IMG/VR virus record: IMGVR_UViG_3300020434_000055 | DNA: 64,000 nucleotides | Strand: one strand, 5' to 3' | Source of the DNA: a virus | Lineage: Duplodnaviria; Caudoviricetes | Shown here: positions 1 to 64,000 of the stretch, piece after piece | Layout of the letters: each line of letters begins with the position of its first letter | Numbering within the stretch: position 1 is the stretch's first letter | Made by a program: the position numbers and the translations under genes | Notes under the pieces: model-generated | What the model was told of the DNA's origin: nothing | Databases searched by the model: none | The model's input: the letters and a program-made list of their open reading frames with translations, nothing else

Positions 1-303
1 ATGATTTTACACTCTGACGAATGGAAATGTAATAATACACTTAATTTAGGTAATGGTTTTAGTTTAACTAGTGATGCTAATATGTTAAAAAAAATTCATG
101 AACAAGACAAACCAAAACAATGGAGAGTGTATAGTGGATTATCTTTATGGAATCCCGGCCAATTAGAGGGAGAAATAAATTCTAAATGCTGGTTAGTTAT
201 TCAAAAACCTACCCAAGACTTAATTTTAGAAACAAATCCTTTATTGCAATGGCAGAAAGCTATTGACCTTTGCAGTAAAGAAACAATGGATCAATATATC
301 TAG
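1..303 (+). CDS. YqgE/AlgH (DUF179)-like protein, C-terminal part (5' truncated by window)
   Basis: YSGLSLWNPGQLEGEI..W matches the family GYAGW.PGQLE.E...W motif. Confidence 0.65.
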   Translation: MILHSDEWKCNNTLNLGNGFSLTSDANMLKKIHEQDKPKQWRVYSGLSLWNPGQLEGEINSKCWLVIQKPTQDLILETNPLLQWQKAIDLCSKETMDQYI

Positions 304-329
304 TCTAATAACCAACCGTTAACATAGCA

Positions 330-337
330 TATAAATA
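330..337 (+). promoter_or_regulatory. T4-late-like promoter TATAAATA before hemA
   Basis: Exact TATAAATA ending 5 nt before the ATG at 343; the TAAATA core recurs before many genes. Confidence 0.6.
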
Positions 338-342
338 TCTTT

Positions 343-1545
343 ATGGTACCAATAGATCCCTTCAAAAAAGTTATCGACACATTAAAAGCGAACGGCAATT
401 ACAGAGTTTTTAACGATGTATTGCGAGAAGCCGGACATTTTCCTAATACAATTTGGTATGGAAAACATAATATTAAAAAAGTAATTAATTGGTGTTCTAA
501 TGATTATTTAGGCATGGGTCAGCATAAAGTTGTTATGGACGCAATGAGAACAGCATTAGAAACTACAGGTGCGGGTAGTGGTGGAACAAGAAACATATCA
601 GGGACATCACATTACCATGTAGCTTTAGAAATGGAGTTAGCAAAACTTCATAAAAAGCCAGCATCACTTTTATATACATCAGCCTTTGTTGCAAATGAAT
701 GGACATTAATTTCTCTTAAAAAAATTATTCCAGATATAGAATTTGTTAGTGATAGTGAAAACCATGCTTCTATAATAGTAGGTATTAAAAATAGTAGAGC
801 ACTTAAACATATATTTGAACATAATAATTTAGAAGACTTAGAAAAAAAATTAAAACAAGTAAAAGGTACACCTTGCGTAATATTTGAATCTGTATATAGT
901 ATGGACGGTGACATAGGACATATTAAAGAAATTTGTGATATTGCAGACAAATATAATGCAATAACATTTATTGATGAAGTTCATGCAGTTGGATTATACG
1001 GTCATGAAGGTGCAGGATTTTTAGAAAAATTAGGACTACAAGATAGAGTAGATATTGTTTCTGGTGGCTGTGGTAAAGCATTTGGAGTAGTAGGTGGTTA
1101 CGTTGCCGGAGATGCCACAGTAATAGATGCAATCAGATCTGTGTCTTCAGGATTTATTTTTACTACTAGTAATAGTCCAGTAATATGTGCAGGTGCATTA
1201 GCTTCTGTAAAATTTCTTAGAGATGACGGCGGAAGAGAATTAAGACAACAACACCAACAAGCGGCAAGTCAATTAAGAAAGTTATTATTAGATGCTAATA
1301 TTGATATGGGCACCTCTACATCACATTTAATTCCAGTAATGGTTAGAGATCCAATTAAATGTAAAAAAATGAGTGACGCTTTATTATTAGAACATGACAT
1401 TTATGTTCAGCCTATAAATTCTCCTACGGTTAAACCTGGGACAGAACGATTAAGATTTGCTCCAACACCTTTACATTCTGAATCTATAATACATGATTTA
1501 GTAGACAAACTAAAGAAAGTTATGTTACAATTAGAAAATGAATGA
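343..1545 (+). CDS. hemA: 5-aminolevulinate synthase (Shemin pathway, PLP-dependent)
   Basis: WCSNDYLGMGQH, GAGSGGTRNISGT, DEVHAVGLYG, GKAFG (PLP Lys), VQPINSPTV.PGTERLR. Confidence 0.95.
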   Translation: MVPIDPFKKVIDTLKANGNYRVFNDVLREAGHFPNTIWYGKHNIKKVINWCSNDYLGMGQHKVVMDAMRTALETTGAGSGGTRNISGTSHYHVALEMELAKLHKKPASLLYTSAFVANEWTLISLKKIIPDIEFVSDSENHASIIVGIKNSRALKHIFEHNNLEDLEKKLKQVKGTPCVIFESVYSMDGDIGHIKEICDIADKYNAITFIDEVHAVGLYGHEGAGFLEKLGLQDRVDIVSGGCGKAFGVVGGYVAGDATVIDAIRSVSSGFIFTTSNSPVICAGALASVKFLRDDGGRELRQQHQQAASQLRKLLLDANIDMGTSTSHLIPVMVRDPIKCKKMSDALLLEHDIYVQPINSPTVKPGTERLRFAPTPLHSESIIHDLVDKLKKVMLQLENE

Positions 1546-2197
1546 ATCCGATTATAAAATAACCCCATTATGGGCAACGCCTTTATTTCAATCGACTCTT
1601 AAAAATATACCACAAGAGTGTAAAGACTATATTATGAAAAACGTTGAGTATAAAAGATATCCTGCTAATAATGGATTTGGATCAAAAAGTAAATTCTTAT
1701 TAGATATTCAAGCTCTTGCTCCACTTAAAAAAGTATTAACAGATGTTACACATGAATACCTTTATAAAATATTAGACATAGACGAATCCGCAGATTTTCA
1801 AATGACTAACAGTTGGTCCGTAAAACATATAAAAGGAGATGAGGCTGGACAACATCATCATGCTAATTCTATGTTAAGTGGAATTTTATATCTTCAAACC
1901 GATGAAAAAACCGGTGATGTTTTATTTGTTAAAGAAAGAAATCATTTTCCGTTATTCAATGATACAATACAAATTCCTTTTAAAGGCAACAACTATAACT
2001 TATATAATGTAGAAGGATGGGCAATAAAACCCAGAAACAATCAATTATTGTTATTTCCTTCACAACTTAGACACGAAGTATATCCAAACGAAAGCGATAC
2101 TGAAAGATATTGTATTGCTTTTAACTTCTTTGCATTTGGCAAATTTGGCTATGACGACCAAGTTCAATTAGGTATTAAAGATGTCACCCGTGACTGA
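1538..2197 (+). CDS. 2OG-Fe(II) oxygenase, TIGR02466-like
   Basis: HHHANSMLSGILYL, LLLFPSQLRHEV, RYCIAFN. Confidence 0.85.
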   Translation: MNESDYKITPLWATPLFQSTLKNIPQECKDYIMKNVEYKRYPANNGFGSKSKFLLDIQALAPLKKVLTDVTHEYLYKILDIDESADFQMTNSWSVKHIKGDEAGQHHHANSMLSGILYLQTDEKTGDVLFVKERNHFPLFNDTIQIPFKGNNYNLYNVEGWAIKPRNNQLLLFPSQLRHEVYPNESDTERYCIAFNFFAFGKFGYDDQVQLGIKDVTRD

Positions 2198-3044
2198 TAA
2201 AATTATTATAGGAACCCGTGGCAGTAATTTAGCTTTATCCCAAGCTCGAAGTATTCAAAAATTATTAGAAATTGATTCCGAAATAAAAATTATAAAAACA
2301 TCTGGGGACATCCATGAAAATAAAGCTATTGCTGATATAGGAGGCAAAGGTGTATTTTCAACACAAATTGAACAAGAATTATTAGATTCAAAAATAGATT
2401 TAGCTGTTCACAGTTTAAAAGACCTACCAGGCATAATGACAAAAGGTTTATGTATTAAAGGTGTTGCAAAAAGAAATGATCCCAGAGATGCATTGTTAGG
2501 AAAAATTAAAAAAGGATCTAAAATTGGTACTAGTTCTCCTAGAAGAACTGCCCAATTAAATTATATAAAAAAAGATATAGAAATACTTCCTATTAGAGGT
2601 AATATAGATACTAGAATTAAAAAACTTAAAGATGGACAATATGACGCAATAATATTAGCAATGGCTGGTTTACAAATGCTTGGTTTAGAAAACGAAGTTG
2701 ATAAAATATATGATCTTGATGAAATAAAACCTTGTGCAGGACAAGGCATCATCGCAATACAAACTAGAGACAACAATGATCCTTTAAATGATTTAATTAC
2801 CAAAATAAATGACATACCAACATTTTATCAAGCCCAAGCAGAACGTTCCTTGCTAGAAGCAATTGGAGGGGATTGTCATACTGCATTAGGATGTTATACT
2901 ATGGTATCGGCCTACCATCTTTATCTAACAAGTGAACTATATGTAAATGATAAAAAATATACTGCATCTGGTTCTGGTAATGTTATTGATGCCAAAGACC
3001 TTGGAATCAGAGTTGGTAAAGAATTGTTAGCTCAAACAGACTAA
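2181..3044 (+). CDS. hemC: Porphobilinogen deaminase (hydroxymethylbilane synthase)
   Basis: IGTRGSNLAL, GKGVFS..IE, DLAVHSLKD, GTSSPRR, IRGNIDTR, GGDC (cofactor Cys). Confidence 0.95.
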   Translation: MSPVTDKIIIGTRGSNLALSQARSIQKLLEIDSEIKIIKTSGDIHENKAIADIGGKGVFSTQIEQELLDSKIDLAVHSLKDLPGIMTKGLCIKGVAKRNDPRDALLGKIKKGSKIGTSSPRRTAQLNYIKKDIEILPIRGNIDTRIKKLKDGQYDAIILAMAGLQMLGLENEVDKIYDLDEIKPCAGQGIIAIQTRDNNDPLNDLITKINDIPTFYQAQAERSLLEAIGGDCHTALGCYTMVSAYHLYLTSELYVNDKKYTASGSGNVIDAKDLGIRVGKELLAQTD

Positions 3045-3052
3045 ATATTTTT

Positions 3053-3280
3053 ATGCATCAGAAATACAAAGAAGAATTTATTTCAGTTACAGAATTATGG
3101 CAAGATGAAATCAATGAACTTGTAAATTCTATTTCAATATTAAAAACTTCAAACAATCCATTAGATCAAAGATTACGTTGGAAATACGAAATAGTAATTG
3201 ATTATTTAAAAGGAAGAATAGAAGAAGAAACTAGAGGCAACCATGAACATCGTTTGCCTGAGAAACGTACATTACACTAA
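3053..3280 (+). CDS. Hypothetical protein
   Basis: 75-aa ORF filling the gap, converging on the minus-strand gene. Confidence 0.55.
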   Translation: MHQKYKEEFISVTELWQDEINELVNSISILKTSNNPLDQRLRWKYEIVIDYLKGRIEEETRGNHEHRLPEKRTLH

Positions 3281-3687
3281 TACGGTCCACAAGTACTAAT
3301 TACCATATACCAAAGCTCATCATATTCCCAAATGTAATCAAGTTCTTCTTTTAGATACTTTTGTTGTAAAGGCCAAGCATCTTTCTCCATTTCTTGAACA
3401 CATTTAAACTTAACATTATTCATATCTTGAATATAGTGTATAAGTTCATGAAGTAATAACCCTTTAGCCCAAGGGTCAGACATATCGGTTTCGCCTCTCA
3501 TATAAATGATCTTTTTCTTTAAATCATAAAAGCCGTGAACATCAGTATTTTCAGGTACATCACCCTTGTAATAATGGTATTCTAATGGTGCTTTGTCCAT
3601 ACGAATAACCTGCGGTACGGGCCAGTCCACATTATAATTTGTATTTGCCCCTATCCAGAGCATTAAAGCTACAATAAGTTCTTTCAT
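3277..3687 (-). CDS. Secreted HExxH protein (DUF6647-like zincin)
   Basis: Hydrophobic N-terminus, LLLHELIHYIQ motif, Cys pair. Confidence 0.6.
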   Translation of the reverse strand: MKELIVALMLWIGANTNYNVDWPVPQVIRMDKAPLEYHYYKGDVPENTDVHGFYDLKKKIIYMRGETDMSDPWAKGLLLHELIHYIQDMNNVKFKCVQEMEKDAWPLQQKYLKEELDYIWEYDELWYMVISTCGPY

Positions 3688-3813
3688 AATTTCTAATATT
3701 TATTTTTTTATTTTTTAGACTATTAACGAATAACACATAACAGCATTGTTATATGCGTACATTATACTACAGTTATGATTTAAGTTAAATACACTTACAA
3801 GAGGGAAGGGAGT

Positions 3814-6800
3814 ATGTCAGACCATTCAATTGGAAAAATTACAATTGCTGATGGTATCGTTGTAATTCAGCGAGATAATCAGTCTATAGAACTACAAGAA
3901 GGTGATTCTATCTATCTTAATGATATTGTAGAAGCTAAAAGCGGATCTGTTGGTATTACATTTACAGATGAAACTACATTTTCTATAGATGCAGGTTCTC
4001 AAGTAGTTGTAGATGAATTTGTTTACGATCCTGGTAACACAGGATCAATGAATATAAATGTCTTGGCAGGAAACTTCTCTTACATATCTGGGGAAATTTC
4101 TAAAATGGATGGTGACGTAGAAATTGTAACCCCAACTGCTACACTTACAGTTCAAGGTACCAATGTAGCAGGTAAAGTATCATTAGAAGGTGGTGGAGAC
4201 CAAATCGTATTACTTCCTAACGCAGATGGAACAGTAGGACAAGTTTTAATTACCAACCAATCAGGTAGTATATTATTAACTGAAGCATTTCAATCTACAA
4301 CAATTGCATCTGCTTTTATGCCACCAACTGTTCCTGTAATAATTCCTGAAGAAATTGTATTAAAAGAATTTGGTACTACAATTAATACTATGCAAAAAAT
4401 AAAAAAATTAGCAAAACAAGAAGCAGAAGAGGAAGTTGAAGAGGAAGTTGAAGAAGAAATTGAAGAGGAAGTTGAAGAGGAAGTTGAAGATCCATTTGAG
4501 GAAGAAATTAACGAAGAAGAATTAGAAGAATTAGAAGAAGAATTAGAAGAAGAAACACAACCAGTTGTTGACGAAGAAGTGGTTATTGAAGATGATATAT
4601 TTGAAGAAGAGCCAATTGTTGAAGAACAAGAGGATCAACCTGTCGTAGAAGATACAGTTATAGAAGATGAAATTATAAACGATGAACCTGAAGAGGAAGA
4701 TACTACAACAGAAGAGGATACTACAACAGAAGAAGAGGATACTACAACAGAAGAAGAGGATACTTATATACCACCTGTTATTCCTGACCCTGATCCTCCT
4801 GTTATTGAAGAGGACGAAGAAGAAGACATTTATGTACCACCTGTTACTGAAGAGGAAGATAACGACACTTATGTACCACCTGTTACTGAAGAAGATGAGG
4901 AAGAACCGGAAGTTAATGAAGCACCAACATTTGAAACAACAAGTGCTGTATCAGTTGCAGAAAGTCTTTCTAATGGATCAACTCTTGTTACTATGTCAGC
5001 AACAGATCCTAATACAGATACATCATTAAACACATTAACATATTCAATTACAGCAGGAAATGATGAAGGTAAATTTGCAATTAATTCATCAACTGGTGTA
5101 ATAACATATGCGACACAGGCGTCTACATTAACAACTCAAACATTTGAAAGTTTTTCTAATGGAGCAACAGCAACAGGATGGTCTGGTGATAATGCAGTTT
5201 TAGATACTAATAAATGGACAACTGTACTAGGAAAAATTAATGGTAGCATAAGTTCAACTCAAGACGTTTATAAAACATTTGACTATTCATCTGATTACGC
5301 AGGAAAAAGAGTTGCAATAGACTTTTTGTTTTGGGAGTGGGGTACTTGGGACGCACACAATTACAATCCAGATGGTGGAACAGAACAATTCCGTGTATAT
5401 GTTAATGATACAAATGTTGTTGCTGATGACAGACGTAAAGATGGATTTGGTGCAGGTGATAAAAAATATGGAGTAGAAACACAAAGCACTGGTTGGGATC
5501 CAGTACAAGATTCAAGCTTCTACGGTGACCAAGAAGGAGAACTTTATACAGTATATGGCACACTGGACGCAAGTGGAGATTTAAAATTAGGGTTTGGTAT
5601 GCGAGTTGGTGAAAGTGAATCCAATGAATCAGGAGCAATAGATAATTTAAAAATTTACTTAACAGATTTAAACTACGAAGATAATCAACAATATGTATTA
5701 ACCGTTCAAGCAAGTGATGGCAGTTTATCTGCAACCACAACACAAACAATTAATATAACAGATGTAAATGAAGCACCAAGAATGGAAGAAGCCAGAGATC
5801 CTGTATCAGTTGCTGAAGATACTGCTGACAATACAAACATAGCATCAATTTTTGCAGAAGATCCAGACGGTGACGATATTACATATTCAATTACAGCAGG
5901 TAATACAAATAGCAAATTTTCTATTACGTATTACAATTCTACAAATTCAGGTTTAATTGAAACAAACGGATCAATAGATTATGAAACAACACCACAATAT
6001 ACTTTAACTATAACAGCAACTGATGAAGGCGGTTTAACTACAACTACAACACAGGTTATTAATGTAACCAATGTTAACGAAGCACCAACTCTTGCTAGTA
6101 TGAATAATGTATCATTAGCGGAGAGTGTAAGCTCAGGTACATCAGTTGCAACTGCTTCGGGTTCTGATGTTGATGCAAGTACAACTTTAACATATTCAAT
6201 TTCATCTGGAAATAGTGCAGGCAAATTTGCAATTAATTCCAGCACAGGTGCTATTACTACTGCGGCATCACTAGATTATGAAACTACAACATCTTATACG
6301 TTAGTGGTTCAAGTAAGTGATGGATCTTTAACAGCAACTACAAATCAAGTTGTTAATATAACCAATGTTACAGAGCAATTCCAAGGAACAGCTAATTCTG
6401 GTACAGCGGCTACCTGGGGAGCAAATTTTAGTAATGATATGGTATTTGACAACGCATGGGCCAATGCCAAAATAGGATTTTTTGGTGACTTCCATAACTT
6501 TTCTACTTCTGAAAAAAATGTCATAACAAATATAGCAGAGGACTCTGCTGTAGGATTTGATGATGCCTTACACTTCGCTGACGGCTCAATAGACAATTAC
6601 ACATTTAAAGAGTTGTCAAACTATTCTATGGTTGTTGACTCTACGATAAGTGCATCAAATACATTTGACGATGAAGCATTAGTTCTAAACTTGTTAAGAG
6701 CAGGAACCACAGTAATGGTTGTAGGAGAGAACGCATATTGGGACATCGGCAATCACGCCAGTAATATGAAAATAGAATACATGGCAGATTTAATTGACAG

Positions 6801-7794
6801 TGACATAGATACTAACAATCGTCTTAGCATATTGAGTGGTTCAGATTCTGGAGGTTCTCCTACAGAGGGTCAAGAAATACAATCGGCCTACAACGTATCC
6901 TCTTATGGTGCAGATGATTCTGGCAGTTACGATACATCAAGAGGAGATGGACACGCCTTACCAGGTCGATTCCACGAAGAACATTTAGGATCAGGAGATC
7001 TTATAGCAATTGAAGACGATGGAGCATCCGTCGGAGAAAGACACGGTCACATCGCAGAATGGGACAAAGATGATTCAGACGCAGAATTCTTTGGTGCATA
7101 TATTGGACACGCAGACGGAAACGCATTTGAAAACTCTTGGGACGGCGACGGTAGAGTACAAGCAGACATATTTAAATGGGGATTAGAACAAAATCAAAAT
7201 GTAGATATTATAACAACCGACACAGAATATCTACCAATTGGTGGTTTAAAAACAACATATGGTTGGACCAATACTGCCAATAATACTAAAAGTTCTGTTG
7301 AAGCATTTCATATGGGTAACAATGTTTATATTGGAGGAGGTTTTGATCACTTAGATTGGGTGTGGGATGATTCAGCAAATGCGGCATTCATTGCTGTAAA
7401 CACGGACATGGATGGTGCAGATGAAAACGACGCTCCAACAAGACAAGATGACCATTACCTTGTTATTGGTGCTGATATAGATGGTGATGCAAATCTTTGG
7501 GAAACTACTGACGTATTTGATTTAGATAAAATCGGACTTTGGTCTGATTCGGACGACTTTTTAACACAAGACTCTGATGCTTCAGGCGATTACTACTTTA
7601 AAATTACACCGGTTACTTACGCAAACAGTTCATGGACAGTAGAAACTGATAATACAGTCACAATAGCTGATACATCAAATTATTACAATACAGGATACAT
7701 AGATTTAATGTCTAACTCAGATTTCCAAGACATTAACTACGCAATAATTGAAACGGAATCTGCTTTGATTTCAGATGTACTCGTAACTTATTAA
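3814..7794 (+). CDS. Large FecR-domain / acidic linker / cadherin-repeat protein (candidate T1SS substrate or adhesin)
   Basis: N-terminal FecR-like domain (GITFTDETTFSID..VVDEFVYDP..TPTATLTVQGT), Glu-rich linker, cadherin repeats (VNEAPTF, DVNEAP, NVNEAP; LDYETT..YTL.V..SDG), no signal peptide; TAAATA at 3786-3791. Confidence 0.8.
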   Translation: MSDHSIGKITIADGIVVIQRDNQSIELQEGDSIYLNDIVEAKSGSVGITFTDETTFSIDAGSQVVVDEFVYDPGNTGSMNINVLAGNFSYISGEISKMDGDVEIVTPTATLTVQGTNVAGKVSLEGGGDQIVLLPNADGTVGQVLITNQSGSILLTEAFQSTTIASAFMPPTVPVIIPEEIVLKEFGTTINTMQKIKKLAKQEAEEEVEEEVEEEIEEEVEEEVEDPFEEEINEEELEELEEELEEETQPVVDEEVVIEDDIFEEEPIVEEQEDQPVVEDTVIEDEIINDEPEEEDTTTEEDTTTEEEDTTTEEEDTYIPPVIPDPDPPVIEEDEEEDIYVPPVTEEEDNDTYVPPVTEEDEEEPEVNEAPTFETTSAVSVAESLSNGSTLVTMSATDPNTDTSLNTLTYSITAGNDEGKFAINSSTGVITYATQASTLTTQTFESFSNGATATGWSGDNAVLDTNKWTTVLGKINGSISSTQDVYKTFDYSSDYAGKRVAIDFLFWEWGTWDAHNYNPDGGTEQFRVYVNDTNVVADDRRKDGFGAGDKKYGVETQSTGWDPVQDSSFYGDQEGELYTVYGTLDASGDLKLGFGMRVGESESNESGAIDNLKIYLTDLNYEDNQQYVLTVQASDGSLSATTTQTINITDVNEAPRMEEARDPVSVAEDTADNTNIASIFAEDPDGDDITYSITAGNTNSKFSITYYNSTNSGLIETNGSIDYETTPQYTLTITATDEGGLTTTTTQVINVTNVNEAPTLASMNNVSLAESVSSGTSVATASGSDVDASTTLTYSISSGNSAGKFAINSSTGAITTAASLDYETTTSYTLVVQVSDGSLTATTNQVVNITNVTEQFQGTANSGTAATWGANFSNDMVFDNAWANAKIGFFGDFHNFSTSEKNVITNIAEDSAVGFDDALHFADGSIDNYTFKELSNYSMVVDSTISASNTFDDEALVLNLLRAGTTVMVVGENAYWDIGNHASNMKIEYMADLIDSDIDTNNRLSILSGSDSGGSPTEGQEIQSAYNVSSYGADDSGSYDTSRGDGHALPGRFHEEHLGSGDLIAIEDDGASVGERHGHIAEWDKDDSDAEFFGAYIGHADGNAFENSWDGDGRVQADIFKWGLEQNQNVDIITTDTEYLPIGGLKTTYGWTNTANNTKSSVEAFHMGNNVYIGGGFDHLDWVWDDSANAAFIAVNTDMDGADENDAPTRQDDHYLVIGADIDGDANLWETTDVFDLDKIGLWSDSDDFLTQDSDASGDYYFKITPVTYANSSWTVETDNTVTIADTSNYYNTGYIDLMSNSDFQDINYAIIETESALISDVLVTY
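4426..4915 (+). repeat. Low-complexity acidic tandem repeats (EEEVEEEV, EEDTTT x3, YVPPVTEE x2) in the linker
   Basis: gaagaggaagtt units near 4426-4490; gaagaggatactacaaca units near 4696-4760. Confidence 0.8.
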
Positions 7795-7798
7795 AATT

Positions 7799-9487
7799 AT
7801 GAACAAACTTATTATAACATTATTATTTTTCCTTTTATCCTTTAGCTGGAGTCATGCAGAAATTGAAGGCTCAGATGGATGTACATGGAAAGTAACTGAA
7901 GAAACAGATGAATATATAATGGAGAGCTGTGGTACTAATAATGCTAGGATCAGGCAAAAACATTCTATTGAAATGACTTATGTACCAAGCAAAGAAAAAC
8001 TAGTAAATCCTATAGACAAATTTAAAAAAATTGTTATAACACCAGAGGGAAAAGAAACTGAAAAAGAAATTAAAAAAATAGAAGAGGATATTACAATTAC
8101 AGAAAAAAAAGTTAAAGAGATAATTACAGATAAAGCATTAGAAGAAAAACAAATTATAGAAAGTGGAAAAAATGAAAAGATTATCAACGAAACAAAAGAT
8201 TCGTCAACTACGGATATTAAAGAAGAGATTAAAAAGAAAGAAACATTAACTTGGCAACGTCTCTATCAACTACTTCCAAGTCTTATTGTAAAAAACGAAA
8301 AAGTAAAAGCCGCAGAATTAGATTACGAAGCGGCGGTAGAAACATTAAAGAAAACGTATTCAGCATACTATCCACAAGTAACAATTACATATGGACATAA
8401 TTGGGAAGACGATAGAACACCATCAAAAAGTTCTACGGCTGGAGTTGATTCAATAAAAAATGATGGAAAACATGGCTACCAATCATCTATAACAATCACA
8501 CAAATGATTTGGGACTTTGGACGAACTAATTCTTTAATTGATATGGAACGAACAAAGGCTCAACAAACTTACTTTCATTTAGAACTTGCAAAAGAAGATC
8601 TTGTAATGGAGGCTATTAGTGCTTGGTTAAATTTAATGAAAACCTATAATGTACATGAAGCAAATAAAAAAATAGAAGCCAATGCATTGAAAACACTATC
8701 CATGACGATAGAAAAAGTTAAAAAAGGTGAAGCATCTAAATTAGAACAACTACAAATTGAACAGCAATATAGAACTTTCCAAACATTAACAATGACAAGC
8801 CAGTTAGCAGTTGATTCAGCAAAACAACGATTCCAAAATGTTTGGAGATTTAAACCTCTTGATGTTGCTAATATGCCTATGCCAATTACAGACTTGTTAG
8901 GATTAATACCTGATTCAGGAGCATCTGTAAGAAGTAACACTACATTAAAAATTGCAGATGCAGATATTGAAATTGCACTAGGGCAACTTAGATATGATAA
9001 CGCAGAGTTTAAACCAAGAATAGATGGTAAATTATCTTACACAGAAAAAGAAGGTGAACTAGGCGGAGCATACAATGAACAAAAAGAAGAGTGGAGAGCA
9101 GATATTACATTAAGTTGGAAAATATTTGGTGGATTTTCTAACGTACATCAAAAAAGAAGTGATATGGCAAAACTAGGTTCTGCAGAACTTAGATATGAAG
9201 ACGTTGTAAGAATTGTAAATGAACAATTTAACAATGCTTGGAACAATTACGTATTAGTTGAAAAGAACTTAGAAACACTAAAAAGAACTGTTGAAATTAA
9301 CAAAGAAATGTATGCCTTAACACTTGAAGATTTTAAAGCAGGTAACTCTCCTATCATAGCTGTATTTGGAATGAAGACAGCATATATCATGAGCGAAGTT
9401 GCTTACCAAAATGCACAAATTGACCTTTTAATAGCAAGATATCAATTACATAAAGTTCTTGGACTCGTAGATCCCATCTTCAACTAA
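7799..9487 (+). CDS. TolC-family outer-membrane channel with charged N-terminal extension
   Basis: Signal peptide; two-repeat OEP pattern (YYPQVTIT, QMIWDFGRT, FKPRIDG, LSWKIFGGF, ARYQLHKVLG). Confidence 0.85.
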   Translation: MNKLIITLLFFLLSFSWSHAEIEGSDGCTWKVTEETDEYIMESCGTNNARIRQKHSIEMTYVPSKEKLVNPIDKFKKIVITPEGKETEKEIKKIEEDITITEKKVKEIITDKALEEKQIIESGKNEKIINETKDSSTTDIKEEIKKKETLTWQRLYQLLPSLIVKNEKVKAAELDYEAAVETLKKTYSAYYPQVTITYGHNWEDDRTPSKSSTAGVDSIKNDGKHGYQSSITITQMIWDFGRTNSLIDMERTKAQQTYFHLELAKEDLVMEAISAWLNLMKTYNVHEANKKIEANALKTLSMTIEKVKKGEASKLEQLQIEQQYRTFQTLTMTSQLAVDSAKQRFQNVWRFKPLDVANMPMPITDLLGLIPDSGASVRSNTTLKIADADIEIALGQLRYDNAEFKPRIDGKLSYTEKEGELGGAYNEQKEEWRADITLSWKIFGGFSNVHQKRSDMAKLGSAELRYEDVVRIVNEQFNNAWNNYVLVEKNLETLKRTVEINKEMYALTLEDFKAGNSPIIAVFGMKTAYIMSEVAYQNAQIDLLIARYQLHKVLGLVDPIFN

Positions 9488-9510
9488 TAAAATCATTAAA
9501 TACAACTATA

Positions 9511-10263
9511 ATGAAAAGTCTAATTCAACATCTATCCCGCGATAAAAAAACTGCTTTGATGTTATTAATCAGTAGTTTAATTATTGGTATATGTGCATTG
9601 ACTCCTGCCTTATTTGTAATCATTGTATTAAACAAGTATCTTGCATCAGGGATTACAGCAACTTTAATATCGTTAACAGCAGGGGCCGTATTAGCTTTAG
9701 GTTTTGAATTCACATTTAGACAAAATAGATCAATAATGATGCAGGAATTTAATCGAAAAATTTATGATCCATTACTAAAAGCATTTGTAGAAAAATTAAA
9801 AACAGTTCAAAATTTACCTACTAACGAATTTAAAAAATTAGATGGTGCTGGTACTATGATTAAAAATATGCGTACCTCATCAGTTACTAGTTGGATATTG
9901 GATTGGCCATTTGTATTATCATTTTTAATAGTTTTAGTTTTTATAAACTGGACCGCGGCTGTTATAACTGCAATTTTTATGATTATATTAAACAGAGTTA
10001 TTACATGGAGAACAAATTTAAATCTTACACAAGATTCTATGTCTAGTGTTGAAATCCTTATAACTGGATTATTAACATTGTCAATTATTGCCATTGGAGC
10101 ATTAATGATTATGCAAGGACGTTTAGATGTTGGAACTTTAATTGGATCTAACATATTAGCCGCGAGAGCATTACAAGGAACAAACAAATATACAAAAGCA
10201 AAGGAGTTTATACAACAACGTGATAGAGCAGTCTCAGAAATCGTCAGTTTCGTCAAGCAGTAA
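9511..10263 (+). CDS. T1SS ABC-transporter transmembrane domain only (no NBD)
   Basis: ALTPALFVIIVLNKYL..TLISLT, LDWPF, G.LDVGTLIGSNILAARAL resemble PrtD/HlyB TMD; no Walker A/B. Confidence 0.75.
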   Translation: MKSLIQHLSRDKKTALMLLISSLIIGICALTPALFVIIVLNKYLASGITATLISLTAGAVLALGFEFTFRQNRSIMMQEFNRKIYDPLLKAFVEKLKTVQNLPTNEFKKLDGAGTMIKNMRTSSVTSWILDWPFVLSFLIVLVFINWTAAVITAIFMIILNRVITWRTNLNLTQDSMSSVEILITGLLTLSIIAIGALMIMQGRLDVGTLIGSNILAARALQGTNKYTKAKEFIQQRDRAVSEIVSFVKQ

Positions 10264-10945
10264 ATTCTTTTTAGGAATTACAGCTTTATTTGTAGCATTC
10301 ATAGTATGGATGTGGTTTGCTAAAGTAGATATTACTACTCAAGCAGTAGGATATGTTGTACCTGAAAGTAATTTTACTTCCATAGACACAATGGTTAATG
10401 GACAAGTTATTGAAGTAAAAGTTAAACAAGGTGATTCAGTTAAAAAAGGAGATGTAATTCTTATTATTAATCCAGGTGTAGGTTATGAACCTTATAATGT
10501 AATTGCTAATATAGATGGACGAATACAAACTTTAAATTATAAAAATCCTGGAGCAGTTGTTAATAAAGGTGAAACCATAGTGTTACTAGTCCCTGTAAAT
10601 CAAAAGTTAATTGTAACAGGTAAACTATTTGTTAAAGATAGAGGCTATGTTGAAGTAGGACAATCAGCAAAAATTAAACTTGCTAATCAAGATCAATTAA
10701 AATTTGGACCTATTGATGCAACAATAATATCTATATCGCCAGATGCAGTACAATCACAACAAGGAACTTGGTATGAAATAGAATTAGAACTTGAGCAACA
10801 AAAATTTACTTCAGGTAGTATTGATTATACATTAGTGCCGGGTATACAAGTACAAATCTTTATATTAACTGGTGAAAGAACAATATTAAGTTATGTTACT
10901 ACACCATTCCATAATAGTATAGGACAAGCCTTACAAGAAAGATAA
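10220..10945 (+). CDS. HlyD-family membrane-fusion protein lacking the alpha-helical hairpin
   Basis: TM anchor, GQVIEVKVKQGDSVKKGDVI, IDGRI..PGAVVNKGE, VEVGQ, ISISPDA, LVPG, TGERTILSY; GTG start with AAGGAG at 10201. Confidence 0.85.
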   Translation: MIEQSQKSSVSSSSKFFLGITALFVAFIVWMWFAKVDITTQAVGYVVPESNFTSIDTMVNGQVIEVKVKQGDSVKKGDVILIINPGVGYEPYNVIANIDGRIQTLNYKNPGAVVNKGETIVLLVPVNQKLIVTGKLFVKDRGYVEVGQSAKIKLANQDQLKFGPIDATIISISPDAVQSQQGTWYEIELELEQQKFTSGSIDYTLVPGIQVQIFILTGERTILSYVTTPFHNSIGQALQER

Positions 10946-10946
10946 T

Positions 10947-13142
10947 TTAATCTGTTTGAATAATAGTTATTTCTGGTTTAGTAGTATCTGTACCAATTGT
11001 TATATTTTGAGTTTCTGAATCTTGAACTATTTGAATATCTGCAGATTTATCCGTTTCAGTTTTTATATATGCAGTATGACCACCATGCGTTCTGTTTACA
11101 ACTGAATAATTTCCACTTGTAGTAGCAGTAGCATCATCTTCATTGCCACCTGTTGTAAATCTTCCTGTTGCTGTTGTACTTTCACCATCTGTTGTTGTAG
11201 TTTGAGTAAGTTCACCTGTTGTATAATTAATAATTTCACCACTAGTTGTTACTGTTGTTTCTGATCCACTATTGTCAACCCATTCTGTACCACAAGACTG
11301 AGCCGCATTATTCCAATAGTAACCCCAGTTAACACAATCTTCTTCATTATCAATTTCTGCTAACCATAATTCTAATTCTAAATCTTGATCATAATCATCT
11401 TCGTAACCATACTCTTCTTCTAATGATACTGAATCATCATCTTCTTCATACTCGCCATAGTAATACCAGGCATAAGTCCAATCATAAAATGTTTGCCAAT
11501 CGTTCCAAGTCCAATCAGCAATATACTTGTCTTTTAAACTTGGCATATCCCACGGAGCAGGTTGACCTTCACACATTTCCCATTTATAACTGCTTACCCA
11601 ACACCATCCATACCATTTGTTGAAAAGTTGTTTAGATTCTGATGTCCATGAAGTATAATTTTTAAACAACTTCCAGTCATCTGTATACCAGTCATTTAAG
11701 TAATCTATATATTCTTGATTACACCAATCACTACCATAGCCATTGTAATTACAATAATTTTCTATTGTTAAAGTTGGCGGACCTCCATTTGCTATGTAAT
11801 CTGCGTTAGCATAATATTCATCATTTAAAGCAAAATCTTCCCAAGTGTATCCTTCAACTGTAGACGTTGCTTCTTCTTCAACTTCTTCAGATTTATCTTC
11901 TACTTGATTATCATAAGCCGTTAAACCATAATCTTCTAATAGGTCGTTATATTCTTCCATATATTCGTCCCAATTAACTTCATCCCAATTAATAGAATCC
12001 CAATTAATTGTGTCCCACGTACAATCTGAACAACCTATTGCGTCAAAGTATGCTTGGTCCATTTCTGCATACATCTGTTTAGCATCATCCCAATCCATTG
12101 TTTGTTCGCCTTCAGCGTCCCATACTGATATTTGATTGTCATCATCTATATAACCCCAATCTTTTAAATCGTCTTCCCATTCATCATAGTAAGATGTGTC
12201 TATGTCTGATTCTACTACTTCGTCTACTACTATATCTTGAGTAGAACTTGTATCTATTTCACTTGATTGTGTTGTAAAATCTTCAACTACCGCCGTAGTG
12301 TCTGATGTTAGTGTATCTGATTCAATTGTTAATTCCTCTGATACAATTTGTTCTTCTATTTCATTAGCTTCTTTGGCATCCATTTCTATTTCTAAAGTTT
12401 CTTGTTCTAACAACTCATTAGATTCAAACATTTCTTTTTCATTTTCTAAAAATTCGTTATTATCTTTTCTATCAAATTGAAGGTCGTTTTTATCTTCAAT
12501 GTCGTCTTCTACACTATCTAAATCAAATAAATTCTTTTTCTGAAGATTATCTAATGGGGATGGTGCCCTAGGTACTAGGTTATCACTAAGAACTGTTACT
12601 GATGTATATACTTGAGTTATTGTTTGAGAGCCTGCATCATTAGAAACTGTAACTGCTCCTACTTGTCCAGAAGAATCAGGAAGTAATGTAATTGTAGTAA
12701 CACCGCTTGTTGATACTGATCCTGAAAATGCTGTACCTTGTACTGTAATTGATGCTGTTGGCGTTACAATTTCAACGTCTCCTCCTAACTTAGAAACTTC
12801 GCCAGACTCATAGGTAAACGTTCCTACGTTAACCGATACGTTCATTGAAATTTCTATTGGTACAACTGTTGTATCAAAAGCAAATTCATCAATTAAAAAT
12901 TCTGTATTGGGTGCAAGAGTAACTTTTGTATTATCTACGAACACAATGTTCATAGCACCATCTTCTCCAGTTTGGAGAAAGTCATGCATTTCTAAAAGAT
13001 ATCCTGAAACAACCTTATAAGTTTTTCCTGAACGTTCATTAAACGTAGAACCCATTTTATCTTTAACTTCACCTACAGTTATAGCTAAAGCATTTGTAAC
13101 AAATAGTATTAAAAATGATACCACAAAGAAGAACTTCTTCAT
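10947..13142 (-). CDS. Secreted FecR-domain protein with acidic Trp/Tyr/Cys-rich C-terminal region
   Basis: Signal peptide MKKFFFVV..NALA (ATG 13142; ORF track starts at 13151); FecR domain paralogous to 3814 gene. Confidence 0.8.
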   Translation of the reverse strand: MKKFFFVVSFLILFVTNALAITVGEVKDKMGSTFNERSGKTYKVVSGYLLEMHDFLQTGEDGAMNIVFVDNTKVTLAPNTEFLIDEFAFDTTVVPIEISMNVSVNVGTFTYESGEVSKLGGDVEIVTPTASITVQGTAFSGSVSTSGVTTITLLPDSSGQVGAVTVSNDAGSQTITQVYTSVTVLSDNLVPRAPSPLDNLQKKNLFDLDSVEDDIEDKNDLQFDRKDNNEFLENEKEMFESNELLEQETLEIEMDAKEANEIEEQIVSEELTIESDTLTSDTTAVVEDFTTQSSEIDTSSTQDIVVDEVVESDIDTSYYDEWEDDLKDWGYIDDDNQISVWDAEGEQTMDWDDAKQMYAEMDQAYFDAIGCSDCTWDTINWDSINWDEVNWDEYMEEYNDLLEDYGLTAYDNQVEDKSEEVEEEATSTVEGYTWEDFALNDEYYANADYIANGGPPTLTIENYCNYNGYGSDWCNQEYIDYLNDWYTDDWKLFKNYTSWTSESKQLFNKWYGWCWVSSYKWEMCEGQPAPWDMPSLKDKYIADWTWNDWQTFYDWTYAWYYYGEYEEDDDSVSLEEEYGYEDDYDQDLELELWLAEIDNEEDCVNWGYYWNNAAQSCGTEWVDNSGSETTVTTSGEIINYTTGELTQTTTTDGESTTATGRFTTGGNEDDATATTSGNYSVVNRTHGGHTAYIKTETDKSADIQIVQDSETQNITIGTDTTKPEITIIQTD

Positions 13143-13144
13143 GA

Positions 13145-14236
13145 TTAACACCCGTTGGATACGTTTTGAGTAAGATTGCCGGATTGATTATTTCTATTGT
13201 ACGAATATGTACAAGTATCTGAACCGTCTTGTGTAAAGTTTAATGTATAATCGTAAATTGAATCACCTGATACAGTAACGTGAGCTGTATTACTTCCACC
13301 TGTTTGAGCAAAGTTTATATTTGAATCATCTGTATAGATATAAATTCTAGCAGTATTATTTCCACCTGCCATATGTAGTCCTAATGTATTATCATCTCCA
13401 GATATGTACGTTCTCAAATAATTGCCGTCACCCAATATCGTCATAGTATCTCCATAAGGATCAGTATCAACACTAGTGTAACTAGAGTGAATATCTAAAA
13501 TATTTGAACTACCTATAATATCGTGAAGTTGATAATTGCCCGTACCATACGATGAAGTGTGTAATCTATTTGAATTACCAACTATATAAACATCAATTGA
13601 TGCACCTTCACTTCCTGATGAATCTGCAAACTGACTATGCGAAGCAGTTTGTGGACCAATTGCCTTATTAGCATTTGTATTAAATCCTTCTGAATCAGCA
13701 GTGCTATAAAACTGTACATCATTTGAATCTCCCGCCATACGAACATATAAGAAATGATCATCACCTCTACTACGAACCCAAAAAGTATTTGAATCTCCAT
13801 AGATATCTAAATCAACGTTAAGATTGTCCATATCATCGGCGCCCCAGGCGTCAAAATCTACAATGTTTAAATCACCTGTAATATCTATGTCATAATAATG
13901 ACCAGAAGAATTCGTATCATCTATATCAGGTCTCAATTTATTACCATCACCAGTTGCTGTATAATCAAAGGTCATATTAGTACCTTTAAAAGATAAGTGA
14001 TACGAATTATCAGTTACATTTGAATCACCTATTTGTTTAATAATAACAGTTAAATTGTTTCCATCAATTTTAAAAGGAGCACTAGCACTCATTCCAAACG
14101 TGTTGTTTGAACCGTCTTGTTTTATGTAAATGTCTTGACCTGTTTGGCCAATTTGTGTTATATAGACTTGATTACTTGCATAACAATTAATCGTCGTTGC
14201 TAGTAACAATATCAGACTCAATAATAATGCTTTCAT
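13145..14236 (-). CDS. Curlin-like repeat (beta-solenoid) protein
   Basis: Signal peptide MKALLL (ATG 14236, GGAGG SD at 14243-14247); many hxhxhxGxxN / QxGxxN repeats; directly after csgG. Confidence 0.7.
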   Translation of the reverse strand: MKALLLSLILLLATTINCYASNQVYITQIGQTGQDIYIKQDGSNNTFGMSASAPFKIDGNNLTVIIKQIGDSNVTDNSYHLSFKGTNMTFDYTATGDGNKLRPDIDDTNSSGHYYDIDITGDLNIVDFDAWGADDMDNLNVDLDIYGDSNTFWVRSRGDDHFLYVRMAGDSNDVQFYSTADSEGFNTNANKAIGPQTASHSQFADSSGSEGASIDVYIVGNSNRLHTSSYGTGNYQLHDIIGSSNILDIHSSYTSVDTDPYGDTMTILGDGNYLRTYISGDDNTLGLHMAGGNNTARIYIYTDDSNINFAQTGGSNTAHVTVSGDSIYDYTLNFTQDGSDTCTYSYNRNNQSGNLTQNVSNGC

Positions 14237-15467
14237 CTGCAACCTCCAATGCGGCTTTAGTGTCATTCATTTCTGCTTGTAATTTTACTTTACGATCTTC
14301 TTTCATCTCGAGCTTTAATTGTTTCGCAACTAATATTTTTAAGTGTTCTTGATATTCTGCCCAAGTTTTAAATTCTGTACCGTTAGCTTTATTGTACCAA
14401 GCTAATTCATTTTTTTGAACTTTCTTTAAATGTTTTTTAGCCAACAATGCGGCTTTCTTAGCTTCTTTCTCTGCCAACAATGCTTCTTTTTTAGCTAACT
14501 TCTCTGCTTTAATTAATTCTTTTTTAGCTTTCTTCTCTTCTAATAATGCAAGTTTTTTAGCTTTCTTCTCTGCTAGGTATTCTTCCCTTGTTTTAACTTT
14601 TATTATTGTTTGTTCAACATCTAATGATACCTTTTCTTCAGTTACTACTTCTGCATCTGATTCTTCAATAACTTCTGGTAGTACTGGTTCAGGTGGTAGT
14701 TTAATTTTCCATAGTTCTTTTTTAGCACCTACTTGTATAATTTCTGCAACGCCGGCTTCAATTGCTTTTCTTACAGCAAAAGTTACTGGTTCGTTTCTTG
14801 CCACTCCTGCTTCTGATTCTAATAACATTGTATCAGCATCAAAGTATTTGAATATATCTGCACCTTTTCCTGTTGAGAATATTGTTTTTTCGATTGTTGT
14901 TGATATAACAACCTCACCTGTTTGCACATTTACTAATCTTAAAATAATAGTAACTACATCCTGTCTGTATTGTGTATTGGCTTGTACGCCTAAAATTCTT
15001 GCACCTATTCCACCTGATTTAGTATCTGAATCGTAACCTACTATACCACCTGTAATATAAGCACCAGCAAATAGTAATGCTGGTAATGGTTCAGCATTAT
15101 CTCCATCTGCCATTTGTCTTGTTGATCTAATAAGTTTTCTTTCTTGTAATAGACTTGGTAGACTTGCTCTTTCAACAACTCTAAACCATTTGCCGTCTCC
15201 AACATCTTGTAATGCTTTAATTAAAATTTGATATGAACCTTGAGTTACTGCTGTACTCATTGATGCAAAATTGCCACCTGGCTTCTTTTGTCCAGTCATA
15301 TCTAAGAAGTCATACACAGCAATTATAACAGGGTCTCCATCTAATTCAGGAACCTCTATATATGTTTTTGCAGTTGGTACTTGAGTTCTAAAATCAAAAT
15401 CTGGTTTTCCGGCGCAACTAGCTAAAAACAATGTTGCTAAAAATATGATTGCTAATTTTTTAAACAT
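14187..15467 (-). CDS. csgG: CsgG curli secretion channel lipoprotein with Lys/Ala-rich C-terminal extension
   Basis: Lipobox LASC; VYDFLDMTGQKK, STAVTQG, WFRVVER..L..LLQERKLIR, GGIVGYD, QYRQDVVT..LRLVNVQTGEV. Confidence 0.9.
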   Translation of the reverse strand: MFKKLAIIFLATLFLASCAGKPDFDFRTQVPTAKTYIEVPELDGDPVIIAVYDFLDMTGQKKPGGNFASMSTAVTQGSYQILIKALQDVGDGKWFRVVERASLPSLLQERKLIRSTRQMADGDNAEPLPALLFAGAYITGGIVGYDSDTKSGGIGARILGVQANTQYRQDVVTIILRLVNVQTGEVVISTTIEKTIFSTGKGADIFKYFDADTMLLESEAGVARNEPVTFAVRKAIEAGVAEIIQVGAKKELWKIKLPPEPVLPEVIEESDAEVVTEEKVSLDVEQTIIKVKTREEYLAEKKAKKLALLEEKKAKKELIKAEKLAKKEALLAEKEAKKAALLAKKHLKKVQKNELAWYNKANGTEFKTWAEYQEHLKILVAKQLKLEMKEDRKVKLQAEMNDTKAALEVADESIIIESDIVTSNDD

Positions 15468-15472
15468 TATTA

Positions 15473-15922
15473 TTAGTCTTCCTTCGGCATTGTAAATGTT
15501 GTTACAGTTCCATCAGTTTCAGTCACAGTAACAACTACGTTACCTGTGTTAGGTGTAGTCCAAGTTACAATTTCTCCACCAACTGGTGATGTAAATGTTC
15601 CTGAATCTTGTTGTAAGCCGTCAGCACCAAATACGTTTGTTGTAATTTGTTTTGCCAATGCTGTATAAAATCTTGATTCTAAATTTGCTTTGAATTTTGC
15701 AATCGCAGTATTCTTTGCATCTTGCTCTGCTTTGTCAGCCGCGGCTTTTTCAGCGGCTTTTATAGCATCTTTTCTTGTTTTTTCTATGTTTTCAATAGTC
15801 AAATAGTGTGAACTTTTGCCCTCTCCACTAAAAGATGGGCTATGAAACTTAAAACCTATTTCACTGGCGTTTACACCAGTCATTATAAAGCAAAATAGTA
15901 ATATAGCTGTTAGAATCTTCAT
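15473..15922 (-). CDS. csgF: CsgF curli assembly component
   Basis: Signal peptide then SEIGFKFHSPSFSG; adjacent to csgG; ATG 15922 with GAGGAG SD (ORF track start 15934). Confidence 0.75.
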   Translation of the reverse strand: MKILTAILLFCFIMTGVNASEIGFKFHSPSFSGEGKSSHYLTIENIEKTRKDAIKAAEKAAADKAEQDAKNTAIAKFKANLESRFYTALAKQITTNVFGADGLQQDSGTFTSPVGGEIVTWTTPNTGNVVVTVTETDGTVTTFTMPKED

Positions 15923-15959
15923 TGTACTCCTCAAATTTGTCTAATTCTATTAATGTTAA

Positions 15960-16011
15960 TATTTATGCACAACCAATCAGATAAACTAGTCGGTTAAAGT
16001 TTACTTAAATA
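15960..16011. promoter_or_regulatory. Divergent late-type promoters between csgF and the cyclase
   Basis: Minus-strand ATAAATA (tatttat 15960-15966) and plus-strand TAAATA 16006-16011. Confidence 0.55.
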
Positions 16012-16021
16012 TTATACTATT

Positions 16022-17665
16022 ATGTCAAAACTTTTAACAAGCAAATGGGCAGTTTGTATCACTTTATTGATTCTTTTACTCATTAAGTGGGCAGACCCAA
16101 CCCCTATTCAATCAGCAAAACTTACGACCTTTGATTCTTATCAAAAATTTGGACAACACCTTGACTCAAAGAGCTTAATTCTGTTAGATATATCCGATGG
16201 ATCCTTAACAAAAGGAGGTCAATGGCCTTGGAAACGAGATAACATAGGTCGAGTAATAGTTAATGCATATCGCAATGGCGCCGCCTTGGTAGTACTTCAA
16301 GTCGTATTTGCACATAAAGATAGGCTAGGTGGAGATGAAATGTTTCTTAAAATGATTTCAAGATATCCAATTATCCTTACTGAAACTAATGATGTTAAAA
16401 ACTTGCTCAGCATTGAACGAAAAGCACTTGCAATAGGTAACGTAGATGTACCTGTTGATATAGATGGCACAATAAGAAAACTTCCACTTGAAAATTCTAT
16501 TCCAGAAGTAGTACTAAAAGTAATCAAGTTTCCTACTAAAGCAAAAAATGACATATGGATAGACTTCCGTCATCATATTCCAAGAATAGATGCTACTGAT
16601 AAAGACTGGTCAGCAATGAAAGGCAAAATAGTTTTTATTGGAACTACATTTAAAGGTTCAACATTTGTTACTACTCCTAATGGCTTAAAAAATACACACG
16701 AGATAATGGCTATTAGTACTGAAACATTATTGTCAGGCAAATTTATTAGTAGACCAGATTGGCTAGAAAAAATGGAATGGGCATTTGTTATTATAGGAAG
16801 TATACTATTTCTAATTTTAATTCCAAGACTAGGTGTCCTATGGAGTTTTGTACCTATTATAGTTTATCTAAGTATTGTCCTTGGAGCAAGTGCTTACCTA
16901 TGGACAACAAATCTATATCTTACAGAATGGTTAACACCTGTTGTAATTGTTACCTTTGTTTGGGGACATTTAATATACAATAATTTTGCACGTGAGAACA
17001 GATTAAAATTACAAATCAAAAGACAGTTTGAACACTACCTTGCACCCGACATGGTTAAGAAGTTACAAAAAGATCCTTCACTATTAAAACTGGGTGGCGA
17101 AACAAAAACAATGACATTTATGTTTTCAGACATACGAGGCTTTACTCCTATATCAGAAAAATTTAAAAGCAATCCTGCAGGACTTACAAAACTTATTAAC
17201 AGATTCTTAACACGTATGACAAATGTTGTAATTGCTAATAATGGAACTATAGACAAATTCATGGGCGATTGTATTATGGCATTTTGGAATGCACCAATTG
17301 ACGTTAGAGATCATCAAGGTTGTGCTATTAGAACTGCTTTATTAATGACCGTTGAATTAACTGCATTAAACAAAGAACTAAAAGCAGAAGGACTACCTAC
17401 CATTAACATAGGCATAGGAATTAACACAGGTAAAGCACTTGTAGGAAATATGGGTTCTGATCAACGGTTTGACTACTCTGTAATAGGAGACCCTGTTAAT
17501 CTTGCATCACGTTTAGAAAGTTCTAGCAAAACTTTAGGTGAAACTATAATAATTTCAGAAAATACTATACAAGGCAGAGAGCATTTATACCCTTTTAAAT
17601 TCATAGATAGCATTACTGTTAAAGGTAAAACCGAAAAAATCAAGGTTTATACAATAACAACTTAA
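16022..17665 (+). CDS. CHASE2-domain class III adenylate/guanylate cyclase
   Basis: N-terminal TM, CHASE2 (QWPWKR, VDIDGTIRKLPL), 3 TMs, FSDIRGFT, IDKFMGDCIMAFWNAP, GIGINTG..VGNMGS..RFDYSVIGDPVNLASRLE. Confidence 0.95.
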   Translation: MSKLLTSKWAVCITLLILLLIKWADPTPIQSAKLTTFDSYQKFGQHLDSKSLILLDISDGSLTKGGQWPWKRDNIGRVIVNAYRNGAALVVLQVVFAHKDRLGGDEMFLKMISRYPIILTETNDVKNLLSIERKALAIGNVDVPVDIDGTIRKLPLENSIPEVVLKVIKFPTKAKNDIWIDFRHHIPRIDATDKDWSAMKGKIVFIGTTFKGSTFVTTPNGLKNTHEIMAISTETLLSGKFISRPDWLEKMEWAFVIIGSILFLILIPRLGVLWSFVPIIVYLSIVLGASAYLWTTNLYLTEWLTPVVIVTFVWGHLIYNNFARENRLKLQIKRQFEHYLAPDMVKKLQKDPSLLKLGGETKTMTFMFSDIRGFTPISEKFKSNPAGLTKLINRFLTRMTNVVIANNGTIDKFMGDCIMAFWNAPIDVRDHQGCAIRTALLMTVELTALNKELKAEGLPTINIGIGINTGKALVGNMGSDQRFDYSVIGDPVNLASRLESSSKTLGETIIISENTIQGREHLYPFKFIDSITVKGKTEKIKVYTITT

Positions 17666-17693
17666 CCCTGTTTTTTAGATATAAATAGTTTTA

Positions 17694-17861
17694 ATGGAAC
17701 CAACAGAAGCAATAACGATATTATCTAAGCTATGGCCTATCTTTGTGGCCTTCATAATGTTAATTGTGGTTCTCGCTCAATCGCATTATCGAATCAAGGT
17801 GCTAGAGGAGAAGGTTAAAGTTGCGTTCGAATTAATTAATAAGCTCACTAACAAGAAATAA
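17694..17861 (+). CDS. Small membrane protein (55 aa; not in ORF track)
   Basis: MEPTEAITILSKLWPIFVAFIMLIVVLAQSHYRIKVLEEKV..; TATAAATA at 17680-17687. Confidence 0.65.
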   Translation: MEPTEAITILSKLWPIFVAFIMLIVVLAQSHYRIKVLEEKVKVAFELINKLTNKK

Positions 17862-17936
17862 ACTCACTTAACTTTTATAGCCATTTAACTTTGCGGTAAA
17901 TGACCGTAAATAAATTAGTGAACGAAGGAAAATAAT

Positions 17937-18242
17937 ATGGAAAAATTCTTTATGGTAATTGTGTTTTGCATAGGTGCAGAATGCCAAGGTATTTGGCAAG
18001 AGTCTACTTATAACAGTATGGCTAATTGTATTAATGCATCACCTATGGTTAAAGAATATTTTATGGCTACATTTCCAGAATCCCGTGGAGAAATCTACTG
18101 TATGGACGGTATTCAATTTACCGAGTGGAGAAAATGGGTAGAAGATGGTAATAGCCCAGAAATTATTATACCATTGGAAGATCCTGATTCACCTAGAAGT
18201 TTTATCCCTAAGAGTAAAAACGTACCTCAAGGGTTAAACTAA
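17937..18242 (+). CDS. Hypothetical secreted Cys-containing protein
   Basis: Hydrophobic N-terminus, 4 Cys, AAGGA SD. Confidence 0.6.
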   Translation: MEKFFMVIVFCIGAECQGIWQESTYNSMANCINASPMVKEYFMATFPESRGEIYCMDGIQFTEWRKWVEDGNSPEIIIPLEDPDSPRSFIPKSKNVPQGLN

Positions 18243-18313
18243 TGGACTTTTCTAATAAAACCTGGCTACAATTATTCATAGTAGTAGTGCTAATAGCACT
18301 ACTCTTAGGGTAG
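18242..18313 (+). CDS. Possible 23-aa membrane peptide
   Basis: TAATG stop/start overlap; MDFSNKTWLQLFIVVVLIALLLG. Confidence 0.35.
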   Translation: MDFSNKTWLQLFIVVVLIALLLG

Positions 18314-18407
18314 ACCTCTCAATAATACAATTAAAGTACTCTTGATCCGGTGGCATATTTGCCATTAGAGCGGTAAATACTGCTATTAGGGTCAAACGGA
18401 CAGGAAA

Positions 18408-18668
18408 ATGAAAAAGACGACAAGGTCGATTTTAGATGATTTGCATAGTATTCATAGAGTAAAGGATACTGAAGCATTTCTAGAAACTACAGGTAGCAAC
18501 ATTATAGAAAGTGCTGTTAACCTATTAAACGTTATCAACAATAACTATCCTCCTGATCAGGCCCAAGAACTAGAACGAAGATTCATTAATTCTATTAAAA
18601 ATGGTGAATCAAAAAAATTTAAAGTGGGTATTAAAAAGATTATTGAGGGTAAGCAGGATGAATCTTAA
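18408..18668 (+). CDS. Hypothetical phage protein
   Basis: 86-aa ORF, CAGGA SD, TAAATA at 18374-18379. Confidence 0.7.
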   Translation: MKKTTRSILDDLHSIHRVKDTEAFLETTGSNIIESAVNLLNVINNNYPPDQAQELERRFINSIKNGESKKFKVGIKKIIEGKQDES

Positions 18669-19407
18669 TGAAGGTGGAAATATATTCAGAGGTCCTGACG
18701 GTAAACCTACAACTCAAAGAATTAATCAAGCAGACGTAGATCCAACAATTGCCTGGCTAGAAAAAGTTACAGGCTTATCTTTACAATCAAACAAATTAGG
18801 AACTACAGGCATCAAGTCTACAAGTGGAGATATTGATGTTGCAGTAGATCAAAACAAAATTACAAAAGATCAACTAGTAACAAAATTGACACAATGGGCT
18901 CAAGCTAATAAGCAAGACCCGTCAAAATGGATTAAGAAAAGTGGTATAAGTGTTCATTTTAAAACACCCATCAATGGTAGTGCTAAAAATGGATACGTAC
19001 AAACTGACTTAATGTTCGGAGACCCAAATTGGATGTCCTGGAGTTTGAAAGGATCAGCTCCAGGGTCCAATTACACAGGTGCAGACAGACACGTGTTCAT
19101 AGCCAGCATTTCAAAAGCAAGAGGTTATAAATGGAGTCACAAAGCCGGACTTTTAAAAAGAACAACTAATGAACCAGTATCTAAAAATCCTGATGAAATT
19201 GCATCACTCTTACTAGGAAGAAATGCTAAAGGATCTGATCTTGATAGTGTAGAAAATATTCATAACAATATAAAAGGTGCTTCAGACTATGAAGAACTAG
19301 TTGCCGACTTTAGAGATAGTCTTGCAAAAATAGGAAAGAAATTACCTGAGCACGTTATTGAAGGAGTTCCTGTATGGTTCAGGAGTTTAATTAATCGTAT
19401 AAAATGA
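18658..19407 (+). CDS. Pol-beta-superfamily nucleotidyltransferase-like protein
   Basis: LGTTG..SGDIDVAVD plus VQTDLM; likely start MNLNEGG at 18658 (ORF track 18601). Confidence 0.65.
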   Translation: MNLNEGGNIFRGPDGKPTTQRINQADVDPTIAWLEKVTGLSLQSNKLGTTGIKSTSGDIDVAVDQNKITKDQLVTKLTQWAQANKQDPSKWIKKSGISVHFKTPINGSAKNGYVQTDLMFGDPNWMSWSLKGSAPGSNYTGADRHVFIASISKARGYKWSHKAGLLKRTTNEPVSKNPDEIASLLLGRNAKGSDLDSVENIHNNIKGASDYEELVADFRDSLAKIGKKLPEHVIEGVPVWFRSLINRIK

Positions 19408-20540
19408 AATTAGTAGAATTTAAAAAAGTAACTGGTAACTGCAAAACTCCTTTATTGGAAAAAGCGAGAATTGATCACGCAGAAGATCTTATTTTCTGGG
19501 AAGGTAGTAGAGGTGCATTAAGAGCCATAAGCCAAATAGAAAGTTTAGCAAAAAATCCTAAAAATCTTACAATTAAATGGGATGGTGCACCAGCAGTAGT
19601 ATTTGGTAGAAATCCTAATGGAGAATTTATTTTTACAGATAAACATGGCTTTCATGCAAAAACATATGATGGTAGACCTACAAATCCAGATGACCTAAAA
19701 GGAATGATTGGATCCCGAGCAGAAAAAAATCCAGCAAAAGCAGATTCATATGAAAGATATGCAAGTAAATTAGCACCTGTTTTTACTTTCGCCGAAAAAG
19801 CAATACCTAATAAGTTTCAAGGTTATTATAATGGAGATATGTTATATTTTGAATCTCCGCAAGTAAGAGAAAACAGATTTGTGTTTAAACCTAATGTCGT
19901 TGAATATAGTGTAGATACAACAAGTGATTTAGGAAAAAGAATAGCAAAAAGTAAAGCTGGAGTAGTAGTTCATAATATGATGAGTGAACAAGGAAGAATT
20001 TTGCCTATTGATGATCTTAAAACAATACAAGGTAATCAATTTTTAGTAATTCCTCCTACAACTGTAAACAAACAAGTAAACATTGATACCAATGCATTAA
20101 ATCGAATTAAAAGTGTTGTTAGTCAAAATGCTAATGCCATAGATGCTTTACTAGATAAGAACAAATTAGCAAGTATGAAACTAACTGACCTACCTAATAC
20201 ATTATACACATATACAAATAGTTGCGTAGAAAGAAATTGTTTAATTAATCTAGGTTCTGATTTTTCTAGATGGTTAATGACAAGTTCAGTAAGCGACCCT
20301 AAGAAACAAAAAATTATAGAATATGTAAAACAAAATATGAACGCTTTCGTGGCCCTTTGGAATACAGTAAGTGGTATTATGAAAGCAAAAGATAATATAA
20401 TAGGTCAATTAGATACTGCCCAAGGAGATGTACAAGCAACTGTTAACGGTAAACCTGGTGGAGAAGGTTATGTCTTAGGCGACATAAAACTTGTTAGAAG
20501 ATCCGGTTTTACTAAAGCCAATAGAGCAATAAATAGATAA
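19404..20540 (+). CDS. DUF6267-like protein, ligase/capping nucleotidyltransferase fold
   Basis: HAEDLIF, KWDGAPA (KxDG motif I), YNGDMLY, GEGYV, IKLVRR. Confidence 0.65.
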   Translation: MKLVEFKKVTGNCKTPLLEKARIDHAEDLIFWEGSRGALRAISQIESLAKNPKNLTIKWDGAPAVVFGRNPNGEFIFTDKHGFHAKTYDGRPTNPDDLKGMIGSRAEKNPAKADSYERYASKLAPVFTFAEKAIPNKFQGYYNGDMLYFESPQVRENRFVFKPNVVEYSVDTTSDLGKRIAKSKAGVVVHNMMSEQGRILPIDDLKTIQGNQFLVIPPTTVNKQVNIDTNALNRIKSVVSQNANAIDALLDKNKLASMKLTDLPNTLYTYTNSCVERNCLINLGSDFSRWLMTSSVSDPKKQKIIEYVKQNMNAFVALWNTVSGIMKAKDNIIGQLDTAQGDVQATVNGKPGGEGYVLGDIKLVRRSGFTKANRAINR

Positions 20541-20552
20541 AAGGAGAATGAT

Positions 20553-20909
20553 ATGAGATTTAATGAATTTAAAGATCCAGCTGATTTGGATCCTTCATCA
20601 ACTTACGATAAAGACTTTAAAGAAGATTCTCTCTTTAATCAGTTAGGAAAAGTTTTAGATAGTCAAGGTAATCCTAAACCCGTAGATACCGTAGTAACAG
20701 ATGATGGTCAATCACACAGAGTAACTGTAGCCCAAGCACAGATGTTAAGAGATTTATTAACGTCAGAACAAATTAAACCAGCTATAAGATTACAATTTAC
20801 TAAAGATATACAAAATTCTGCAACATTAACTAAATTTTTACAGACACCAGATATGATAACATTATTTGGACAAATGTATATGAACGTGGATGACAGAGGT
20901 GGGCAATAA
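20553..20909 (+). CDS. Hypothetical protein (MRFNEF N-terminus)
   Basis: AAGGAG SD, 118 aa. Confidence 0.7.
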   Translation: MRFNEFKDPADLDPSSTYDKDFKEDSLFNQLGKVLDSQGNPKPVDTVVTDDGQSHRVTVAQAQMLRDLLTSEQIKPAIRLQFTKDIQNSATLTKFLQTPDMITLFGQMYMNVDDRGGQ

Positions 20910-21278
20910 ATGTCTATACCAACAAAATCAGATATTCATGGTAGAATAGTACCAGACGTTGAAGCACTAAAAAGTGAAGCCTTAGCTTTAGCTAAAGAAA
21001 CTCAAGAAATAGCGGCAAAGAAAGTAGCAATGGCTAGTGACTTTGCAACACAAAAACTCAATGGTTCTATATCTGAAATAGAGTTTAATAATTTAGTTGG
21101 GGACTTAGATAACATGGAAGCCATCGCAGAGAAAATGGCCATAAGAGTTCCTAATTTACCTTCACCAGAAAAAGAATTAAAAAAAAGCATGAATGCATTA
21201 AGACGTGATTTAGCAGATAACAAAAAGAAAATAGCCGAATCTACAAAGAAATTAAATGAGTTAGGAATTTCTGTATAA
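20910..21278 (+). CDS. Hypothetical coiled-coil protein
   Basis: GAGGTG SD, helical heptad composition. Confidence 0.65.
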   Translation: MSIPTKSDIHGRIVPDVEALKSEALALAKETQEIAAKKVAMASDFATQKLNGSISEIEFNNLVGDLDNMEAIAEKMAIRVPNLPSPEKELKKSMNALRRDLADNKKKIAESTKKLNELGISV

Positions 21279-21560
21279 ATGTGTATAAAATACGACAGAT
21301 ATGTTAAATGGGTTAAAACTTTACCTAAAAAAACAAAAGGTAAAAGTACAGTCCAACATTGGATTCTTCCTGAAAGTATAGGCGGAACAGATACAAAAGA
21401 AAATAAAGTATATCTAACTCATGAGGATCATGTTGCATCTCATAAAAAACTTATTGAATGTTTTAAGTCTCCTAAAAAAGACAAAATGAAAGAAGCTTTA
21501 ATTTCAGCTCAATTTGACCAACATTTATTTAAATTTCATTCAAATAAACTGAGTAATTAA
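21279..21560 (+). CDS. Small, possibly degenerate HNH endonuclease
   Basis: QHWILPESIGGTD..ENKVYLTHEDHVASH resembles HHI.P..GG.D..NL..LT..EH..AH. Confidence 0.6.
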   Translation: MCIKYDRYVKWVKTLPKKTKGKSTVQHWILPESIGGTDTKENKVYLTHEDHVASHKKLIECFKSPKKDKMKEALISAQFDQHLFKFHSNKLSN

Positions 21561-21562
21561 TT

Positions 21563-22453
21563 ATGTTAGATGATAAAAGTATGCAATTTATAGAAGAAAT
21601 ATATGAAGCTAGAATGACTCGTAATGCTTATGGTCAAATGGAATTATCCTATACAGATTGTTGCGAAAGATTATATCTAAGTGTTTTAATTTTAGCATTA
21701 TTAAGTCAATATTCTACATACAAACATTTTGCAAAGTCTTATGCTAAAGAAACAACAGCTCATTCTTCCTACAAACGTTTTAGAATGAATAGTACTGACC
21801 TGTACAATTTTATATACTTTGTTACAGGAGATGAAAAGGCTATCAATAAATTAAAAGATCCAAAAAGTGCAATGATATTAAGAAATAGAACTTCCATACC
21901 AACAATGGCTTTAAACAGATACCTTTCTAAATTGGCAACTAGTTCTCGAGCAACAGATATGCAATTATTAGTAAATTTAGAAACGGGTTTAAAAATTAGA
22001 AATGCAGATTATAAAGCAATTAGAAGAGACATAACAAATTATGGTAGATTATCTGAAAGAGCTCGTAAAAAAGCAGTAACTAAATTACTTTTTGCCGCTA
22101 GAGCAAAATTAAGAAACAGTGATATTATTGAACACTTAGAAAGATTAGCAATAGATAAAGATTTAGAAACAGGATTAATTAGAGATAGAGAACCTAAAAT
22201 TAGCACACCAGACATAGGTGGTCTTACAGGTAGAGATCTTGCTATGTATAGATATCTTACAGGTACTAAAAATATACAAGCATTAAAACGATTTGTAGAC
22301 TTTGCACTAGCCGGAAGACCTATACCTTCTACATTTGTCCAAGCATATTTGCCAGCTATAAAAATGATTGACGATATTGTTAAAGGTGGCCCAGCATTAG
22401 TAGGCGTTTTAAAAACTTTACAAAAAAGAGCCCAAAAAGTACGTAGAACGTAA
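21563..22453 (+). CDS. Hypothetical protein in structural block
   Basis: 296-aa ORF with normal codon usage. Confidence 0.7.
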   Translation: MLDDKSMQFIEEIYEARMTRNAYGQMELSYTDCCERLYLSVLILALLSQYSTYKHFAKSYAKETTAHSSYKRFRMNSTDLYNFIYFVTGDEKAINKLKDPKSAMILRNRTSIPTMALNRYLSKLATSSRATDMQLLVNLETGLKIRNADYKAIRRDITNYGRLSERARKKAVTKLLFAARAKLRNSDIIEHLERLAIDKDLETGLIRDREPKISTPDIGGLTGRDLAMYRYLTGTKNIQALKRFVDFALAGRPIPSTFVQAYLPAIKMIDDIVKGGPALVGVLKTLQKRAQKVRRT

Positions 22454-22506
22454 AAAATTAACTCATATTAGAAGTTTTTCTTCGAAAACACTAAATATCT
22501 ATAACA

Positions 22507-22546
22507 CAATCCACAGAGTGTGGATTGCCATTAACGAGAAGAGGAG
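22507..22546 (+). promoter_or_regulatory. 5'-UTR hairpin motif, copy 1 (CAATCCAC-AGAGT-GTGGATTG..CATTAA..GAGGAG)
   Basis: 8-bp stem after TAAATA; near-identical copy at 23142. Confidence 0.65.
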
Positions 22547-22554
22547 TACAAATA

Positions 22555-22617
22555 ATGGCGAGCATGACTAAATCAATTTCACCATCATTTTCCTTTTATC
22601 GTAATTTTAATAGGTAG
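22555..22617 (+). CDS. Possible 20-aa leader or remnant peptide
   Basis: Strong GAGGAG SD; MASMTKSISPSFSFYRNFNR*. Confidence 0.35.
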   Translation: MASMTKSISPSFSFYRNFNR

Positions 22618-22680
22618 TTGACCATATTTCAACCTGTCCGTTGACATGGAAGATTATCATTAATTTAAGGGAGAATAAAA

Positions 22681-23082
22681 ATGGCAGGCGTAGTAAAAGT
22701 AAACCCGACGTTGTCTAATACAACGAACCATTTTTCTGGCAAGACTATTACAGCAGTTACAGTTGACTTTGCAGTTAACGGTACTGACTTTACAGCTACA
22801 GAAATGGGTGCCTTAGGTGCGGTTCAGGCGGCAATTAGCACGTTAACCAAAGAAGCTTTTCCAATCATCATGACCCAAATAAGATCAGATGGTTCAAATG
22901 ATGGACAAGTTTTCGACATGATTTTCGAAGGTGACTTCGGAACTCAAAAGTACGATGGTTCTAACGATGAAACTTTTGCGGCTTACCTTCAAACGGAGTT
23001 AAGACTATTAACTTCAGTTGGAGTTGGATCGGTTAACCTAAATGGCGCGACAGTTGTTGCGGCTACGGCGGCTTCATTCTAA
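22681..23082 (+). CDS. Small Ala/Gly/Thr-rich putative virion protein 1
   Basis: Strong SD, MAGVVKVN N-terminus, biased codon usage, member of tandem array. Confidence 0.65.
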   Translation: MAGVVKVNPTLSNTTNHFSGKTITAVTVDFAVNGTDFTATEMGALGAVQAAISTLTKEAFPIIMTQIRSDGSNDGQVFDMIFEGDFGTQKYDGSNDETFAAYLQTELRLLTSVGVGSVNLNGATVVAATAASF

Positions 23083-23107
23083 TTAAATTAGGATGATTAA
23101 TTAACTT

Positions 23108-23133
23108 TAGGGTGCCCATTTAAGGGCACTCTA
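23108..23133 (+). repeat. Intergenic hairpin family, copy 1 (TAGGGTGCCC/GGGCACTCTA)
   Basis: 10-bp stem; related copies at 23877 and 24325. Confidence 0.75.
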
Positions 23134-23141
23134 GAAAAACA

Positions 23142-23182
23142 AAATCCACTGAGCGTGGATTTGTCATTAAGAGAAAAAGGAG
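23142..23182 (+). promoter_or_regulatory. 5'-UTR hairpin motif, copy 2 (AAATCCAC-TGAGC-GTGGATTT..CATTAA..AGGAG)
   Basis: 8-bp stem, same downstream CATTAA/GAGAA/AGGAG as copy 1. Confidence 0.65.
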
Positions 23183-23189
23183 AAAAAAA

Positions 23190-23516
23190 ATGGCAACAGT
23201 AACAAGAACAAACGGATTAGGACACGAACACGAAGTTCTATATTCAACAGCAAATCTAAAAGCATATGTATTAGATGCACCAAATCTAGCAGGTGAAGGT
23301 GGAATCGGTGGAGCTCTAGAGCACATCGGACAAGATCTTCAACCCCTTATGATGAACTCAGAAGGAACTGGTGGTAAGGTTAATCTAATCATGGACGGCA
23401 GTCAATCAACAGCCGCTTCATTACAAACACAAGTACAAGCATGGGGTACAGTGTCTGGCATAGATTTTTCCAGTGCAACAATAACTGAAGGTGGAGAAAT
23501 ATTAGTTTCCGCGTAA
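23190..23516 (+). CDS. Small putative virion protein 2
   Basis: MATVTRTNG, AGGAG SD. Confidence 0.65.
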   Translation: MATVTRTNGLGHEHEVLYSTANLKAYVLDAPNLAGEGGIGGALEHIGQDLQPLMMNSEGTGGKVNLIMDGSQSTAASLQTQVQAWGTVSGIDFSSATITEGGEILVSA

Positions 23517-23559
23517 GGTTATAATTTTATATTAATAATATTTTAAAAGGAGAAATAAA

Positions 23560-23850
23560 ATGGCAGGCGCAACAGCATCAGCAAATGCAGGTAAATCTAC
23601 AGCAGGCGAAATGTACGGAAAAGACGTTAATTACGTTAATTTCGCTAAAAGTAACATAACTCAAGCAGAAATGAACACAGTAATCAGAGAAGTACAAAAA
23701 ACAGGTACAATTTTGGCTATTGGTACATTTGTAGCAGGTACAACTGACAGCGTAAATGTTAGTCATGAAGGACCAGCTGTAACTATGGGTAGTGACTTTG
23801 GTGGAGCTACTGGAGTAACATCTTCAGCTACTTTGCATACATCTTGGTAA
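23560..23850 (+). CDS. Small putative virion protein 3
   Basis: MAGATASANAG, AAGGAG SD. Confidence 0.65.
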   Translation: MAGATASANAGKSTAGEMYGKDVNYVNFAKSNITQAEMNTVIREVQKTGTILAIGTFVAGTTDSVNVSHEGPAVTMGSDFGGATGVTSSATLHTSW

Positions 23851-23876
23851 TTTTAATTATTAAGAAATTTTAATTT

Positions 23877-23902
23877 TAGGGTGTCCTTTTTAGGACACTC
23901 TA
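23877..23902 (+). repeat. Intergenic hairpin family, copy 2 (TAGGGTGTCC/GGACACTCTA)
   Basis: Compensatory C-G to T-A change relative to copy 1. Confidence 0.75.
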
Positions 23903-23938
23903 AAGAAGTTTAAACAAATAATATATAGGAGACAAACA

Positions 23939-24283
23939 ATGCCAGCATTATCAGGAAGTAATGGAAGCACATCAGCAAATGGTGTAGAATTTTTATCAAA
24001 AGATATTGATTTCTACAAATTTACTGGTTACACAGGTATTCATACTGCACCAGGCGACGCAGGATCAGTTTATCATAAATTGATGACAGCAGTAGCCAGT
24101 GAAGCGAATATCGTAGTAATAGGTACACCAGCGGCTAATGACATTACACTAGGTTTAGAAGGCGGTTACGAAGGAGTTTCAGGAACAGGAAACGCGGCAC
24201 AATTAAAAGTTGTTGCAGATGCGGCTACTGGAGTTTCAGGAACAGTAGCGGCTACGTCACTTTCGGGCGACGGTTTAGCGTAA
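23939..24283 (+). CDS. Small putative virion protein 4
   Basis: MPALSGSNG, AGGAG SD. Confidence 0.65.
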   Translation: MPALSGSNGSTSANGVEFLSKDIDFYKFTGYTGIHTAPGDAGSVYHKLMTAVASEANIVVIGTPAANDITLGLEGGYEGVSGTGNAAQLKVVADAATGVSGTVAATSLSGDGLA

Positions 24284-24324
24284 TTAATACTAATAAGAAT
24301 TCGAATTTTTAGATTCTTCGAATT

Positions 24325-24356
24325 AAGGGTGTTCAAGAAATTGGACACCCTTTTTT
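24325..24356 (+). terminator. Intrinsic terminator (hairpin family copy 3)
   Basis: AAGGGTGTTCAA-GAAA-TTGGACACCCTT then T-run. Confidence 0.85.
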
Positions 24357-24395
24357 CATCTATAATAAGTACTACTAACTTAGAGAAGATAGTTT

Positions 24396-24839
24396 ATGAG
24401 AATTCAAGCATTATCATTAGTAGATATAACAAAAACAGGAAAACATAAAAACAATAGTAAAGATGATAAAGCTATATTTCAAAACGCCAATTATCTTACA
24501 TTTCAAAACTGCATTATGTTAAGGTCTAACATTATATCTGACACTACTCCAAAAGTAGAAACAATGAATGTAGTCAATACAACTTTTGGAACTTCATATT
24601 CAGGAGAACACAAAGTATGGAATATGATATTTGATACAGAAAGAGATGAAGCAACAACGTTAGATCTTTTAAGGGAAGATATTGATTTAGTACCTATAAT
24701 ACCTAGTTTAGATGAAACTATCAAAATAAACAATGATGTATTTAGAACAAGCGATCCTGAATATAATAACGTTTTATTCATTAATTTAGGAGAAGACGTT
24801 AAAACAGTAGATAACCTAGATACACCTGAAAATAAATAG
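24396..24839 (+). CDS. Hypothetical protein (structural block)
   Basis: 147-aa ORF; TAAGTA late-promoter variant upstream. Confidence 0.65.
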   Translation: MRIQALSLVDITKTGKHKNNSKDDKAIFQNANYLTFQNCIMLRSNIISDTTPKVETMNVVNTTFGTSYSGEHKVWNMIFDTERDEATTLDLLREDIDLVPIIPSLDETIKINNDVFRTSDPEYNNVLFINLGEDVKTVDNLDTPENK

Positions 24840-24920
24840 TAACATTAAACATTCAAGGCATTTTTAGGCGAATCTTAGGCCCTTCCAAAAGATAATTAAA
24901 TATAAGGAAGAGAGAAAAAA

Positions 24921-25160
24921 ATGGCAGAGTCCAAAACTATAGAACAAAAAAATTTAGAAGCACACGTAGAATTGTGCCATCAAAGATATCAGGCTTTAGA
25001 AGATCGACTGGAAAAAATAGAAAGAACAGTTGAATCTATACACAAAGATATCCAACATGGTAACAAATCTATGATTAAAGTAATCATTGGTGCTACCGGT
25101 ACCATTGTGGCAGGTCTCCTTTCGACAATCGTAGTTCTTTTATTGAAGTTTCCACTATAA
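24921..25160 (+). CDS. Small coiled-coil + C-terminal TM protein
   Basis: LEAHVELCHQRY..LEDRLEKIE, then hydrophobic helix. Confidence 0.7.
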   Translation: MAESKTIEQKNLEAHVELCHQRYQALEDRLEKIERTVESIHKDIQHGNKSMIKVIIGATGTIVAGLLSTIVVLLLKFPL

Positions 25161-25209
25161 TATACTAACCCCCCTAAATCACTAAATACAATCATACACT
25201 GGGAGAAGT

Positions 25210-25587
25210 ATGAAAATAGTAGAAGTAATAAGCTCTTTAGAAGTAGGCGAGAGTTTTGTACAGGTATGGTCAAGAAAAGGCGGACAAATGGTACGTAGGT
25301 ATCGTTGTACTGCTGGACCTCGAAAAGGTAGGATTGTATCCAATCCATTAACTTGTACTGCTCCAAAAAGATTCTCAGGTATAATGTCAATCAAAAGAGC
25401 AAAAGCTCGAAAAGGTTCTGCACTTAAAGTTGCTAGAGCGAGAACTAAAAGAGCAACATTTTCAAGAAGAATATCAAGATTAAATAGAATGGCTGGTGCA
25501 ACTGTGAGAGGAAGAAGTTCTTCCCCAGCATTTGGCAGAAAAAGTTCTTTTGGTAGAAAAAGTTCTTTTGGCAGAAAAAGTTGGTAA
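25210..25587 (+). CDS. Arg/Lys-rich basic protein with C-terminal FGRKSS repeats (putative nucleic-acid binder)
   Basis: Highly basic, CTAGPRKGRIV..TC; 18-bp unit x3. Confidence 0.7.
   Translation: MKIVEVISSLEVGESFVQVWSRKGGQMVRRYRCTAGPRKGRIVSNPLTCTAPKRFSGIMSIKRAKARKGSALKVARARTKRATFSRRISRLNRMAGATVRGRSSSPAFGRKSSFGRKSSFGRKSW
25531..25584 (+). repeat. 18-bp tandem repeat x3 (tttggyagaaaaagttct)
   Basis: Directly visible; encodes FGRKSS. Confidence 0.9.
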
Positions 25588-25588
25588 T

Positions 25589-25966
25589 ATGAGATATAAA
25601 CAAATTATAGAATCAGATTATATTCAAAATTTAATAAAAAAAATGGGTGCGGGAGCAAGAACAGGAGCACCAGTTCCTCCAGGAATTTTACCTAAAGGTG
25701 CAATTAAATCACCAAGTGCTAAATCTGATATAGACCGAATTAATAAAAAAGCTGACCAACAATTACTACAACCGGGAGATAATATTCCTATCCCTACAGG
25801 TCCTAATAAGGAAAAAGATATGGAAATAGATAAGACAGACGCAACTACTGTCACTCTAAGAAACCCAGACGCTCAACCCGGTGAGCCCGTAACAACCACT
25901 CTTAATAAGAAGGATTTAAATCCTGTTATAACAAACTTATTAAGAAGACGAAGAGCACGGACATAA
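25589..25966 (+). CDS. Hypothetical protein (MRYKQIIES)
   Basis: Likely ATG 25589 just after previous stop; ORF-track extension from 25532 is a shadow of the repeat. Confidence 0.65.
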   Translation: MRYKQIIESDYIQNLIKKMGAGARTGAPVPPGILPKGAIKSPSAKSDIDRINKKADQQLLQPGDNIPIPTGPNKEKDMEIDKTDATTVTLRNPDAQPGEPVTTTLNKKDLNPVITNLLRRRRART

Positions 25967-25970
25967 ATTT

Positions 25971-26186
25971 ATGAAGATTAATGAATTAATAGCTGACTTT
26001 AAAGTCTACGTTTCAAACGAAGAAACAGATATTTTAGGTAAACTAAAAGAAACAAATCGTTTAGACAATTTTACTGAAAGAGAACAAACTATAATTCGAA
26101 ATCTTATAAACAAAAGTCTTGTACAAAAAATTGTACAAGATGGACAAGTCCGAGTGGTTGCAAATGAATACAAAAAATCTATCTAA
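25971..26186 (+). CDS. Hypothetical protein (MKINEL)
   Basis: 71-aa ORF. Confidence 0.65.
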   Translation: MKINELIADFKVYVSNEETDILGKLKETNRLDNFTEREQTIIRNLINKSLVQKIVQDGQVRVVANEYKKSI

Positions 26187-26589
26187 AAAACTTTTAAAAC
26201 TAATAGACAGAAACATTCATAAGGTATGCGTACCTATTCAAAATGGCAATAGTGTAAGATTAAAACACCTAATTATACGTGAAAATAATTACGGTCATTT
26301 AGTATATGATCTACGAGACAACAAACAAATTACAACCACGTTTACTAAAACGGCGGCTGTAGCTATAGCTAAAAATCTAGCAGAAGGACAAAACCACTCA
26401 ATTGACCGTATAATAGACCTAGATAGGGAAATTCAAGCAAAATATAATAAATGCGTCCAATATAAAAGTACAATGATCAATTCCGACAATCCTATTAGTA
26501 TAGACAATGCCAATATACGTTACGATATTACGTGGGAGGATGTACTAACTCTAAGGGATAGTCTGGATCAGTATGTATTTGATAAATAA
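26164..26589 (+). CDS. Hypothetical protein
   Basis: Likely ATG 26164 (ORF track 26119). Confidence 0.6.
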   Translation: MNTKNLSKKLLKLIDRNIHKVCVPIQNGNSVRLKHLIIRENNYGHLVYDLRDNKQITTTFTKTAAVAIAKNLAEGQNHSIDRIIDLDREIQAKYNKCVQYKSTMINSDNPISIDNANIRYDITWEDVLTLRDSLDQYVFDK

Positions 26590-26608
26590 ATCATATAGAG
26601 GATATTAG

Positions 26609-27721
26609 ATGAAGATATCGCAATTTACGACAAAAGTTACAGCAGAGCAAATGAACAAAAGGTTAGCTGAAACCTTCGGGACCAGCATTAACTTGGATAA
26701 GTTCACCTTAGAACAACTCCAAACAGCAAAAGACAAAGTAGTTGGTAAAATTTCTACCCTTCAAGCTCAAGAAAATTTCGATCAAATAAGCCATAATGAA
26801 GAGTATCAAAAACAAAGAATGTTTTTAGATGTAATAAATGCGGCAATTGAAAGCGGTATGTCAGATATCCATGTAGGTGCTCAAGAGATAGTAGGCGAAT
26901 ATACAGATGACGTGGATCATTTAGCTAAACCTAAAGCTGATGTTATAGCAGATTTAGAGCGAAGAGAAGCTGAAGCAAAAGACCCTACAGAACAATATAC
27001 ATTACGTACTGCAAAAGACATGGTAAAAGATGGCTTTGATGAACAAGGAGACGCTATTCCAGACCCTAGTGATATGGCACCCGAGAACATAAATACAGAT
27101 ACAATGAAAGCACAAGATTTAAAAACAACCGAAGCAAAAGGCAAGGACCATGACAAAGATGGCGATGTCGATTCAAAAGATTATATGAAATCAAAAGATA
27201 TAGCAATTAAAAAAGCAATGAAAAAAGAAGATATAAAAGTTAAAGAAGGCGCAGAAGAATCAGCACAATTAGTAATGGCGGCAAAAGATATGGTTGACAA
27301 AATCACAGGCTGGATGGAAGACACAGCGTCTATGCAAACAGAATCAATGCTAGAATTAAGCGATGCAATTAGAGATGAAATAGGCTCAGAACAATCAGAA
27401 ACATTTGTAAACCAAGTTAAGCCATCACTTGAATCATTATATTCAGCTTTAGAAGTTACAAGAGAATCATTAACAGGAGGCGTAGCCGTCCTGACAGGCG
27501 AACAACTTCCCGCTACAATGGGAACAGATACAGAAGAACCTGTAGTAGAGCCAACAGATGATATAGCAGATTTACCTCCAGCTGAAGATGACTTTGGAGC
27601 GAGCGAACCTGCAACTGGTGGAGATTTACCAGCAGACAGAGGCAAAAGAGAATCAATTTTAAGAATGTCAAGAAGACTAGCCGAAACACTTTCAAAGAGA
27701 CCGTCAAAAAAAAAGGCTTAA
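26609..27721 (+). CDS. Putative prohead core/scaffold-like protein; candidate -1 frameshift to 28041
   Basis: GAGGA SD, acidic/helical, DHDKDGDVDSKDY motif, ends at A9G run. Confidence 0.6.
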   Translation: MKISQFTTKVTAEQMNKRLAETFGTSINLDKFTLEQLQTAKDKVVGKISTLQAQENFDQISHNEEYQKQRMFLDVINAAIESGMSDIHVGAQEIVGEYTDDVDHLAKPKADVIADLERREAEAKDPTEQYTLRTAKDMVKDGFDEQGDAIPDPSDMAPENINTDTMKAQDLKTTEAKGKDHDKDGDVDSKDYMKSKDIAIKKAMKKEDIKVKEGAEESAQLVMAAKDMVDKITGWMEDTASMQTESMLELSDAIRDEIGSEQSETFVNQVKPSLESLYSALEVTRESLTGGVAVLTGEQLPATMGTDTEEPVVEPTDDIADLPPAEDDFGASEPATGGDLPADRGKRESILRMSRRLAETLSKRPSKKKA

Positions 27722-28041
27722 CTGAGTCCTCTGACACTCTTCTTATCCAAACATTAAGAAATTTAATTAGTAGTGCTAATTCTAAAGAGCAAACTGCTTA
27801 TCTAAATTTTGATGCCCTTAATAGAATAATGCAGAATGTTGGAGGCGGACAATATAATTTCCAAAATTTCAAACAAGCATACGATACCATTCCAGCTGTA
27901 AAAAATATAGTTAAAACTTTTAATAGAGATGGTATTGAATTAAAAACTAACGTAACCGATTCTAATCCAGATATAACAGATAAAAAGAAAAAATCCGATA
28001 TTCGCGGCATGGCTAAAAGAGCTACCTCCAAAAGAATGTAA
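27715..28041 (+). CDS. -1-frame extension of the 26609 gene (ORF track shows only 27829..28041)
   Basis: Frame open from 27592 with no ATG before 27829; joined by A_AAA_AAG at 27709-27715. Confidence 0.55.
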   Translation, partial: GLTESSDTLLIQTLRNLISSANSKEQTAYLNFDALNRIMQNVGGGQYNFQNFKQAYDTIPAVKNIVKTFNRDGIELKTNVTDSNPDITDKKKKSDIRGMAKRATSKRM

Positions 28042-28044
28042 TGA

Positions 28045-28073
28045 TTGACTTATTTTGGATTATATTATATAAT
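28045..28073 (+). promoter_or_regulatory. Sigma70-like promoter
   Basis: TTGACT-17-TATAAT. Confidence 0.8.
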
Positions 28074-28094
28074 TAGACAATGAAGGAGAATATT

Positions 28095-28202
28095 ATGGCT
28101 TGCAATAATGAAAATTGCCAATGTGAAAATTGTACTTGCGATCCTTGTTTATGTACGGAAAGCAACCAATGTTCTTGTCCTAAAGAACAAACAGATGAGT
28201 AA
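28095..28202 (+). CDS. Metallothionein-like Cys-rich peptide (35 aa, 9 Cys; not in ORF track)
   Basis: AAGGAG SD at 28083; MACNNENCQCENCTCDPCLCTESNQCSCPKEQTDE*. Confidence 0.7.
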   Translation: MACNNENCQCENCTCDPCLCTESNQCSCPKEQTDE

Positions 28203-28635
28203 TAGAACTAAAGAAGAAATTGCTAAAGACATCAAATTCGTGCTGGAAGATAAAGTAGCCCCAGCTGTTGCCCAACATAATGGATTTATAAATTATTTGG
28301 ATTTTGATATGGAATTAGGTGTGGCAAAATTAGAATTAGCAGGAAGTTGTTCAGGATGTGCTATGTCTAAACAAACACTACATCAAGGTGTGGAAGATAT
28401 GTTAAAGCATTATGTTCCAGAAGTTAACGCAATAGTAGGCGAAGATGATGAAAAAGCAGTAGAACAAGGTTATAGTCCTTTTGTACCATCAAATCAATAT
28501 CCTGAAGAAGAAACAGAAACAGAATCAGAAAGACTACAAAAACAATTAGAACCTATAGATGCTATTGACAATGTTGATGGTACTACAGAATTAGACAAAA
28601 TAGATTCTTTGACTACAGAAAATAATAAAAAATAA
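28195..28635 (+). CDS. NifU/NfuA C-terminal Fe-S scaffold domain protein
   Basis: PAVAQHNGFI..KLELAGSCSGCAMSKQTL.QGVE.ML...VPEV; likely ATG 28195 (ORF track 28108). Confidence 0.9.
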   Translation: MSNRTKEEIAKDIKFVLEDKVAPAVAQHNGFINYLDFDMELGVAKLELAGSCSGCAMSKQTLHQGVEDMLKHYVPEVNAIVGEDDEKAVEQGYSPFVPSNQYPEEETETESERLQKQLEPIDAIDNVDGTTELDKIDSLTTENNKK

Positions 28636-28640
28636 ATTTA

Positions 28641-29324
28641 ATGTCCTTAATTACCCAGAAGTTTAAGTACGAAAAAATGTCACGTACATTACTTGAAGGT
28701 AAAAGAGTATACCAAACTCCAGACGGAAACAAATTAGCAAGTGTTACAACAATCCTAGACGCAACTAAAGACAAAACTCATTTAAACAGATGGCGTAAAA
28801 AAGTAGGCTACGAAAAAGCTAAACAAATAACAAAAGAAGCCGCCAGCAGAGGTACGACAATGCACAAACATCTAGAGACTTACATAAACAAAGGTGTATG
28901 GCAAACTCCTGGATCTAATCCATATCATCAACAGGCTTTTGAAATGGCTAAAACAATATACAAAAACGCATTAGTAGATGTAAATGAAATATGGGGTTGT
29001 GAAGTTGGATTATATTTTCCTAAAATTTATGCTGGTACAACTGATTTACTAGGTTTATATAAAGGAGAGCCAACAATAGTAGACTTTAAACAATCAAACA
29101 AATATAAACGTGAAGAATGGGTAACAGATTATTATTTGCAGTTAGTGGCTTATGCAGAAGCACATAATGAAGTATATGGTACTAAAATAAACGAAGGACA
29201 CGTATTTTTATGTACTAAAGATCTAAAATACCAACAATTTGATTTAACACCCGAAAATTACAATGAATACAAAGATATGTGGTGGAAACGGGTAGAAAAA
29301 TACTATACTAATCACGCAGACTAA
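28641..29324 (+). CDS. PD-(D/E)XK exonuclease
   Basis: LASVTTIL, RGTTMH, YAGTTD, IVDFKQS, Y.LQLVAYA. Confidence 0.85.
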   Translation: MSLITQKFKYEKMSRTLLEGKRVYQTPDGNKLASVTTILDATKDKTHLNRWRKKVGYEKAKQITKEAASRGTTMHKHLETYINKGVWQTPGSNPYHQQAFEMAKTIYKNALVDVNEIWGCEVGLYFPKIYAGTTDLLGLYKGEPTIVDFKQSNKYKREEWVTDYYLQLVAYAEAHNEVYGTKINEGHVFLCTKDLKYQQFDLTPENYNEYKDMWWKRVEKYYTNHAD

Positions 29325-29372
29325 ATTTCAAAACACAATACACTCGATAAATACAGAGTAATAGGAAAAAAC

Positions 29373-30989
29373 ATGGCTATTGTATCGATATCAAGAATAC
29401 AGATTAGACGAGGAAAAAAGAACGTAGGATCAGGGTTACCCCAACTTGCTGGTGGTGAGTTCGGTTGGGCAATAGATACCCAGGAATTATTTTTAGGTAA
29501 TGCTTCTGTGGCGGAAGGTGCTCCTTCTGTAGGAAATACTAAAATCTTAACAGAGCATGATAATTTATTTGAACTCAGTAATCAATACATTTACTTAAAT
29601 GGTTCTGTTGTACAAACAGGAACAACTGCATTAGATCACATTACAAGAACTTTACAATCTAGACTAGACGATTTAGTAAGTGCTAGATCATTTGGTGCAG
29701 TAGGTGATGGTGGAGAACAAACAAGTGCATTACAAAGAGCAATTGATCAATTATTCGTTAATCCAGCAACCGTTGGAAATGAAACAAGTAGAGTTACATT
29801 AAAACTTCACGCAGGAGTATATACGATATCTCAAAGTTTAAAACTTCCTCCTTTTACTAATATAGCTGGGGATGGTAGTGATAAAACTATTATAAAACAA
29901 ACAGGAAATTTTCCTATTTTTATTACTGAAAACGGTTTACGAACACCTGACACATCTGGTAACCAAGCGTCTACTACTACACTTAATCAAGCAAGACACA
30001 TATCATTAACAGGCATGACACTTGAAACTGCAGGTAACAATGCAGGATTAGTTTTACAAAACTGTATTAATAGTAAATTTGAAGATATTAAAATAACAAG
30101 TGATTGGAGTACAGGAACATCAATTCTAGCAGATCAAATTGGAATAAAATTAATAAGTTTAAGTACAGTAGTTACTAATACTAATAATAGTTTTAATAAA
30201 ATTTATATATCTGGTTTTAGTTATGGTGCATTTTCAAATTACGATATAATGAATAATAATTTTTCAAATAGTGTATTTGAAGATTTAGGATATGGAGTAG
30301 TATTTGGTAAAGATACAATACTTGGAAATGTAGGTCAAGCTACAGGACCTATTAATAATGTTATTACTAATTCTAGATTTACTAATATAGACAAAACTGG
30401 TTTTTGGGTAGAAAATGGTTATGGAAATACTAGTTCAAATAATCATTACACATTAGTTGGAAATGACGGTGGTGTAGAAAATCTTCCAGCTTACGGAGTT
30501 ATTAAATTTAGTTCAAGAAATAATTCATCAAATGGTGATCACTTTGCCAGAACTAGTTTTTTATCAACAAATACTTCTTATCTAACTAACGTTCCTTACA
30601 TTCCAGAAATAGAAGGAATATATGCAGGTGATTTATGTCATTCGATGACAACATCTATTGGCTATATGCCATCTGCTACTAGAGTATTAAGATTACCTGC
30701 TGACTCTAATAAAAAATATAGTGTTAGTTACATTTACAAAAGTAATGTCGTTAATGCTACAAGAACAGGTACAATTAACATATTAGTTAATCTTACACAA
30801 GGTACAACTAAATTGGAAGATGAATATGATTATGACGGTGATGTTGTATATAATACTAGTATAGAGTTTTCTAGTGTACTATCTGATGAAAATGCCGATG
30901 CAACAAAAGAAACACTAGTAATTTCAGCTAAAAACACTACAGTTGGGGATAATGCTTCATTAATTTTCCACGTATCTGTTTTATCATAA
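29373..30989 (+). CDS. Virion structural protein (Mtd-like N-terminus + beta-helix)
   Basis: SRIQIRRG..LAGGEFGWAIDT, FGAVGDG..D/T.ALQRAID, Asn-rich beta-helix repeats; TAAATA upstream. Confidence 0.7.
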   Translation: MAIVSISRIQIRRGKKNVGSGLPQLAGGEFGWAIDTQELFLGNASVAEGAPSVGNTKILTEHDNLFELSNQYIYLNGSVVQTGTTALDHITRTLQSRLDDLVSARSFGAVGDGGEQTSALQRAIDQLFVNPATVGNETSRVTLKLHAGVYTISQSLKLPPFTNIAGDGSDKTIIKQTGNFPIFITENGLRTPDTSGNQASTTTLNQARHISLTGMTLETAGNNAGLVLQNCINSKFEDIKITSDWSTGTSILADQIGIKLISLSTVVTNTNNSFNKIYISGFSYGAFSNYDIMNNNFSNSVFEDLGYGVVFGKDTILGNVGQATGPINNVITNSRFTNIDKTGFWVENGYGNTSSNNHYTLVGNDGGVENLPAYGVIKFSSRNNSSNGDHFARTSFLSTNTSYLTNVPYIPEIEGIYAGDLCHSMTTSIGYMPSATRVLRLPADSNKKYSVSYIYKSNVVNATRTGTINILVNLTQGTTKLEDEYDYDGDVVYNTSIEFSSVLSDENADATKETLVISAKNTTVGDNASLIFHVSVLS

Positions 30990-31095
30990 AATAAATTTGT
31001 TTCCTACTAATAAACTAAATCATAATATTATACTTTAATAAACAACCATTAGTTTAAGCACCATAAAATGATAAGCATTATGAGTAAGAATACGT

Positions 31096-31124
31096 TTGAC
31101 AAATTATAAAATTTTGTATATAAT
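31096..31124 (+). promoter_or_regulatory. Consensus sigma70 promoter for nrdAB
   Basis: TTGACA-17-TATAAT; also TAAATA at 31146-31151. Confidence 0.85.
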
Positions 31125-31187
31125 AAGTCAAAACATCAATATAGATAAATAGTACTTTAAAAGAGATCAGCGGACAGGAAAAATAAA

Positions 31188-33605
31188 TTGAATTTTATGG
31201 AAACTACGACAACAACACAATCGTATAACTTAATCAAAGTAAAAAAACGTACAGGCAAACTTGAACAACTAGATATTAATAAAATCCATTTTGTAGTAGA
31301 AGAAGCGTGTGATGATTTACCAGGAGTGAGTTCATCACAAATCGAAATGAATGCTAACATACAATTTTATGATGGCATAACAACAAAAGGCATTCAACAA
31401 ATTTTAGTTAAGTCTGCAAACGACCTTATTACTTTAGAAACCCCTAACTATCAATATGCCGCGGCAAGATTACTTCTTTATGATGTACGTAAAGAAGCAC
31501 ACGGTCAATACGAATACCTTCCTTTAACAAAATTAATTGAAAGAAATTGTAAACTTGGTGTCTATGATAAAGATGTTATGGACAAATATTCTAAAACAGA
31601 ATCAAAAAAACTTAATTCATGGATACGAAGAGACAGAGATTTAAATTTTACATACGCAGGAATAAGACAAGTTGTTGACAAATACCTTGTGCAAGATAGA
31701 AGTTCAGGTCAATTATATGAAACACCGCAAGATATGTATATGATGATTGCGGCTTGTTTATTTGCAAATTATCCAAAAGAAAACAGAATGTCATACGTTA
31801 AAAGATATTATGACGCAATATCACAATTCAAAATTAATATCCCAACACCAGTTATGGCAGGTGTAAGAACTCCTATTAGACAATTTGCAAGTTGTGTTTT
31901 GGTAGATAGTGACGACACATTACCTTCTATTTTTTCTAGCGATATGGCAATTGGTTTATATGTTGCCAGAAGAGCAGGAATAGGAATTAATGCAGGACGT
32001 ATAAGAGGAATCAATTCTAAAATAAGAGGTGGAGAAGTTCAACACACAGGAGTTATTCCTTTTCTTAAAAAGTTTGAAGCTACAGTTAGAAGTTGTACTC
32101 AAAATGGAGTACGTGGAGGAAATGCAACTGTACACTTTCCTATATGGCACCAAGAAATTAAAGACATTATAGTTCTTAAAAATAATAAAGGAACAGAAGA
32201 CAATAGAGCTAGAAAAATGGATTACTCAATTCAAATTTCTAAATTATTTTATGAAAGATTTATTAATGCAGGAGAAATTACATTATTCTCTCCACACGAA
32301 GTACCAAGTTTAATGAAAGCCTGGGGCACACCTAAATTTGATGAACTTTATATAAAGTATGAAAAAGACAAATCAATTGATAGTAGAAAAATATCAGCAC
32401 AAAATTTATTTTTTGACATATTAAAAGAAAGAGCAGAAACAGGACGTATCTATATTATGAATATAGACCATTGCAATACTCACTCTTCCTTTAAAGATAG
32501 AATAACTATGTCAAACTTATGTCAAGAAATTACATTACCTACAAAACCTATTCAACATATTGATGATGAAAAAGGAGAAATTGCACTTTGTATTCTTTCA
32601 GCAATTAATGTTGGAACAATAAGTGATGTATCTGAACTAGAACCAATATGTGAGTTAACTGTAAGAGCATTAGATGAAATAATAGACTATCAAGACTATC
32701 CAGTTAAGGCGGCAGAAATAAGCACTAAAGCAAGACGTTCATTAGGTATTGGTTATATTGGATTAGCACACTACCTAGCAAAACAAGGTTACAAATATAG
32801 TGAACAAGGTGCGTGGGATGCCGTTGATAGACTATCAGAAGCATTTCAATATTATCTATTAAAAGCTAGTAACATATTAGCTCAAGAAAAAGGAAAATGT
32901 TCTAAGTTTGATAGAACAACATATGCAGATGGTCAATTACCAATAGACCATTATAAAAAAGATGTTGATAAAATTGTTCCACACAAACAAAGAATGGCGT
33001 GGGAGGCTTTAAGAAAAGATATTGCAAAACATGGATTGAGACATTCTACAGTAACAGCACAAATGCCAAGTGAAAGTTCTTCCGTAGTTAGTAATGAAAC
33101 TAATGGTATTGAACCACCTAGAGCTGTATTATCAATTAAAAAATCTAAAAAAGGTCCATTAAAACAAATTGTTCCTGGATATCCAAAATTAAAAAATGCA
33201 TATACTTTACTTTGGGATATGGAAAACAACGATGGATATATTAATATTGTTGCAGTAATGCAGAAATATTTTGATCAAGCTATTAGTGGCAACTGGAGTT
33301 ATAATCCATTACACTATGAAAACAATGAAGTACCTATATCTGCAATGGCTAAAGATATGCTTAATGCATACAAATTTGGTTGGAAAACATCTTACTACCA
33401 AAACACATATGACTTTAAAGGCGAAGAAGAAGATGTTCAACCATCTGGTATTGATACCAGTGAAATATATGATCATTTAAAAACCGCTCCAATAACTGGA
33501 GTAAATGGAGAGGCTAGTTTAAATGGAGAAGCGAAACCCCAAGCTGAAAAAATCTTACAATCCGAAACAAATTCTGAAGAAGACTGCGACGCTTGTACTA
33601 TATAA
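31188..33605 (+). CDS. nrdA: Ribonucleotide reductase class Ia alpha subunit with ATP cone
   Basis: VKKRTG ATP cone, PTPVMAG, SCVL, SNLCQEI, C-terminal CDACTI. Confidence 0.97.
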   Translation: MNFMETTTTTQSYNLIKVKKRTGKLEQLDINKIHFVVEEACDDLPGVSSSQIEMNANIQFYDGITTKGIQQILVKSANDLITLETPNYQYAAARLLLYDVRKEAHGQYEYLPLTKLIERNCKLGVYDKDVMDKYSKTESKKLNSWIRRDRDLNFTYAGIRQVVDKYLVQDRSSGQLYETPQDMYMMIAACLFANYPKENRMSYVKRYYDAISQFKINIPTPVMAGVRTPIRQFASCVLVDSDDTLPSIFSSDMAIGLYVARRAGIGINAGRIRGINSKIRGGEVQHTGVIPFLKKFEATVRSCTQNGVRGGNATVHFPIWHQEIKDIIVLKNNKGTEDNRARKMDYSIQISKLFYERFINAGEITLFSPHEVPSLMKAWGTPKFDELYIKYEKDKSIDSRKISAQNLFFDILKERAETGRIYIMNIDHCNTHSSFKDRITMSNLCQEITLPTKPIQHIDDEKGEIALCILSAINVGTISDVSELEPICELTVRALDEIIDYQDYPVKAAEISTKARRSLGIGYIGLAHYLAKQGYKYSEQGAWDAVDRLSEAFQYYLLKASNILAQEKGKCSKFDRTTYADGQLPIDHYKKDVDKIVPHKQRMAWEALRKDIAKHGLRHSTVTAQMPSESSSVVSNETNGIEPPRAVLSIKKSKKGPLKQIVPGYPKLKNAYTLLWDMENNDGYINIVAVMQKYFDQAISGNWSYNPLHYENNEVPISAMAKDMLNAYKFGWKTSYYQNTYDFKGEEEDVQPSGIDTSEIYDHLKTAPITGVNGEASLNGEAKPQAEKILQSETNSEEDCDACTI

Positions 33606-33614
33606 TAATACAAT

Positions 33615-34715
33615 ATGAGCAAATCAGTATTCAATAAAAACGAAGTAAACTTTACAAAAGAACCTATGTTTTTTGGTGCGGACCAAAATGTACAAAGGTA
33701 TGATGTATTTAAATATCCACAATTTGATAAACTTAATCAAACAATGCTTGGATACTTTTGGAGACCTGAAGAAGTATCTTTACAAAAAGATAGATCAGAC
33801 TACGCAAATTTTAGACCTGAACAAAAACATATATTCACAGCAAATTTAAAATACCAAACATTACTAGATAGTATACAAGGTAGAGGACCTGCTTTAATGT
33901 TCATGCCTTATGTTTCACTTCCTGAATTAGAAGGATGCATTATTACTTGGGATTTCATGGAAGCACTTCATTCAAGAGCTTATTCTCATATTATGAAGAA
34001 CGTTTATCCTAATCCATCTGTTGTATTTGACACTATTTTAACTGATAAAGAAATACTAAAACGTGCTAAAACTGTTACTGAACATTATGATAATTTTGGA
34101 CGTGCGGCACAAGATTATTTTGTAAAAGGTAAAGGTGATCTTAAAGAAGTTAAAAAACAATTATATTTGGCAATGTTTAATGTTAATTTATTAGAAGGTG
34201 TTAGATTTTATGTTTCATTTGCTTGTACATTTGCTTTTGGTGAACTTAAACTTATGGAAGGTTCTGCCAAAATATTATCTTTAATTGCTAGAGATGAAGC
34301 TACGCATTTAAGCCTAACATCACATATAATTAAAAATTGGCAAAAAGGTGATGACCCTGAAATGAAAAAAATTATTAAAAGTTGTGATAAGCAAGTTATT
34401 CAAATGTTTAAAAATTGTGTAGAAGAAGAAAAGGCTTGGGCAAAGTATTTGTTTAATGCAGGTTCTATGATAGGATTAAATGAAAAACTTTTACACAGAT
34501 ACGTAGAATGGACAGGAAATAAAAGATTAAGAGCTTTGGGTTTTGATCCAATTTATGATATTCCACCATCTCAAGATCCATTACCTTGGACTAGACATTG
34601 GTTAAGTTCAAAAGAATTACAAGTTGCACCTCAAGAAACAGAAGTAGAATCTTACTTAATTGGTGGTATTAATCAAGATATAAAAGAAGGACAATTCGCT
34701 AAATTTAAATTATAA
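33615..34715 (+). CDS. nrdB: Ribonucleotide reductase class Ia beta subunit
   Basis: FWRPEEV, QTLLDSIQ, EALHSRAY, LEGVRFYVSF, RDEATH, APQETEVESY. Confidence 0.97.
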   Translation: MSKSVFNKNEVNFTKEPMFFGADQNVQRYDVFKYPQFDKLNQTMLGYFWRPEEVSLQKDRSDYANFRPEQKHIFTANLKYQTLLDSIQGRGPALMFMPYVSLPELEGCIITWDFMEALHSRAYSHIMKNVYPNPSVVFDTILTDKEILKRAKTVTEHYDNFGRAAQDYFVKGKGDLKEVKKQLYLAMFNVNLLEGVRFYVSFACTFAFGELKLMEGSAKILSLIARDEATHLSLTSHIIKNWQKGDDPEMKKIIKSCDKQVIQMFKNCVEEEKAWAKYLFNAGSMIGLNEKLLHRYVEWTGNKRLRALGFDPIYDIPPSQDPLPWTRHWLSSKELQVAPQETEVESYLIGGINQDIKEGQFAKFKL

Positions 34716-34909
34716 TGAAAAATTTTGAAAACATGGACGGCATGGAAGTACTTTGGTATCTTTTAACTAATTGGGAAGAAGGTAGAGGACTTTGGATGAT
34801 TATTGGATTCGGCTTGACAATCTTCGCAATCAGTCTTATAATAGATTATATGGACAAAAAGAACAATACAAAAAGCGATTGGCGAATCAAGTACGATGGC
34901 GAAATATAA
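34715..34909 (+). CDS. Small membrane protein
   Basis: One TM helix; contains internal promoter. Confidence 0.55.
   Translation: MKNFENMDGMEVLWYLLTNWEEGRGLWMIIGFGLTIFAISLIIDYMDKKNNTKSDWRIKYDGEI
34814..34842 (+). promoter_or_regulatory. Consensus sigma70 promoter embedded in a CDS
   Basis: TTGACA-17-TATAAT upstream of 34896. Confidence 0.7.
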
Positions 34910-35312
34910 TTTACTATGTTCTCATGATCATCCTTTCGAAGGTTGGTTTGATTCCGAAAAAGCATATCTAGATCAAAAAAAGAGCAGATTATTAATTTGT
35001 CCAATGTGTGACGATCCTATAATACGGAGAGCAGTTATGTCTCCTAACCTAAAATCTAAAACAACTAAAAGAACAGTTAAAGAAAAAAGTAACAAAGTCT
35101 TTTTTAATAGTAGACAGGCTTTAAAAAATTTAAATAATTGGGTGTCACATAATTGTGAAAACGTAGGTACTAAATTTGCTAAAGAAGCCAGAAAAGCTCA
35201 CAAGGGAGAGAGAGACGATCACATATATGGTACAGCTACCGATAAGGAAATTGACAAACTTTATAAAGATGGCATACCTGCAATAAAAATTCCAAAGGTA
35301 AAGGATAATTAA
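34896..35312 (+). CDS. DUF1178-family Zn-ribbon protein
   Basis: YNLLC..H.FEGWF.S, CPMC, RRAVMSP, ENVG.KFA.EAR, IYG.AT. Confidence 0.85.
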   Translation: MAKYNLLCSHDHPFEGWFDSEKAYLDQKKSRLLICPMCDDPIIRRAVMSPNLKSKTTKRTVKEKSNKVFFNSRQALKNLNNWVSHNCENVGTKFAKEARKAHKGERDDHIYGTATDKEIDKLYKDGIPAIKIPKVKDN

Positions 35313-35564
35313 ATGTCAAATATAGTATGGTCTAAAATGCAATGTCATTTTTGTGATATGGCTAAAAGACTTTTAGAACAAAAAGAAATTGTATATGAAG
35401 AAAGAATGATTGGTGAAGGCTGGACTACAGAGCAATTATTAGAAGCAGTTCCTAATGTCCGAACTGTTCCTCAAATTATCTTAGACGGAAAATTAATAGG
35501 AAGTTATGACAATTTAGTAGAACATTTTAAAAAAATAGACAAAGAAAAATATGCCAGAGATTAA
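35313..35564 (+). CDS. Glutaredoxin
   Basis: CHFC active site, RTVPQI, IGSY. Confidence 0.9.
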   Translation: MSNIVWSKMQCHFCDMAKRLLEQKEIVYEERMIGEGWTTEQLLEAVPNVRTVPQIILDGKLIGSYDNLVEHFKKIDKEKYARD

Positions 35565-35832
35565 TCCAAACGATACTGTATCTATAAAACTACCATCAGG
35601 TGAAGAAGTTGTTGGAAGACTAATAGAAATTACAGATAAAGAAATAATATTAATGCGTCCTATGATGTTAATACAAATGTCAAAAGGAATAGGCTTAGGA
35701 CCTTTTATGTTTTCAGCACCACAACATCAAGAATACAGATTTAATAAAGCATCTGTTGTATCTTACACAAAAACGGAAGTGCATATGGCTAAAAAATATG
35801 CAGAAGGAAGTACCGGTCTTAAATTAACATAA
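35551..35832 (+). CDS. Sm-like-fold hypothetical protein
   Basis: VSIKLPSGEEVVGRL..I.L.RPM. Confidence 0.55.
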   Translation: MPEINPNDTVSIKLPSGEEVVGRLIEITDKEIILMRPMMLIQMSKGIGLGPFMFSAPQHQEYRFNKASVVSYTKTEVHMAKKYAEGSTGLKLT

Positions 35833-36440
35833 TGAATAAAATAATAGCAACAGACTGTGACGGAGTTTTACTTCTCTGGGAAAAAGGTTTTGATGCCTGG
35901 ATGAAAGCAAATGACTTTAAAAAATGGGATAGTGGTCACTATAATATAGATATGAATTATCATCTACCACAAGGTTCTTCTTTACCTTTAATAAAAGTAT
36001 TTAATGAAAGTGCTTGGATGAGAGATTTAGAACCTGTTGAAGGTAGTGTTGAAATAGTAAAAAAATTATCAGAACAAGGATATAAATTTGATGTAATAAC
36101 ATCTCAAACTTTAGATACAAAAGCACAACAATTAAGACGAGAAAACTTAATAAATGTTTTTGGAGATGTGTTTAATGAAATTACATTTTTGGATATGGGA
36201 GCAGGAAAACGAGAAGTCCTGGATCAAAGAATGAAGCAAAAACAGTACAAGCCAGGAACATTTTGGATAGAAGATAAACCAAATAATGCCGAAGATGGGG
36301 CATCTTTGGATTTGAAGTCACTTCTGTTTGACTTACCACACAACAGATGGTATAATAGTAAAGTAACTCCGGTCCAACGAGTTAGTGGTTGGAGCGAGAT
36401 TTATAACGTTATAATTAAGGAGAATAAAAATCATGAGTGA
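35832..36440 (+). CDS. HAD 5'(3')-deoxyribonucleotidase-like
   Basis: ATDCDGVL (DxDG), VITS, WIEDKP.N. Confidence 0.8.
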   Translation: MNKIIATDCDGVLLLWEKGFDAWMKANDFKKWDSGHYNIDMNYHLPQGSSLPLIKVFNESAWMRDLEPVEGSVEIVKKLSEQGYKFDVITSQTLDTKAQQLRRENLINVFGDVFNEITFLDMGAGKREVLDQRMKQKQYKPGTFWIEDKPNNAEDGASLDLKSLLFDLPHNRWYNSKVTPVQRVSGWSEIYNVIIKENKNHE

Positions 36441-36612
36441 AACACACCAACAAATTACTCAAGCCGTTGAAGCTTACGTTAAAGAAAACGAAGCCTTCGA
36501 AACTAAAGGAATTAAAGCCGCGGCGGCTAGAGCCAGAAAGGCCCTGGGAAATTTGGGGAAACTTTCTAAAGCTCGTAGAAAAGAAATACAAGAAAAGAAA
36601 AATTCTATGTAA
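36433..36612 (+). CDS. Hc1/histone H1-like small basic protein (59 aa; ORF track has wrong frame 36437)
   Basis: AAGGAG SD; MSETHQQITQAVEAY..KGIKAAAARARKAL..L.K..K.RRKEIQE.K. Confidence 0.75.
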   Translation: MSETHQQITQAVEAYVKENEAFETKGIKAAAARARKALGNLGKLSKARRKEIQEKKNSM

Positions 36613-36618
36613 TTCATC

Positions 36619-36660
36619 GTTGGCGCGGATCTAATCGATTATCCGTGCCAACAACACCCT
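36619..36660 (+). terminator. Stable hairpin / probable terminator
   Basis: GTTGGCGCGGAT-N10-ATCCGTGCCAAC. Confidence 0.6.
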
Positions 36661-36735
36661 TTTTCAGGAATCCACATAAATAATTCAAGTTACTAATAAT
36701 TAATATAGTAAATATAATAGAAGACAGAATAAAGT

Positions 36736-36948
36736 ATGGCAACAGGCAAAATCAAATGGTTTAATTCCGCTAAAGGTTTCGGATTCATCACACCAGATCA
36801 AGAAGGCAAAGACGTGTTTTTACACGTTTCTGCTTTAAAAGCCTCTAATTTAAGTGACGTTCATGACGGCGACTTAATGGAGTATGAGCTGGTAGAATTC
36901 CGAGGACGACAAGTAGCTGGAAATCTTAAACGCATTGTAGTAGAATAA
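36736..36948 (+). CDS. cspA: Cold-shock protein
   Basis: GKIKWFNSAKGFGFI (RNP1), DVFLHVSAL (RNP2). Confidence 0.95.
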   Translation: MATGKIKWFNSAKGFGFITPDQEGKDVFLHVSALKASNLSDVHDGDLMEYELVEFRGRQVAGNLKRIVVE

Positions 36949-36993
36949 TCATCCCAACATAAAACAGCATATCAAACTGTACCATCGATGTCT

Positions 36994-37024
36994 TTGACAT
37001 ATCAATAAAAAGATGTTATAAATA
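36994..37024 (+). promoter_or_regulatory. tmRNA promoter (sigma70 extended -10 overlapping TATAAATA)
   Basis: TTGACA-17-TATAAA with upstream TG. Confidence 0.75.
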
Positions 37025-37029
37025 TTACT

Positions 37030-37330
37030 GTAGACGTTGAAGTTTGGGTAATAAATTTCAGGGACGTCGGGGCAGTACCGACCACCTCCACCAAATTCTT
37101 CCGCGTGAAACATTTTAAGGTTTAAGTGTTTAACGGGGGTGAACTAGGATCGACCGGAATGTAAAGACAAATGGAGTCTATCTAGTAGGCACGAAGTAAC
37201 GTCCAATTTATAAATGCATTAGCATTTAAACCTGAAGTGACAGTTCCAGTTAGCATTTTTGCTGACAGAGAACTGGTTGCAGTTTAATACTGCCATTTCG
37301 GAGAAAGGTTAATCTCGGCAACAGAACATA
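37030..37330 (+). ncRNA. ssrA: Two-piece (circularly permuted) tmRNA, alphaproteobacterial type; outer ends approximate
   Basis: T-arm GTCGG-GGCAGTA-CCGAC (37066-82), CACCTCC-ACCA (37083-93), spacer, GGGGGTG (37135-41) giving G3:U70; ATAAAT-GCA resume at 37216; tag stop 37287. Confidence 0.92.
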
Positions 37331-37336
37331 GACCAG

Positions 37337-37362
37337 CATAGGGGCTTCGGCCCCTATGTTTA
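37337..37362 (+). terminator. Intrinsic terminator with cUUCGg loop
   Basis: CATAGGGGC-TTCG-GCCCCTATG-TTT. Confidence 0.85.
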
Positions 37363-37427
37363 TTAAACATTCTTATAACTTCTCTTAACATTTAATTTCC
37401 GCTTTAACTTCTCTAAATAATATTCTT

Positions 37428-37688
37428 ATGTTGTATAGTAGAAGAAGAAAAAAGTTAATGAGCAAATTAAAAAAAAATGCTCCAAAAGTTCCAGATCTTA
37501 CTTGCCCAAGTATAGATAGTGCTATCGAACGACTTAAGAAAATATATGAAAAAAATAAACCAATTTCTGATTACCAATGGAAACTTATAGATAAAAGATT
37601 AGAAGTTCTTAGAGAACAAAATGAACTTCTTCGTGAAAGTGGCAAATATTGGTACGAATCCTGCAAAGAACACCTCAAAAAGTCATAA
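37428..37688 (+). CDS. Hypothetical protein
   Basis: 86-aa ORF (alternative ATG 37458); TAAATA at 37414. Confidence 0.6.
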   Translation: MLYSRRRKKLMSKLKKNAPKVPDLTCPSIDSAIERLKKIYEKNKPISDYQWKLIDKRLEVLREQNELLRESGKYWYESCKEHLKKS

Positions 37689-37708
37689 AAATCAACACTT
37701 TTTAACTA

Positions 37709-37737
37709 TTGATTTATGTTTCAAAATCTGCTATTAT
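37709..37737 (+). promoter_or_regulatory. Sigma70-like promoter with upstream ATCAACACTT box
   Basis: TTGATT-17-TATTAT; box at 37691-37700. Confidence 0.65.
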
Positions 37738-37763
37738 AGTAGTATATAAATATAGTTAATATA

Positions 37764-38516
37764 ATGAAGAAACAAACCCGAGAACAACGGAAGACATCTG
37801 CATCTAAAAGAATAGTTCTTAAAAACCTAAAAAGATGGGCCAATTATTCCATCGCAGTAATAATATTAATAGCAATTTCTTTTTCATATGGAACATTCTT
37901 TCCTAACAAAGTTGTTTCAAACAAACTTTCGTCAACAATGTTTGAAAGCATAAAAAAACATTTTGCTAAAATCAATATTAAACTAGACAAAATAACTATG
38001 CAAAATAAAAAAGATATGGAAGTATCTTTATATTTGGATATTCACCAACCAGAATTTATATATAATGATGCTGATAGCTTCGTTGATGCAGTACGTCAAT
38101 GTGTAGATTATCTTAATTATACAACAGAACTTGAAAAAAGAATTCCTTCATCTATTATAATAGCAATGGCTGGAGTTGAATCAGGTTGGGGAACTTCTAG
38201 ATTTGCAATAGAAGGTAATGCATTATTTGGAGTACGAACTTGGGATCCAAACACACCACAAATGAAACCAAAAAATTTAGACAATATAGATTGGGGTGTT
38301 AAAAAATACAAGCATCAATGCGAAAGTATTCGTGATATGATAGAAATTATTAATAGACATCCTGCTTATAAAGCCTTTAGAGATGAAAGGGCAAAACAAT
38401 TAAAAAATGGTAAATGGGATTACAAAAAATTAATAGCAGGATTAAATGCATGGAGTGAAAATAAAGATTACGACCATCTAATATATAGTACTATATTAGA
38501 TAGAAACCTTCCATAG
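37764..38516 (+). CDS. Membrane-anchored glucosaminidase (Bax/FlgJ-like GH73)
   Basis: N-terminal TM; IP..IIIAMAGVESGWGTSRFA.EGNALFG. Confidence 0.85.
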   Translation: MKKQTREQRKTSASKRIVLKNLKRWANYSIAVIILIAISFSYGTFFPNKVVSNKLSSTMFESIKKHFAKINIKLDKITMQNKKDMEVSLYLDIHQPEFIYNDADSFVDAVRQCVDYLNYTTELEKRIPSSIIIAMAGVESGWGTSRFAIEGNALFGVRTWDPNTPQMKPKNLDNIDWGVKKYKHQCESIRDMIEIINRHPAYKAFRDERAKQLKNGKWDYKKLIAGLNAWSENKDYDHLIYSTILDRNLP

Positions 38517-38521
38517 TTATT

Positions 38522-38881
38522 ATGAACTTTATAGAAATAATATTTCCTAAAAGGAAAAAACGTAAATTACCTAATACAGCAAAATTAAGAAAAATCCGTG
38601 CTGAACATCAAGCCTGGCTTAAAAACCTTGGACTAGATGCCAAAAGTTTAAAAAAGCGATGGAAAAATATAGCTAACGAGAGTTGGTTCCCTAATTATAC
38701 AACCGATAATAACTATCCACCAACATCAGACAAAATCCCAGTAGGTACTTCACTTAAAAAAGAACGCATGGAATATTCAGGCGAAAGAAAACTACTTGGT
38801 ATAGCAACAATGCACAAATCTAATATGGTACCAGTCTTTGATAAAGAAGACGCCAAAGATATTGCAAAGATGCGAAGATGA
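38522..38881 (+). CDS. Conserved phage hypothetical protein
   Basis: C-terminal GIATMHKSNMVPVF motif. Confidence 0.65.
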   Translation: MNFIEIIFPKRKKRKLPNTAKLRKIRAEHQAWLKNLGLDAKSLKKRWKNIANESWFPNYTTDNNYPPTSDKIPVGTSLKKERMEYSGERKLLGIATMHKSNMVPVFDKEDAKDIAKMRR

Positions 38882-39162
38882 CATTAGAAAAAAGAAACAT
38901 TAAGCAATTAGCAAAAGAAATGAAAAAACAATTCGATGCTCATGAGGATTGTGTTCTAGATTACGACTTACCAAATAAAGAAGGTTATGAACTTGTAATT
39001 TCAAGAAGTAGTGAGGGAGAAGATGGCTCATACATTACTACAGTAGATCTCCATAAGTATGAAAGCGATGATTATGAAATGCAGTCGACTTACGGGTCGT
39101 CAGATTTAAATGACTTCGAATGGATTGTACAAGAAGTTATAGATAATGGAGGAAATATATAA
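38878..39162 (+). CDS. Acidic hypothetical protein
   Basis: ATGA overlap, 94 aa. Confidence 0.6.
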   Translation: MTLEKRNIKQLAKEMKKQFDAHEDCVLDYDLPNKEGYELVISRSSEGEDGSYITTVDLHKYESDDYEMQSTYGSSDLNDFEWIVQEVIDNGGNI

Positions 39163-39287
39163 TGACATTAGGCGACGGTATATTATTAGGACTTATAGGC
39201 TGTACATTAACAGTCGTTGGTTTAGGTTACGCATATTATAAAGGTTCTCAAAAGAAAGAAGACGACGAAGAAAACGACCTTTTCTAG
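39162..39287 (+). CDS. Small membrane protein (41 aa; not in ORF track)
   Basis: GGAGG SD; MTLGDGILLGLIGCTLTVVGLGYAYYKG.. Confidence 0.6.
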   Translation: MTLGDGILLGLIGCTLTVVGLGYAYYKGSQKKEDDEENDLF

Positions 39288-39362
39288 GTTGTATTTTAAC
39301 ATTTTGGTAAACTACTACCAAAAAAGCCTTCAAAACCAAGACTTCTTAATCGAACAAATACC

Positions 39363-39391
39363 TTGACTTTTTGGTAGCAATTCTATATAAT
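39363..39391 (+). promoter_or_regulatory. Sigma70-like promoter
   Basis: TTGACT-17-TATAAT. Confidence 0.8.
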
Positions 39392-39425
39392 ATAGATAAT
39401 GAATACTTTTAATCAAGGAGGCAAA

Positions 39426-40013
39426 ATGAAAGGCTCATTTAAATTAGTAACTGTTTTATTTGCAATGGTATTCCTTTTGAATGCTTGTGCAAACAGAATG
39501 GTAAAACTGCCTACAGAAAATCCAAAACACAAGACTGTTCCTGCATGGTACTTAAATCATGAAGATAGCGGTAAAGAAGGCATAATTTTCAGAGATGGAT
39601 ATTTTTATGCTGTTGCTGTTGCGGTTTCTCCAGATATGGAGATGTCTATTAAAAAGGCAGTACTTAAAGCAAAATCTAAAATTGCTGATAGAATCAACGG
39701 GGAGATGAATAATAAGACAACTATCATCTATAACGAAAGTGGTTCTGCTGAAGCAGTTGTAGGTATTGAACAATCAGAGGATGTAATAGTTAATTTCATT
39801 TCTAAGACAGTTCTTAGAACATATAAAGTAGAGAAGAAATTGACATTATTTAACACTGATAAAAATAACTATAGATCATTTGTTTTGATGAAGATATCTA
39901 AGAAAGAAGTAGACGAAATTATTGCATTAATTGAAAGCAAAAAGATGGTTAAATTAAGCAATAAAATTGATAATATTTCTGACAAGATATTAGACCAAGC
40001 GAATAAACAATAA
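39426..40013 (+). CDS. LPP20-like lipoprotein
   Basis: AAGGAGG SD, lipobox LNAC, VPAWY, A.KA..KAK..IAD.ING. Confidence 0.7.
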   Translation: MKGSFKLVTVLFAMVFLLNACANRMVKLPTENPKHKTVPAWYLNHEDSGKEGIIFRDGYFYAVAVAVSPDMEMSIKKAVLKAKSKIADRINGEMNNKTTIIYNESGSAEAVVGIEQSEDVIVNFISKTVLRTYKVEKKLTLFNTDKNNYRSFVLMKISKKEVDEIIALIESKKMVKLSNKIDNISDKILDQANKQ

Positions 40014-40019
40014 GGACTT

Positions 40020-40349
40020 ATGAAAAAGTTATTTTTTCTATTGTGTGCCACGACTCTATTATTGGTTGCTAGAGCAGAAGCAGGCGGAGTTTGGAGTGAT
40101 CAGTATTGTAATATTGAAACACAAACTATAATAACCAAAGACACTAATGGTAAAATTATTAGTGAAGAATCAATAGAAAAATTAGTATGTAATGACGGAG
40201 CAAAAGATTTCCTTGCTTATAGCGGTATAGCAAAAGAATGCAGGGAATTTTGGTTCGAAATTTTATTAAGCAACAGATTTGTAAAAAGGAAAGGTTATGT
40301 TTGCCAAAAATTTGACGGTAGTTGGGAAATTGTGTATAATCCTAAGTAG
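40020..40349 (+). CDS. Secreted hypothetical protein
   Basis: Signal peptide, Cys pairs. Confidence 0.6.
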   Translation: MKKLFFLLCATTLLLVARAEAGGVWSDQYCNIETQTIITKDTNGKIISEESIEKLVCNDGAKDFLAYSGIAKECREFWFEILLSNRFVKRKGYVCQKFDGSWEIVYNPK

Positions 40350-40752
40350 CTTATTGTTGTTCGCTTGTAGTTCAACAAAACAAAGTTCACTTAATAGCGA
40401 AAGCACTTTTAAGAGTGTAGAAAGTGACTTTGAACAAACTGGACACGCAGTTAACTTAATATATAATTCAATAAAATCTAAACACTTTAGTTTAACCAAA
40501 CAGGATCAAATCAAACAAATGCAGGCGGTATTCTTCGCATTAGATAATGCAGAAGAAGGTCAAGTTGTTAGTTGGGTTAATGGTAAGAACGATACATTTG
40601 GTTTGGTTAAAGTAGTTTCAAGTTATCCACACGGTAGTGGGTATTGCCGTGTAATATTCACACAAATCTCTAAAAAAGGTAAGGTTAGAGACTTCTCAGA
40701 AACAGCCTGTAAAGACGTTGCTTATGAAGGCTGGCAATTCATTAGAAATTAA
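40297..40752 (+). CDS. RT0821/Lpp0805 (17-kDa surface antigen-like) lipoprotein
   Basis: Lipobox LFAC; ALDN...G..VSW.N, GYCR.....I, TAC; start uncertain. Confidence 0.7.
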   Translation: MFAKNLTVVGKLCIILSSLLLFACSSTKQSSLNSESTFKSVESDFEQTGHAVNLIYNSIKSKHFSLTKQDQIKQMQAVFFALDNAEEGQVVSWVNGKNDTFGLVKVVSSYPHGSGYCRVIFTQISKKGKVRDFSETACKDVAYEGWQFIRN

Positions 40753-40809
40753 CATTCGGGTTAATCAGATAGTTTTATTAACGATAAGTATTAGTTTAAA
40801 TAATACTAT

Positions 40810-42735
40810 ATGTTTATCGCACTTCTTACATTAATATCGGCCCTGTCAATTTCAGGTGTAGCAATATTCTATTCAGTAATAGGATTGGCTACTATATTCC
40901 CAGGAGCATTTGTTCCTGTGGTTATAATGGGCTCTGTGTTAGAAGTAGGTAAGTTAATAGCCGCCAGTTGGTTGTATCGGAACTGGAAACAAACTCGGTT
41001 TCTCTTAAAATTTTATCTCGCCACAGCCGTGGTTGTATTAAGTTTAATAACGTCTATGGGTATATTTGGGTTCTTATCCAAAGCCCACCTAGAGCAGAAC
41101 CTAGCAGAAAATACAGTTGTACAACGAATTGACATTATAAACAACAAAATCACTAGTGAAAAGACATATATCAAAAGACAAACCCTTATTATAGAAAGAG
41201 CTGAAAAAAGTCTTACAAGAACAGCTGGTACTAACGACGAAGCAATTGCAATTGAAAAAGAGAATTTAAAAGCAGTAGAAGATAAATTCAAAACTTTACT
41301 TGTAGTTGAGACCAAAAACATTGAAAATTTAACTGATAGAATGAAAGTATTGGATAAAGACGTTAGTGACGTACTAACTGCAAACAAATCATTTTTTAAT
41401 GAAGAAAAAGCGGCTAAACAATTAAAAGAATCACAAAAAGAAGAACGAGCTGGTATTAATATAAAAATAAGCGAATCCCAAAGCAGAATAGCTCAACTTA
41501 AAGAAGACTACGCAAATGATACTGCCGTTATACAAAAAAGAATAGAGAAGTTAAGAGAAGGTGGAGTTGACGACAAATCAGGTGTTTATGCACAAATAGA
41601 AGTAGCAGAAGAAAACATATTAAAATCACAAAACAATATAGATGATTTAATTATTGACCGAGAGCCTTTAGAGGCAAGAATGATTAAGTTAGAAGCAGAG
41701 ATAGGCCCAGTAAAATATATTGCCGCACTTGTAGTTGATTGGGGAGTAACAGATAAAGTTGATACAGACGAAGCAGTAAGATGGGTTATCCTTATTATAA
41801 TTTGCGTATTTGATCCACTTGCAGTTGCATTATTATTAGCGGCTAATCAAAGTATGCTAAGAAGATTTCCTAATACTTGGGAACCGCCAGAAGACCCTAC
41901 ACCACCAAGTAAACCTAAAACTCCTGAATTACCACCTAAAGAACCAAGTACGGGTAAAGGTTTAAGAGCATCTGATTTAATTAAATCAGGAGAAACAGAA
42001 TTAGGTAAAGAACATGAAACTTTATTACAAAACATAGACAAGCATTCTCCATCTGCAGAAGCAGAGGAATTAAAGGAAATGGATGATACAGTATCTGAGC
42101 CTTCTGTTTCAGAACTCTTAGCAGAAGGATTTGCTGAAGAACAAAAAGCAAGAGCTATAGAAGAAGCGGAAGAAGAAGCTAAAGAAGAAAGACAAGACGA
42201 ACTACTTGATGAATTTATTGACGATAATGCAGACGGCTTTGATGAAGACCAAGTAAAATACGATATGGAAACTGACCCAACACCAATACCTATTCCAATG
42301 GAGCCTATCCCAACAACGGCAGATGTTGCAATGATTTTACCTGAACGTAATGTAGCAACAAAAAAAATGGTCCAAGAGTATGATGTAGAAAAAGAACTAA
42401 AAGAAGAATTATTAAAAGTGGGTCATGATAAAGAAGACGAATTTTTTAGAACTCTTGATCCTGAAGAACAAGGACGTTTAGAAGCATATGATGAAAAAGA
42501 TAAACGTTGGCAAAATGAAAAAGCAGAATGGAAAAGCAAAAACCCTGAAGATACAATAAAAAGACATAAAGAATTGTATATAAAAGGCTTTATAGAAAAG
42601 TTACCTTGGGAAGACATAAGCCTAGAAAAACCAGAAGATTTAGAAAGCTGGAATAAATGGGTAGATGCGGCAAATAAAGAAGCAGAAAAAGAAGACGAAG
42701 GCGTAGAAAAAAAAAGACTGACGAACCTACAGTAG
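40810..42735 (+). CDS. Membrane coiled-coil protein (DUF4407-like) with acidic tail; candidate -1 extension to 42842
   Basis: 3 N-terminal TMs (LEVGKLIAASWL), coiled coil, GPVKYIA, IICVFDPLAVALLLAAN. Confidence 0.75.
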   Translation: MFIALLTLISALSISGVAIFYSVIGLATIFPGAFVPVVIMGSVLEVGKLIAASWLYRNWKQTRFLLKFYLATAVVVLSLITSMGIFGFLSKAHLEQNLAENTVVQRIDIINNKITSEKTYIKRQTLIIERAEKSLTRTAGTNDEAIAIEKENLKAVEDKFKTLLVVETKNIENLTDRMKVLDKDVSDVLTANKSFFNEEKAAKQLKESQKEERAGINIKISESQSRIAQLKEDYANDTAVIQKRIEKLREGGVDDKSGVYAQIEVAEENILKSQNNIDDLIIDREPLEARMIKLEAEIGPVKYIAALVVDWGVTDKVDTDEAVRWVILIIICVFDPLAVALLLAANQSMLRRFPNTWEPPEDPTPPSKPKTPELPPKEPSTGKGLRASDLIKSGETELGKEHETLLQNIDKHSPSAEAEELKEMDDTVSEPSVSELLAEGFAEEQKARAIEEAEEEAKEERQDELLDEFIDDNADGFDEDQVKYDMETDPTPIPIPMEPIPTTADVAMILPERNVATKKMVQEYDVEKELKEELLKVGHDKEDEFFRTLDPEEQGRLEAYDEKDKRWQNEKAEWKSKNPEDTIKRHKELYIKGFIEKLPWEDISLEKPEDLESWNKWVDAANKEAEKEDEGVEKKRLTNLQ

Positions 42736-42844
42736 ATCCAAAACAACCAAATAAAGAAGTATTCCCAATAAATTACATAGTTAGAGATAAGAATATTCAA
42801 GTTCGTAAAAAAACTATGCCAAAAGAAGACGACGAATCATAATA

Positions 42845-42873
42845 TTGACATTTACCATCCAATATGCTAAAAT
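42845..42873 (+). promoter_or_regulatory. Sigma70 promoter, leaderless start
   Basis: TTGACA-17-TAAAAT with TG; ATG 7 nt downstream. Confidence 0.75.
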
Positions 42874-42879
42874 AACTTA

Positions 42880-43299
42880 ATGTCAGAAATTAAGTTAATA
42901 ACACCTCCCGATAAACTATTAAACAATAATAAAAGTTTCCTTTTGGTTAATCTAAAGGATACTTTTAAAGATGAATTTAATAACATTATGAAAAACATAA
43001 ATGTTAATATTAACCTTTATATGTATGATGAAGCAGGTTACAAAGATAGTGCTAATTGGTTAATTGAAATATCTAATTTAGCTGACTATATTATTTTGGA
43101 TATAGACCAAACTGGTTTGGATAATTGGTTAATTGGATATCTATTAGCTAAAAATCATACCTTTTATACTTGTATAGATATACCTAAACCTAGACCTTAT
43201 AACTTAATAAACAGTAATAGAATTTATAATTTAGATCCAATAAAAACAATCCTAAAAGACTTAAATGACACACCAACTAACACGAAAACAACTAATTGA
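42880..43299 (+). CDS. Hypothetical protein
   Basis: 139-aa ORF. Confidence 0.7.
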   Translation: MSEIKLITPPDKLLNNNKSFLLVNLKDTFKDEFNNIMKNINVNINLYMYDEAGYKDSANWLIEISNLADYIILDIDQTGLDNWLIGYLLAKNHTFYTCIDIPKPRPYNLINSNRIYNLDPIKTILKDLNDTPTNTKTTN

Positions 43300-43954
43300 T
43301 AGTATAATCAATATACCCAAATATTATATTATTAGATTTACTGGTTTAGGATATGAATCAGTAATGGGTATAATAACAAAAAAACAACATGACTATTGGA
43401 AAAGAAAAGGACAACGTAAACTAGGAGAGTATCTAGCAGAGTTGCGTGATATGAATGACTTAGATTATGTTCCTTATGAATCCCAATTAAAATCATCTGA
43501 TTGGTATGATTATGATAGTGTAGCCCACGCCGCCGGTGCCGAACTTAATCCTAAAAATTATTTGACTATAGAAGAAATTGATGGTCCAGACGTTCATACA
43601 GTATTAACTGAAAAATTATCTATTAAAAAATTAGCTAAACGTGGTATTGGTACATTTTGTACAGGAATATTTAATTGTAATATGAGTACATTAAAAGACA
43701 AACATTATTTCCATGGTCAAAGTCACGAACTAGGTACTTGGACTAATGAAGAAAAAATAGTTACTAACGCATTAGGTTTACAATTAGACAAGTTAAAAAT
43801 ACTATATGCAGATGTAGAAGGTAAACAAATAATTCATGGTGTTAGATATATTAAACAACCATACCATATGGAGACAAATAAAGTTACCGGAAAAAGTCTT
43901 AAACTTGGCGTAAAAAGAGGCTGGTATGATATTTTGGCGAATTTAGGCTCTTGA
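43265..43954 (+). CDS. Hypothetical protein
   Basis: 229-aa ORF. Confidence 0.65.
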   Translation: MTHQLTRKQLIDSIINIPKYYIIRFTGLGYESVMGIITKKQHDYWKRKGQRKLGEYLAELRDMNDLDYVPYESQLKSSDWYDYDSVAHAAGAELNPKNYLTIEEIDGPDVHTVLTEKLSIKKLAKRGIGTFCTGIFNCNMSTLKDKHYFHGQSHELGTWTNEEKIVTNALGLQLDKLKILYADVEGKQIIHGVRYIKQPYHMETNKVTGKSLKLGVKRGWYDILANLGS

Positions 43955-44001
43955 TTTTTCGCTGAATAATGTTTATATTATAATAGTATGATAAATAACA
44001 T

Positions 44002-44053
44002 TGTACGTGATGCTATGATAGGTCTCGTACACATAACTTGCTTAACAAAGGAG
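44002..44053 (+). promoter_or_regulatory. ROSE-like RNA thermometer in hsp20 leader
   Basis: CTTGCTT-AACA-AAGGAG hairpin with bulged G opposite SD; upstream TGTACG/CGTACA hairpin. Confidence 0.6.
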
Positions 44054-44060
44054 GACGATT

Positions 44061-44507
44061 ATGACAAATAAAGCCCTATCAATTTTTAATCAACTAAGAC
44101 CCGTTACAATTGGATTTGATAACGTATTCGATCATTTTGAAAGAATGATGGAAGGCGATAACTTTTTCAATGGTGCTGGTGTTAATTACCCACCTTACAA
44201 TATTGTGAAAACAGGTGAAAACACTCACGATATTGAAGTTGCTCTTGCTGGATTCAGTAAGAAAGATATTGATGTAGAGTATAAAGACAATATGCTTACA
44301 ATCAAATCTATCAAAGAATCCAATACTGGCAATCAAAAGGATGGAGTTGTGCATAGAGGAATATCACAAAGATATTTTTCTAAATCTTTTACAATTGCGG
44401 ATGACGTAGAAATAAAAGGTGCAGAACTTAAAGATGGTCTTTTGACAGTTTCTTTGGAAAGAATAATTCCGGAAAGTAAAAAGGCTAAAAAAATAGACAT
44501 TAAGTAA
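44061..44507 (+). CDS. Small heat-shock protein Hsp20/IbpA family
   Basis: IGFD, NYPPYNI, IEVALAGF, HRGI..R.F...F..A, A.L.DGLL.V.L. Confidence 0.95.
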   Translation: MTNKALSIFNQLRPVTIGFDNVFDHFERMMEGDNFFNGAGVNYPPYNIVKTGENTHDIEVALAGFSKKDIDVEYKDNMLTIKSIKESNTGNQKDGVVHRGISQRYFSKSFTIADDVEIKGAELKDGLLTVSLERIIPESKKAKKIDIK

Positions 44508-44519
44508 TATTAATGGAGA

Positions 44520-44553
44520 TAGGTGGGGGCGTTTTTTAATACGCCCTAACCTA
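44520..44553 (+). terminator. Hairpin after hsp20 abutting TATAAATA of clpS
   Basis: GGGCGT/ACGCCC plus TAGGT/ACCTA; TATAAATA at 44552-44559. Confidence 0.55.
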
Positions 44554-44565
44554 TAAATACTTAAA

Positions 44566-44871
44566 ATGAGCACAGAAATAGAAGTTAAAATAGACGAAAA
44601 AATAAAACAAGTAATTAAAGAACCTGAAAATTACAAGGTTATCTTTTTGAACGATAACGTTACCCCAATGGAATTTGTAATAGATATTTTAATCAAAATA
44701 TTTAAACACACCGCAGAAACGGCTCGTGATCTTACTCTGAAAATCCATAAAGAAGGCTCTATAATTGTTGGACTTTATACATACGAAATAGCAGAACAAA
44801 AAGGTATGGAGGCAACTAACGAAAGTAGGAGTTTAGGATATCCACTTCAGGTTAAGATTGAAAAAGAGTGA
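44566..44871 (+). CDS. clpS: ClpS N-degron adaptor
   Basis: YKVIFLNDNVTPMEFV, IH.EG, Y.YEIAE.K. Confidence 0.92.
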   Translation: MSTEIEVKIDEKIKQVIKEPENYKVIFLNDNVTPMEFVIDILIKIFKHTAETARDLTLKIHKEGSIIVGLYTYEIAEQKGMEATNESRSLGYPLQVKIEKE

Positions 44872-45491
44872 GCAAATTAAAAGAATTAACGTGGGAACAC
44901 CATAAAAACGCAGAGCGACATGAATTCGCCAAACTTCTAATGAGTGGCAAAATGCCAGAGAAGTTATATGCTACATATCTTTATAATCAACACCCTTGCT
45001 ATGTTATAGTTGAAGCAGTTGGAATGGCATATGGTTTAATGGATGGGGGCTTAAGACGAGCACCTGCAATATGGGACGACTTTAAAGAATTATGGCCAAA
45101 CGTTCCAGATGACGATACTAAAGATTATGAAAAACCATTTATAGCACCTTGCGTAAAAGAATTCCTTGATCATATTCAAAAAATAAAAAGTGATAGAAAA
45201 AAAGTAATGGCCCACATTTATGTTCGTCATATGGCAGATTTAAGTGGAGGTCAAATGATTAGAAAACGTATACCTGGTAAAGGACGTTTATATGATTTTC
45301 CTAAACCAATTGACGAAATGAAAGCTGATGTAAGAAAAAATTTAAGTGATGATATGGCAGATGAGGCAATAATAGCTTTTGGCTTTGCCACTAAATTATT
45401 CAAAGAATTAAGTACACAAATTTATAATGAAGATAATAGAAATACTACAAATGATCCTTTTAAAGGAACAGTTATAGAAGGAAAAGATTAA
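44868..45491 (+). CDS. hemO: Heme oxygenase (HemO/Ho1-like)
   Basis: LKELTWEHH..AE, AHIYVRHMADLSGGQMI, EA..AF.F; GTG start. Confidence 0.9.
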   Translation: MSKLKELTWEHHKNAERHEFAKLLMSGKMPEKLYATYLYNQHPCYVIVEAVGMAYGLMDGGLRRAPAIWDDFKELWPNVPDDDTKDYEKPFIAPCVKEFLDHIQKIKSDRKKVMAHIYVRHMADLSGGQMIRKRIPGKGRLYDFPKPIDEMKADVRKNLSDDMADEAIIAFGFATKLFKELSTQIYNEDNRNTTNDPFKGTVIEGKD

Positions 45492-45697
45492 TGACATCTT
45501 TATCTAAAATAAGACATAGACAAAAGTTTGAAGAAGCACCCAAAAATGATTTTACTGGAAATATGATAAGGGTTAATATTCTTAAAGAAGAAATAGCACA
45601 TCTTAAAACATTACTTCAACCAACGGACACTGGACATATTCATACTGCAATATCTGTCTTGGAAGACCGAATAAAAGAATTAGAAAATGAAAAATGA
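45491..45697 (+). CDS. Hypothetical protein
   Basis: 68 aa; GHIHTAISVLE.R. Confidence 0.6.
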   Translation: MTSLSKIRHRQKFEEAPKNDFTGNMIRVNILKEEIAHLKTLLQPTDTGHIHTAISVLEDRIKELENEK

Positions 45698-46394
45698 GTC
45701 TTTTATTTGGAATAAACTTATAGAGTGTCAAAATCAAATACTAAAAGAGTTTAATACTAGAGGTACAGAAATAACTGAACCTGGTATGGATCATTTTAAC
45801 CAACCTGAAAATGGTTGGATGAATAGAGTATGGCAAACTGAAAATTGTAGACGTTGTCATATAGATGTAGTAGATGCTAGAGATACAAAAGCTCTTTGGA
45901 TGATGCACGTATGTGTTTTTCCTAATCTTGATAATGATGGTCCTATATATGGCTTTGATGTTATTGCAGGTAAAAATAAAATGACTGGAGCCTTCCATGA
46001 TTTTTCAGCATCTTCTGGAGGAGAAAAACATCCTTTAGTAGACTGGTATAAAGATGCAGTAGCAGATTATATACCTAGCAAAAAAAGAGTATTACCTGAA
46101 TGGGCAAAAAATATATTTTCAAGTAGTATGATTGCCGCGGGTAATGTTAGAACAGATGAAGAAGCAACTGCAATAGTTGATTTAGCAATTAGCAATCTTA
46201 AAACTTATTTTGACAGTATAGGACAATACTCAGGTAAAGCACTTAAAGAAAATACAATAAAAGCACAAAATTACTATTGTAATAATCAAACACAAAATCC
46301 ACATACACCCAGAGTAATGTTGTCTTTAGGACTAAACGAAAAAGACGTTAAAAAGTTTTGTACAGACATATTATTTCCTAAAATAAGCCAATAA
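45687..46394 (+). CDS. pcyX: Ferredoxin-dependent bilin reductase, PcyX/PcyA-like
   Basis: RRCHIDVVD, MMHVCVFP, PIYGFDVIAG..K.TGAFHDFS, QN.YC.NQ..NPHT; next to heme oxygenase. Confidence 0.8.
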   Translation: MKNESFIWNKLIECQNQILKEFNTRGTEITEPGMDHFNQPENGWMNRVWQTENCRRCHIDVVDARDTKALWMMHVCVFPNLDNDGPIYGFDVIAGKNKMTGAFHDFSASSGGEKHPLVDWYKDAVADYIPSKKRVLPEWAKNIFSSSMIAAGNVRTDEEATAIVDLAISNLKTYFDSIGQYSGKALKENTIKAQNYYCNNQTQNPHTPRVMLSLGLNEKDVKKFCTDILFPKISQ

Positions 46395-46413
46395 TATCAA
46401 CACTTCTTTGGCA

Positions 46414-46442
46414 TTGACTTTAATACCAAAAATTGCTATAAT
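46414..46442 (+). promoter_or_regulatory. Sigma70 promoter with ATCAACACTT box, leaderless start
   Basis: TTGACT-17-TATAAT; box at 46396-46405. Confidence 0.8.
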
Positions 46443-46448
46443 ATTAAT

Positions 46449-46631
46449 ATGATTCATACATTAGAACAACTCGTACATAAAGTAGATGTTATACATAAAA
46501 AATCAAAAGATCTTGCATTATTAAAAGATACTGCTCATCCAGAAGAAGTAAAATATATGATAGAGGATATCCAAGCCTTAGCAAGAGATATTGCAAACGA
46601 TAAACAGATTACTGAAAAAATAAACGAATGA
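46449..46631 (+). CDS. Hypothetical protein
   Basis: 60-aa ORF at promoter +1. Confidence 0.6.
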   Translation: MIHTLEQLVHKVDVIHKKSKDLALLKDTAHPEEVKYMIEDIQALARDIANDKQITEKINE

Positions 46632-47107
46632 ACATTACTATAAGTGGTGGAAGTAAAAAATTATACGATTTAGCATATAGCATAGTTGACTATTGTGGTA
46701 AAACAGTTTTATCTAAACAACTATACAATACAATTTCAATTGACGTAGAATTTGATAAAAAATTATATAGAGAATCTGGTGTATTAGCAGAAGTAGATTT
46801 TGATGACAGAAATCACAAGCCAAGAGAATTCACAATAACTATAGATTGTACAGTATCTAAAAGAAGAATTATGGAGTCTATTGCTCATGAAATGGTCCAC
46901 GTAAAACAGTACGCCAAAGGAGAAATGGTAGACTTGGAAAGATGTGGGTCTACTAAATGGCAAAATAAAGTCATAGACAAAGAAACCAATTATTGGGACC
47001 GTCCTTGGGAAATCGAAGCTCATGGAAAAGAGCTTGGATTATTTGTCCGTTGGGCTGAACATAATTTACTAGGATCTCAATCCTGGACTCAAGAGAAATA
47101 TAGCTAA
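46628..47107 (+). CDS. Zincin metallopeptidase-like (HEMVH)
   Basis: IAHEMVHVKQY, YW..PWEIEA. Confidence 0.8.
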   Translation: MNITISGGSKKLYDLAYSIVDYCGKTVLSKQLYNTISIDVEFDKKLYRESGVLAEVDFDDRNHKPREFTITIDCTVSKRRIMESIAHEMVHVKQYAKGEMVDLERCGSTKWQNKVIDKETNYWDRPWEIEAHGKELGLFVRWAEHNLLGSQSWTQEKYS

Positions 47108-47162
47108 AATTAACTGCGTATATAATTACTGATTTTTACTATCAGATAATAACTGCATATTT

Positions 47163-47630
47163 TTGATAATTAATTATATGCAGAAGCGAATTCAACATAA
47201 ACTACGAGTCAAAAAAGCACTTAAAAAAAGAGAAGGTGTGAAAAATTTCAAGCCGTCAGTTAGCCAAGCCCAAAGCTGGTTTTCTACTTTGAATAGAGCT
47301 TTATTCAGAGGTAGATTATGGATGCCTGATATTCTTGTTAAAAGAATACACAATGCTCGTGGGCAAATTGTTTATGATTGGGATGGCAGAAAATCGCCAG
47401 TAGGCACATACGATTCTAGAAAAATTCCTTATCATAATGATACCTTATGGATGTCTATGGAATTAGCTTCAAAATTTTCAACGTGGAAAGATTTTATTGA
47501 AACTCTTGCACACGAAATGGTACATCTTTATCAAATACAAATCCAAAAAGATCCTTACGCCAACCATAATAAGAATTTTTATGCTTGGAAAAACACATTT
47601 TCTACTGTAGGATTAAACTTAGAAAGATAA
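47163..47630 (+). CDS. SprT-like metallopeptidase
   Basis: LN..LF, TLAHEMVHLYQ, H...F..W. Confidence 0.8.
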   Translation: MIINYMQKRIQHKLRVKKALKKREGVKNFKPSVSQAQSWFSTLNRALFRGRLWMPDILVKRIHNARGQIVYDWDGRKSPVGTYDSRKIPYHNDTLWMSMELASKFSTWKDFIETLAHEMVHLYQIQIQKDPYANHNKNFYAWKNTFSTVGLNLER

Positions 47631-47644
47631 TTTCTTTAGATCCC

Positions 47645-47815
47645 TTATTTATCAAGATTAGGGTTAGTTAGAAGATCTAGGGTGATTATTTGGTTAATTG
47701 GTACGGCCTTTGGATCCCGAGCCACAACTTTTGGCTTAATTCGGTTACTATACTTAAGACTCTTTTCAGCTTTACGGAGTTCTCTTCGGCGTGCTCTATC
47801 TGATTTCTTTGCCAT
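47645..47815 (-). CDS. Small basic protein (56 aa; not in ORF track)
   Basis: AGGAG SD; MAKKSDRARRRELRKAEK..LTNPNLDK*. Confidence 0.65.
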   Translation of the reverse strand: MAKKSDRARRRELRKAEKSLKYSNRIKPKVVARDPKAVPINQIITLDLLTNPNLDK

Positions 47816-47866
47816 TTGTTATCTCCTAAACTGAATGCTTTAACCATCAATCTACTTATCTATCAT

Positions 47867-47895
47867 TTGACTTTTGGTGTAGAAAATGTTATATT
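47867..47895 (+). promoter_or_regulatory. Sigma70-like promoter for the bS21 operon
   Basis: TTGACT-17-TATATT with TG. Confidence 0.65.
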
Positions 47896-47914
47896 ATAAG
47901 GTAATTATACATAT

Positions 47915-48112
47915 ATGGAAGTAGAAGTTCGAAATAATAACGTAGACAAGGCAATGCGTATCCTTAAGAAGAAAATGAAAAAGGAAGGTCTTTTTGATTT
48001 AATGAAGGATAAACAGTATTACCAAAAGCCTAGTTTTAAAAGACGAGAAAAGAAAAAAAGAAGACTCGTGAATATCAAGAAAGCGGAAAAATTAAGAAGT
48101 AATTTCATTTAG
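47915..48112 (+). CDS. rpsU: Ribosomal protein bS21
   Basis: [15 protein letters not shown]...EG......K.YY.KPS.KRR. Confidence 0.9.
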
Positions 48113-48119
48113 GAGGTAA

Positions 48120-48389
48120 ATGAAAGCAAAAGAATTACAATGGAGTACATTTTCAGTACCCTATGGATTTTTTAAGAATTATTTTCTATTAATGATATTT
48201 GCTTTATGGTTTTTACCCGGCGTCATGGGTATAAGATTTACAGTTTTAGGATATATTCTAAATTATCTTTGGGCAGACTTTATGTTTTATATGTGGTATA
48301 AAACCAAAATGTCAGCTAAAGAATATTGGGAAGAACAAAAAAGAAAAAGAGATTGGCAAGACAGGGACGACGATGACAACACATTTTGA
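48120..48389 (+). CDS. Small membrane protein
   Basis: AGGAGG SD, two hydrophobic segments. Confidence 0.65.
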   Translation: MKAKELQWSTFSVPYGFFKNYFLLMIFALWFLPGVMGIRFTVLGYILNYLWADFMFYMWYKTKMSAKEYWEEQKRKRDWQDRDDDDNTF

Positions 48390-48597
48390 TGACACCGTAT
48401 TAATTGAATGTACCGATAATGGTAAAAAAATGGAAGCCGAAGTTCTTACTTTTAAAGAAGAACAATTTTTAAGTGTATCGATCCAAAGAGCAGTGAAATT
48501 AAATATGGCATGGAATTCTAAAAAAAATGTTTATATTGGTAAAGGTTCCGGTCTCGAATTTATAACAACAGGTCCTAAAAAATTTATAACTAATTAA
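48373..48597 (+). CDS. Hypothetical protein
   Basis: 74 aa. Confidence 0.6.
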   Translation: MTTHFDDTVLIECTDNGKKMEAEVLTFKEEQFLSVSIQRAVKLNMAWNSKKNVYIGKGSGLEFITTGPKKFITN

Positions 48598-48601
48598 TAT
48601 A

Positions 48602-49651
48602 ATGAAAAACGTTGGAATAATTGGCGTTGGTAAAATTGGTAGAACGATTGCCGCCTTTTTAAATAAAAAACCCGAAATATTTAAAGTTCATTTAGCAGAT
48701 ATAAATCCATGGGATAAAGATGAATCTATTATAAAAATAGATGCGTCTGATATAAACGAGTGTAAAAGATTTATAGGTGGCAAAGATATAATAATTACAT
48801 CTACTACTCATGACGTTAATATTAATATTGCAAAATCGTGTGCTGAATTAGGAGTAGCATATTTTGATTTAACAGAAGATACAGAAGTTTCAGAGTATAT
48901 TAAAAATTTAGATACAAAAACATTTATGATGCCACAATGTGGATTGGCGCCTGGGGCAGTTAATATTATTGCCGCAAATTTAATCAGTCAATTTGAAGAA
49001 CCACATAAAGTTAAAATGAGAGTTGGAGCATTACCTAAATATCCTACCAATGCAATGTCTTATTATCTTACTTGGTCAACTGATGGTTTACTTAATGAAT
49101 ATGTAAATTATTGTGATGTCATTTCCCATTACGATCATATTAAAGCACATCCACTAGATGGTATAGAATCAATTTATATAGATGGAAATAGATATGAAGC
49201 ATTTAACACATCAGGAGGTAGTGCTTCTATGTGTGAAACATATAAAGACAAAGTTAGAACATTATCATATAAAACTATTAGGTATCCAGGACATTGTGAT
49301 AAAATGAAATTTTTATTAGAAGATTTAAATTTAAAACATAACAAACAAAAATTTATAGAATTATTTGATCAAGAAGTTCCTTATACAACTGCAGATGTTG
49401 TAGTAATGCTTGTATCTGTAATTGGTAAAAAAGATGGCAAATTACAAGAAGTTACATATTCAAATAAAATATATGGCGACACAGATTTTAGTGCCATCCA
49501 AAGAGCAACTGCTTCTGGTGTATGTGCTGTCGTTTTAGCATATGCTACAGGAAAACTTACAGGTACAGGATATATCAAACAGGAGAACATACCACATAAA
49601 GATTTTATAACTAATTTATACGGAGAAATATACAATGGCAGAGCTACTTAA
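48602..49651 (+). CDS. Saccharopine dehydrogenase / lysine 6-dehydrogenase family
   Basis: GVGKIG Rossmann, YFDLTED, CGLAPG, VGALP, LTWSTDGLLNEY, EAFNTSGG, KTIRYPGH. Confidence 0.85.
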   Translation: MKNVGIIGVGKIGRTIAAFLNKKPEIFKVHLADINPWDKDESIIKIDASDINECKRFIGGKDIIITSTTHDVNINIAKSCAELGVAYFDLTEDTEVSEYIKNLDTKTFMMPQCGLAPGAVNIIAANLISQFEEPHKVKMRVGALPKYPTNAMSYYLTWSTDGLLNEYVNYCDVISHYDHIKAHPLDGIESIYIDGNRYEAFNTSGGSASMCETYKDKVRTLSYKTIRYPGHCDKMKFLLEDLNLKHNKQKFIELFDQEVPYTTADVVVMLVSVIGKKDGKLQEVTYSNKIYGDTDFSAIQRATASGVCAVVLAYATGKLTGTGYIKQENIPHKDFITNLYGEIYNGRAT

Positions 49652-51071
49652 AGAAGGTTATAATTTATTAGTTGAAAAATCTACTGACGCCCAAAAAGGT
49701 TGGCTAAAAGTTCCAGCACCTAAACGTGGAGAATTAATTAGAATATTTGGTAACAAATTAAGAGAACACTTACAAGAACTAGGTAAAGGTGTTACTATGG
49801 AAAGTAAAAAAATTTTAGTTGAAGGAGTTGGAGAAGTCCAAGAAGTAATTGATATGTGTGATTTTGCAGTAGGGTTATCAAGACAACTATATGGATTAAC
49901 AATGCCTTCTGAAAGGCCTGATCACAGATTACAAGAAATGTGGCATCCATTAGGTGTAGTAGGTGTTATTACGGCTTTTAATTTTCCAGTAGCGCCATGG
50001 GGTTGGAATTTTTGTTTAGCAATAGTGTGTGGCGATAGTGTTGTATGGAAACCATCTCCTAAAACAATGAAAATATCATACAGATGTAAAGAATTATTTG
50101 ATGATGCAGTTAAAGATTTTAAAAGCAAATATGTTGAAAGTTTAGGAATAGATGTAAAAAATTTATTATTAATATTAGAAGGAGATAAAGAACAAGCAGA
50201 ATGGATGGCTGATGATCCTAATATAAAATTATTAAGTGCAACAGGATCATGTGAAATGGGTAAATCATTAGCACCTAAGGTTTCTGCAAGAATGGGTAAA
50301 GGTTTATATGAACTAGGTGGCAATAATGCAATGATAGTAACTAATAATGCAAATTTTGAATTAGCCGTAAGAGCAATTATTTTTAGTGCTATTGGTACAA
50401 CCGGTCAAAGATGTACTTCTTTAAGAAGACTTTTTGTACAAAAAAATAGTTACGATTCTATGAAAGGTATGCTACATAGAGCATATTCAGGAATTGACCC
50501 TGGTCATCCATTGGACAACGGTGTTTTATTAGGCCCATTAATTGATGAAAAAGCATTTAAAAAAATGCAATCTGTTTTACATAAATGTCGACAAAAAGGA
50601 TACATGGTTTATGGTGGAGATCCACATGAAGAATGTAATAAATTAAATCCGGATCATCCGTATTACGTTTACCCAGCTATTGTTCATGCTGATTTTCATT
50701 CTGAAATGGTTAAAGAAGAAACATTTGCTCCTATCCTTTATATGTTAAAATATGATAAACTAGAAAATGCAATTAAAATGCAAAATGATGTACCTCAAGG
50801 ATTAAGTTCTTGCATTTTTACAGAAAATTTAAGAGAAGCTGAAACATTTATATCTTCAGTTGGTTCTGATTGCGGAATTGTAAATGTTAATATAGGACCA
50901 TCAGGTGCAGAAATAGGTGGAGCATTTGGTGGAGAAAAAGATACAGGTGGTGGCAGAGAATCTGGATCTGATGCTTGGAAATCTTATATGAGAAGAACTA
51001 CAGTTACAATTAATTATGGTAGAAAATTACCTTTAGCACAAGGTATAACTTTTGCATCTGATAAAAAATAA
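49635..51071 (+). CDS. ALDH7-type aldehyde dehydrogenase (aminoadipate-semialdehyde / P6C dehydrogenase)
   Basis: PAPKRGE, ITAFNFPVA, ELGGNNA, GTTGQRCTS, EETFAPILY, IGGAFGGEKDTGGGRESGSDAWK.YMRR. Confidence 0.9.
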   Translation: MAELLKEGYNLLVEKSTDAQKGWLKVPAPKRGELIRIFGNKLREHLQELGKGVTMESKKILVEGVGEVQEVIDMCDFAVGLSRQLYGLTMPSERPDHRLQEMWHPLGVVGVITAFNFPVAPWGWNFCLAIVCGDSVVWKPSPKTMKISYRCKELFDDAVKDFKSKYVESLGIDVKNLLLILEGDKEQAEWMADDPNIKLLSATGSCEMGKSLAPKVSARMGKGLYELGGNNAMIVTNNANFELAVRAIIFSAIGTTGQRCTSLRRLFVQKNSYDSMKGMLHRAYSGIDPGHPLDNGVLLGPLIDEKAFKKMQSVLHKCRQKGYMVYGGDPHEECNKLNPDHPYYVYPAIVHADFHSEMVKEETFAPILYMLKYDKLENAIKMQNDVPQGLSSCIFTENLREAETFISSVGSDCGIVNVNIGPSGAEIGGAFGGEKDTGGGRESGSDAWKSYMRRTTVTINYGRKLPLAQGITFASDKK

Positions 51072-51697
51072 TGCCTAAAGGATTTTATAGAGATCAAGAC
51101 ATTTGTTTTGATATTAAAAAACTGCAAAATGCAATTAAAGAAGTAGATTCAAGAGTAGCAAGACAATCCCCATTAGGAAAAAATGACCTTACTGCAATTT
51201 GTTTAACACAAATACCTGAAGATCCAAATTCAATTACAGGCGGTAATGTTAGAGGTCTATATTGGACAAAACCAGATAGCACATATAAAGAAGTAGAAAG
51301 AGAAGCACCTATTAATGAATCACAATATTCAGAATTTGTTAAACTGTTTGAAGATACATATTTTAAAGAAGTATACGATAAATTAACAACCAAATATGAA
51401 TTAGGTAGAGTTAGATTACTTTGGAAAATGCCACGTACAACATTAAGTTGGCATAGAGACCCTGAACCCAGAATACATATTCCTATCATAACAAATTTTG
51501 GTGCTCGTATGTGTATAGGTGAAGTAGTTCATCATATGCCTGCAGATGGATCTGTATGGGTTACTAATAATACAAAATATCATAACGCATTTAACGGTGG
51601 AGAAGAAGATAGAATACATTTAGTTGCTACTGTTTTAAATTGCGATATGAAAATTTTTGATAGTTATCCAAATTCTTCTCTTAATCAAATTTGGTAA
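51071..51697 (+). CDS. AspH-like 2OG-Fe(II) oxygenase
   Basis: LSWHRD..RIHIPI.TN, H.A.NGG..RIHLV. Confidence 0.75.
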   Translation: MPKGFYRDQDICFDIKKLQNAIKEVDSRVARQSPLGKNDLTAICLTQIPEDPNSITGGNVRGLYWTKPDSTYKEVEREAPINESQYSEFVKLFEDTYFKEVYDKLTTKYELGRVRLLWKMPRTTLSWHRDPEPRIHIPIITNFGARMCIGEVVHHMPADGSVWVTNNTKYHNAFNGGEEDRIHLVATVLNCDMKIFDSYPNSSLNQIW

Positions 51698-51707
51698 TCT
51701 ACTCTAC

Positions 51708-51736
51708 TTGACAATACAACCAATTTCCTTTATTAT
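51708..51736 (+). promoter_or_regulatory. Sigma70 promoter
   Basis: TTGACA-17-TATTAT. Confidence 0.75.
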
Positions 51737-51781
51737 AGTACTAACATTGATAACAATTAATTATTTAAGGAGATATCTTCA

Positions 51782-52030
51782 ATGACAATTACTATACAAG
51801 AAAAAGTCCTTAATGCTTTAAACAACGGACAGGCTCTTTCTTCAGCAACGATCAAAAATAGATTTGGTGCTGGAAATCCAGGCTCTGTAATCCAATCTTT
51901 AAGATTTAAAGGATATCCAGTGTTTTTAAACACAAACAGTAAAACTGGTTGTAAAGTTTATAGAACTGGTAAAGCACCACGAAAAGTAGTAGGTGCAGGA
52001 TATAAAGCATTAGCAAAAGGCTTAATATAA
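51782..52030 (+). CDS. Small HTH-like phage protein
   Basis: AAGGAG SD; KVL.AL.NG..LS...I..RFG.GNP...I..LR..GY. Confidence 0.65.
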   Translation: MTITIQEKVLNALNNGQALSSATIKNRFGAGNPGSVIQSLRFKGYPVFLNTNSKTGCKVYRTGKAPRKVVGAGYKALAKGLI

Positions 52031-52060
52031 TATTAAGAACTCTGTTAGTTCTAATATACT

Positions 52061-52103
52061 AAAGGTCGTCTGTAACCTACGTAATAGGGGGCGACCTTTT
52101 TTT
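52061..52103 (+). terminator. Intrinsic terminator
   Basis: AAAGGTCGTC..GGCGACCTTT followed by T-run. Confidence 0.8.
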
Positions 52104-52142
52104 ATGGCTAATGACCCGCTATTTTACTCGTTTCTTAGGCTA

Positions 52143-52171
52143 TTGACTTTTTGGCTTAAAGGCTTTATTAT
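52143..52171 (+). promoter_or_regulatory. Sigma70-like promoter
   Basis: TTGACT-17-TATTAT. Confidence 0.7.
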
Positions 52172-52201
52172 TATAATAAAGGCAACAGAAGGGCAAAATA
52201 A

Positions 52202-53206
52202 ATGAATAAACAAATCTACGTTTTAGAAGGAAGTTACCGAAATAGAAAAGTCGAAAATACTACTTTTAAATTAGTTAAACCATACCAACCATATCCACAT
52301 AAAGAAGGTGGATTCATCACAGTAAAAATAAACGATCTCACACAATATCCGGGTGCTACAAAAGATCATATAAGAATTAGTTTAAACAACGAAAATCAAT
52401 TAAGAGATAAACCACCAGAATCTCGTAAAGAAGAAACTGACGCAGAAGTTGTTGAAAGAATGCGTAAACGTTTTGAAATTTTAGATTCAATGACTAAAGC
52501 AACCAAAAAAGGAGACATCAGAGCAATGATAGTATCTGGCCCTCCAGGTGTTGGTAAGTCATATGGTGTTGAAAAAGTTTTAGAAAGATATGGAGTTATA
52601 TCTACATTAGGAGATTCTAAAAAGAAATATGAAGTTGTCAAAGGTGCCATGAGTGCTATTGGACTATATGTCAAATTATACAATTTTCAAGAAAAAGATT
52701 GTGTTGTAGTATTTGATGATTGCGATAGTGTTTTATTAGATGACCTATCTTTAAACTTATTAAAAGCGGCTTTAGATTCTAAACGAACTAGAAGAATATG
52801 TTGGAATACAGATTCACATATGCTACGTAGGGAGAATGTACCAGATCATTTTGAATTTAGAGGTTCTGCTATATTCATTACTAACATTAAATTTGATAAT
52901 GTAAAATCTAAAAAATTAAGAGACCATTTAGATGCATTAGAATCTAGATGTCACTACATAGATTTAACAATTGATACTATGAGAGAAAAAATCTTAAGAA
53001 TTAAACAAATCGTAGGAGACGGTATGTTAAATGAATATGCTTTACCAGAAGATGTTAAACAAGAAATAATTCAATGGATAGAAGGTCATAAAAGAAGACT
53101 TAGAGAAGTAAGTCTTAGAACTGTACTTAAAGTAGCAGACTTGGCTAAAAGTTTTCCAGATAATTGGAAAGCAATGGCTGAAAATACAATTTTAAAACCG
53201 AGGTAA
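52202..53206 (+). CDS. AAA+ P-loop ATPase
   Basis: Walker A SGPPGVGKS, Walker B VVFDDCD, ALESR. Confidence 0.85.
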   Translation: MNKQIYVLEGSYRNRKVENTTFKLVKPYQPYPHKEGGFITVKINDLTQYPGATKDHIRISLNNENQLRDKPPESRKEETDAEVVERMRKRFEILDSMTKATKKGDIRAMIVSGPPGVGKSYGVEKVLERYGVISTLGDSKKKYEVVKGAMSAIGLYVKLYNFQEKDCVVVFDDCDSVLLDDLSLNLLKAALDSKRTRRICWNTDSHMLRRENVPDHFEFRGSAIFITNIKFDNVKSKKLRDHLDALESRCHYIDLTIDTMREKILRIKQIVGDGMLNEYALPEDVKQEIIQWIEGHKRRLREVSLRTVLKVADLAKSFPDNWKAMAENTILKPR

Positions 53207-53207
53207 T

Positions 53208-54542
53208 ATGAGAACACAACCACAAGAAGTAATAGCAAAACTAGAAGCAGATAATTCTAGACTTAAAAAAGAAGCAATAGTTTTAGATGCAATGAAAGAA
53301 GGATTGGACGAATTCTTTGAAGGTCTAAAAATGTGTTTAGACAAACTATACACATTTGGAGTTAAACAAGTACCTACTAAAGATGACGTTATATCAGCTC
53401 AAGGCTGTGAATGGAAAGTGTTTAAAAAATTAGCTGAACAACTTTATAATAGAGAACTTACAGGACACGCGGCTCGTGATGCAATTAAACTTGTAATGAG
53501 TTCTGCAACGCCAGAACAATGGAATGGCTTTTATAGAAGAATCTTAATTAAAGATTTAAGATGTGGTGTTACAGAAAAAACTGTAAACAATGTTGCAAAG
53601 AAAAACAAATTTAAACAATATACAATTCCAGTATTCACTTGTCAATTAGCACAAGACTCTGCAAAACACGATAAGAAACTTACTGGTAAGAAAATGTTAG
53701 AAGTTAAATTAGATGGTGCTAGAGTTGTATCAATTGTTTATCCAGATGGCAAAGTTGATATGTTTAGCAGAAATGGAAAAGAGCTAAACAACTTTGGACA
53801 TATTGCAGATGAAATAAGTGAAGTAGTTAAAAATTCTCCACCACCTTATCCTTTAATTTTAGACGGTGAAGTAATGAGTGATAACTTTCAAGACTTAATG
53901 AAACAAATTCATAGAAAAAGTTCTGCAACAGCCAAAGATGCTAAACTGCATTTATTTGATTTTATTCCATTAGCAGATTTCAAAAAAGGCATTTGGAATA
54001 AAAGCCAAAAGGATAGAACAGAAATGGTTAAGGCTTGGTACGAACAACATAAGGCAAGTCTAACAACTGTAGAAGTGTTAGATCATGAAATAGTTGACTT
54101 GGACACAGAAGAAGGGCAAAAGACGTACACAGCGATTAATAAGAGGGCAGTAGACGGGGGATATGAAGGTATCATGATAAAAGACCTAGACGCTCCATAT
54201 GAGTGTAAAAGAACTACGTCTTGGTTAAAATTAAAACCATTTATTGAAGTATCATTGAAAGTAATTGACACAGAAGAAGGTACAGGTAAAAATGTAGGTA
54301 AATTAGGAGCACTTATTGTTGAAGGTACAGATGATGGCAAGTTTATTAAAACGAATGTAGGATCTGGTTTAACTGATGAAAATAGAGAAGAATTTTGGAA
54401 AGCAAAAGGAAAACTTACAGGACAAATAGTAGAAGTTAGAGCAGATGCAATTACACAGAATCAAGATACAAAAAATGAATGGAGTCTTAGATTTCCAAGG
54501 TTCTTAAGATTTAGAGGATTTGATGTCGGAGAAAAAATTTAA
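53208..54542 (+). CDS. lig: ATP-dependent DNA ligase
   Basis: EVKLDGAR, FSRNGK, LDGE, EGIMIKD, WLKLKP, VGSG, SLRFPRF. Confidence 0.95.
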   Translation: MRTQPQEVIAKLEADNSRLKKEAIVLDAMKEGLDEFFEGLKMCLDKLYTFGVKQVPTKDDVISAQGCEWKVFKKLAEQLYNRELTGHAARDAIKLVMSSATPEQWNGFYRRILIKDLRCGVTEKTVNNVAKKNKFKQYTIPVFTCQLAQDSAKHDKKLTGKKMLEVKLDGARVVSIVYPDGKVDMFSRNGKELNNFGHIADEISEVVKNSPPPYPLILDGEVMSDNFQDLMKQIHRKSSATAKDAKLHLFDFIPLADFKKGIWNKSQKDRTEMVKAWYEQHKASLTTVEVLDHEIVDLDTEEGQKTYTAINKRAVDGGYEGIMIKDLDAPYECKRTTSWLKLKPFIEVSLKVIDTEEGTGKNVGKLGALIVEGTDDGKFIKTNVGSGLTDENREEFWKAKGKLTGQIVEVRADAITQNQDTKNEWSLRFPRFLRFRGFDVGEKI

Positions 54543-55197
54543 AGATACTTTAGCTATGGACTTGTGGTTTCCTACAATTGTATGGAACGACAACTTAAAA
54601 CACATCGATAATAAGATGTTAAATAATTATGTCTTAAATCTTAAAGAAAAAGATAAAGGACGAATTGTAACTAATTATGGTGGTTGGCAAAGTAACATGA
54701 TTAAAAGCAAAATTCACGAAGATTTATCACCAAGTGAAAATACTGATATAATAGAAAAATTTATTGAATCATTACAAAATGCAATTAACCAATGTGTTAA
54801 AATGGCAGGGTTAATGGATTTACAAATATGTGACTATTGGTGGAACATAAATTATAAAGGTGATTATAATAAACCACACCATCACAGTGATAGTATTTTA
54901 AGTGGTGTTTATTATATTGATATACCAGAAGACAATATGGGAGATATTCACTTTGAAAGAGAAGACCCAGCACAATATTTTCTTCCTAGATATATGCCTA
55001 CGCGAAATAAATTAACTTCTACTAGAGCTACGTATAAACCTAAAACAGGTGGTTTATTAATTTTTCCTAGTTGGGTTACGCATAGTGTAGATGGTAATAA
55101 AACAGATAAACCTAGAATATCAATGAGTTTTAATACAACTATTGCCCGAACACCTGCTAATGACGAACTAGCAAGAATGAATGGATTTAAAATATGA
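54520..55197 (+). CDS. 2OG-Fe(II) oxygenase, TIGR02466-like
   Basis: NKPHHHSDSILSGVYY, LLIFPSWVTHSV, RISMSFN. Confidence 0.85.
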   Translation: MMSEKKFKDTLAMDLWFPTIVWNDNLKHIDNKMLNNYVLNLKEKDKGRIVTNYGGWQSNMIKSKIHEDLSPSENTDIIEKFIESLQNAINQCVKMAGLMDLQICDYWWNINYKGDYNKPHHHSDSILSGVYYIDIPEDNMGDIHFEREDPAQYFLPRYMPTRNKLTSTRATYKPKTGGLLIFPSWVTHSVDGNKTDKPRISMSFNTTIARTPANDELARMNGFKI

Positions 55198-55448
55198 GAA
55201 ATCAATGGTACATTAAAATATATGCAATAACAATTATTGTTTTAGCATTGTTATTTTTTGCTTATAACTCAAATGCTGAAGATAAAAAACCTGGATTACA
55301 AGGGTGGGGTAATAAGTTATTTGAAGTATTAGACCAAGAAGTTCAAGACACTAAATCTTACCAAAAGAAACAATGGGAAAAGATGAAAAGACAGTTTAAA
55401 AATTTATTTAATAGAAGCGAAAAAGAGTGGAATGAATTAGATGAGTGA
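55194..55448 (+). CDS. Small secreted/membrane protein
   Basis: N-terminal hydrophobic helix. Confidence 0.6.
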   Translation: MRNQWYIKIYAITIIVLALLFFAYNSNAEDKKPGLQGWGNKLFEVLDQEVQDTKSYQKKQWEKMKRQFKNLFNRSEKEWNELDE

Positions 55449-55737
55449 AGACATTAAAACAAAATATGACAGACTAGAGCACCCAGCTTTTGGACGTAAA
55501 GAACCTAAGCCAATGACTTTAGAACAAGAAAAAGAAGAATGGGATTTTTGTATGGACCAAGCAGATCACGATACAATGTTAAGAAGAGAAATGGCAAGAA
55601 TTAGAAGAGAATGGGCACCTTGGAAAGAAAAAGATGTAACAGATACACATAAAGTTATCTATGAGGCAGAAAGAAGAGTTAAATTATTGCCTAAGAAAGA
55701 TATTAATAAACATAAGCCTGGTGCACATGAAATATAG
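55441..55737 (+). CDS. Hypothetical protein
   Basis: 98 aa, coupled to neighbours. Confidence 0.6.
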   Translation: MSEDIKTKYDRLEHPAFGRKEPKPMTLEQEKEEWDFCMDQADHDTMLRREMARIRREWAPWKEKDVTDTHKVIYEAERRVKLLPKKDINKHKPGAHEI

Positions 55738-55942
55738 GGCCAGTACACTTAAAAAATATCAACTATTATCAGATAAAATTAATGATGAGCAATGGAGTAC
55801 TCCTCGACTTAAAGAATTTTGGAAAAAAAATCGAAAATTTGAAAAATGGTTTAAGGAAAATGTTTTAGATGATTATTCAAAAGAGTCTGGTCATAGATTT
55901 TTTCCTTCAAAGTTTAGGGGAGAATATGGTGAAGGAAAATGA
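55727..55942 (+). CDS. Hypothetical protein
   Basis: Likely ATG 55727 (ORF track 55661). Confidence 0.5.
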   Translation: MKYRASTLKKYQLLSDKINDEQWSTPRLKEFWKKNRKFEKWFKENVLDDYSKESGHRFFPSKFRGEYGEGK

Positions 55943-56172
55943 ATGAATTAATATTTGGTATATTATTAATATTTGGATTAGGTATAATAGTTGGCTGGTA
56001 TATGTCTAATACAATAAACAAAACTAGATACGAAAGTATATTAAAAAATAGTGCAATGATGATGGGTATGACTAGAGAAGTTTGGGAAAGAATTATTAAA
56101 GCAAAAAGGATGGAACATGGCGTTCAAAAAAAGAATGTTCAACAAGACTCCGAGAAGAATACATCGGAATAA
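55939..56172 (+). CDS. Small membrane protein
   Basis: N-terminal TM, ATGA overlap. Confidence 0.6.
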   Translation: MNELIFGILLIFGLGIIVGWYMSNTINKTRYESILKNSAMMMGMTREVWERIIKAKRMEHGVQKKNVQQDSEKNTSE

Positions 56173-56251
56173 AGGTGGACGTAAAAAAGGAACAGTTTCC
56201 ATCAAACCTATCAAAATAAAAAAACCAAAACAATCGGTCTGGTTTCCTTAA
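56117..56251 (+). CDS. Possible 44-aa highly basic peptide (not in ORF track)
   Basis: MAFKKRMFNKTPRRIHRNKGGRKKG..VWFP*, fills otherwise empty gap. Confidence 0.45.
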   Translation: MAFKKRMFNKTPRRIHRNKGGRKKGTVSIKPIKIKKPKQSVWFP

Positions 56252-56293
56252 ATCACTATTTTTCTTTACTCAAGACTATATAAGAAATATAGC

Positions 56294-57115
56294 ATGACTG
56301 AAAAAACGGAAATTCAAAAACCCTCAATACAGGAACGAGTTGCAAAAAGAGTACAACAAATTGCTCAACCAATTGAACTATGGTTAGACAGATTAGTTGC
56401 AAAACCTGAAAAATTTAATCCTGAAAATTACAAATTACTAGATCATCTTAAAAAAGAAAAAACAAAAGGTCAACACGCAAGAAAACTTAAAGAATTATAT
56501 CAAGGACAATATGATGAAATCTTTTTTTATTATAAAGCAAAAAAGAAACCATTTGAAGAACTTAATGATGATGATCAACAGTTGGTAGAGTCATATAACG
56601 AATTTAGTAAAGAAGAACTTCAATTACACATTAAAACATACGAACATATATTCAAGGCTTGTGATTATATGATAGGTATAGCTAATGCTAATAGAAAATC
56701 AAGGAAAAGAAAACCTATTAGTAAAACAAAAGCAATTTCAAAATTAAAATATAAACGTGAAGATGACAGGCTAAAATTGATTAGTATAAATCCAGAAGAT
56801 ATAATAGGTTGTGAAGAACTATGGGTTTATAACACTAAAACTAGAAAACTAGGATACTATGTAACATCTACATTTGATCCAAGAGGTATGGAGCGAGAGG
56901 GCACTGGATTAGGTGTTAAAGGTACTTCGATATTTAGGTTTAATGAAGAAATTAGTGTACAAAAAACACTAAGAAAACCCCCAGAACAGCTTCCACACTT
57001 TATAAACGGTCCTAAGACTAAATTAAAAGAAGACCTTGATAATATTAAAGCAATGGGCTTAAAATTAAATGGACGTATTAATCCAGACGTTATATTACTT
57101 CGGGCTATTAGATAA
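56294..57115 (+). CDS. Conserved T4-like phage hypothetical protein
   Basis: LWVYNTKTRKLG.Y, GVKGTSI, QKTLRKP.EQL, LNGRIN. Confidence 0.7.
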   Translation: MTEKTEIQKPSIQERVAKRVQQIAQPIELWLDRLVAKPEKFNPENYKLLDHLKKEKTKGQHARKLKELYQGQYDEIFFYYKAKKKPFEELNDDDQQLVESYNEFSKEELQLHIKTYEHIFKACDYMIGIANANRKSRKRKPISKTKAISKLKYKREDDRLKLISINPEDIIGCEELWVYNTKTRKLGYYVTSTFDPRGMEREGTGLGVKGTSIFRFNEEISVQKTLRKPPEQLPHFINGPKTKLKEDLDNIKAMGLKLNGRINPDVILLRAIR

Positions 57116-57123
57116 ATAATTGC

Positions 57124-58002
57124 ATGAGTACAAAAGACGACATAATTCACATTAAAGCAGGACTAGTAACATTGGGTGATGCTATAGAAAAATTGACTGT
57201 TTCTGTAGATGATTCAGATGAAGTAGCTAATGTTAGCAAATCTATTAATTTTAAAGGTACTGCAGATAACTCTATATATGGCAAGGGCTTATCTTGGAGT
57301 GGCTATGGTAATAAAAAACAACTAAACTACCAAACCAATCCTGATAGACTATGGAGTAGCGACATTATAGACATTAATAAAGGCTCCCATTTTTCTGTAG
57401 ATAATACATTTGTATTAAGTGAAGTAGAATTAGGGCCAACAGTTAAAACTTCTAATCTTAAAAAAGTTGGTATATTAGAAGGATTAGCAGTTAACGGAAA
57501 TGTTAATTTTGACTCTTTTGTATTTTATGACTCAGGATTCAGTCGACTAGGAATAGGAACCGAACTTCCAAATGGACAATTATCGGTATCTTCTAACGAC
57601 GTAGAATTTAGAGTACAACCAAATGAAGACAACGCAGAAATAGGAACCTACACAACTGCATCATTGAGGATCCAAACAGATAACACAGATAGAATTACTA
57701 TAGGTGCTCATGGAGACGTTAAAATTGGAACACAAGGTGGTCAAACAACGTTAAATGTTTACGGCAAAGTTGGAATAGGCGTTACTAATCTTGATAACAA
57801 CATATCTTTAGACGTTGACGGTCCAATTAGATTTCAAAGTAAAAAATTCCAAACAGGTACTGAAGCACCAACAGAAGGTTCTCATTCCCAAGGAGATGTT
57901 ACTTGGAATAGCAATCCTACTCCAGGAAACGTTATGGGTTGGGTATGCGTTCAAACAGGAACACCTGGCTTATGGAAATCTTTCGGAAATATCGGAAATT
58001 AG
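57124..58002 (+). CDS. Putative virion/tail fibre protein
   Basis: LGIGT, VGIGV repeats, C-terminal G.V.WN..P..G..GWVC...GTPG.W..FG; TAAATA upstream. Confidence 0.65.
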   Translation: MSTKDDIIHIKAGLVTLGDAIEKLTVSVDDSDEVANVSKSINFKGTADNSIYGKGLSWSGYGNKKQLNYQTNPDRLWSSDIIDINKGSHFSVDNTFVLSEVELGPTVKTSNLKKVGILEGLAVNGNVNFDSFVFYDSGFSRLGIGTELPNGQLSVSSNDVEFRVQPNEDNAEIGTYTTASLRIQTDNTDRITIGAHGDVKIGTQGGQTTLNVYGKVGIGVTNLDNNISLDVDGPIRFQSKKFQTGTEAPTEGSHSQGDVTWNSNPTPGNVMGWVCVQTGTPGLWKSFGNIGN

Positions 58003-58316
58003 AAAATCAACTTAACTTTTGGAATTGGGTGGGCAGAATTGCTCCTCTAGTTGCTCTTGTTATTGTTATTTTTCTAATTACATTTCAATTTAACACATTA
58101 CTAGACTATACCATTGGTTTTATAAGCATTGCTTTCGCCTGTATTGCTTTTATATGGTGGTGGTGGGTAATTCAAACAATACATGATTTTTTAAAATTAA
58201 AAAATTATGCAAGTGGTAAATTTAAAGAAATTAAAAAAGAATTAGAAAGTATTAAAATAGATTTGCATAAATCAAAATCTATTAGAAAAAAAGAACACAA
58301 CAAACTTAAAAAATAA
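57939..58316 (+). CDS. Two-TM membrane protein with coiled tail
   Basis: Hydrophobic segments, WWWWV; start uncertain. Confidence 0.55.
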   Translation: MGMRSNRNTWLMEIFRKYRKLENQLNFWNWVGRIAPLVALVIVIFLITFQFNTLLDYTIGFISIAFACIAFIWWWWVIQTIHDFLKLKNYASGKFKEIKKELESIKIDLHKSKSIRKKEHNKLKK

Positions 58317-58318
58317 GT

Positions 58319-58837
58319 TTATGTGTTTAAAATTTCCTTAAGATATTCTTTATTCCAATAAGAATAGTAATCTGTTTTGCGTAAATTATCTCTTGCTTCT
58401 TCTAATTCTTTTCTTTTTTGACCTAATACAAAATTATATTTTCCATTATTTGTTTTTACTTTGTCTATATACGTTTTTCTTTCTCGATGATCGGGCAAAA
58501 ACACATAAGATGGATGTTCTTTATTAAGCAATTCACATAATTGATTTAATTGTGATATTGAAAAATCATTATTAAACATAAAAATTGTAACATCTTTTTT
58601 AATATGTTTTTCTTCAACAAAACGAAAACAGTTTTCTAAAATACTTTCATCACAAATAACCAAATTCCATACTGCTTTTTTGGCATAAGGGCAGACAGAA
58701 TGACCATTTAAACTTTCATTTACAACACCTAAATGTTGTATCCAATCCTCTATATGGCTGTAAATACGTTGAGTCATTATAATAACGATATTTAATATGG
58801 TAGTAATAGGAAACGGCGAAAGTAGAAAACTAATCAA
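58319..58837 (-). CDS. Hypothetical protein (DUF1415-like CPYAK motif)
   Basis: WI..L......VCPYAKKA; true start probably downstream of track start. Confidence 0.55.
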   Translation of the reverse strand: MISFLLSPFPITTILNIVIIMTQRIYSHIEDWIQHLGVVNESLNGHSVCPYAKKAVWNLVICDESILENCFRFVEEKHIKKDVTIFMFNNDFSISQLNQLCELLNKEHPSYVFLPDHRERKTYIDKVKTNNGKYNFVLGQKRKELEEARDNLRKTDYYSYWNKEYLKEILNT

Positions 58838-59381
58838 TCTAAGTGAAATTAAATCTGAAACGATTGGCTGTAATGCTATCTTTAGAGATTGTATAGTTGA
58901 TCATTTGGTTTGTGTTGATCGAAGAACACTTAAAGAAGCAATTAATCACGAAAATACTAAACATACAATGATATACACTAGGCCCGATTGGCTTAATATG
59001 TATACAAGTGTTTTTGAAGTACCAGAACTATTTTATGAAGGAAAAGAAAGACCCGATCAACCTATGCATTGGGGCAGTGGACAATTTGCTCTTTTAGTTG
59101 CAATTGACAATTGTAATAGTGAAAATATAGATATTATAGGATTTGACCTTTATGGAAATGACAATAAAATTAATAACATTTATAAAGGAACCAAAAGCTA
59201 TGAAAATGATAATTCACACGCCGTAGATCCTCGTTATTGGATATATCAAAATAAAAAAATATTTGAGTATTTTTCTAAATTTACCTTCAATTACTACGTA
59301 AATAATAGTTTTAAAGTACCTGATAGTTGGACAGGTCTTAAAAATCTTAAAATTAAGGACATTAAAAAATATGAGTACTAG
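58797..59381 (+). CDS. DUF115/MptE-like or glycosyltransferase-associated protein
   Basis: VIGNGESR, GCNAI, LVCVD, SG, IIGFDLYG. Confidence 0.65.
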   Translation: MVVIGNGESRKLINLSEIKSETIGCNAIFRDCIVDHLVCVDRRTLKEAINHENTKHTMIYTRPDWLNMYTSVFEVPELFYEGKERPDQPMHWGSGQFALLVAIDNCNSENIDIIGFDLYGNDNKINNIYKGTKSYENDNSHAVDPRYWIYQNKKIFEYFSKFTFNYYVNNSFKVPDSWTGLKNLKIKDIKKYEY

Positions 59382-60087
59382 ATACGTTGTTTGTCTTAAA
59401 CATGGATTTAAGTATGGCCCTGAATATGTAAACATTTTAGCTAAAATGGTTAAAAGAAACTGTACTCTTCCTTATGAATTTGTTTGTTATACTGAAAACA
59501 CACATGGTATAGACAAAAATGGTATAACAATTTTACCATTACCTACTGCGTATCCAATGATTTCTGGATGGTGGTATAAACCTTTGTTATTCAATCCTTG
59601 GCAAAAACAATTAAATGGCACAATTCTTTATATTGATTTAGATGTAATTATATTTAGAAATATAGATAAACTTTTTACATATAAAGAAGGATCTTTTTGT
59701 GTAATAAAAGATTTTAATAGATCCACCAATCCTGATTGGACTAGAATGAATTCTAGTGTAGTTAGATGGCAACCAGGACAACAGTCTCAAGTATATACAG
59801 AATTTATAAAAGACCCAGGTCATACAGCACGAAGATTTCACGGAGATCAAGATTGGTTGTATGCTAATGTAAAAAAAGATTTTGAATTTTGGCCTGATGA
59901 ATGGATCCAAAGTTATAAATGGGAAATGAGAAATAGACCGCCTATGGTTAGACAGCCAAATGGTATTAGGAATTTTAAATCACCCGGAGTTCCTATAATA
60001 AAAGAAAATACAAGTATTGCTGTTTTTCACGGTGACCCTAATCCTAAAGTATGTTGTGACCCATGGTGTAAAGAAAATTGGAAGTAA
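59371..60087 (+). CDS. GT-A glycosyltransferase-like protein
   Basis: C.K.G.KYG.EYVN, LYIDLDV (DxD), NSSV, GDQDWL, FHG.P.P. Confidence 0.8.
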   Translation: MSTRYVVCLKHGFKYGPEYVNILAKMVKRNCTLPYEFVCYTENTHGIDKNGITILPLPTAYPMISGWWYKPLLFNPWQKQLNGTILYIDLDVIIFRNIDKLFTYKEGSFCVIKDFNRSTNPDWTRMNSSVVRWQPGQQSQVYTEFIKDPGHTARRFHGDQDWLYANVKKDFEFWPDEWIQSYKWEMRNRPPMVRQPNGIRNFKSPGVPIIKENTSIAVFHGDPNPKVCCDPWCKENWK

Positions 60088-60272
60088 TTAGTTTAAAAGA
60101 ATTGTTTGAAGTAATACATTGGTGTAATACCATTTCAGAAACTACAGTATTACCAATGAATGTAGTAGAATATTGTTCTGCTGTTCACACATATACTCTT
60201 GGTGAACATTTTGACAATAATTTTGAAAATTTTAAAACCATGTATCAAACATATATAGGAAACCTACAATGA
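60078..60272 (+). CDS. Hypothetical protein
   Basis: 64-aa ORF. Confidence 0.4.
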   Translation: MEVISLKELFEVIHWCNTISETTVLPMNVVEYCSAVHTYTLGEHFDNNFENFKTMYQTYIGNLQ

Positions 60273-60478
60273 TAATACGAAAATTGATACTCGTCATTTG
60301 TTTTTTTGTTCTTATAAGCAGTTGTGTTAGAGGAAATCATACGTTAACCTCAGTATGTTATAAAGAAAAATATCATACGTTACTATTAGATGGAGCAAGA
60401 ACTGTTAAAAGAATAGTTGATGATGAATGCTATAAAAAGGAAGAAGTCCTACGTTGGAAGTGGCATAAACAATTTTAA
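60269..60478 (+). CDS. Small lipoprotein-like hypothetical
   Basis: Hydrophobic N-terminus with ISSC lipobox-like motif. Confidence 0.5.
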   Translation: MIIRKLILVICFFVLISSCVRGNHTLTSVCYKEKYHTLLLDGARTVKRIVDDECYKKEEVLRWKWHKQF

Positions 60479-60495
60479 TAATACCAAAATAGTTC

Positions 60496-60732
60496 TTGAT
60501 TATTAATTTAAAATATTATATAATCATTGAAATGATAGACACATATATTACCAAAATTAAAAATTGGATAGGCCATAGGCTAAAAGAAAGAACTACTGCT
60601 GATGGTATAGTTCTTATCGTAGCAGGTATTGTTTACTTAATTTTTAAACCTATAGCAAGTTTAGTGGCTTATGCCGCTATTTTCTATGGTGGTTGGACAA
60701 TTTATAAAAAAGAAAATAAATCCGACAATTAA
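60496..60732 (+). CDS. Small two-TM protein
   Basis: ERTTADGIVLIV..; start possibly further downstream. Confidence 0.6.
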   Translation: MIINLKYYIIIEMIDTYITKIKNWIGHRLKERTTADGIVLIVAGIVYLIFKPIASLVAYAAIFYGGWTIYKKENKSDN

Positions 60733-61016
60733 AAATCACTTACTCGCTTTGTACTAGATACAGGCATATCTAAGAGTTTTCTTTGTTTAACACCTTGTTG
60801 TTGAGCAAACTTTTTAGGATCACATTTAGCACATACGTGCTTATAAAAATCTGTTAATCTCTTTACTTCAATACTACCTCTAGGTCTGATAAATTTTTCA
60901 GAGCAAGAATCACATTTAAAAATGTAAAGGGTTTGTACCCTTTTACATTTGTGTTTTTTACCTAATTTGCTGGTCCTTTCAGACCAAGTAGTTTTTTTCT
61001 CTTCACCAATAAACAT
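60729..61016 (-). CDS. Zn-ribbon hypothetical protein
   Basis: CDSC..F.R and HVCAKC. Confidence 0.7.
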   Translation of the reverse strand: MFIGEEKKTTWSERTSKLGKKHKCKRVQTLYIFKCDSCSEKFIRPRGSIEVKRLTDFYKHVCAKCDPKKFAQQQGVKQRKLLDMPVSSTKRVSDF

Positions 61017-61080
61017 ATAATTTTATTTACATTAGGATTAATGGATTTACCATAAATAGTGTTAACAGGAAACATTAAAG

Positions 61081-61437
61081 ATGGCGATATTAACACTTAC
61101 AGACTCGGCAAAGCAAAAAATTAAAGAACTTTGTACAGAAAATAGCAAATATGCTGTGAGATTAGGAATTAAAGGCGGCGGATGTGCTGGTTTTTCCTAT
61201 GATTGGGGATTTGCAAATCAAGACCAAATAGAAACAAATGATGAATTAATTCAAGTAGATGGTGGAAATCTATTAATAGATTCTGGTAGTATAATGTTTC
61301 TACTTGGTTCAGAATTAAGCTACGTAAAAGAAGTATTTGGTTCACAATTTAATATTACAAGTCCTAAAGTAAAATCGTCATGTGGTTGTGGAGAAAGTGT
61401 AACTTTTGATATGGATAAGGTAACTGTAGATGTCTAA
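61081..61437 (+). CDS. iscA: HesB/IscA Fe-S cluster assembly protein
   Basis: LTLTDSA, GIKGGGCAGFSY, F...P...SCGCGES. Confidence 0.92.
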   Translation: MAILTLTDSAKQKIKELCTENSKYAVRLGIKGGGCAGFSYDWGFANQDQIETNDELIQVDGGNLLIDSGSIMFLLGSELSYVKEVFGSQFNITSPKVKSSCGCGESVTFDMDKVTVDV

Positions 61438-64000
61438 ACAGATTATTAATATAGGTATAGAAGGTAATGACGGTACGGGTGATGCGATAAGAGACGCATT
61501 TCGTAAAGCCAATGAAAACTTCACAGAATTATATGCAGTATTTGGTCAAGGTGGTCAAATTACTTTTTCTGCATTAAGTGATACACCTGCCTCACTAGGT
61601 TCTAAAAAAATCCCAATATCTAACGATGCCGGTAACGCCATCGAAATGAGAACAATAACAGGTGGCACAGGAATAGCTGTTGACTTAACAACAAATTCCG
61701 ATGCTATTATTTTAAACAGTACAGGAACCACAGTTGATTCTGACGCTACACCAGGATTAGGCGGTCCACTTAATGGTAATACTTTTCCTATAGGAAATAT
61801 ATCCATTACTGATCAAGCAGTAATAGATTACAATACAGCCCACGGGGCAAATATATCTATAGATGATCTTGTAATTAATAAAAAATATGCAGATCAAAGA
61901 TATTTAAAAGTTTCAGGAGGTCCTAGTGGAGCATCAGGACAACTTAGAGTTAGAAATGAACCTACAGACGGTTCAGAATATACATTAACAATAACTGCTT
62001 TTAATAATGGTGACCCTACAATAACTAATCACGGATTTGACGCAGGTTCAAATGGTTTAGCTTTCATTTATAATTCTACGGCAACTGATGCAGTAAATTT
62101 AGTATCAGAGTCTATTTACTACATTAGATACATTGATGTTAATACTTTATCTCTTCACGCCAGTGTAGCAGAAGCTACAAATGATGATGACAGTACAAGA
62201 GTTAAAATTTCTGCTAGTGGTGGTTCAGGAACTCAAACACTTGCTGATAATGAATACGATAGTACGTTAACAGGTAATTGGTTAAGTTCAGAAGCTCTTC
62301 CTAGAAAAGCTATAGTTCGAAGACAAGGCGATACTATGGAAGGAATACTTAATTTATTTGACCATCCAGGAGCAATGGCTGGATTAGGAAGAACATATCC
62401 AGATGCTTACGCAAATATAGTTGCAAATAGAGAATTTTTAGCAGACGAAGTAATGGCTTGGTTTGATACTGCTTATCCAAATGCTCACAATCAACTTTTT
62501 AGTGTATCAGCCGCAACATACTCTCCTGCATCAGGAGTAATGGAATTAACTGTTGGGTCACACACTTTACAAGCTGGTACTACTATTAAGATTGACGCAA
62601 ATAGTTTAACATTTACTTGTGCTTTAGATAGTCATGCAACAAATCATACCTATCCAAGAGCAACTGGATCATCTGCACCAGGCGGATATGATCCTGTTTA
62701 CAATACAGCAATTGCAATTACTGGAGTAACAGCAACAACAATTACTGTAAATGTTGGTATATCAAGTGATACGTCAGCACATACATTTGTAAGTGCTACT
62801 TCTAATTGTATATCTACTGAACGTCATGAAAAATGTGAACGTGATACAAAATTTAATATTGATGCAATTGCACATGACGTAAAACATGGAGGTAATGCAG
62901 AAATAATTAGAGTATCAAAATATTATTGGGAAGGTGCATCATCACAACTTGCCGCTGGCGAAATAAATTATGCTATTCTAATTAATAATAAATTAAGAGA
63001 TTTTATTAATACTAATATTATACCTAATGTTGCACTTTCTACAAATCAAAATCCAGTAGTTACTACACAAACTACTACAACTAAAAATGGAGAAGCAGGA
63101 GCTGATACAAAAGTAACTTCGTTAGTTGCAACTATTAATAATATTACTGAAAACGGTTTAGATGTCATACCAACACCAACACCTGCAGTAGATGTCGGTG
63201 ATTTACAGGCGGCAACAAAAAAATATGTTGATTCAGCAGTTACACATTCAGCAACTAATTTATTTGTAAACACCAAAGGTGACGATTCAATGGAAGGGAT
63301 ACCTCAAGACAAATGGGGTAGAACTTTAGGTACTGCTTATGCTACAATAGGTGCCGCGGCGGCTAGAGCAGAAGAAATAATGAATACTACTCCTTTTGAA
63401 CCAGGTCCTTGGAGACAAGTTATTACATATAATAATGGTGCTAATGATTCTACAATAACATCTTCCGGTGTTGACAATAGTAGCGGTTATGGTGATGTAA
63501 AATTATTAATTGATGCTAATAGACAATTTATAATTGAAGAAGCAGTTGCAAGTACAGAGGCATCATATCCTACTCACGTAAATTTTGGAACTTTATGTAG
63601 AAGAGATTTAGGTTATGCTCTTGATGGATTAATTATAGATATAATAAATGGATTAAATGCTAATTACCAAGCAATTTTAGTAGGGCAAAGATTTTATAAC
63701 AGTAATAGTGGATTGTATGCAATTACTACACAAAAAGATCAAACATTACACGCAATAGGTTATGCTAAACAACTTGTAAATTATATTTTAACTAATACAT
63801 CACCAGGTAGTTTATTCCAAACAGATTATACTCAAACAATTAATAATTCTTGGACTGTAGATGCTAATGGATTAGCTTCTGCTCAAGCAAAATTTACAAT
63901 TATAGAAAATATTGTTACTAATGGTTTAAGTGTTTCTCCTGCTCTTGTTGATGGTAGTACTTGGGAAATTAAACTTGACAATGGTGGCACAGGTAACGTA
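61430..64000 (+). CDS. Large virion structural protein (baseplate/tail fibre-like), 3' truncated; not in ORF track
   Basis: MSKQIINIGIEGNDGTGDAIRDAFRKANENFTELYA (gp9/10-like N-terminus); reads through to window end. Confidence 0.8.
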   Translation, partial: MSKQIINIGIEGNDGTGDAIRDAFRKANENFTELYAVFGQGGQITFSALSDTPASLGSKKIPISNDAGNAIEMRTITGGTGIAVDLTTNSDAIILNSTGTTVDSDATPGLGGPLNGNTFPIGNISITDQAVIDYNTAHGANISIDDLVINKKYADQRYLKVSGGPSGASGQLRVRNEPTDGSEYTLTITAFNNGDPTITNHGFDAGSNGLAFIYNSTATDAVNLVSESIYYIRYIDVNTLSLHASVAEATNDDDSTRVKISASGGSGTQTLADNEYDSTLTGNWLSSEALPRKAIVRRQGDTMEGILNLFDHPGAMAGLGRTYPDAYANIVANREFLADEVMAWFDTAYPNAHNQLFSVSAATYSPASGVMELTVGSHTLQAGTTIKIDANSLTFTCALDSHATNHTYPRATGSSAPGGYDPVYNTAIAITGVTATTITVNVGISSDTSAHTFVSATSNCISTERHEKCERDTKFNIDAIAHDVKHGGNAEIIRVSKYYWEGASSQLAAGEINYAILINNKLRDFINTNIIPNVALSTNQNPVVTTQTTTTKNGEAGADTKVTSLVATINNITENGLDVIPTPTPAVDVGDLQAATKKYVDSAVTHSATNLFVNTKGDDSMEGIPQDKWGRTLGTAYATIGAAAARAEEIMNTTPFEPGPWRQVITYNNGANDSTITSSGVDNSSGYGDVKLLIDANRQFIIEEAVASTEASYPTHVNFGTLCRRDLGYALDGLIIDIINGLNANYQAILVGQRFYNSNSGLYAITTQKDQTLHAIGYAKQLVNYILTNTSPGSLFQTDYTQTINNSWTVDANGLASAQAKFTIIENIVTNGLSVSPALVDGSTWEIKLDNGGTGNV

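What the first reader, a model, noticed from the sequence alone, without database searches (positions are those of the whole stretch)
343..46394. Both ends of the tetrapyrrole pathway: hemA/hemC and hemO/pcyX, plus Fe-S helpers
Seen: ALA synthase and PBG deaminase (343-3044), heme oxygenase and bilin reductase (44868-46394), NifU (28195), IscA (61081), glutaredoxin. Known: HemO/PcyX from marine phages make phycoerythrobilin using ferredoxin, and HemO releases iron; the role in non-photosynthetic hosts is unresolved. Inference: the phage pushes flux from glycine/succinyl-CoA through to bilin, suggesting the bilin itself, not just iron scavenging, is the goal.
Basis: partly seen in the sequence, partly recalled or inferred. 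Interest (0 to 1): 0.6.

Follow-up and report, generated by a model that had tools for sequence, protein, structure and literature searches.

The report
Phage heme-to-bilin gene set, extended
A giant ocean phage that probably infects SAR11 bacteria carries intact genes for the first steps of heme synthesis and for turning heme into a pink bilin pigment; the core of this set was published in 2024, but related phages carry more of the pathway than that paper's main text names.

Summary
Observation confirmed. The window holds intact alaS (343-1545), a 2OG-Fe(II) oxygenase (1538-2197) and hemC (2181-3044) as one overlapping operon. About 43 kb away lies clpS-hemO-orf68-pcyX (44566-46394). Nfu, IscA and a glutaredoxin are also real.

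Interpretation partly supported. Viral alaS with hemO and pcyA/X, together or as a "broken cassette", was published by Wegner et al. 2024 (PMC11480375). This scan has flagged the same theme on other phage DNA (e1-5390664, e1-5684541, e1-5960439).

What I add:
- hemC sits in an operon with alaS.
- The closest relative also carries hemF, hemE and hemH upstream of alaS.
- A complete 177-kb T4-like phage carries alaS, hemO, an FDBR and a 2OG-hemF-hemB-hemC operon.
- A short hemB occurs on about 60 viral contigs.
- Both window operons start 5-6 nt after a rare TATAAATA box.
- AlaS lacks the heme-feedback residues.

Against "bilin is the goal":
- pcyX is far commoner than alaS.
- One 73%-complete phage has alaS, hemC and hemE but neither hemO nor pcyX.
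- The window has no ferredoxin or bilin-binding protein.
- The glutaredoxin sits beside the ribonucleotide reductase genes.

Verdict: a new variant of a known kind.

The parts
330..337 (+). TATAAATA box (T4 late-promoter consensus) ending 5 nt before the alaS ATG
   Evidence: One of only 5 copies in 64 kb (14.8 expected), all on the + strand and all just upstream of a gene or RNA start. Kept in the two closest relatives, L001 and L002; more distant alaS loci have NTAAATA variants at the same place.
343..1545 (+). alaS (hemA), 5-aminolevulinate synthase, 400 aa
   Evidence: TIGR01821 533.9 bits > 338.55. PDB 7x98 and 2bwn at E about 1e-120. PLP Lys245 is kept. R. capsulatus His342 aligns to Lys339, and there is no Cys after position 340, so the heme-feedback residues are absent.
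1538..2197 (+). 2OG-Fe(II) oxygenase, 219 aa. It overlaps alaS by 8 nt and hemC by 17 nt. Substrate unknown.
   Evidence: PF13759 80.1 bits; TIGR02466 71.6 > 62.5. Kept between alaS and hemC in L001 and L002, and next to alaS in L003/4/8/11/26/32.
2181..3044 (+). hemC, hydroxymethylbilane synthase (porphobilinogen deaminase), 287 aa
   Evidence: TIGR00212 290.6 > 164. Catalytic and cofactor residues are kept. The nearest named cellular relatives are Candidatus Pelagibacter HemC, 54-57% identical and 311 aa.
44061..44507 (+). Hsp20, conserved upstream neighbour of the clpS-hemO-pcyX block
   Evidence: PF00011 66.3 bits. Present upstream of clpS in 68 of 80 pcyX loci.
44552..44559 (+). TATAAATA box ending 6 nt before the clpS ATG, after a GC-rich hairpin
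   Evidence: Exact in the five closest loci, L041-L045; hairpin plus TAAATA-like variants in many others.
44566..44871 (+). clpS, adaptor of the ClpAP protease, 101 aa; overlaps hemO by 4 nt
   Evidence: PF02617 95 bits. Lies directly upstream of hemO in 77 of the 78 loci that have hemO.
44868..45491 (+). hemO, heme oxygenase, 207 aa, GTG start
   Evidence: PF01126 59.8 > 23. Proximal His12 is kept (75 of 78 relatives). Ala123 replaces the first Gly of GDLSGGQ in this clade only.
45491..45697 (+). orf68, small conserved protein of unknown function between hemO and pcyX
   Evidence: No Pfam or NCBIfam match. A homologue was detected in 52 of 80 pcyX loci, between hemO and pcyX in most of them and several kb downstream of pcyX in a few. 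Sequence.
45687..46394 (+). pcyX-type ferredoxin-dependent bilin reductase, 235 aa
   Evidence: PDB 5OWG PcyX at E 7.5e-81 over residues 4-234; PcyA only about 1e-10. PF05996 60.2 > 31. His74 and Asp91 align to the same residues of PcyX.
46628..47630 (+). Two SprT-like zinc-protease-type ORFs after pcyX (46628-47107 and 47163-47630)
   Evidence: HEMVH motif. The first ORF's nearest Atlas clusters are viral SprT-like. The second matches PF10263. The first is present in 61 of 80 pcyX loci.
28195..28635 (+). Nfu-type Fe-S carrier (ORF track starts at 28108).
   Evidence: PF01106 68.5 bits; CxxC kept. Seen within 10 kb of pcyX in only 3 of 80 loci.
61081..61437 (+). IscA/ErpA-type A-type Fe-S carrier; overlaps the start of a baseplate/tail-fibre-like gene
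   Evidence: TIGR00049 93 > 58.8. Cys35/101/103 kept. The next ORF has PHROG baseplate-wedge and tail-fibre matches.
35313..35564 (+). Glutaredoxin/NrdH-like ORF (CHFC), about 600 nt downstream of nrdA-nrdB
   Evidence: sequence motif only; no family search was run on it. nrdA: phrog_84, 1094.9 bits. nrdB: PF00268.

Best explanation
The window comes from a giant T4-like marine phage that most likely infects SAR11 (Pelagibacter). It holds two separate, tightly overlapping operons of host-derived tetrapyrrole enzymes.

Operon 1 is alaS, a 2OG-Fe(II) oxygenase and hemC. It supplies 5-aminolevulinate from glycine and succinyl-CoA through an AlaS that lacks the heme-feedback residues. It also supplies the porphobilinogen-to-hydroxymethylbilane step. 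Together these raise flux into the common tetrapyrrole trunk free of host control.

Operon 2 is clpS, hemO, orf68 and pcyX. It opens heme to biliverdin IX-alpha, releasing iron and CO, and reduces biliverdin by four electrons to phycoerythrobilin using host ferredoxin.

Both operons begin 5-6 nt after a T4-late-type TATAAATA box. They are therefore probably made together, late, as leaderless mRNAs.

In this lineage further steps are probably phage-encoded too. hemF, hemE and hemH are seen in the closest relative; hemB and a hemD-like gene are reported only by unchecked notes. If so, the infected cell can carry glycine through heme to bilin largely on phage enzymes.

Shown here: gene identities, conserved catalytic residues, operon structure, conservation and co-occurrence in relatives.
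Inferred: expression timing, host, enzyme activity, the PEB product, and any flow from operon 1 into operon 2.

The two modules are separable in evolution. The supply module therefore has value of its own, and 'bilin is the goal' remains one possibility, not a conclusion.
For: Identities and residues.

Operon overlaps.

Relatives:
- alaS-2OG-hemC is kept in L001 and L002.
- Hsp20-clpS-hemO-(orf68)-pcyX is kept, with clpS beside hemO in 77 of 78 loci.
- alaS and pcyX lie about 40 kb apart on the 148-kb relative G001, as in the window.
- The closest relative, G003, has hemH, hemE and hemF 27, 18 and 9.5 kb upstream of alaS.
- Its dnaK/CTP-synthase-fragment overlap of 47 nt matches note e1-5337616 for this genome, which supports shared gene order upstream of the window.
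- The complete T4-like genome G051 has alaS, HO, FDBR and a 2OG-hemF-hemB-hemC operon beside baseplate gp25/gp6.

Promoter box: 5 copies against 14.8 expected, all next to a start. The tmRNA match begins 7 nt after its box, which fixes the likely transcription start.

Host: HemC is nearest to Candidatus Pelagibacter, there is an alpha-type two-piece tmRNA, and GC is 32%.

Published activity of relatives: viral AlaS, HemO and PcyA/PcyX (PMC11480375).
Against: - No activity, expression or metabolite data exist for this phage.
- HemO carries Ala in place of the first distal-helix Gly. From memory, G139A in human HO-1 lowers but does not abolish activity.
- hemB, hemD, hemE, hemF and hemH were not seen in this genome itself. 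No genome is held, the upstream sequence is outside the window, and PF00490 and PF02602 were negative on the 50 related fragments.
- hemD (Pfam) and a protoporphyrinogen oxidase were found in no phage record searched.
- Roughly a dozen window genes start 5-13 nt after an NTAAATA-type box, so co-regulation is not unique to the two operons.
- pcyX is about ten times commoner than alaS, and G002 has the supply genes without hemO or pcyX.
Confidence: 0.6

Rival explanations
1. There are two unrelated auxiliary modules. The biosynthetic genes keep heme cofactors (respiratory cytochromes and other hemoproteins) supplied while host gene expression collapses. The clpS-hemO-pcyX block separately breaks down heme, for example heme freed from degraded host hemoproteins. 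That recovers iron for the phage's many iron enzymes, and PcyX serves mainly to remove biliverdin. On this view bilin is a by-product.
For: - The modules are separable: pcyX 282 loci against alaS 32.
- G002 has alaS, hemC and hemE without HO or FDBR.
- G032 and G043, both over 100 kb, have pcyX without alaS.
- hemO/pcyX is embedded in protein-turnover genes: Hsp20, ClpS and two SprT-like zincins.
- The phage is rich in iron enzymes: at least two PF13759 2OG-Fe(II) oxygenases plus an Asp/Asn beta-hydroxylase-family match, NrdB, Nfu and IscA here, and SufB and NadA in G003.
- No bilin acceptor was found in the window.
- This is the view favoured in PMC11480375.
Against: - If hemH is phage-encoded, as in G003, making heme consumes the iron that HemO would free.
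- Both operons share the same rare promoter box.
- A four-electron, product-specific reductase is more than a simple sink needs.
- alaS is fused into one cassette with pcyX in several lineages (L005-L007, G041).
Confidence: 0.3
2. The products act as signals rather than as bulk metabolites. Altered heme, porphyrin or PEB levels would reprogramme host regulation, for example the heme- and ferrochelatase-sensing Irr iron regulator of alphaproteobacteria, or an unrecognised bilin sensor.
For: - Irr and its link to ferrochelatase are raised for pelagiphages in PMC9599517.
- The AlaS here has lost the feedback residues, so heme could overshoot.
- Bilin-binding globins next to pre-PcyA genes in heterotrophs are cited in PMC11480375.
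Against: No sensor, GAF/PHY domain or globin was found in the window. Nothing here was tested on regulation.
Confidence: 0.07
3. The genes are recently captured host DNA with no selected function in the phage (hitch-hikers), or they are inactive.
For: The HemO Gly-to-Ala change. HemC is 24 aa shorter than the SAR11 enzyme.
Against: - The genes are only 54-57% identical to SAR11 homologues, yet conserved at 80-99% within a phage clade.
- Catalytic residues are intact.
- The overlapping operons are conserved across contigs from many samples.
- The Ala variant is fixed in the whole clade.
Confidence: 0.03

Closest known systems
Viral alaS with hemO and pcyA/X in aquatic phages: three-gene cassette, 'broken cassette' or lone valaS (Wegner et al. 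2024, Nat Commun, PMC11480375)
   Same: Shemin-type AlaS, HemO and an FDBR on one phage contig. The marine contigs cluster with pelagimyophages. vAlaS is about 55% identical to Pelagibacteraceae AlaS and often lacks His342/Cys400. The window is a 'broken cassette', with alaS and pcyX 43 kb apart.
   Different: Here alaS is in one overlapping operon with a 2OG-Fe(II) oxygenase and hemC. The paper's main text names no hemB, hemC, hemD, hemE, hemF or hemH and no ClpS. Relatives found here carry hemB/C/E/F/H operons.
hemO-pcyX cassette of uncultured marine phages and PcyX (PDB 5OWG; Ledermann et al. 2016 and 2018, as cited in PMC11480375)
   Same: HemO followed by a PcyX-type reductase. The match to the solved PcyX has E 7.5e-81, and the aligned His and Asp are kept.
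   Different: This clade has an extra 68-aa ORF between the two genes and an Ala at the first distal Gly of HemO. The product was not assayed.
Pelagimyophage 'deep ecotype' genomes with coproporphyrinogen oxidase and porphobilinogen deaminase (Zaragoza-Solas et al. 2020, PMC7029224)
   Same: T4-like SAR11 phages carrying hemC and hemF.
   Different: That paper gives one sentence, with no link to alaS, hemB, hemE, hemH or hemO/pcyX, and no operon description.
Ferrochelatase always adjacent to a 2OG-Fe(II) oxygenase in HTVC023P-type pelagiphages (PMC9599517; also PMC11561400)
   Same: PF13759-type oxygenases sit directly beside heme-pathway genes: alaS-2OG-hemC here, hemH-2OG-2OG in G003, and 2OG-hemF-hemB-hemC in G051.
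   Different: Those are podoviruses carrying only hemH. Here the partners are alaS, hemC, hemE and hemF in myoviruses.

Membership tests
5-aminolevulinate synthase (AlaS/HemA, EC 2.3.1.37) | Scores above the curated equivalog cut-off, and above the sister alpha-oxoamine synthases (KBL, BioF, SPT) | tested here: met
   TIGR01821 533.9 bits against 338.55. KBL, BioF and SPT models all score below their own cut-offs. The PDB ranking shows the same.
5-aminolevulinate synthase (AlaS/HemA, EC 2.3.1.37) | PLP-binding lysine (R. capsulatus K248) | tested here: met
   Lys245 in GKAFG aligns to it.
5-aminolevulinate synthase (AlaS/HemA, EC 2.3.1.37) | [quoted passage not shown] | not testable with these tools
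   Shown for another viral AlaS (phage CB_2) in PMC11480375.
Hydroxymethylbilane synthase (HemC) | Equivalog score, plus both domains | tested here: met
   TIGR00212 290.6 against 164; PF01379 and PF03900 both present.
Hydroxymethylbilane synthase (HemC) | Dipyrromethane-cofactor cysteine, catalytic Asp and substrate-binding Arg residues | tested here: met
   Cys232, Asp81 and Arg13/121/122/139/145 align to the B. megaterium enzyme (PDB 4mlq); the equivalence to E. coli D84/C242 numbering is from memory.
Heme oxygenase (HO-1/HmuO type, PF01126) | Pfam score above gathering, with the proximal heme-ligand His | tested here: met
   59.8 bits against 23. His12 aligns to HmuO His20.
Heme oxygenase (HO-1/HmuO type, PF01126) | Distal-helix GDLSGGQ motif | tested here: inconclusive
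   Reads ADLSGGQ here and in the 5 closest loci; 55 of 78 relatives read YVRHMGDLSGGQM exactly and about 70 keep the first Gly. The effect on activity is unknown.
PcyX-type ferredoxin-dependent bilin reductase | Closer to solved PcyX than to PcyA or other FDBRs | tested here: met
   5OWG at E 7.5e-81 against PcyA at 3.7e-11.
PcyX-type ferredoxin-dependent bilin reductase | Conserved His/Asp pair of the active site; gene next to hemO | tested here: met
   His74 and Asp91 are identical in the alignment to 5OWG. hemO lies 196 nt upstream.
PcyX-type ferredoxin-dependent bilin reductase | Converts biliverdin IX-alpha to phycoerythrobilin | not testable with these tools
   The freshwater CB_2 homologue turned out to be a PcyA that makes PCB, so the product needs an assay.
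Published viral alaS/hemO/pcyX set (Wegner et al. 2024) | All three genes on one phage contig of pelagimyophage type | tested here: met
   All three are in the window. PHROG tail and baseplate matches. The relatives G002 and G051 carry T4 gp23.
Complete phage-encoded heme pathway (ALA to protoheme) | hemB, hemD, hemE, hemF, a protoporphyrinogen oxidase and hemH in the same genome | tested here: inconclusive
   The genome is not held. hemF, hemE and hemH are in the closest relative G003. hemB is in other phages. hemD (PF02602) and HemJ (PF03653) were found nowhere. hemB and a hemD-like gene in this genome are known only from unchecked notes.

The most novel reading that the evidence does not exclude
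This giant SAR11 phage lineage encodes an almost self-sufficient, feedback-released, late-expressed route from glycine and succinyl-CoA to phycoerythrobilin: AlaS, HemB, HemC, a HemD-like protein, HemE, HemF, HemH, HemO and PcyX. On this reading, de novo bilin made in a non-photosynthetic host is the selected product. The PF13759 2OG-Fe(II) oxygenases that recur beside the heme genes might supply a missing oxidative step or tailor a tetrapyrrole.
Probability: 0.2. Interest if true: 0.8.

Novelty: new variant of a known kind. Interest (0 to 1): 0.5.

Why it matters
Why phages of non-photosynthetic bacteria make bilins is an open question, stated as such in the 2024 paper. These phages carry not only the first enzyme but also operons of trunk and late heme enzymes, including in a complete T4-like genome. 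They also tie hemO to clpS almost without exception. This turns the question into testable ones. Is newly made heme the substrate of HemO? Is the flux late in infection? Does ClpS-directed proteolysis feed heme to HemO? It also adds several widespread, hardly described viral metabolic genes (hemB, hemC, hemE, hemF) to the list for ocean iron and cofactor budgets.

Tried and rejected
The rest of this genome could therefore not be read.
- The window's own contig is not in IMG/VR or in the JGI metagenome set; the best matches are 82-88% identical.
- The INPHARED phage collection has no DNA match to the first 8 kb and no AlaS at E 1e-60. Its only HemC matches are at or below about 36% identity; several lie in bacterial genome records and none resembles this clade.
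- hemB and hemD family searches on 50 related fragments were negative. Fer2 was negative on 23 records and HemJ on 5.
- The generic sigma-70 and terminator scans were no better than shuffles.
- I tested the conserved ORF after pcyX (46628-47107) as a possible bilin binder. It is a SprT-like zincin.
- I tested the 441-aa FAD enzyme next to hemF in G003 as a possible HemY. It is sarcosine/glycine-oxidase-like and below every cut-off.
- A Pfam sweep of 65 further window ORFs found no ferredoxin, GAF/PHY, phycobilisome-type or lyase family.
- I rejected the glutaredoxin as an Fe-S helper because it sits next to nrdA/nrdB.

Full report
**What is in the window**

The 64-kb window has 30-36% GC and is almost entirely transcribed on the + strand.

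At its left end three ORFs overlap one another:
- 343-1545 is a 5-aminolevulinate synthase.
- 1538-2197 is a 2OG-Fe(II) oxygenase of the PF13759/TIGR02466 type.
- 2181-3044 is hydroxymethylbilane synthase.

AlaS passes the curated equivalog cut-off (533.9 against 338.55 bits), while the sister enzymes KBL, BioF and SPT all fall below theirs. Its best solved relatives are bacterial and human ALAS at E about 1e-120, and the PLP lysine is kept as K245. HemC passes its cut-off (290.6 against 164). It keeps the catalytic Asp81, the arginines and the cofactor Cys232.

Forty-three kb further on, four ORFs again overlap: clpS (44566-44871), hemO (44868-45491, GTG start), a 68-aa ORF (45491-45697) and an FDBR (45687-46394).
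- The FDBR matches the solved phage enzyme PcyX (5OWG) at E 7.5e-81, against about 1e-10 for PcyA. The aligned His and Asp are kept.
- HemO keeps the proximal His12. It reads ADLSGGQ where most of 78 phage relatives read GDLSGGQ. The Ala is shared by the five closest loci.

Nfu (28195-28635) and IscA (61081-61437) keep their cysteines. The glutaredoxin-like ORF (35313-35564) lies about 600 nt downstream of nrdA/nrdB, so it is most simply the reductase's redox partner.

**What kind of genome this is**

PHROG matches include tail-fibre and baseplate-wedge families and ribonucleotide reductase. Relatives reached from the window are IMG/VR contigs with CheckV completeness of 8-41%, which implies genomes of roughly 360-400 kb. 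Two related records carry the T4 major capsid protein gp23.

Evidence on the host:
- The window holds a two-piece tmRNA that matches the alphaproteobacterial model (RF01849, 81 bits).
- The nearest named cellular relatives of its HemC are Candidatus Pelagibacter proteins, at 54-57% identity.

Together with the low GC, a SAR11 host is the likely inference.

**What is already known**

Wegner et al. 2024 (PMC11480375) described viral alaS in marine and freshwater phage contigs. It occurs alone, in a three-gene cassette with hemO and pcyA/X, or as a "broken cassette". They showed activity for one viral AlaS, HemO and PcyA. They noted that many vAlaS lack the heme-feedback residues His342 and Cys400, and they called the purpose of the catabolic genes enigmatic.

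The window's AlaS fits this description. His342 of the R. capsulatus enzyme aligns to Lys339, and there is no cysteine after position 340.

That paper's main text names no hemB, hemC, hemD, hemE, hemF, hemH or ClpS. One sentence in Zaragoza-Solas et al. 2020 (PMC7029224) reports coproporphyrinogen oxidase and porphobilinogen deaminase in a deep-water pelagimyophage group. Ferrochelatase adjacent to 2OG-Fe(II) oxygenases is described for pelagipodoviruses (PMC9599517, PMC11561400).

Notes from this scan show the same theme flagged on other phage DNA (e1-5390664, e1-5684541, e1-5960439).

**What relatives show**

alaS gave 32 IMG/VR loci and pcyX gave 282.
- The two closest alaS loci (86-88% identity) keep alaS-2OG-hemC.
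- A 71%-identity group has alaS-DUF454-2OG-2OG and no hemC.
- Another group has DUF454-alaS-pcyX.
- On the 148-kb relative G001, alaS and pcyX are about 40 kb apart, as in the window.

Family searches of whole records gave the following:
- hemC was found in 10 of 50 records, including six reached through pcyX.
- hemE was found in 6 of 14. It lies directly beside hemC in G039, G044 and G046, and hemE-hemF-hemC are contiguous in G010.
- The closest relative, G003 (43.6 kb), has hemH, hemE and hemF at 27, 18 and 9.5 kb upstream of alaS. hemH and hemF are above their NCBIfam cut-offs. hemE scores 300.1 against 302.95.

G003's dnaK overlaps a CTP-synthase fragment by 47 nt. Note e1-5337616 describes exactly this for the present genome, about 7.5 kb before the window. 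Gene order upstream of the window is therefore probably shared. This is an inference; I did not see that DNA.

About 62 of those contigs carry short HemB ORFs of 264-296 aa, read stop to stop. PF00490 was confirmed on 14 of 14 records tested, of which 12 hold short ORFs (268-296 aa) and two hold full-length 333-aa ones.

One of these, G051, is a complete genome: 177,460 bp, terminal repeats, CheckV 100%, gp23 at 507 bits. It carries:
- alaS, with an FDBR and hemO lying adjacent to each other about 3-4 kb from alaS;
- an overlapping operon 2OG(PF13759)-hemF-hemB-hemC, about 1.6 kb from baseplate genes gp25 and gp6.

G052 has a hemF-hemC-hemE-hemB operon, with alaS 8 kb further on and Hsp20-ClpS-HemO-PcyX 30 kb away.

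hemD (Pfam) and HemJ were found in none of the records searched.

**Regulation**

TATAAATA, the T4 late-promoter consensus (established knowledge), occurs only five times in the window against 14.8 expected. All five are on the + strand, and each lies just before a start:
- alaS (box ends 5 nt before the ATG);
- a 55-aa ORF;
- the tmRNA (the Rfam match begins 7 nt after the box);
- ORF 37764;
- clpS (box ends 6 nt before the ATG).

If transcription starts where the tmRNA starts, both tetrapyrrole operons give leaderless mRNAs. The exact box is kept in the closest relatives, and NTAAATA variants occur at the same place in many others. Roughly a dozen window genes show this layout, so it marks a class of genes and not a private link between the two operons.

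**The neighbourhood of hemO/pcyX**

- clpS lies directly before hemO in 77 of 78 loci.
- Hsp20 precedes clpS in 68 of 80 loci.
- orf68 was detected in 52 of 80 loci, between hemO and pcyX in most of them.
- A SprT-like ORF follows pcyX in 61 of 80.

I found no paper in the held library that links ClpS with phage heme oxygenase.

For it:
- Both ends are intact and co-occur in several lineages and in a complete genome.
- AlaS is freed from heme feedback.
- A phage ferrochelatase would cancel any net iron gain from newly made heme.

Against it:
- pcyX is about ten times commoner than alaS.
- G002 (156 kb, 73% complete) has alaS, hemC and hemE without hemO or an FDBR.
- Long pcyX contigs lack alaS.
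- The window has no ferredoxin or recognisable bilin-binding protein.
- hemO/pcyX sits among protein-turnover genes, which fits heme salvage.
- The Fe-S carriers show no specific link. Nfu lies near pcyX in 3 of 80 loci. They can equally serve the phage's other iron-sulfur enzymes.

I therefore hold the pathway reading with good confidence and the "bilin is the goal" reading at roughly one in four to one in three.

**Verdict**

The finding is real and correctly read at the gene level. Its central idea is already published. The extension documented here is, as far as the held literature shows, barely described. That extension comprises hemC in an operon with alaS, the hemB/C/E/F/H operons in related T4-like phages, the ClpS linkage and the shared late-type box. 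I class it as a new variant of a known kind, of moderate interest.

Noticed in passing
window 44061-47630; loci L041-L120: hemO/pcyX is the middle of a conserved block: Hsp20, ClpS, HemO, orf68, PcyX, a 60-aa ORF, then two SprT-like zincins. ClpS sits directly before hemO in 77 of 78 loci. I found no paper linking ClpS to phage heme oxygenase.
   Followed up: partly
L004:11184-11597 and L005:9588-10004: A DUF454/YbaN-type membrane protein lies directly next to alaS in two different arrangements: after it in L003/L004/L032 and before it in L005-L007. Another scan note (e1-5684541) also reports 'ALA synthase with ybaN'. The window itself has none beside alaS.
   Followed up: partly
window 1538-2197; L140:10933-13686 and 16623-18497; L232:6441-7223: PF13759 2OG-Fe(II) oxygenases recur right beside heme genes: alaS-2OG-hemC here, hemH-2OG-2OG and hemE-x-2OG-2OG-2OG in G003, and 2OG-hemF-hemB-hemC in G051. 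These phages hold many such paralogues, so chance adjacency is not excluded. The substrate is unknown.
   Followed up: partly
L147-L226 (IMG/VR); L232:4003-6441; L233:2656-6185: A short HemB (264-296 aa against about 330 in cells, CxCx7C zinc site kept) is on about 60 viral contigs, often in operons with hemF, hemC and hemE. In complete genome G051 the operon lies about 1.6 kb from baseplate genes gp25/gp6.
   Followed up: partly
window 330, 17680, 37017, 37745, 44552: TATAAATA is depleted (5 copies against 14.8 expected). Every copy lies 5-12 nt before a gene or RNA start on the + strand, including the two-piece tmRNA. This implies leaderless late transcripts.
   Followed up: partly
L140-L141 (G003, closest relative): The region upstream of alaS holds SufB (844 bits), NadA, a sarcosine/glycine-oxidase-like FAD enzyme next to hemF, DnaK, a CTP-synthase fragment, a Vut_1 vitamin-transporter-like gene next to hemH, and five tRNAs.
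   Followed up: partly
window 28080-28202: A 40-aa ORF with 9 cysteines (CxC repeats) ends inside the start of the Nfu gene. It is also flagged by note e1-5337624.
   Followed up: no
L018:20600-21184 (G004): Hsp20 and ClpS homologues occur about 10 kb from alaS on a 60-kb contig that has no hemO or FDBR. The ClpS block can therefore exist without the bilin genes.
   Followed up: no
window 61081-61437 / 61430-64000: The IscA-type gene overlaps by 8 nt the start of a large ORF with baseplate-wedge and tail-fibre PHROG matches. That is an odd partner for an Fe-S carrier.
   Followed up: no
tree of HemC: Phage HemC falls into at least three deep clades. The window's clade groups with SAR11 HemC, apart from the other phage clades, which hints at more than one capture. 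The tree is unrooted and has long branches.
   Followed up: partly

Follow-up and report, generated by a model that had tools for sequence, protein, structure and literature searches.

The window, a 64,000-nt stretch of viral DNA, carries nine contiguous genes between positions 3814 and 17665. All nine open reading frames were present at the coordinates given in a first-pass annotation, and Pfam and NCBIfam profile searches confirmed the domains named there. Cassette 1 (3814-10945, plus strand) encodes an adhesin (protein A), a TolC-family channel, an ABC membrane domain without ATPase and a HlyD-type protein without hairpin. Cassette 2 (10947-17665) carries csgF, csgG, a curlin gene and the gene for a FecR protein (protein E) on the minus strand, and a CHASE2 cyclase on the plus strand. 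All genes of both cassettes are under purifying selection (dN/dS 0.10-0.33), and both cassettes were covered by contigs from four metatranscriptome runs, RNA libraries which may hold DNA carry-over.

Protein A (3814..7794, plus strand; 1326 aa) is a LapA/MpIBP-type adhesin (Pfam cadherin, 2.6e-42). It is composed of a retention-plug/FecR-like domain (residues ~1-180), an acidic linker (195-365; 51% Asp+Glu), three cadherin domains and a C-terminal domain of ~480 aa with no assigned fold. Like T1SS substrates, it has no signal peptide; a search for hydrophobic segments gave none. The gene is hypervariable, with orthologues of 1005-1525 aa. The TolC-family outer-membrane channel (7799..9487, plus strand; 562 aa; OEP, 1e-48) has a signal peptide and matches TIGR01844 (9.8e-36) over residues 166-555, with an additional N-terminal stretch of ~150 aa. 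It is 95% identical to its copy in the related contig L012 (dN/dS 0.12), and tblastn gave no match among 50,697 GenBank phage records.

The other two genes of cassette 1 are strongly reduced. The T1SS ABC exporter membrane domain (9511..10263, plus strand; 250 aa) matched in NCBIfam (TIGR03375, 4.5e-19) and not in Pfam; it covers positions 141-300 and 364-438 of the 696 in the profile and aligns to residues 12-202 and 257-285 of the 572 of PrtD (5l22). The nucleotide-binding domain, the C39-like domain and the second intracellular loop are absent. Among 832 homologous clusters the best 120 were all 249-250 aa, and dN/dS was 0.13. The whole 64 kb is without an ABC Walker A/LSGGQ pair, and a search of it gave no ATPase for cassette 1. 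The HlyD-type membrane fusion protein (10220..10945, plus strand; 241 aa) matches TIGR01843 (3.9e-51) in its N- and C-terminal parts only and aligns to residues 66-128 and 331-478 of HlyD (8dck), with ~200 residues missing. A short conserved loop, PGVGYEP, replaces the alpha-helical hairpin. Relatives at 67-92% identity share this length and loop (dN/dS 0.10-0.14).

The order adhesin, TolC-like channel, ABC protein, membrane fusion protein is that of the LapA/LapEBC and MpIBP systems (PMC5550230; bioRxiv 10.1101/198937). Protein A further resembles these adhesins in its missing signal peptide, RIN-like N-terminal plug, linker and Ig/cadherin-type extender repeats; the ABC membrane domain belongs to the LssB/LapB type. 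Unlike in those systems, the ABC protein lacks the ATPase and C39-like domains and the fusion protein its hairpin, RTX repeats were undetected in protein A and no LapG/LapD-like genes were seen; moreover, cassettes of this type are phage-encoded and have a CHASE2 adenylate cyclase in place of LapA-type c-di-GMP control. A LapA/MpIBP-type type I secretion adhesin operon is the probable origin of cassette 1. Marine metagenomes contain the cassette in abundance, and we met it neither among GenBank phage records nor in any paper; a type I secretion set without its ATP motor appears to be undescribed in phages.

With no ATPase in the 64 kb and the hairpin, the part normally meeting TolC, missing, export of the 1326-aa protein A is left unexplained. 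A natural membrane fusion protein without alpha-helical hairpin does function in a working tripartite system, BesA of Borrelia burgdorferi, but BesA serves an RND efflux pump driven by proton-motive force and not an ABC-type T1SS. The block might instead secrete nothing: it would then poison or hijack the TolC-dependent exporters of the host, or serve passively as a scaffold or pore across the envelope. It could act in superinfection exclusion, efflux block or lysis timing, and any A at the surface would have got there by host machinery. The loss of the nucleotide-binding domain, second coupling loop and hairpin argues for such a role, as does purifying selection on genes nonetheless stripped in this way; ABC half-transporters work as dimers, and a truncated subunit could form dead heterodimers. 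We nevertheless hold this to be unlikely, since the full, conserved operon order together with a plug-bearing substrate points to a dedicated export route, and mere interference would not need a phage-borne TolC.

In cassette 2, csgF (15473..15922, minus strand) encodes a 149-aa protein with signal peptide (Pfam CsgF, 3.1e-12), 36-37% identical to CsgF of phages HTVC008M and Melnitz; its likely true start, ATG 15922, is preceded by a GAGGAG Shine-Dalgarno. The csgG product (14187..15467, minus strand; 426 aa; Pfam CsgG, 5.6e-50) is a lipoprotein channel that aligns to E. coli CsgG residues 8-257, lipobox Cys and constriction loop included. The curlin gene (13145..14236, minus strand; ORF 13145-14266) likely starts at ATG 14236, inside the csgG 3′ end, and encodes a CsgA-like subunit of 363 aa with a signal peptide and 13 GxxN turns. 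Its profile matches were weak for Curlin_rpt (0.0088) and better for CsgA (NF007470, 8.4e-6), and its own profile matched E. coli CsgA (8enq, E 1.2e-4). The structure model is all-beta (pLDDT 75.7, pTM 0.79), with CsgA of Pontibacter korlensis (8c50) as best PDB match (Z 24.3, 23% identity), compared to Z ≤17 for generic beta-helices. The protein models as a CsgA-like beta-solenoid and is a genuine curlin subunit. Among its homologues, 60 of the 63 found measure 358-372 aa; the gene is conserved beside csgG in more than 55 contigs (dN/dS 0.24-0.33).

Cassette 2 is the known pelagiphage T8SS module (PMC9599517; HTVC008M KC465899, Melnitz MZ577097; PMC7029224, PMC9004378). The same five gene families are present, csgF-csgG-curlin-FecR follow in the same order, and CsgE, CsgC and CsgD are absent in both. 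Wittmers et al. 2022 (PMC9599517) explicitly describe CsgA/B, FecR and adenylate cyclase as parts of a single viral T8SS module, and HTVC008M and Melnitz carry GenBank-annotated curlin-repeat proteins, contrary to the first-pass annotation, in which SAR11 myophages have no curlin subunit. Window CsgG is 45% identical to that of HTVC008M and 38% to that of Melnitz, and unlike these homologues (278-280 aa) carries a Lys/Glu-rich C-terminal extension of 170 aa. The window has one 363-aa curlin and one ~731-aa FecR protein, the pelagiphage module two curlin-repeat proteins and a 368-aa FecR protein. The cyclase is divergent beside csgF and not colinear, a common variant.

An alternative proposed for Melnitz and pelagimyophages, with uptake suggested in PMC7029224 and PMC9599517, would make CsgG-CsgF a repurposed pore for lysis timing or large-solute import, with the curlin-like and FecR proteins accessory or regulatory. 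It is consistent with the absence of CsgE and with the lack of clumping in Melnitz-infected cultures (PMC9004378), which counts against a surface fibre. If no fibre subunit were secreted, however, it would be difficult to account for the preservation of a CsgA-like solenoid with signal peptide by csgG in so many contigs, and we consider the pore quite improbable.

Protein E (10947..13142, minus strand; ORF 10947-13151, 734 aa) likely starts at ATG 13142, giving ~731 aa, and matches Pfam FecR (1.7e-7). A Sec signal peptide, as needed by T8SS clients, is followed by a retention-plug/FecR-like domain, an acidic disordered linker, a Trp/Tyr/Cys-rich domain with 8 Cys and C-terminal strand-turn-strand repeats ending in an invariant ITIIQTD. 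The protein is kept full-length in more than 45 viral contigs. FecR in window protein A stays below the Pfam reporting level and is shown instead by its paralogue E (30-36% identity) and by its orthologue in contig L003, which Pfam does match to FecR (2.5e-6). Combined into one profile, the A and E N-termini matched 5ix9 alone in the PDB (E 1.5e-5), and the model of E residues 20-92 superposed on it over 73 of 76 residues at rmsd 1.3 Å (Z 12.8; Foldseek probability 1.0); residues 93-312 were poorly modelled (pLDDT <50). The 5ix9 structure is the MpIBP RIN, a periplasmic TolC plug and template for the LapA retention module (PMC5550230; bioRxiv 10.1101/198937). The "FecR" N-termini of A and E, by profile and for E also by model, match the plug with which LapA/MpIBP-type adhesins are retained in the periplasm, a new assignment. 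The earlier description of these domains as periplasmic sensors is thus better restated as a match to the retention plug of T1SS adhesins. The plug-like fold and curlin-like C-terminus of the FecR protein are not described in the pelagiphage T8SS papers cited above.

The CHASE2 receptor adenylate cyclase (16022..17665, plus strand; 547 aa) is of the curli-associated type (CHASE2, 6e-27; Guanylate_cyc, 9.8e-22). Its catalytic motifs FSDIRGFT, DKFMGD and VNLASR line up with structurally solved adenylate cyclases, and the catalytic residues are intact. Its N-terminal half is 61-93% identical to csgF-adjacent cyclases of other contigs and 23% to the T1SS-type cyclase, whereas in its catalytic half it shares 77-80% identity with both types in contig L026. 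CHASE2 sensor halves are cassette-specific (23% identity) and catalytic halves ~77% identical, a second new finding. The piece swapped relative to L012, where window 10947-16958 stands in place of 1.2 kb, consists of the curli genes and the CHASE2 half of the cyclase.

The two cassettes are separable. In at least 10 related contigs, adhesin-TolC-TMD-HlyD-cyclase (641 aa) occurs without any curli genes. All 80 CsgG-bearing viral contigs carry, as far as each extends, csgF-csgG-curlin-E with a 537-567-aa cyclase, colinear or divergent, and most of them show no T1SS block. Both blocks are seen together only in the window, L021 and L026. The 641-aa CHASE2 cyclase found downstream of cassette 1 in relatives is absent from the window; this phage has lost it. 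The reading of all nine genes as one machine, in which T8SS and T1SS jointly make a single surface structure monitored by a single cyclase, draws on their contiguity, on the junctions in L021 and L026, and on the lone cyclase of the window and of L021, which could serve both plug proteins given their homologous N-terminal domains. But the blocks stand alone in the large majority of relatives, L026 has two cyclases whose sensor domains are 23% identical, and where the cassettes meet, a single nucleotide separates their convergent stop codons and nothing regulatory is shared. The single system first proposed is therefore not upheld, and we rate it as having a slim chance.

A further reading takes the block for host DNA, either wrongly assembled into a phage contig or inserted recently and without function for the phage. 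It is largely refuted and barely credible. TolC, ABC and HlyD are genes that one typically finds in cells, and homologous cyclases and one comparable T1SS-cyclase locus occur in Alphaproteobacteria (L171, where a complete T1SS surrounds a CHASE2 cyclase that shares 38.6% identity with the T1SS-type cyclase of the phages). But GC content is even (0.30-0.38) across the whole stretch, both flanks are syntenic with many viral contigs, the same block lies between the same phage genes in independent JGI, ENA, NCBI and Logan assemblies, the best bacterial T1SS match is only 23-32% identical, and the short HlyD has no close homologue in one genome each of 185,579 species.

We see roughly even chances that the 14-kb stretch represents two independent envelope cassettes, adjacent by chance in a marine T4-like jumbo phage, which encode plug-anchored surface proteins and a cyclase reading the plug. 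In each cassette a long protein (A or E) would be held in an outer-membrane channel, CsgG and CsgF forming that of cassette 2 with the curlin as secreted fibre subunit. The N-terminal "FecR" plug would remain in the periplasm and the distal part, cadherin adhesin for A or curlin-templating repeats for E, would reach the cell surface. The cassette-specific CHASE2 domain may touch the plug and so signal what state the surface structure is in, by way of cAMP made inside the infected cell, possibly for aggregation, sibling capture or superinfection control. The phage would thus possess two separate gene sets for a putative fibre or adhesin on the infected cell, of which the curli-type set is already published. 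The middle domain of E, with its conserved Cys, may fold in the periplasm, which would argue against threading via the narrow CsgG pore. The absence of cassette 1's own cyclase from the window also counts against this mechanism, as do the lack of detected RTX repeats in A and of any LapG/LapD-like genes seen.

The link from surface structure to cAMP, already suggested in the first-pass annotation, is plausible. In Sinorhizobium meliloti the outer-membrane protein NsrA signals to the CHASE2 cyclases CyaK/CyaD1/CyaD2 (PMC7529298, PMC13001267), and Burkholderia operons combine a LysM-FecR-domain protein with a CHASE2 histidine kinase (PMC5192318). Both pair an envelope protein with an inner-membrane CHASE2 receptor of cytoplasmic output (cAMP in Sinorhizobium), and bacterial FecR-domain genes are found beside CHASE2 genes; in the phage, by contrast, the partner belongs with a secretion channel and with a fibre or adhesin. 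Among the 20 alphaproteobacterial loci nearest to the phage cyclase, 2 offer a precedent with a FecR neighbour (detectable by the phage-derived profile), a low count that also weighs against the mechanism, and one (L171) has the T1SS-cyclase arrangement described above. The earlier interpretation is overall partly supported: phage origin, curlin and csgF promoter stand, the single system and curlin-less myophages do not.

TAAATA boxes lie, as claimed, at 3786, 9497, 15960 (minus strand, starting at 15965/15966) and 16006. The hexamer is rare in the window (58 sites versus 136-167 for other AT-rich hexamers), with 38% of sites ≤40 nt upstream of a gene. Three of the four, all but that of csgF, are of the TTAAATA type, a class only weakly gene-proximal (17%). 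One of them (3785..3791, plus strand; AAGTTAAATA), 23 nt upstream of gene A, is kept upstream of A orthologues in L012 and L003 amid different intergenic sequence. The csgF box (15959..15966, minus strand; CATAAATA), ~35 nt upstream of the gene, resembles a T4-type late promoter and is the only one of ATAAATA type, of which 61% of window sites lie ≤40 nt upstream of a gene. (T/C)ATAAATA is kept upstream of csgF in L021, L026, L036, L049 and L072, the rest of the intergenic DNA being divergent. Wiring into the late programme, proposed for the whole module, is hence convincing for the csgF operon but not for the other three boxes. One ATAAATA box of the window lies before nrdA; in T4 that gene is not a late one.

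The first-pass annotation had proposed a nine-gene block, and this was borne out: nine ORFs occupy positions 3814-17665 of the window and their domains were matched with Pfam and NCBIfam. On the plus strand, protein A (1326 aa, starting at 3814), with three cadherin domains (Pfam, 2.6e-42), is followed by a TolC-family protein (562 aa, 7799-9487; OEP 1e-48, TIGR01844 9.8e-36), an ABC membrane-domain protein (250 aa, 9511-10263) which has no Pfam match and is recognised by the NCBIfam model TIGR03375 of T1SS ABC exporters (4.5e-19), and a HlyD-type adaptor (241 aa, 10220-10945; TIGR01843 3.9e-51). These four genes are termed cassette 1 here. Cassette 2 (10947-17665) carries on the minus strand CsgF (Pfam CsgF 3.1e-12 across the whole profile), CsgG (Pfam CsgG 5.6e-50), a curlin-like protein (363 aa, CsgA-like by profile and model) and protein E (734 aa, FecR 1.7e-7). 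Their true starts are likely ATG 15922 for csgF, 14236 for curlin and 13142 for E. On the plus strand it carries a CHASE2 class III cyclase (16022-17665; CHASE2 6e-27, Guanylate_cyc 9.8e-22).

The possibility, raised earlier, that the block is a host chimera was rejected from uniform composition (GC 0.30-0.38 throughout the window, no step at the module) and from repeated synteny, the module having the same flanking genes in independent assemblies (JGI, ENA, NCBI and Logan). Elsewhere the window carries genes for ribonucleotide reductase, a T4-type clamp-loader-like ATPase, DNA ligase, endolysin, and baseplate and tail-fibre proteins. CheckV completeness of a related 117.8-kb contig is 33%, and a megablast search of GenBank phages with the 13.9-kb region found no match.

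We then compared the many relatives retrieved, using for cassette 1 TolC, the short HlyD and the ABC membrane domain as queries and for curli contigs CsgG. At least 10 contigs carry on a single strand, in this order, an adhesin (1005-1525 aa), TolC (562 aa), the membrane domain (250 aa), the short HlyD (241 aa) and, immediately after it, a CHASE2 cyclase of 641 aa, and none of these contains curli genes. The order csgF-csgG-curlin-E with a cyclase of 537-567 aa was found in all 80 viral contigs retrieved with CsgG, as far as each extends, the cyclase being either colinear, as in the pelagiphage HTVC008M, or divergent beside csgF, as in the window. The two blocks are visibly joined only in the window and in two related viral contigs, L021 and L026. 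Thus the claim that all nine genes form a single system was not supported: the T1SS-like and curli blocks are separable, each occurring without the other in relatives.

The junction can be read by comparison with L012, a related viral contig. The window aligns with it at 90.5% as far as the stop of HlyD (10946), and the match resumes at 16959; the 6 kb between these positions stand in place of 1.2 kb in L012. The swapped piece comprises E, curlin, CsgG, CsgF and the CHASE2-encoding half of the cyclase. At 10943-10949, the convergent HlyD and E stop codons lie one base apart, which leaves no room for terminators, and this gap coincides exactly with the left recombination junction.

Since its CHASE2 half came with the curli piece, the window cyclase is of the curli type, and cassette 1 has lost its own cyclase in this phage. 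Accordingly, the N-terminal half of the window cyclase shares 61-93% identity with other curli-type cyclases and 23% with the T1SS type, while its catalytic half shows 77-80% identity to both cyclase types of L026. Two cyclases are carried by L026 (14361-16286 and 7676-9322) and also by the related contigs L024, L027 and L032. Judged from these alignments, the pattern suggests that output domains are homogenised and sensor domains cassette-specific, and that the output domains of paralogous cyclases undergo gene conversion within a genome. In other contigs, the catalytic domain of many orthologous curli-type cyclases is only about 60% identical to that of the window. In the window cyclase, the catalytic motifs FSDIRGFT, DKFMGD (with its Lys) and VNLASR line up with CyaB (3r5g) and other solved adenylate cyclases; the protein has the catalytic Asp pair, substrate Lys and Asn/Arg pair of active adenylate cyclases and its predicted product is cAMP. 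CHASE2 is flanked by hydrophobic segments and predicted to be periplasmic.

A curli module with a FecR protein and a cyclase is already published and is not to be counted as a discovery here. The pelagiphages HTVC008M and Melnitz are annotated with csgF, csgG, curlin-repeat proteins, a FecR protein and adenylate cyclase. The cluster was discussed by Zaragoza-Solas et al. 2020 (PMC7029224) and Buchholz et al. 2022 (PMC9004378), with csgA/B regarded as missing. The same view in the first-pass annotation is outdated, because Wittmers et al. 2022 (PMC9599517) identified CsgA/B, together with FecR and the cyclase, in a conserved viral T8SS module of myo- and podoviruses. That module was mapped at all 65 GOV2.0 stations, with transcripts found, and a role in aggregation, superinfection defence or import was proposed (PMC9599517); no clumping was observed with Melnitz (PMC9004378).

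The expected beta-solenoid of the curlin-like protein was recovered. The protein has a signal peptide and 13 GxxN turns, and its model (32-sequence alignment, pLDDT 75.7, pTM 0.79) is all-beta. In an exhaustive VIA search the best PDB match was the long CsgA of Pontibacter korlensis (8c50; Z 24.3, 23% identity over 283 residues, rmsd 9.1 A), with generic beta-helices well below (Z at most 17). Foldseek of the model against PDB and Swiss-Prot models gave weak generic beta-helix matches only; the profile matches E. coli CsgA (8enq, E 1.2e-4). The modelled fold thus supports the published CsgA/B view. CsgG aligns with E. coli CsgG (3x2r, residues 8-257), lipobox Cys included, and its constriction loop is present with the Asn-Phe pair shifted by a few residues. 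The window CsgG also has a Lys/Glu-rich, probably coiled-coil C-terminal extension of 170 aa (14190-14702, minus strand), which is missing from E. coli CsgG and from the HTVC008M and Melnitz proteins (278-280 aa) and varies in length across viral contigs. No direct match of CsgF to E. coli CsgF in PDB was obtained with phmmer. Neither CsgE nor a separate CsgB was found among the nine proteins with Pfam and NCBIfam; CsgE is missing from published viral modules too (PMC9599517). Conceivably, the curlin-like C-terminus of E could act as a CsgB-type nucleator. The Cys-rich middle domain of E may, however, be unable to pass through CsgG, and E could instead be a periplasmic gate in place of CsgE.

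The TAAATA boxes previously taken as late-type fared unevenly. ATAAATA occurs within 40 nt upstream of a start at 11 of its 18 sites, against 4-13% for other AT-rich hexamers, and (T/C)ATAAATA before csgF is kept in five relatives. It is credible that the curli operon has a T4-type late promoter. The CATAAATA box is one of this type before csgF; the three boxes ahead of A, the membrane-domain gene and the cyclase belong to a weaker class, TTAAATA. The one before A is kept in L012 and L003, another related contig, amid an otherwise different spacer. Scans for sigma-70 promoters and terminators remained at or below shuffle expectation.

Cassette 1 appears to be undescribed in phages. TolC gave no tblastn match among 50,697 GenBank phage records, no phage-encoded TolC or T1SS was found in the literature by phrase search, and TolC, type I secretion and HlyD are unmentioned in the pelagiphage literature as far as checked. 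Its gene order, adhesin-TolC-ABC-MFP, is that of LapA/MpIBP type I systems and the membrane domain is of the LssB/LapB type, but the ABC ATPase domain and the MFP hairpin of LapA/Lss systems are missing. Of the 572 residues of PrtD (5l22), 12-202 and 257-285 are covered by the ABC protein in alignment; the second intracellular loop and the entire ATPase are missing. No ABC Walker A/LSGGQ pair was found within the 64-kb window, and a PF00005 search of three related viral records without the TolC block gave partial P-loop matches only. Similarly, the adaptor aligns to HlyD (8dck) residues 66-128 and 331-478, that is, membrane anchor, lipoyl, beta-barrel and membrane-proximal parts, with about 10 residues in place of the hairpin of about 200 (residues 129-330). 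The loop that replaces the hairpin, PGVGYEP, is invariant in relatives at 67-92% identity. A scan of the genome collection with the short HlyD gave distant partial matches only.

A reading of these genes as pseudogene remnants was rejected from dN/dS (TolC 0.12, membrane domain 0.13, HlyD 0.10-0.14) and strict length conservation: among 832 homologous clusters of the membrane domain, the 120 best are uniformly 249-250 aa long, with identities of at least 90%. The ABC protein and the adaptor are precisely trimmed rather than decayed. Contigs on both cassettes were found in four marine metatranscriptome runs from four studies, and RNA-library pieces matched the membrane-domain gene (9667-10023) and the TolC gene (8052-8312) without mismatch, DNA carry-over being possible in both cases. 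As to its energy source and TolC docking, cassette 1 might borrow an ATPase subunit from the host, act as a dominant negative or a scaffold, or depend on an ATPase gene elsewhere in the roughly 350-kb genome. TolC carries after its signal peptide an extra Lys/Glu/Ile-rich N-terminal stretch of about 150 aa (7799-8300, plus strand), which matches no Pfam family and is 95% conserved in L012; it might make up for the missing HlyD hairpin.

Over about 180 residues at their N-termini, A and E are homologous, with 30-36% identity and motifs in common. The E model has an overall pLDDT of 62.6, reaching about 75-80 at residues 20-90, and its residues 20-92 superimpose on 5ix9 with Z 12.8 and rmsd 1.3 A over 73 of 76 residues (runner-up structure Z 4.7; Foldseek probability 1.0). 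A profile of both N-termini matched 5ix9 alone in PDB (E 1.5e-5). This structure is RIN, the N-terminal domain of a Marinomonas ice-binding adhesin, proposed to be periplasmic and to plug the TolC pore, and a template for the LapA retention module (PMC5550230; bioRxiv 10.1101/198937). We thus assign the FecR domains of both proteins as predicted retention plugs, the fold match having been made on paralogue E and the assignment of A being by the joint profile and by homology to E. The Pfam FecR model scored E at 1.7e-7 and orthologues of A at 2.5e-6 and 1.7e-7, with the window A under reporting level. Hydrophobic segments are limited to a cleavable signal peptide in E and absent from A, so the anti-sigma plus transmembrane-helix layout of FecR regulators is lacking. 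Partners of the FecA/FecI kind are missing as well, no sigma-factor or TonB-receptor gene being found among the nine. A and E should not be called iron regulators.

Beyond the plug, A has a linker of 170 residues (51% acidic), cadherin extender domains and a distal domain. With no signal peptide or hydrophobic N-terminus, this is the layout of a LapA/MpIBP-type adhesin. No HemolysinCabind (RTX) match was found with Pfam in A or its C-terminal 477 aa. C-terminal T1SS signals are not recognisable from sequence. A similar layout recurs in E, where the Sec signal peptide is followed by the plug, an acidic disordered linker, a Trp/Tyr/Cys-rich domain and C-terminal strand-turn-strand repeats of about 100 aa; these finish with the invariant ITIIQTD, an end that resembles curlin strands. 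Neither the A C-terminal 477 aa nor the E middle gave a Pfam family or a convincing ESM Atlas lead. Since E has a Sec signal peptide and A does not, one plug family would be fitted with the entry route of each channel, periplasmic for T8SS and cytoplasmic for T1SS. The window A lacks an 86-aa N-terminal extension found ahead of the plug in orthologues (L012:3707-3965, L003:6922-7180), and it is far more divergent (62-71% identity, other repeat number) than TolC (95%).

Homologous cyclases were found in 193 of 401 sampled alphaproteobacterial genomes. Among the 20 best cyclase loci, an adjacent FecR protein of 775-794 aa occurred in two and a TolC gene nearby in four. One locus (L171; alphaproteobacterial genome G182, contig C1 96000-111454) has a complete T1SS around the cyclase, with HlyD of 468 aa, ABC of 576 aa including the ATPase, and TolC, and its cyclase is 38.6% identical over the full length to the T1SS-type phage cyclase. 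A cellular counterpart of cassette 1 therefore exists with its motor complete, the phage form being the stripped one. Such T1SS-cyclase linkage may be unreported in bacteria. A 597-aa ORF beside this locus was discarded as an Arg/Gly/Pro-rich wrong-frame artefact. The FecR-domain proteins of 775-794 aa next to CHASE2 cyclases (L161:10674-13001, L169:6402-8786) have C-termini like small surface or outer-membrane beta-barrel domains, with the motif GGQF...GVFVGKK, and may be NsrA-like partners. LysM-FecR genes adjoin CHASE2 kinases (PMC5192318), and in Sinorhizobium outer-membrane NsrA is required for signalling via the CHASE2 cyclases CyaK/CyaD1/CyaD2 (PMC7529298, PMC13001267).

A simple model would have the long protein of each cassette lodged in the outer-membrane channel, its plug on the periplasmic side, where the cognate CHASE2 domain would read it. 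This model is supported by the transfer of E together with the CHASE2-encoding half relative to L012, by the sensor and catalytic identities (23% against 77%) and by the bacterial precedents. That a motor-less T1SS of marine jumbo phages still brings a LapA-like cadherin adhesin to the surface of infected cells, and that both cassettes are one plug-to-CHASE2 cAMP device giving an outside-in read-out of what the cell surface touches, is a tentative proposal which we consider rather unlikely in full. Half of the module is published. Apparently new are an abundant, conserved phage relative of LapA-type adhesin secretion without ATPase and TolC-docking hairpin, a type I adhesin retention-plug domain in the FecR proteins of both cassettes, and a CHASE2 sensor domain kept by each cassette. 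These give a testable hypothesis for what FecR and cyclase do in viral curli clusters, left open in three papers, and pose to the secretion field the question of a T1SS-like conduit without its own motor or with a borrowed host motor. Fibres or adhesins that phages direct to the surface of very abundant ocean bacteria could influence how cells aggregate, how phages are transmitted and how carbon is exported.

Upstream of the module lie three tetrapyrrole auxiliary genes: an AlaS-type aminotransferase (343-1545), a 2OG-Fe(II) oxygenase (1538-2197) and porphobilinogen deaminase (2181-3044). vAlaS has been described for pelagimyophage-like contigs (PMC11480375). A heme-oxygenase-like motif, HIYVRHMADLSGGQ, occurs near 45240, and a 641-aa protein (40810-42735, plus strand) has a weak tetraspanin-like match. 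Directly upstream of the module, a DUF6647 gene (3277-3687, minus strand) stands alone on its strand, a position kept in relatives.

Follow-up and report, generated by a model that had tools for sequence, protein, structure and literature searches.

A three-gene module of the phage DNA analysed here (one stretch of 64,000 nucleotides, hereafter the window) appears to be a working but reduced, ATPase-less descendant of an adhesin-type type I secretion system (T1SS) operon that exports and/or anchors a phage adhesin—a reading to which we assign a probability of roughly one half. The trio comprises a tolC-type OMF gene (7799–9487, 562 aa), an ABC exporter membrane-domain gene (9511–10263, 250 aa), and a HlyD/AprE-type adaptor gene (10220–10945, 241 aa), all on the plus strand. 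T1SS are usually held to rest on two essentials: the ABC subunit hydrolyses ATP, and the hairpin of the adaptor meets TolC tip to tip. Both have been removed here, as has the TolC gate, and the remainder has long been kept by selection in abundant ocean phages.

The reading frames of the three genes are all intact and, as a preliminary description of this DNA had stated, coupled: a gap of 4 nt separates tolC from the gene of a giant protein (3814–7794, plus strand; 1326 aa), our candidate substrate, another of 23 nt separates tolC from the ABC gene, and the ABC and adaptor genes overlap by 44 nt (10220–10263), the adaptor starting at a GTG codon 44 nt inside the ABC gene. The trio is arranged in a way that would allow co-transcription behind the giant protein. 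Divergent from the latter lies the gene for a 136-aa DUF6647 protein (3277–3687, minus strand; Pfam DUF6647) whose translation contains a HELIH (HExxH) motif and which is possibly a small Zn-peptidase; this synteny is kept in most relatives (L004, L017, L021, L022, L023, and L034). In most relatives, too, a CHASE2 cyclase is encoded directly 3′ of the adaptor gene. In this window, curli genes (10947–15934, minus strand) are found between the adaptor gene and a CHASE2 class III nucleotide cyclase (16022–17665, plus strand; Pfam CHASE2 and Guanylate_cyc). The 640-aa cyclase linked to the trio elsewhere is absent from the window; since this lineage kept the trio nonetheless, the signalling link is not obligatory.

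The 250-aa ABC protein possesses the six TM helices of a PrtD/HlyB-type exporter membrane domain and is missing the NBD. While Pfam found no domain in it, NCBIfam T1SS permease/ATPase models match it over their membrane part only (LssB 141–300; NHLM ABC 364–438), and a profile search of the PDB with this membrane domain matched HlyB and PrtD. Its predicted model (pLDDT 78) has HlyB (8dck/7sgr) and PrtD (5l22) as top Foldseek matches (TMq about 0.7), and the top 50 matches are all ABC exporters. In the alignment, the stop codon falls ~13 residues past the TM6 extension, in line with the earlier description of a membrane-domain-only gene that stops cleanly. Missing as well are 56 alignment columns, which cover ICL2 and the cytoplasmic extensions of TM4 and TM5; the junction lies near aa 165–171 (10003–10023), and this deletion is clean in all phage forms. 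Conservation is highest in TM1–3 and TM6, and peaks in TM6 plus the TM5–TM6 loop, whose counterparts in homologues form the lining of the translocation path. The long cytoplasmic TM2/TM3 hairpin (ICL1) is kept in the model, where it could still dock a partner, and shows the lowest conservation in the protein.

No NBD gene had been noticed nearby, and our searches agree: the 64-kb window contains neither an ORF with both Walker A and LSGGQ motifs nor an ABC_tran domain. Likewise, about 500 kb of related phage DNA, all from incomplete genomes, yielded no transport NBD; within it, the single ABC-type NBD in 434 kb from five related records (just 12–41% complete) is SufC, encoded within a suf cluster, and the PF00005 matches L025 and L026 fell below the cut-off. 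Given this incompleteness, an NBD may lie elsewhere and be supplied in trans. Secretion would then still be ATP-driven, either by a host T1SS ABC protein in a mixed assembly or by a stand-alone phage NBD, which we consider unlikely. Pelagibacteraceae and Rhodospirillales genomes do encode full-length T1SS ABC homologues (25–30% identity), the retained ICL1 would offer a contact, and the solved HlyB/D complex (7sgr/8dck) has several ABC dimers per adaptor ring. However, all forms have cleanly lost ICL2, where the opposite NBD docks in this fold, ICL1 is the part with the lowest conservation, and both the window and the 434 kb of related records (SufC aside) are devoid of a candidate.

In the adaptor, a single TM helix with a short cytoplasmic tail is combined with a lipoyl domain and a β-barrel. 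Its two lipoyl half-motifs, KKGDVILII and NVIANIDG, are joined by nine residues (NPGVGYEPY), and an invariant loop, PGVGYE (aa 85–90; 10472–10489), stands where the hairpin would be. TIGR01843 matches the protein in two stretches (3.9e-51), and against HlyD (8dck_C) profile positions 20–83 align with residues 64–127 and positions 94–241 with residues 330–478; from this split it follows that about 200 hairpin residues (HlyD 128–329) are missing. A weak but contiguous match links the adaptor profile to BesA (4kks; E 4e-4). In metagenomes, such short adaptors (240–241 aa) make up >1500 clusters at 90% identity. On an ABC partner that has no periplasmic domain, an adaptor reduced to lipoyl domain and barrel may fail to reach the TolC tip.

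The TolC-type protein matches Pfam OEP at 1e-48 and TIGR01844 at 9.8e-36, the latter below the model cut-off. Ahead of its core (aa 155–562; 8261–9487) it carries an extension of ~135 residues, composed of a signal peptide (aa 1–20), a conserved two-Cys β mini-domain (aa ~28–55; 7880–7963), and a K/E-rich linker of variable length (aa ~56–154). AlphaFold models the core (155–555) confidently and the N-terminal extension with low confidence. Two further elements of the preliminary description, lipoyl halves joined by ~10 residues with no hairpin between them and ~130 extra charged residues in TolC, were borne out. One idea is that the tethered mini-domain might take over the hairpin contact; a predicted complex of adaptor aa 36–241 with TolC aa 21–80 scored 0.00 and gave no answer. 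The protein also departs from its relatives at the periplasmic tip. There, E. coli TolC reads GTRTIVDVLD, cellular T1SS TolCs read GNRSLLDVLN, and the phage forms read GNSPIIAVFG (aa 515–524; 9341–9370)—an alignment of low overall identity, in which the motif is bracketed by invariant Gly and Thr columns. Thus, cellular relatives retain the gate Arg (R367 in E. coli) and Asp (D371/D374; H7/H8 tip), and every phage form has other residues there.

Wherever a locus extends far enough upstream, the giant protein is encoded directly 5′ of the trio. A signal peptide is lacking; the protein starts with a FecR-like/retention-module N-domain (aa 1–~190) and continues through an acidic linker and cadherin repeats (Pfam Cadherin, 2.6e-42) to a conserved C-terminal tail, the N- and C-termini being its most conserved parts across relatives. 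NCBIfam gave no match for the window's protein, and the retention-module assignment is due to a profile search of the PDB, in which the N-domain matched residues 14–88 of 5ix9 (E 5.9e-9), which had served as template for the retention module of LapA (bioRxiv 10.1101/198937). Cellular homologues of the N-domain match NF033682 weakly, below the cut-off. Where these homologues read G[ST]AAAEG at the LapG di-alanine position, phage forms read KANTDGE or KVSLEGG, and neither LapG nor LapD was seen in the phage module at the loci examined. The C-terminus (...ALISDVLVTY) is acidic and hydrophobic, like that of the cellular neighbour proteins; as a T1SS 'signal', it is no more than a resemblance. The giant protein is probably exported or anchored by the trio.

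One may instead suppose that the trio no longer exports anything and forms either an open TolC channel or a static anchor across the envelope, used for CHASE2 signalling, small-molecule flux (cyclic nucleotides, nutrients), or envelope permeability and lysis timing, with the giant protein surfacing by another route or remaining intracellular. The motor, coupling loop, hairpin, and TolC ionic gate are indeed all gone, most lineages have the CHASE2 cyclase 3′ of the adaptor gene, and these phages encode another outer-membrane channel that is energy-independent, CsgG/CsgF (PMC7029224, PMC9004378). We nevertheless rate this reading rather unlikely. The strongest constraint in the membrane domain falls on its path-lining elements, the protein encoded invariably next door combines the lack of a signal peptide with a retention module and a T1SS-like C-terminus, and the trio outlived the loss of its linked cyclase in the lineage of the window.

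Whether the deletions recur in homologues, and under what selection, had been named as a check. The same trio with the same deletion boundaries is present in >20 independent marine phage contigs at 35–95% protein identity, a recurrence far beyond chance. The short forms make up one clade in our tree (support 100/100), which is unrooted with long branches and does not resolve the donor lineage. The dN/dS of all three genes is about 0.03–0.23, with NG86 medians of 0.09 (TolC), 0.16 (membrane domain), and 0.14 (adaptor). Parts of each of the three genes are covered by contigs from RNA libraries (four libraries, three studies), with DNA carry-over possible; one such stretch (9667–10023) has zero differences from the window. 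Searches for intermediates, that is, phage-borne full-length or cellular short forms, returned none; the sole 'genomic' short form lies on two contigs of the MAG MED657, on which the phage module is present in full. A TolC homologue was likewise not found in the cultured-phage collection by DNA and protein searches. It is well supported that the deletions are recurrent, selected, and functional rather than products of decay.

The preliminary description had left three options: the trio as a channel or scaffold working without ATP, as a dominant-negative hijacker of the host T1SS, or as a system with an NBD supplied in trans. Their shared premise, that this is not decay, stood; the second option is disfavoured, as the phage brings its own TolC, adaptor, and substrate-like protein. 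According to that option, truncated parts would poison or retarget the host T1SS or TolC-dependent pumps. Truncated subunits of oligomeric machines often behave in this way and likely hosts carry related T1SS genes, but a poison needs no complete, co-evolving three-part set plus a substrate-like protein, an identity of 18–30% to host-type proteins is low for joining host complexes, and constraint is equally strong on all three genes, making this very improbable. Loss of large domains is a typical product of decay, but a decaying remnant, like an assembly artefact, is refuted by the absence of stops and frameshifts, by a dN/dS of about 0.1, by the depth of the short-form clade, and by boundaries that are identical across independent assemblies from many samples.

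As to origin, the cellular genes most closely related to the trio sit in full-length OEP-ABC-MFP operons of marine Alphaproteobacteria, and a homologue of the FecR-like/retention N-domain adjoins 13 of 78 full-length genomic loci. On these sequence relationships, we see about an even chance that the trio stems from a marine alphaproteobacterial operon of TolC, PrtD-like ABC protein, and AprE/HlyD-like adaptor, and that its carriers are large marine myophages. What the preliminary description said of the parts was correct; it had left out the LapA/MpIBP-like adhesin, the adhesin-type T1SS ancestry, and the loss of ICL2 and the TolC gate. The NBD, ICL2 (the coupling region), and the hairpin of the adaptor went missing in one ancestral event or a tight series; the phage TolC gained its tethered mini-domain and dropped the gate residues, and purifying selection has held this reduced state through deep divergence.

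With the ATP motor lost and the set strictly conserved, the question arises how export could run without ATP. We suggest that an envelope assembly still forms from a dimer of the membrane domain, a ring of adaptors, and the gate-less TolC, and that the adhesin would thread through it C-terminus first until held by its N-terminal plug. The drive would come from the proton-motive force and/or from a ratchet in which the cadherin and acidic regions fold in a Ca2+-dependent manner in seawater. The periplasmic retention/FecR-like domain would be the likely input to the neighbouring CHASE2 cyclase; in bacteria, FecR-domain proteins are known to be paired with adjacent CHASE2 sensors (PMC5192318, PMC5498481). 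In this full form—an ATP-independent T1SS-like machine that moves the adhesin over both membranes by proton-motive force and/or Ca2+ folding, is plugged by it, and reports to the cyclase—the proposal is a tentative one, with the odds against it. With the adhesin held in the pore by its plug, infected cells would display it, which points to cells made sticky or gaining a new sensing input. If the trio still exports or anchors an adhesin, it defines a minimal working T1SS core and would offer a natural test case for export by proton-motive force or a folding ratchet. For marine virology, it is a second borrowed envelope machine, besides curli, in pelagimyophage-like phages.

Compared with T1SS at large, the phage set has a TolC-family OMF (with its OEP match and confident core) and a type-IV exporter membrane domain. 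No NBD (Walker A/B, LSGGQ), fused or paired, was found in the window or, SufC aside, in the five related records, and the adaptor retains TM helix, lipoyl domain, and barrel with GVGYE in place of the long α-helical hairpin. PrtD/AprD-AprE (5l22) and HlyB/HlyD (7sgr, 8dck) provide the best sequence and fold matches, and the closest cellular loci share the gene order OEP-ABC-MFP; these systems differ in having the ATP-binding motifs and about 200 adaptor residues that are absent from the phage forms. As in LapEBC-type adhesin T1SS, a TolC-family OMF, an ABC membrane domain, and a HlyD/AprE adaptor are encoded in a single operon. The giant protein resembles LapA/MpIBP adhesins in its lack of a signal peptide, its retention module (5ix9), its Ca-binding repeats, and its conserved termini. 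The phage set departs from those systems by lacking the NBD, ICL2, adaptor hairpin, and TolC gate Arg/Asp, by the tethered mini-domain of its TolC, by being phage-encoded, and by the missing LapG di-alanine site in its retention modules, with LapD/LapG unseen at the loci examined.

The curli (T8SS) clusters of pelagiphages and pelagimyophages share the phage group and neighbourhood, with FecR proteins and cyclases by a borrowed channel. They encode FecR, a kinase, and an adenylate cyclase, with a channel absent from the host (PMC7029224, PMC9004378, PMC9599517), and their CsgG/CsgF have been proposed to act as a pore, in uptake, or in lysis timing (PMC7029224, PMC9004378). These reports describe CsgG, CsgF, and curlin rather than TolC-ABC-HlyD: TolC, HlyD, and T1SS are not mentioned in PMC9004378 or PMC9599517, nor ABC and HlyD in PMC7029224, and a literature search pairing HTVC008M with TolC returned no paper.

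Two further systems parallel individual losses. Borrelia BesA is an adaptor without α-hairpin (4kks) that pairs with BesC, an OMF with a weakened periplasmic gate (PMC8277102); its pump partner, an RND protein with a large periplasmic domain, runs on the proton-motive force, whereas the phage adaptor has an ABC partner without a periplasmic domain. SbmA is NBD-less, structurally related to ABC membrane domains, and can be proton-driven (PMC8442886, PMC13316013). We rejected membership of the phage ABC protein in this SLiPT family (SbmA/BacA), which was absent from the top 50 Foldseek matches, and retain it as an analogy only: both are NBD-less, ABC-related membrane proteins, SbmA working on a proton gradient as a stand-alone importer without tripartite partners.

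The TolC-family protein, the ABC-type membrane domain and the HlyD-family adaptor, together with the giant protein encoded upstream, derive from a type I secretion system (T1SS) of the adhesin type; the phage-borne set is conserved and under selection, and has lost motor, coupling loop, hairpin and gate. Their genes form a tight plus-strand operon that begins with the 1326-aa giant protein (3814-7794) and continues with the 562-aa TolC-family protein (7799-9487), the 250-aa membrane domain (9511-10263) and the 241-aa adaptor (10220-10945); the spacers measure 4 and 23 nt, and the membrane-domain gene shares its last 44 nt with the adaptor gene. In relatives, the full module starts with a DUF6647 gene on the opposite strand, continues with these four genes in the same order and closes with a CHASE2 cyclase. 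The 640-aa cyclase, the 3′ neighbour of the adaptor gene in most relatives, is absent at this place in the window, where curli genes (FecR protein, curlin, csgG, csgF; 10947-15934, minus strand) directly follow; a CHASE2 cyclase gene lies beyond them (16022-17665, plus strand). An 88% identical relative (L005/L009; 1929-9918) encodes two cyclases, flanking the curli genes on each side, and in the most divergent lineage (L028-L030) the membrane-domain and adaptor genes are separated by a small HTH_8 gene of opposite orientation (about 2723-2971, minus strand).

By its gene content, the window looks like a segment of a large marine myophage: it encodes an ATP-dependent DNA ligase, a T4 gp9/10-like baseplate protein and a ribonucleotide reductase of class Ia, and the best cultured relatives of its csgG/csgF are Pelagibacter phage HTVC008M (50.7% identity) and Methylophilales phage Melnitz. 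Consecutive genes for a class I/II aminotransferase—possibly of the 5-aminolevulinate-synthase type—a 2OG-Fe(II) oxygenase and porphobilinogen deaminase (343-3044, plus strand) are syntenic with the secretion module in relatives and may be tetrapyrrole auxiliary genes. An aldehyde dehydrogenase-like gene (49635-51068, plus strand) has its top phage-collection match (51% identity) in the 636-kb uncultured huge phage LR756504.1.

A preliminary description had claimed an ABC gene reduced to its transmembrane domain, an HlyD without its coiled-coil hairpin and a TolC with an extra N-terminal part, all encoded by coupled genes; each of these points holds, and the region around coupling loop ICL2 is missing in addition. 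The 250-aa protein contains no Pfam domain, and NCBIfam models of T1SS permease/ATPases match it only with their membrane part. Searched exhaustively, a set of 1.84 billion representative proteins yielded about ten clusters of 243-257-aa proteins (28-91% identity), followed in rank only by 540-590-aa PrtD-type ABC proteins (~30-40% identity), each matching in two stretches. In the membrane-domain alignment (A1), every short form stops ~13 residues past the TM6 extension, and 56 columns, comprising ICL2 and the flanking TM4 (cytoplasmic) and TM5 extensions, are absent from all of them. The AlphaFold model (pLDDT 78) has six TM helices, with TM4 and TM5 short and the long cytoplasmic TM2/TM3 hairpin kept; its top fold matches are HlyB (8dck, 7sgr) and PrtD (5l22). 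As for the adaptor, alignment reveals nothing equivalent to HlyD residues 128-329; the lipoyl-domain halves are linked by P-G-V-G-Y-E, a loop that does not vary among 20 sequences, the most distant at 48% identity. Public metagenomes hold >1500 adaptor clusters (90% identity), all of 240-241 aa.

The TolC core (aa 155-555), modelled by AlphaFold as a confident TolC fold, is preceded by a signal peptide, a conserved two-cysteine small beta unit (C-x-W...EET-x-x-Y...C...ARIR-x-K) and a Lys/Glu-rich linker of lineage-specific length (about 50 to 150 residues). This variable helical arm, at 7964-8260 in the window (aa 56-154), may be a periplasm-spanning tether. We also compared the H7/H8 tip across phage forms, cellular T1SS TolCs and E. 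coli TolC (alignment A7). It reads G-T-R367-T-I-V-D371-V-L-D374 in E. coli, G-N-R-S-L-L-D-V-L-N in cellular relatives and G-N-S-P-I-I-A-V-F-G in all phage forms, which have thus lost the gate arginine and aspartate; this is a fourth change, correlated with the other losses of the trio.

From its sequence, the giant protein is predicted to be a T1SS substrate of the retained-adhesin type. A profile of the N-terminal domains of phage and cellular proteins of this kind (A6) matches one solved structure, 5ix9 (E 5.9e-9), the N-terminal region of a Marinomonas ice-binding adhesin and template for the LapA retention module (bioRxiv 10.1101/198937), a plug that keeps LapA threaded through a TolC-like pore (bioRxiv 10.1101/198937; PMC5550230). 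The protein has three Pfam cadherin repeats and no signal peptide, and conservation is highest in its N- and C-terminal parts, a pattern also reported for LapA-like adhesins (bioRxiv 10.1101/198937). It ends in ...ALIS-D/E-V-V/L-V-S/T-x or, in two lineages, ...D-V-T-V-V-T, with hydrophobic residues after an acidic one; the ends of cellular neighbour proteins are similar (...DDVTFSI, ...AADFVVTT). Presumably, this ending resembles the extreme C-terminal motif of PrtG/AprA-type substrates. Around aa 120-130 of the giant protein (alignment A6), cellular retention modules read G[ST]AAAEG and phage versions KANTDGE or KVSLEGG, which appear to have lost the LapG-like di-alanine site. The conserved DUF6647 gene adjoining the adhesin gene (3277-3687, minus strand) encodes a HELIH (HExxH) motif and a hydrophobic N-terminus; its product, possibly a small Zn-peptidase, may take the role of LapG in processing or releasing the adhesin.

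When prokaryotes were scanned at one genome per species, the short membrane domain turned up in a single MAG, labelled Rickettsiales MED657, on two of its contigs (L033, NZHE01000025.1; L034, NZHE01000018.1). Both carry the entire phage module (membrane domain 59% identical); they probably belong to a phage and were binned with a SAR11-like genome, which would hint at the host. The other 78 loci, mostly from Rhodospirillales, other marine Alphaproteobacteria and Pelagibacteraceae, encode full-length ABC proteins (25-36% identity), the closest being ordinary operons of a TolC-family protein (430-490 aa), an ABC protein with ABC_tran (560-590 aa) and an adaptor with an AprE-type hairpin (420-435 aa). 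At 13 of the 78, a neighbouring 600-1350-aa protein without signal peptide shares 30-38% identity in its N-terminal domain with the N-terminus of the giant protein; some of these neighbours also carry RTX or cadherin-like repeats.

No ORF with ABC motifs exists in the 64-kb window, and five related phage records (434 kb in total, estimated 12-41% complete) yielded no transport-type nucleotide-binding domain (NBD); their sole ABC_tran protein above cut-off is SufC, whose gene has SufB/SufE genes on one side and a gene for a TonB-dependent receptor on the other. On one 137-kb related contig (L024, 6596-10057), SufB, glyoxalase-like, SufE-like, SufC and TonB-dependent receptor genes are consecutive, a phage-borne iron-sulfur and iron-uptake set. 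An ATPase provided in trans, from the host or a distant phage gene, is rather unlikely: besides the yield of SufC alone from these partial records, the clean loss of ICL2 counts against docking of any NBD, and the ICL1 hairpin, though kept, is the least conserved part of the membrane domain. SbmA, a proton-gradient-driven secondary transporter, is structurally related to the membrane domain of ABC transporters (PMC8442886, PMC13316013) and shows that such a domain can function without an ATPase. We put at roughly one in two the probability that the set still forms an envelope-spanning assembly by which the upstream adhesin is exported and/or held; ATP-independent export, if shown, would raise the weight of the finding. 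That the proteins form a non-exporting scaffold or open channel is doubtful, and a dominant-negative poison is very improbable.

Scans of IMG/VR and metagenome assemblies recovered >20 distinct contigs with identical gene set and order, in which the deletions recur with the same boundaries (identities: TolC 38-95%, membrane domain 36-95%, adaptor 48-95%). Median pairwise dN/dS (NG86, pairs with dS between 0.05 and 2) was 0.09 for TolC, 0.16 for the membrane domain and 0.14 for the adaptor. A maximum-likelihood tree built from 97 membrane domains places all 18 short forms on one side of a single branch (100/100 support), and their internal branches exceed one change per site, which fits a single old truncation, maintained since. 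The trio is under selection, not decaying: in place of the full-length homologues with scattered stops that the preliminary description had raised as a counter-reading, the phage relatives have equally short ones with purifying dN/dS, and with gene order shared and one branch uniting the short forms, decay or artefact is scarcely credible.

Earlier work on pelagimyophages and pelagiphages has described curli genes along with FecR proteins, kinases and cyclases (PMC7029224, PMC9004378, PMC9599517). Term searches found no mention of TolC, HlyD or type I secretion in PMC9004378 or PMC9599517, and neither 'ABC' nor 'HlyD' in PMC7029224; in the literature collection searched we found no paper naming both 'HTVC008M' and 'TolC', and no TolC homologue in any record of the cultured-phage collection.

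In the reading that we favour, the trio would span the envelope as an assembly that exports and/or holds the giant adhesin, with proton-motive force and/or extracellular, Ca2+-dependent folding as the drive. The adhesin's retention module would remain periplasmic, and the CHASE2 cyclase could read it; FecR-domain proteins adjoining CHASE2 sensors are a known bacterial pairing (PMC5192318, PMC5498481). In Borrelia, the adaptor BesA wholly lacks the hairpin and the gates of its partner BesC are markedly less stable (review, PMC8277102). Hairpin loss and gate weakening correlate there as in the phage set, although the Borrelia case is an RND pump.
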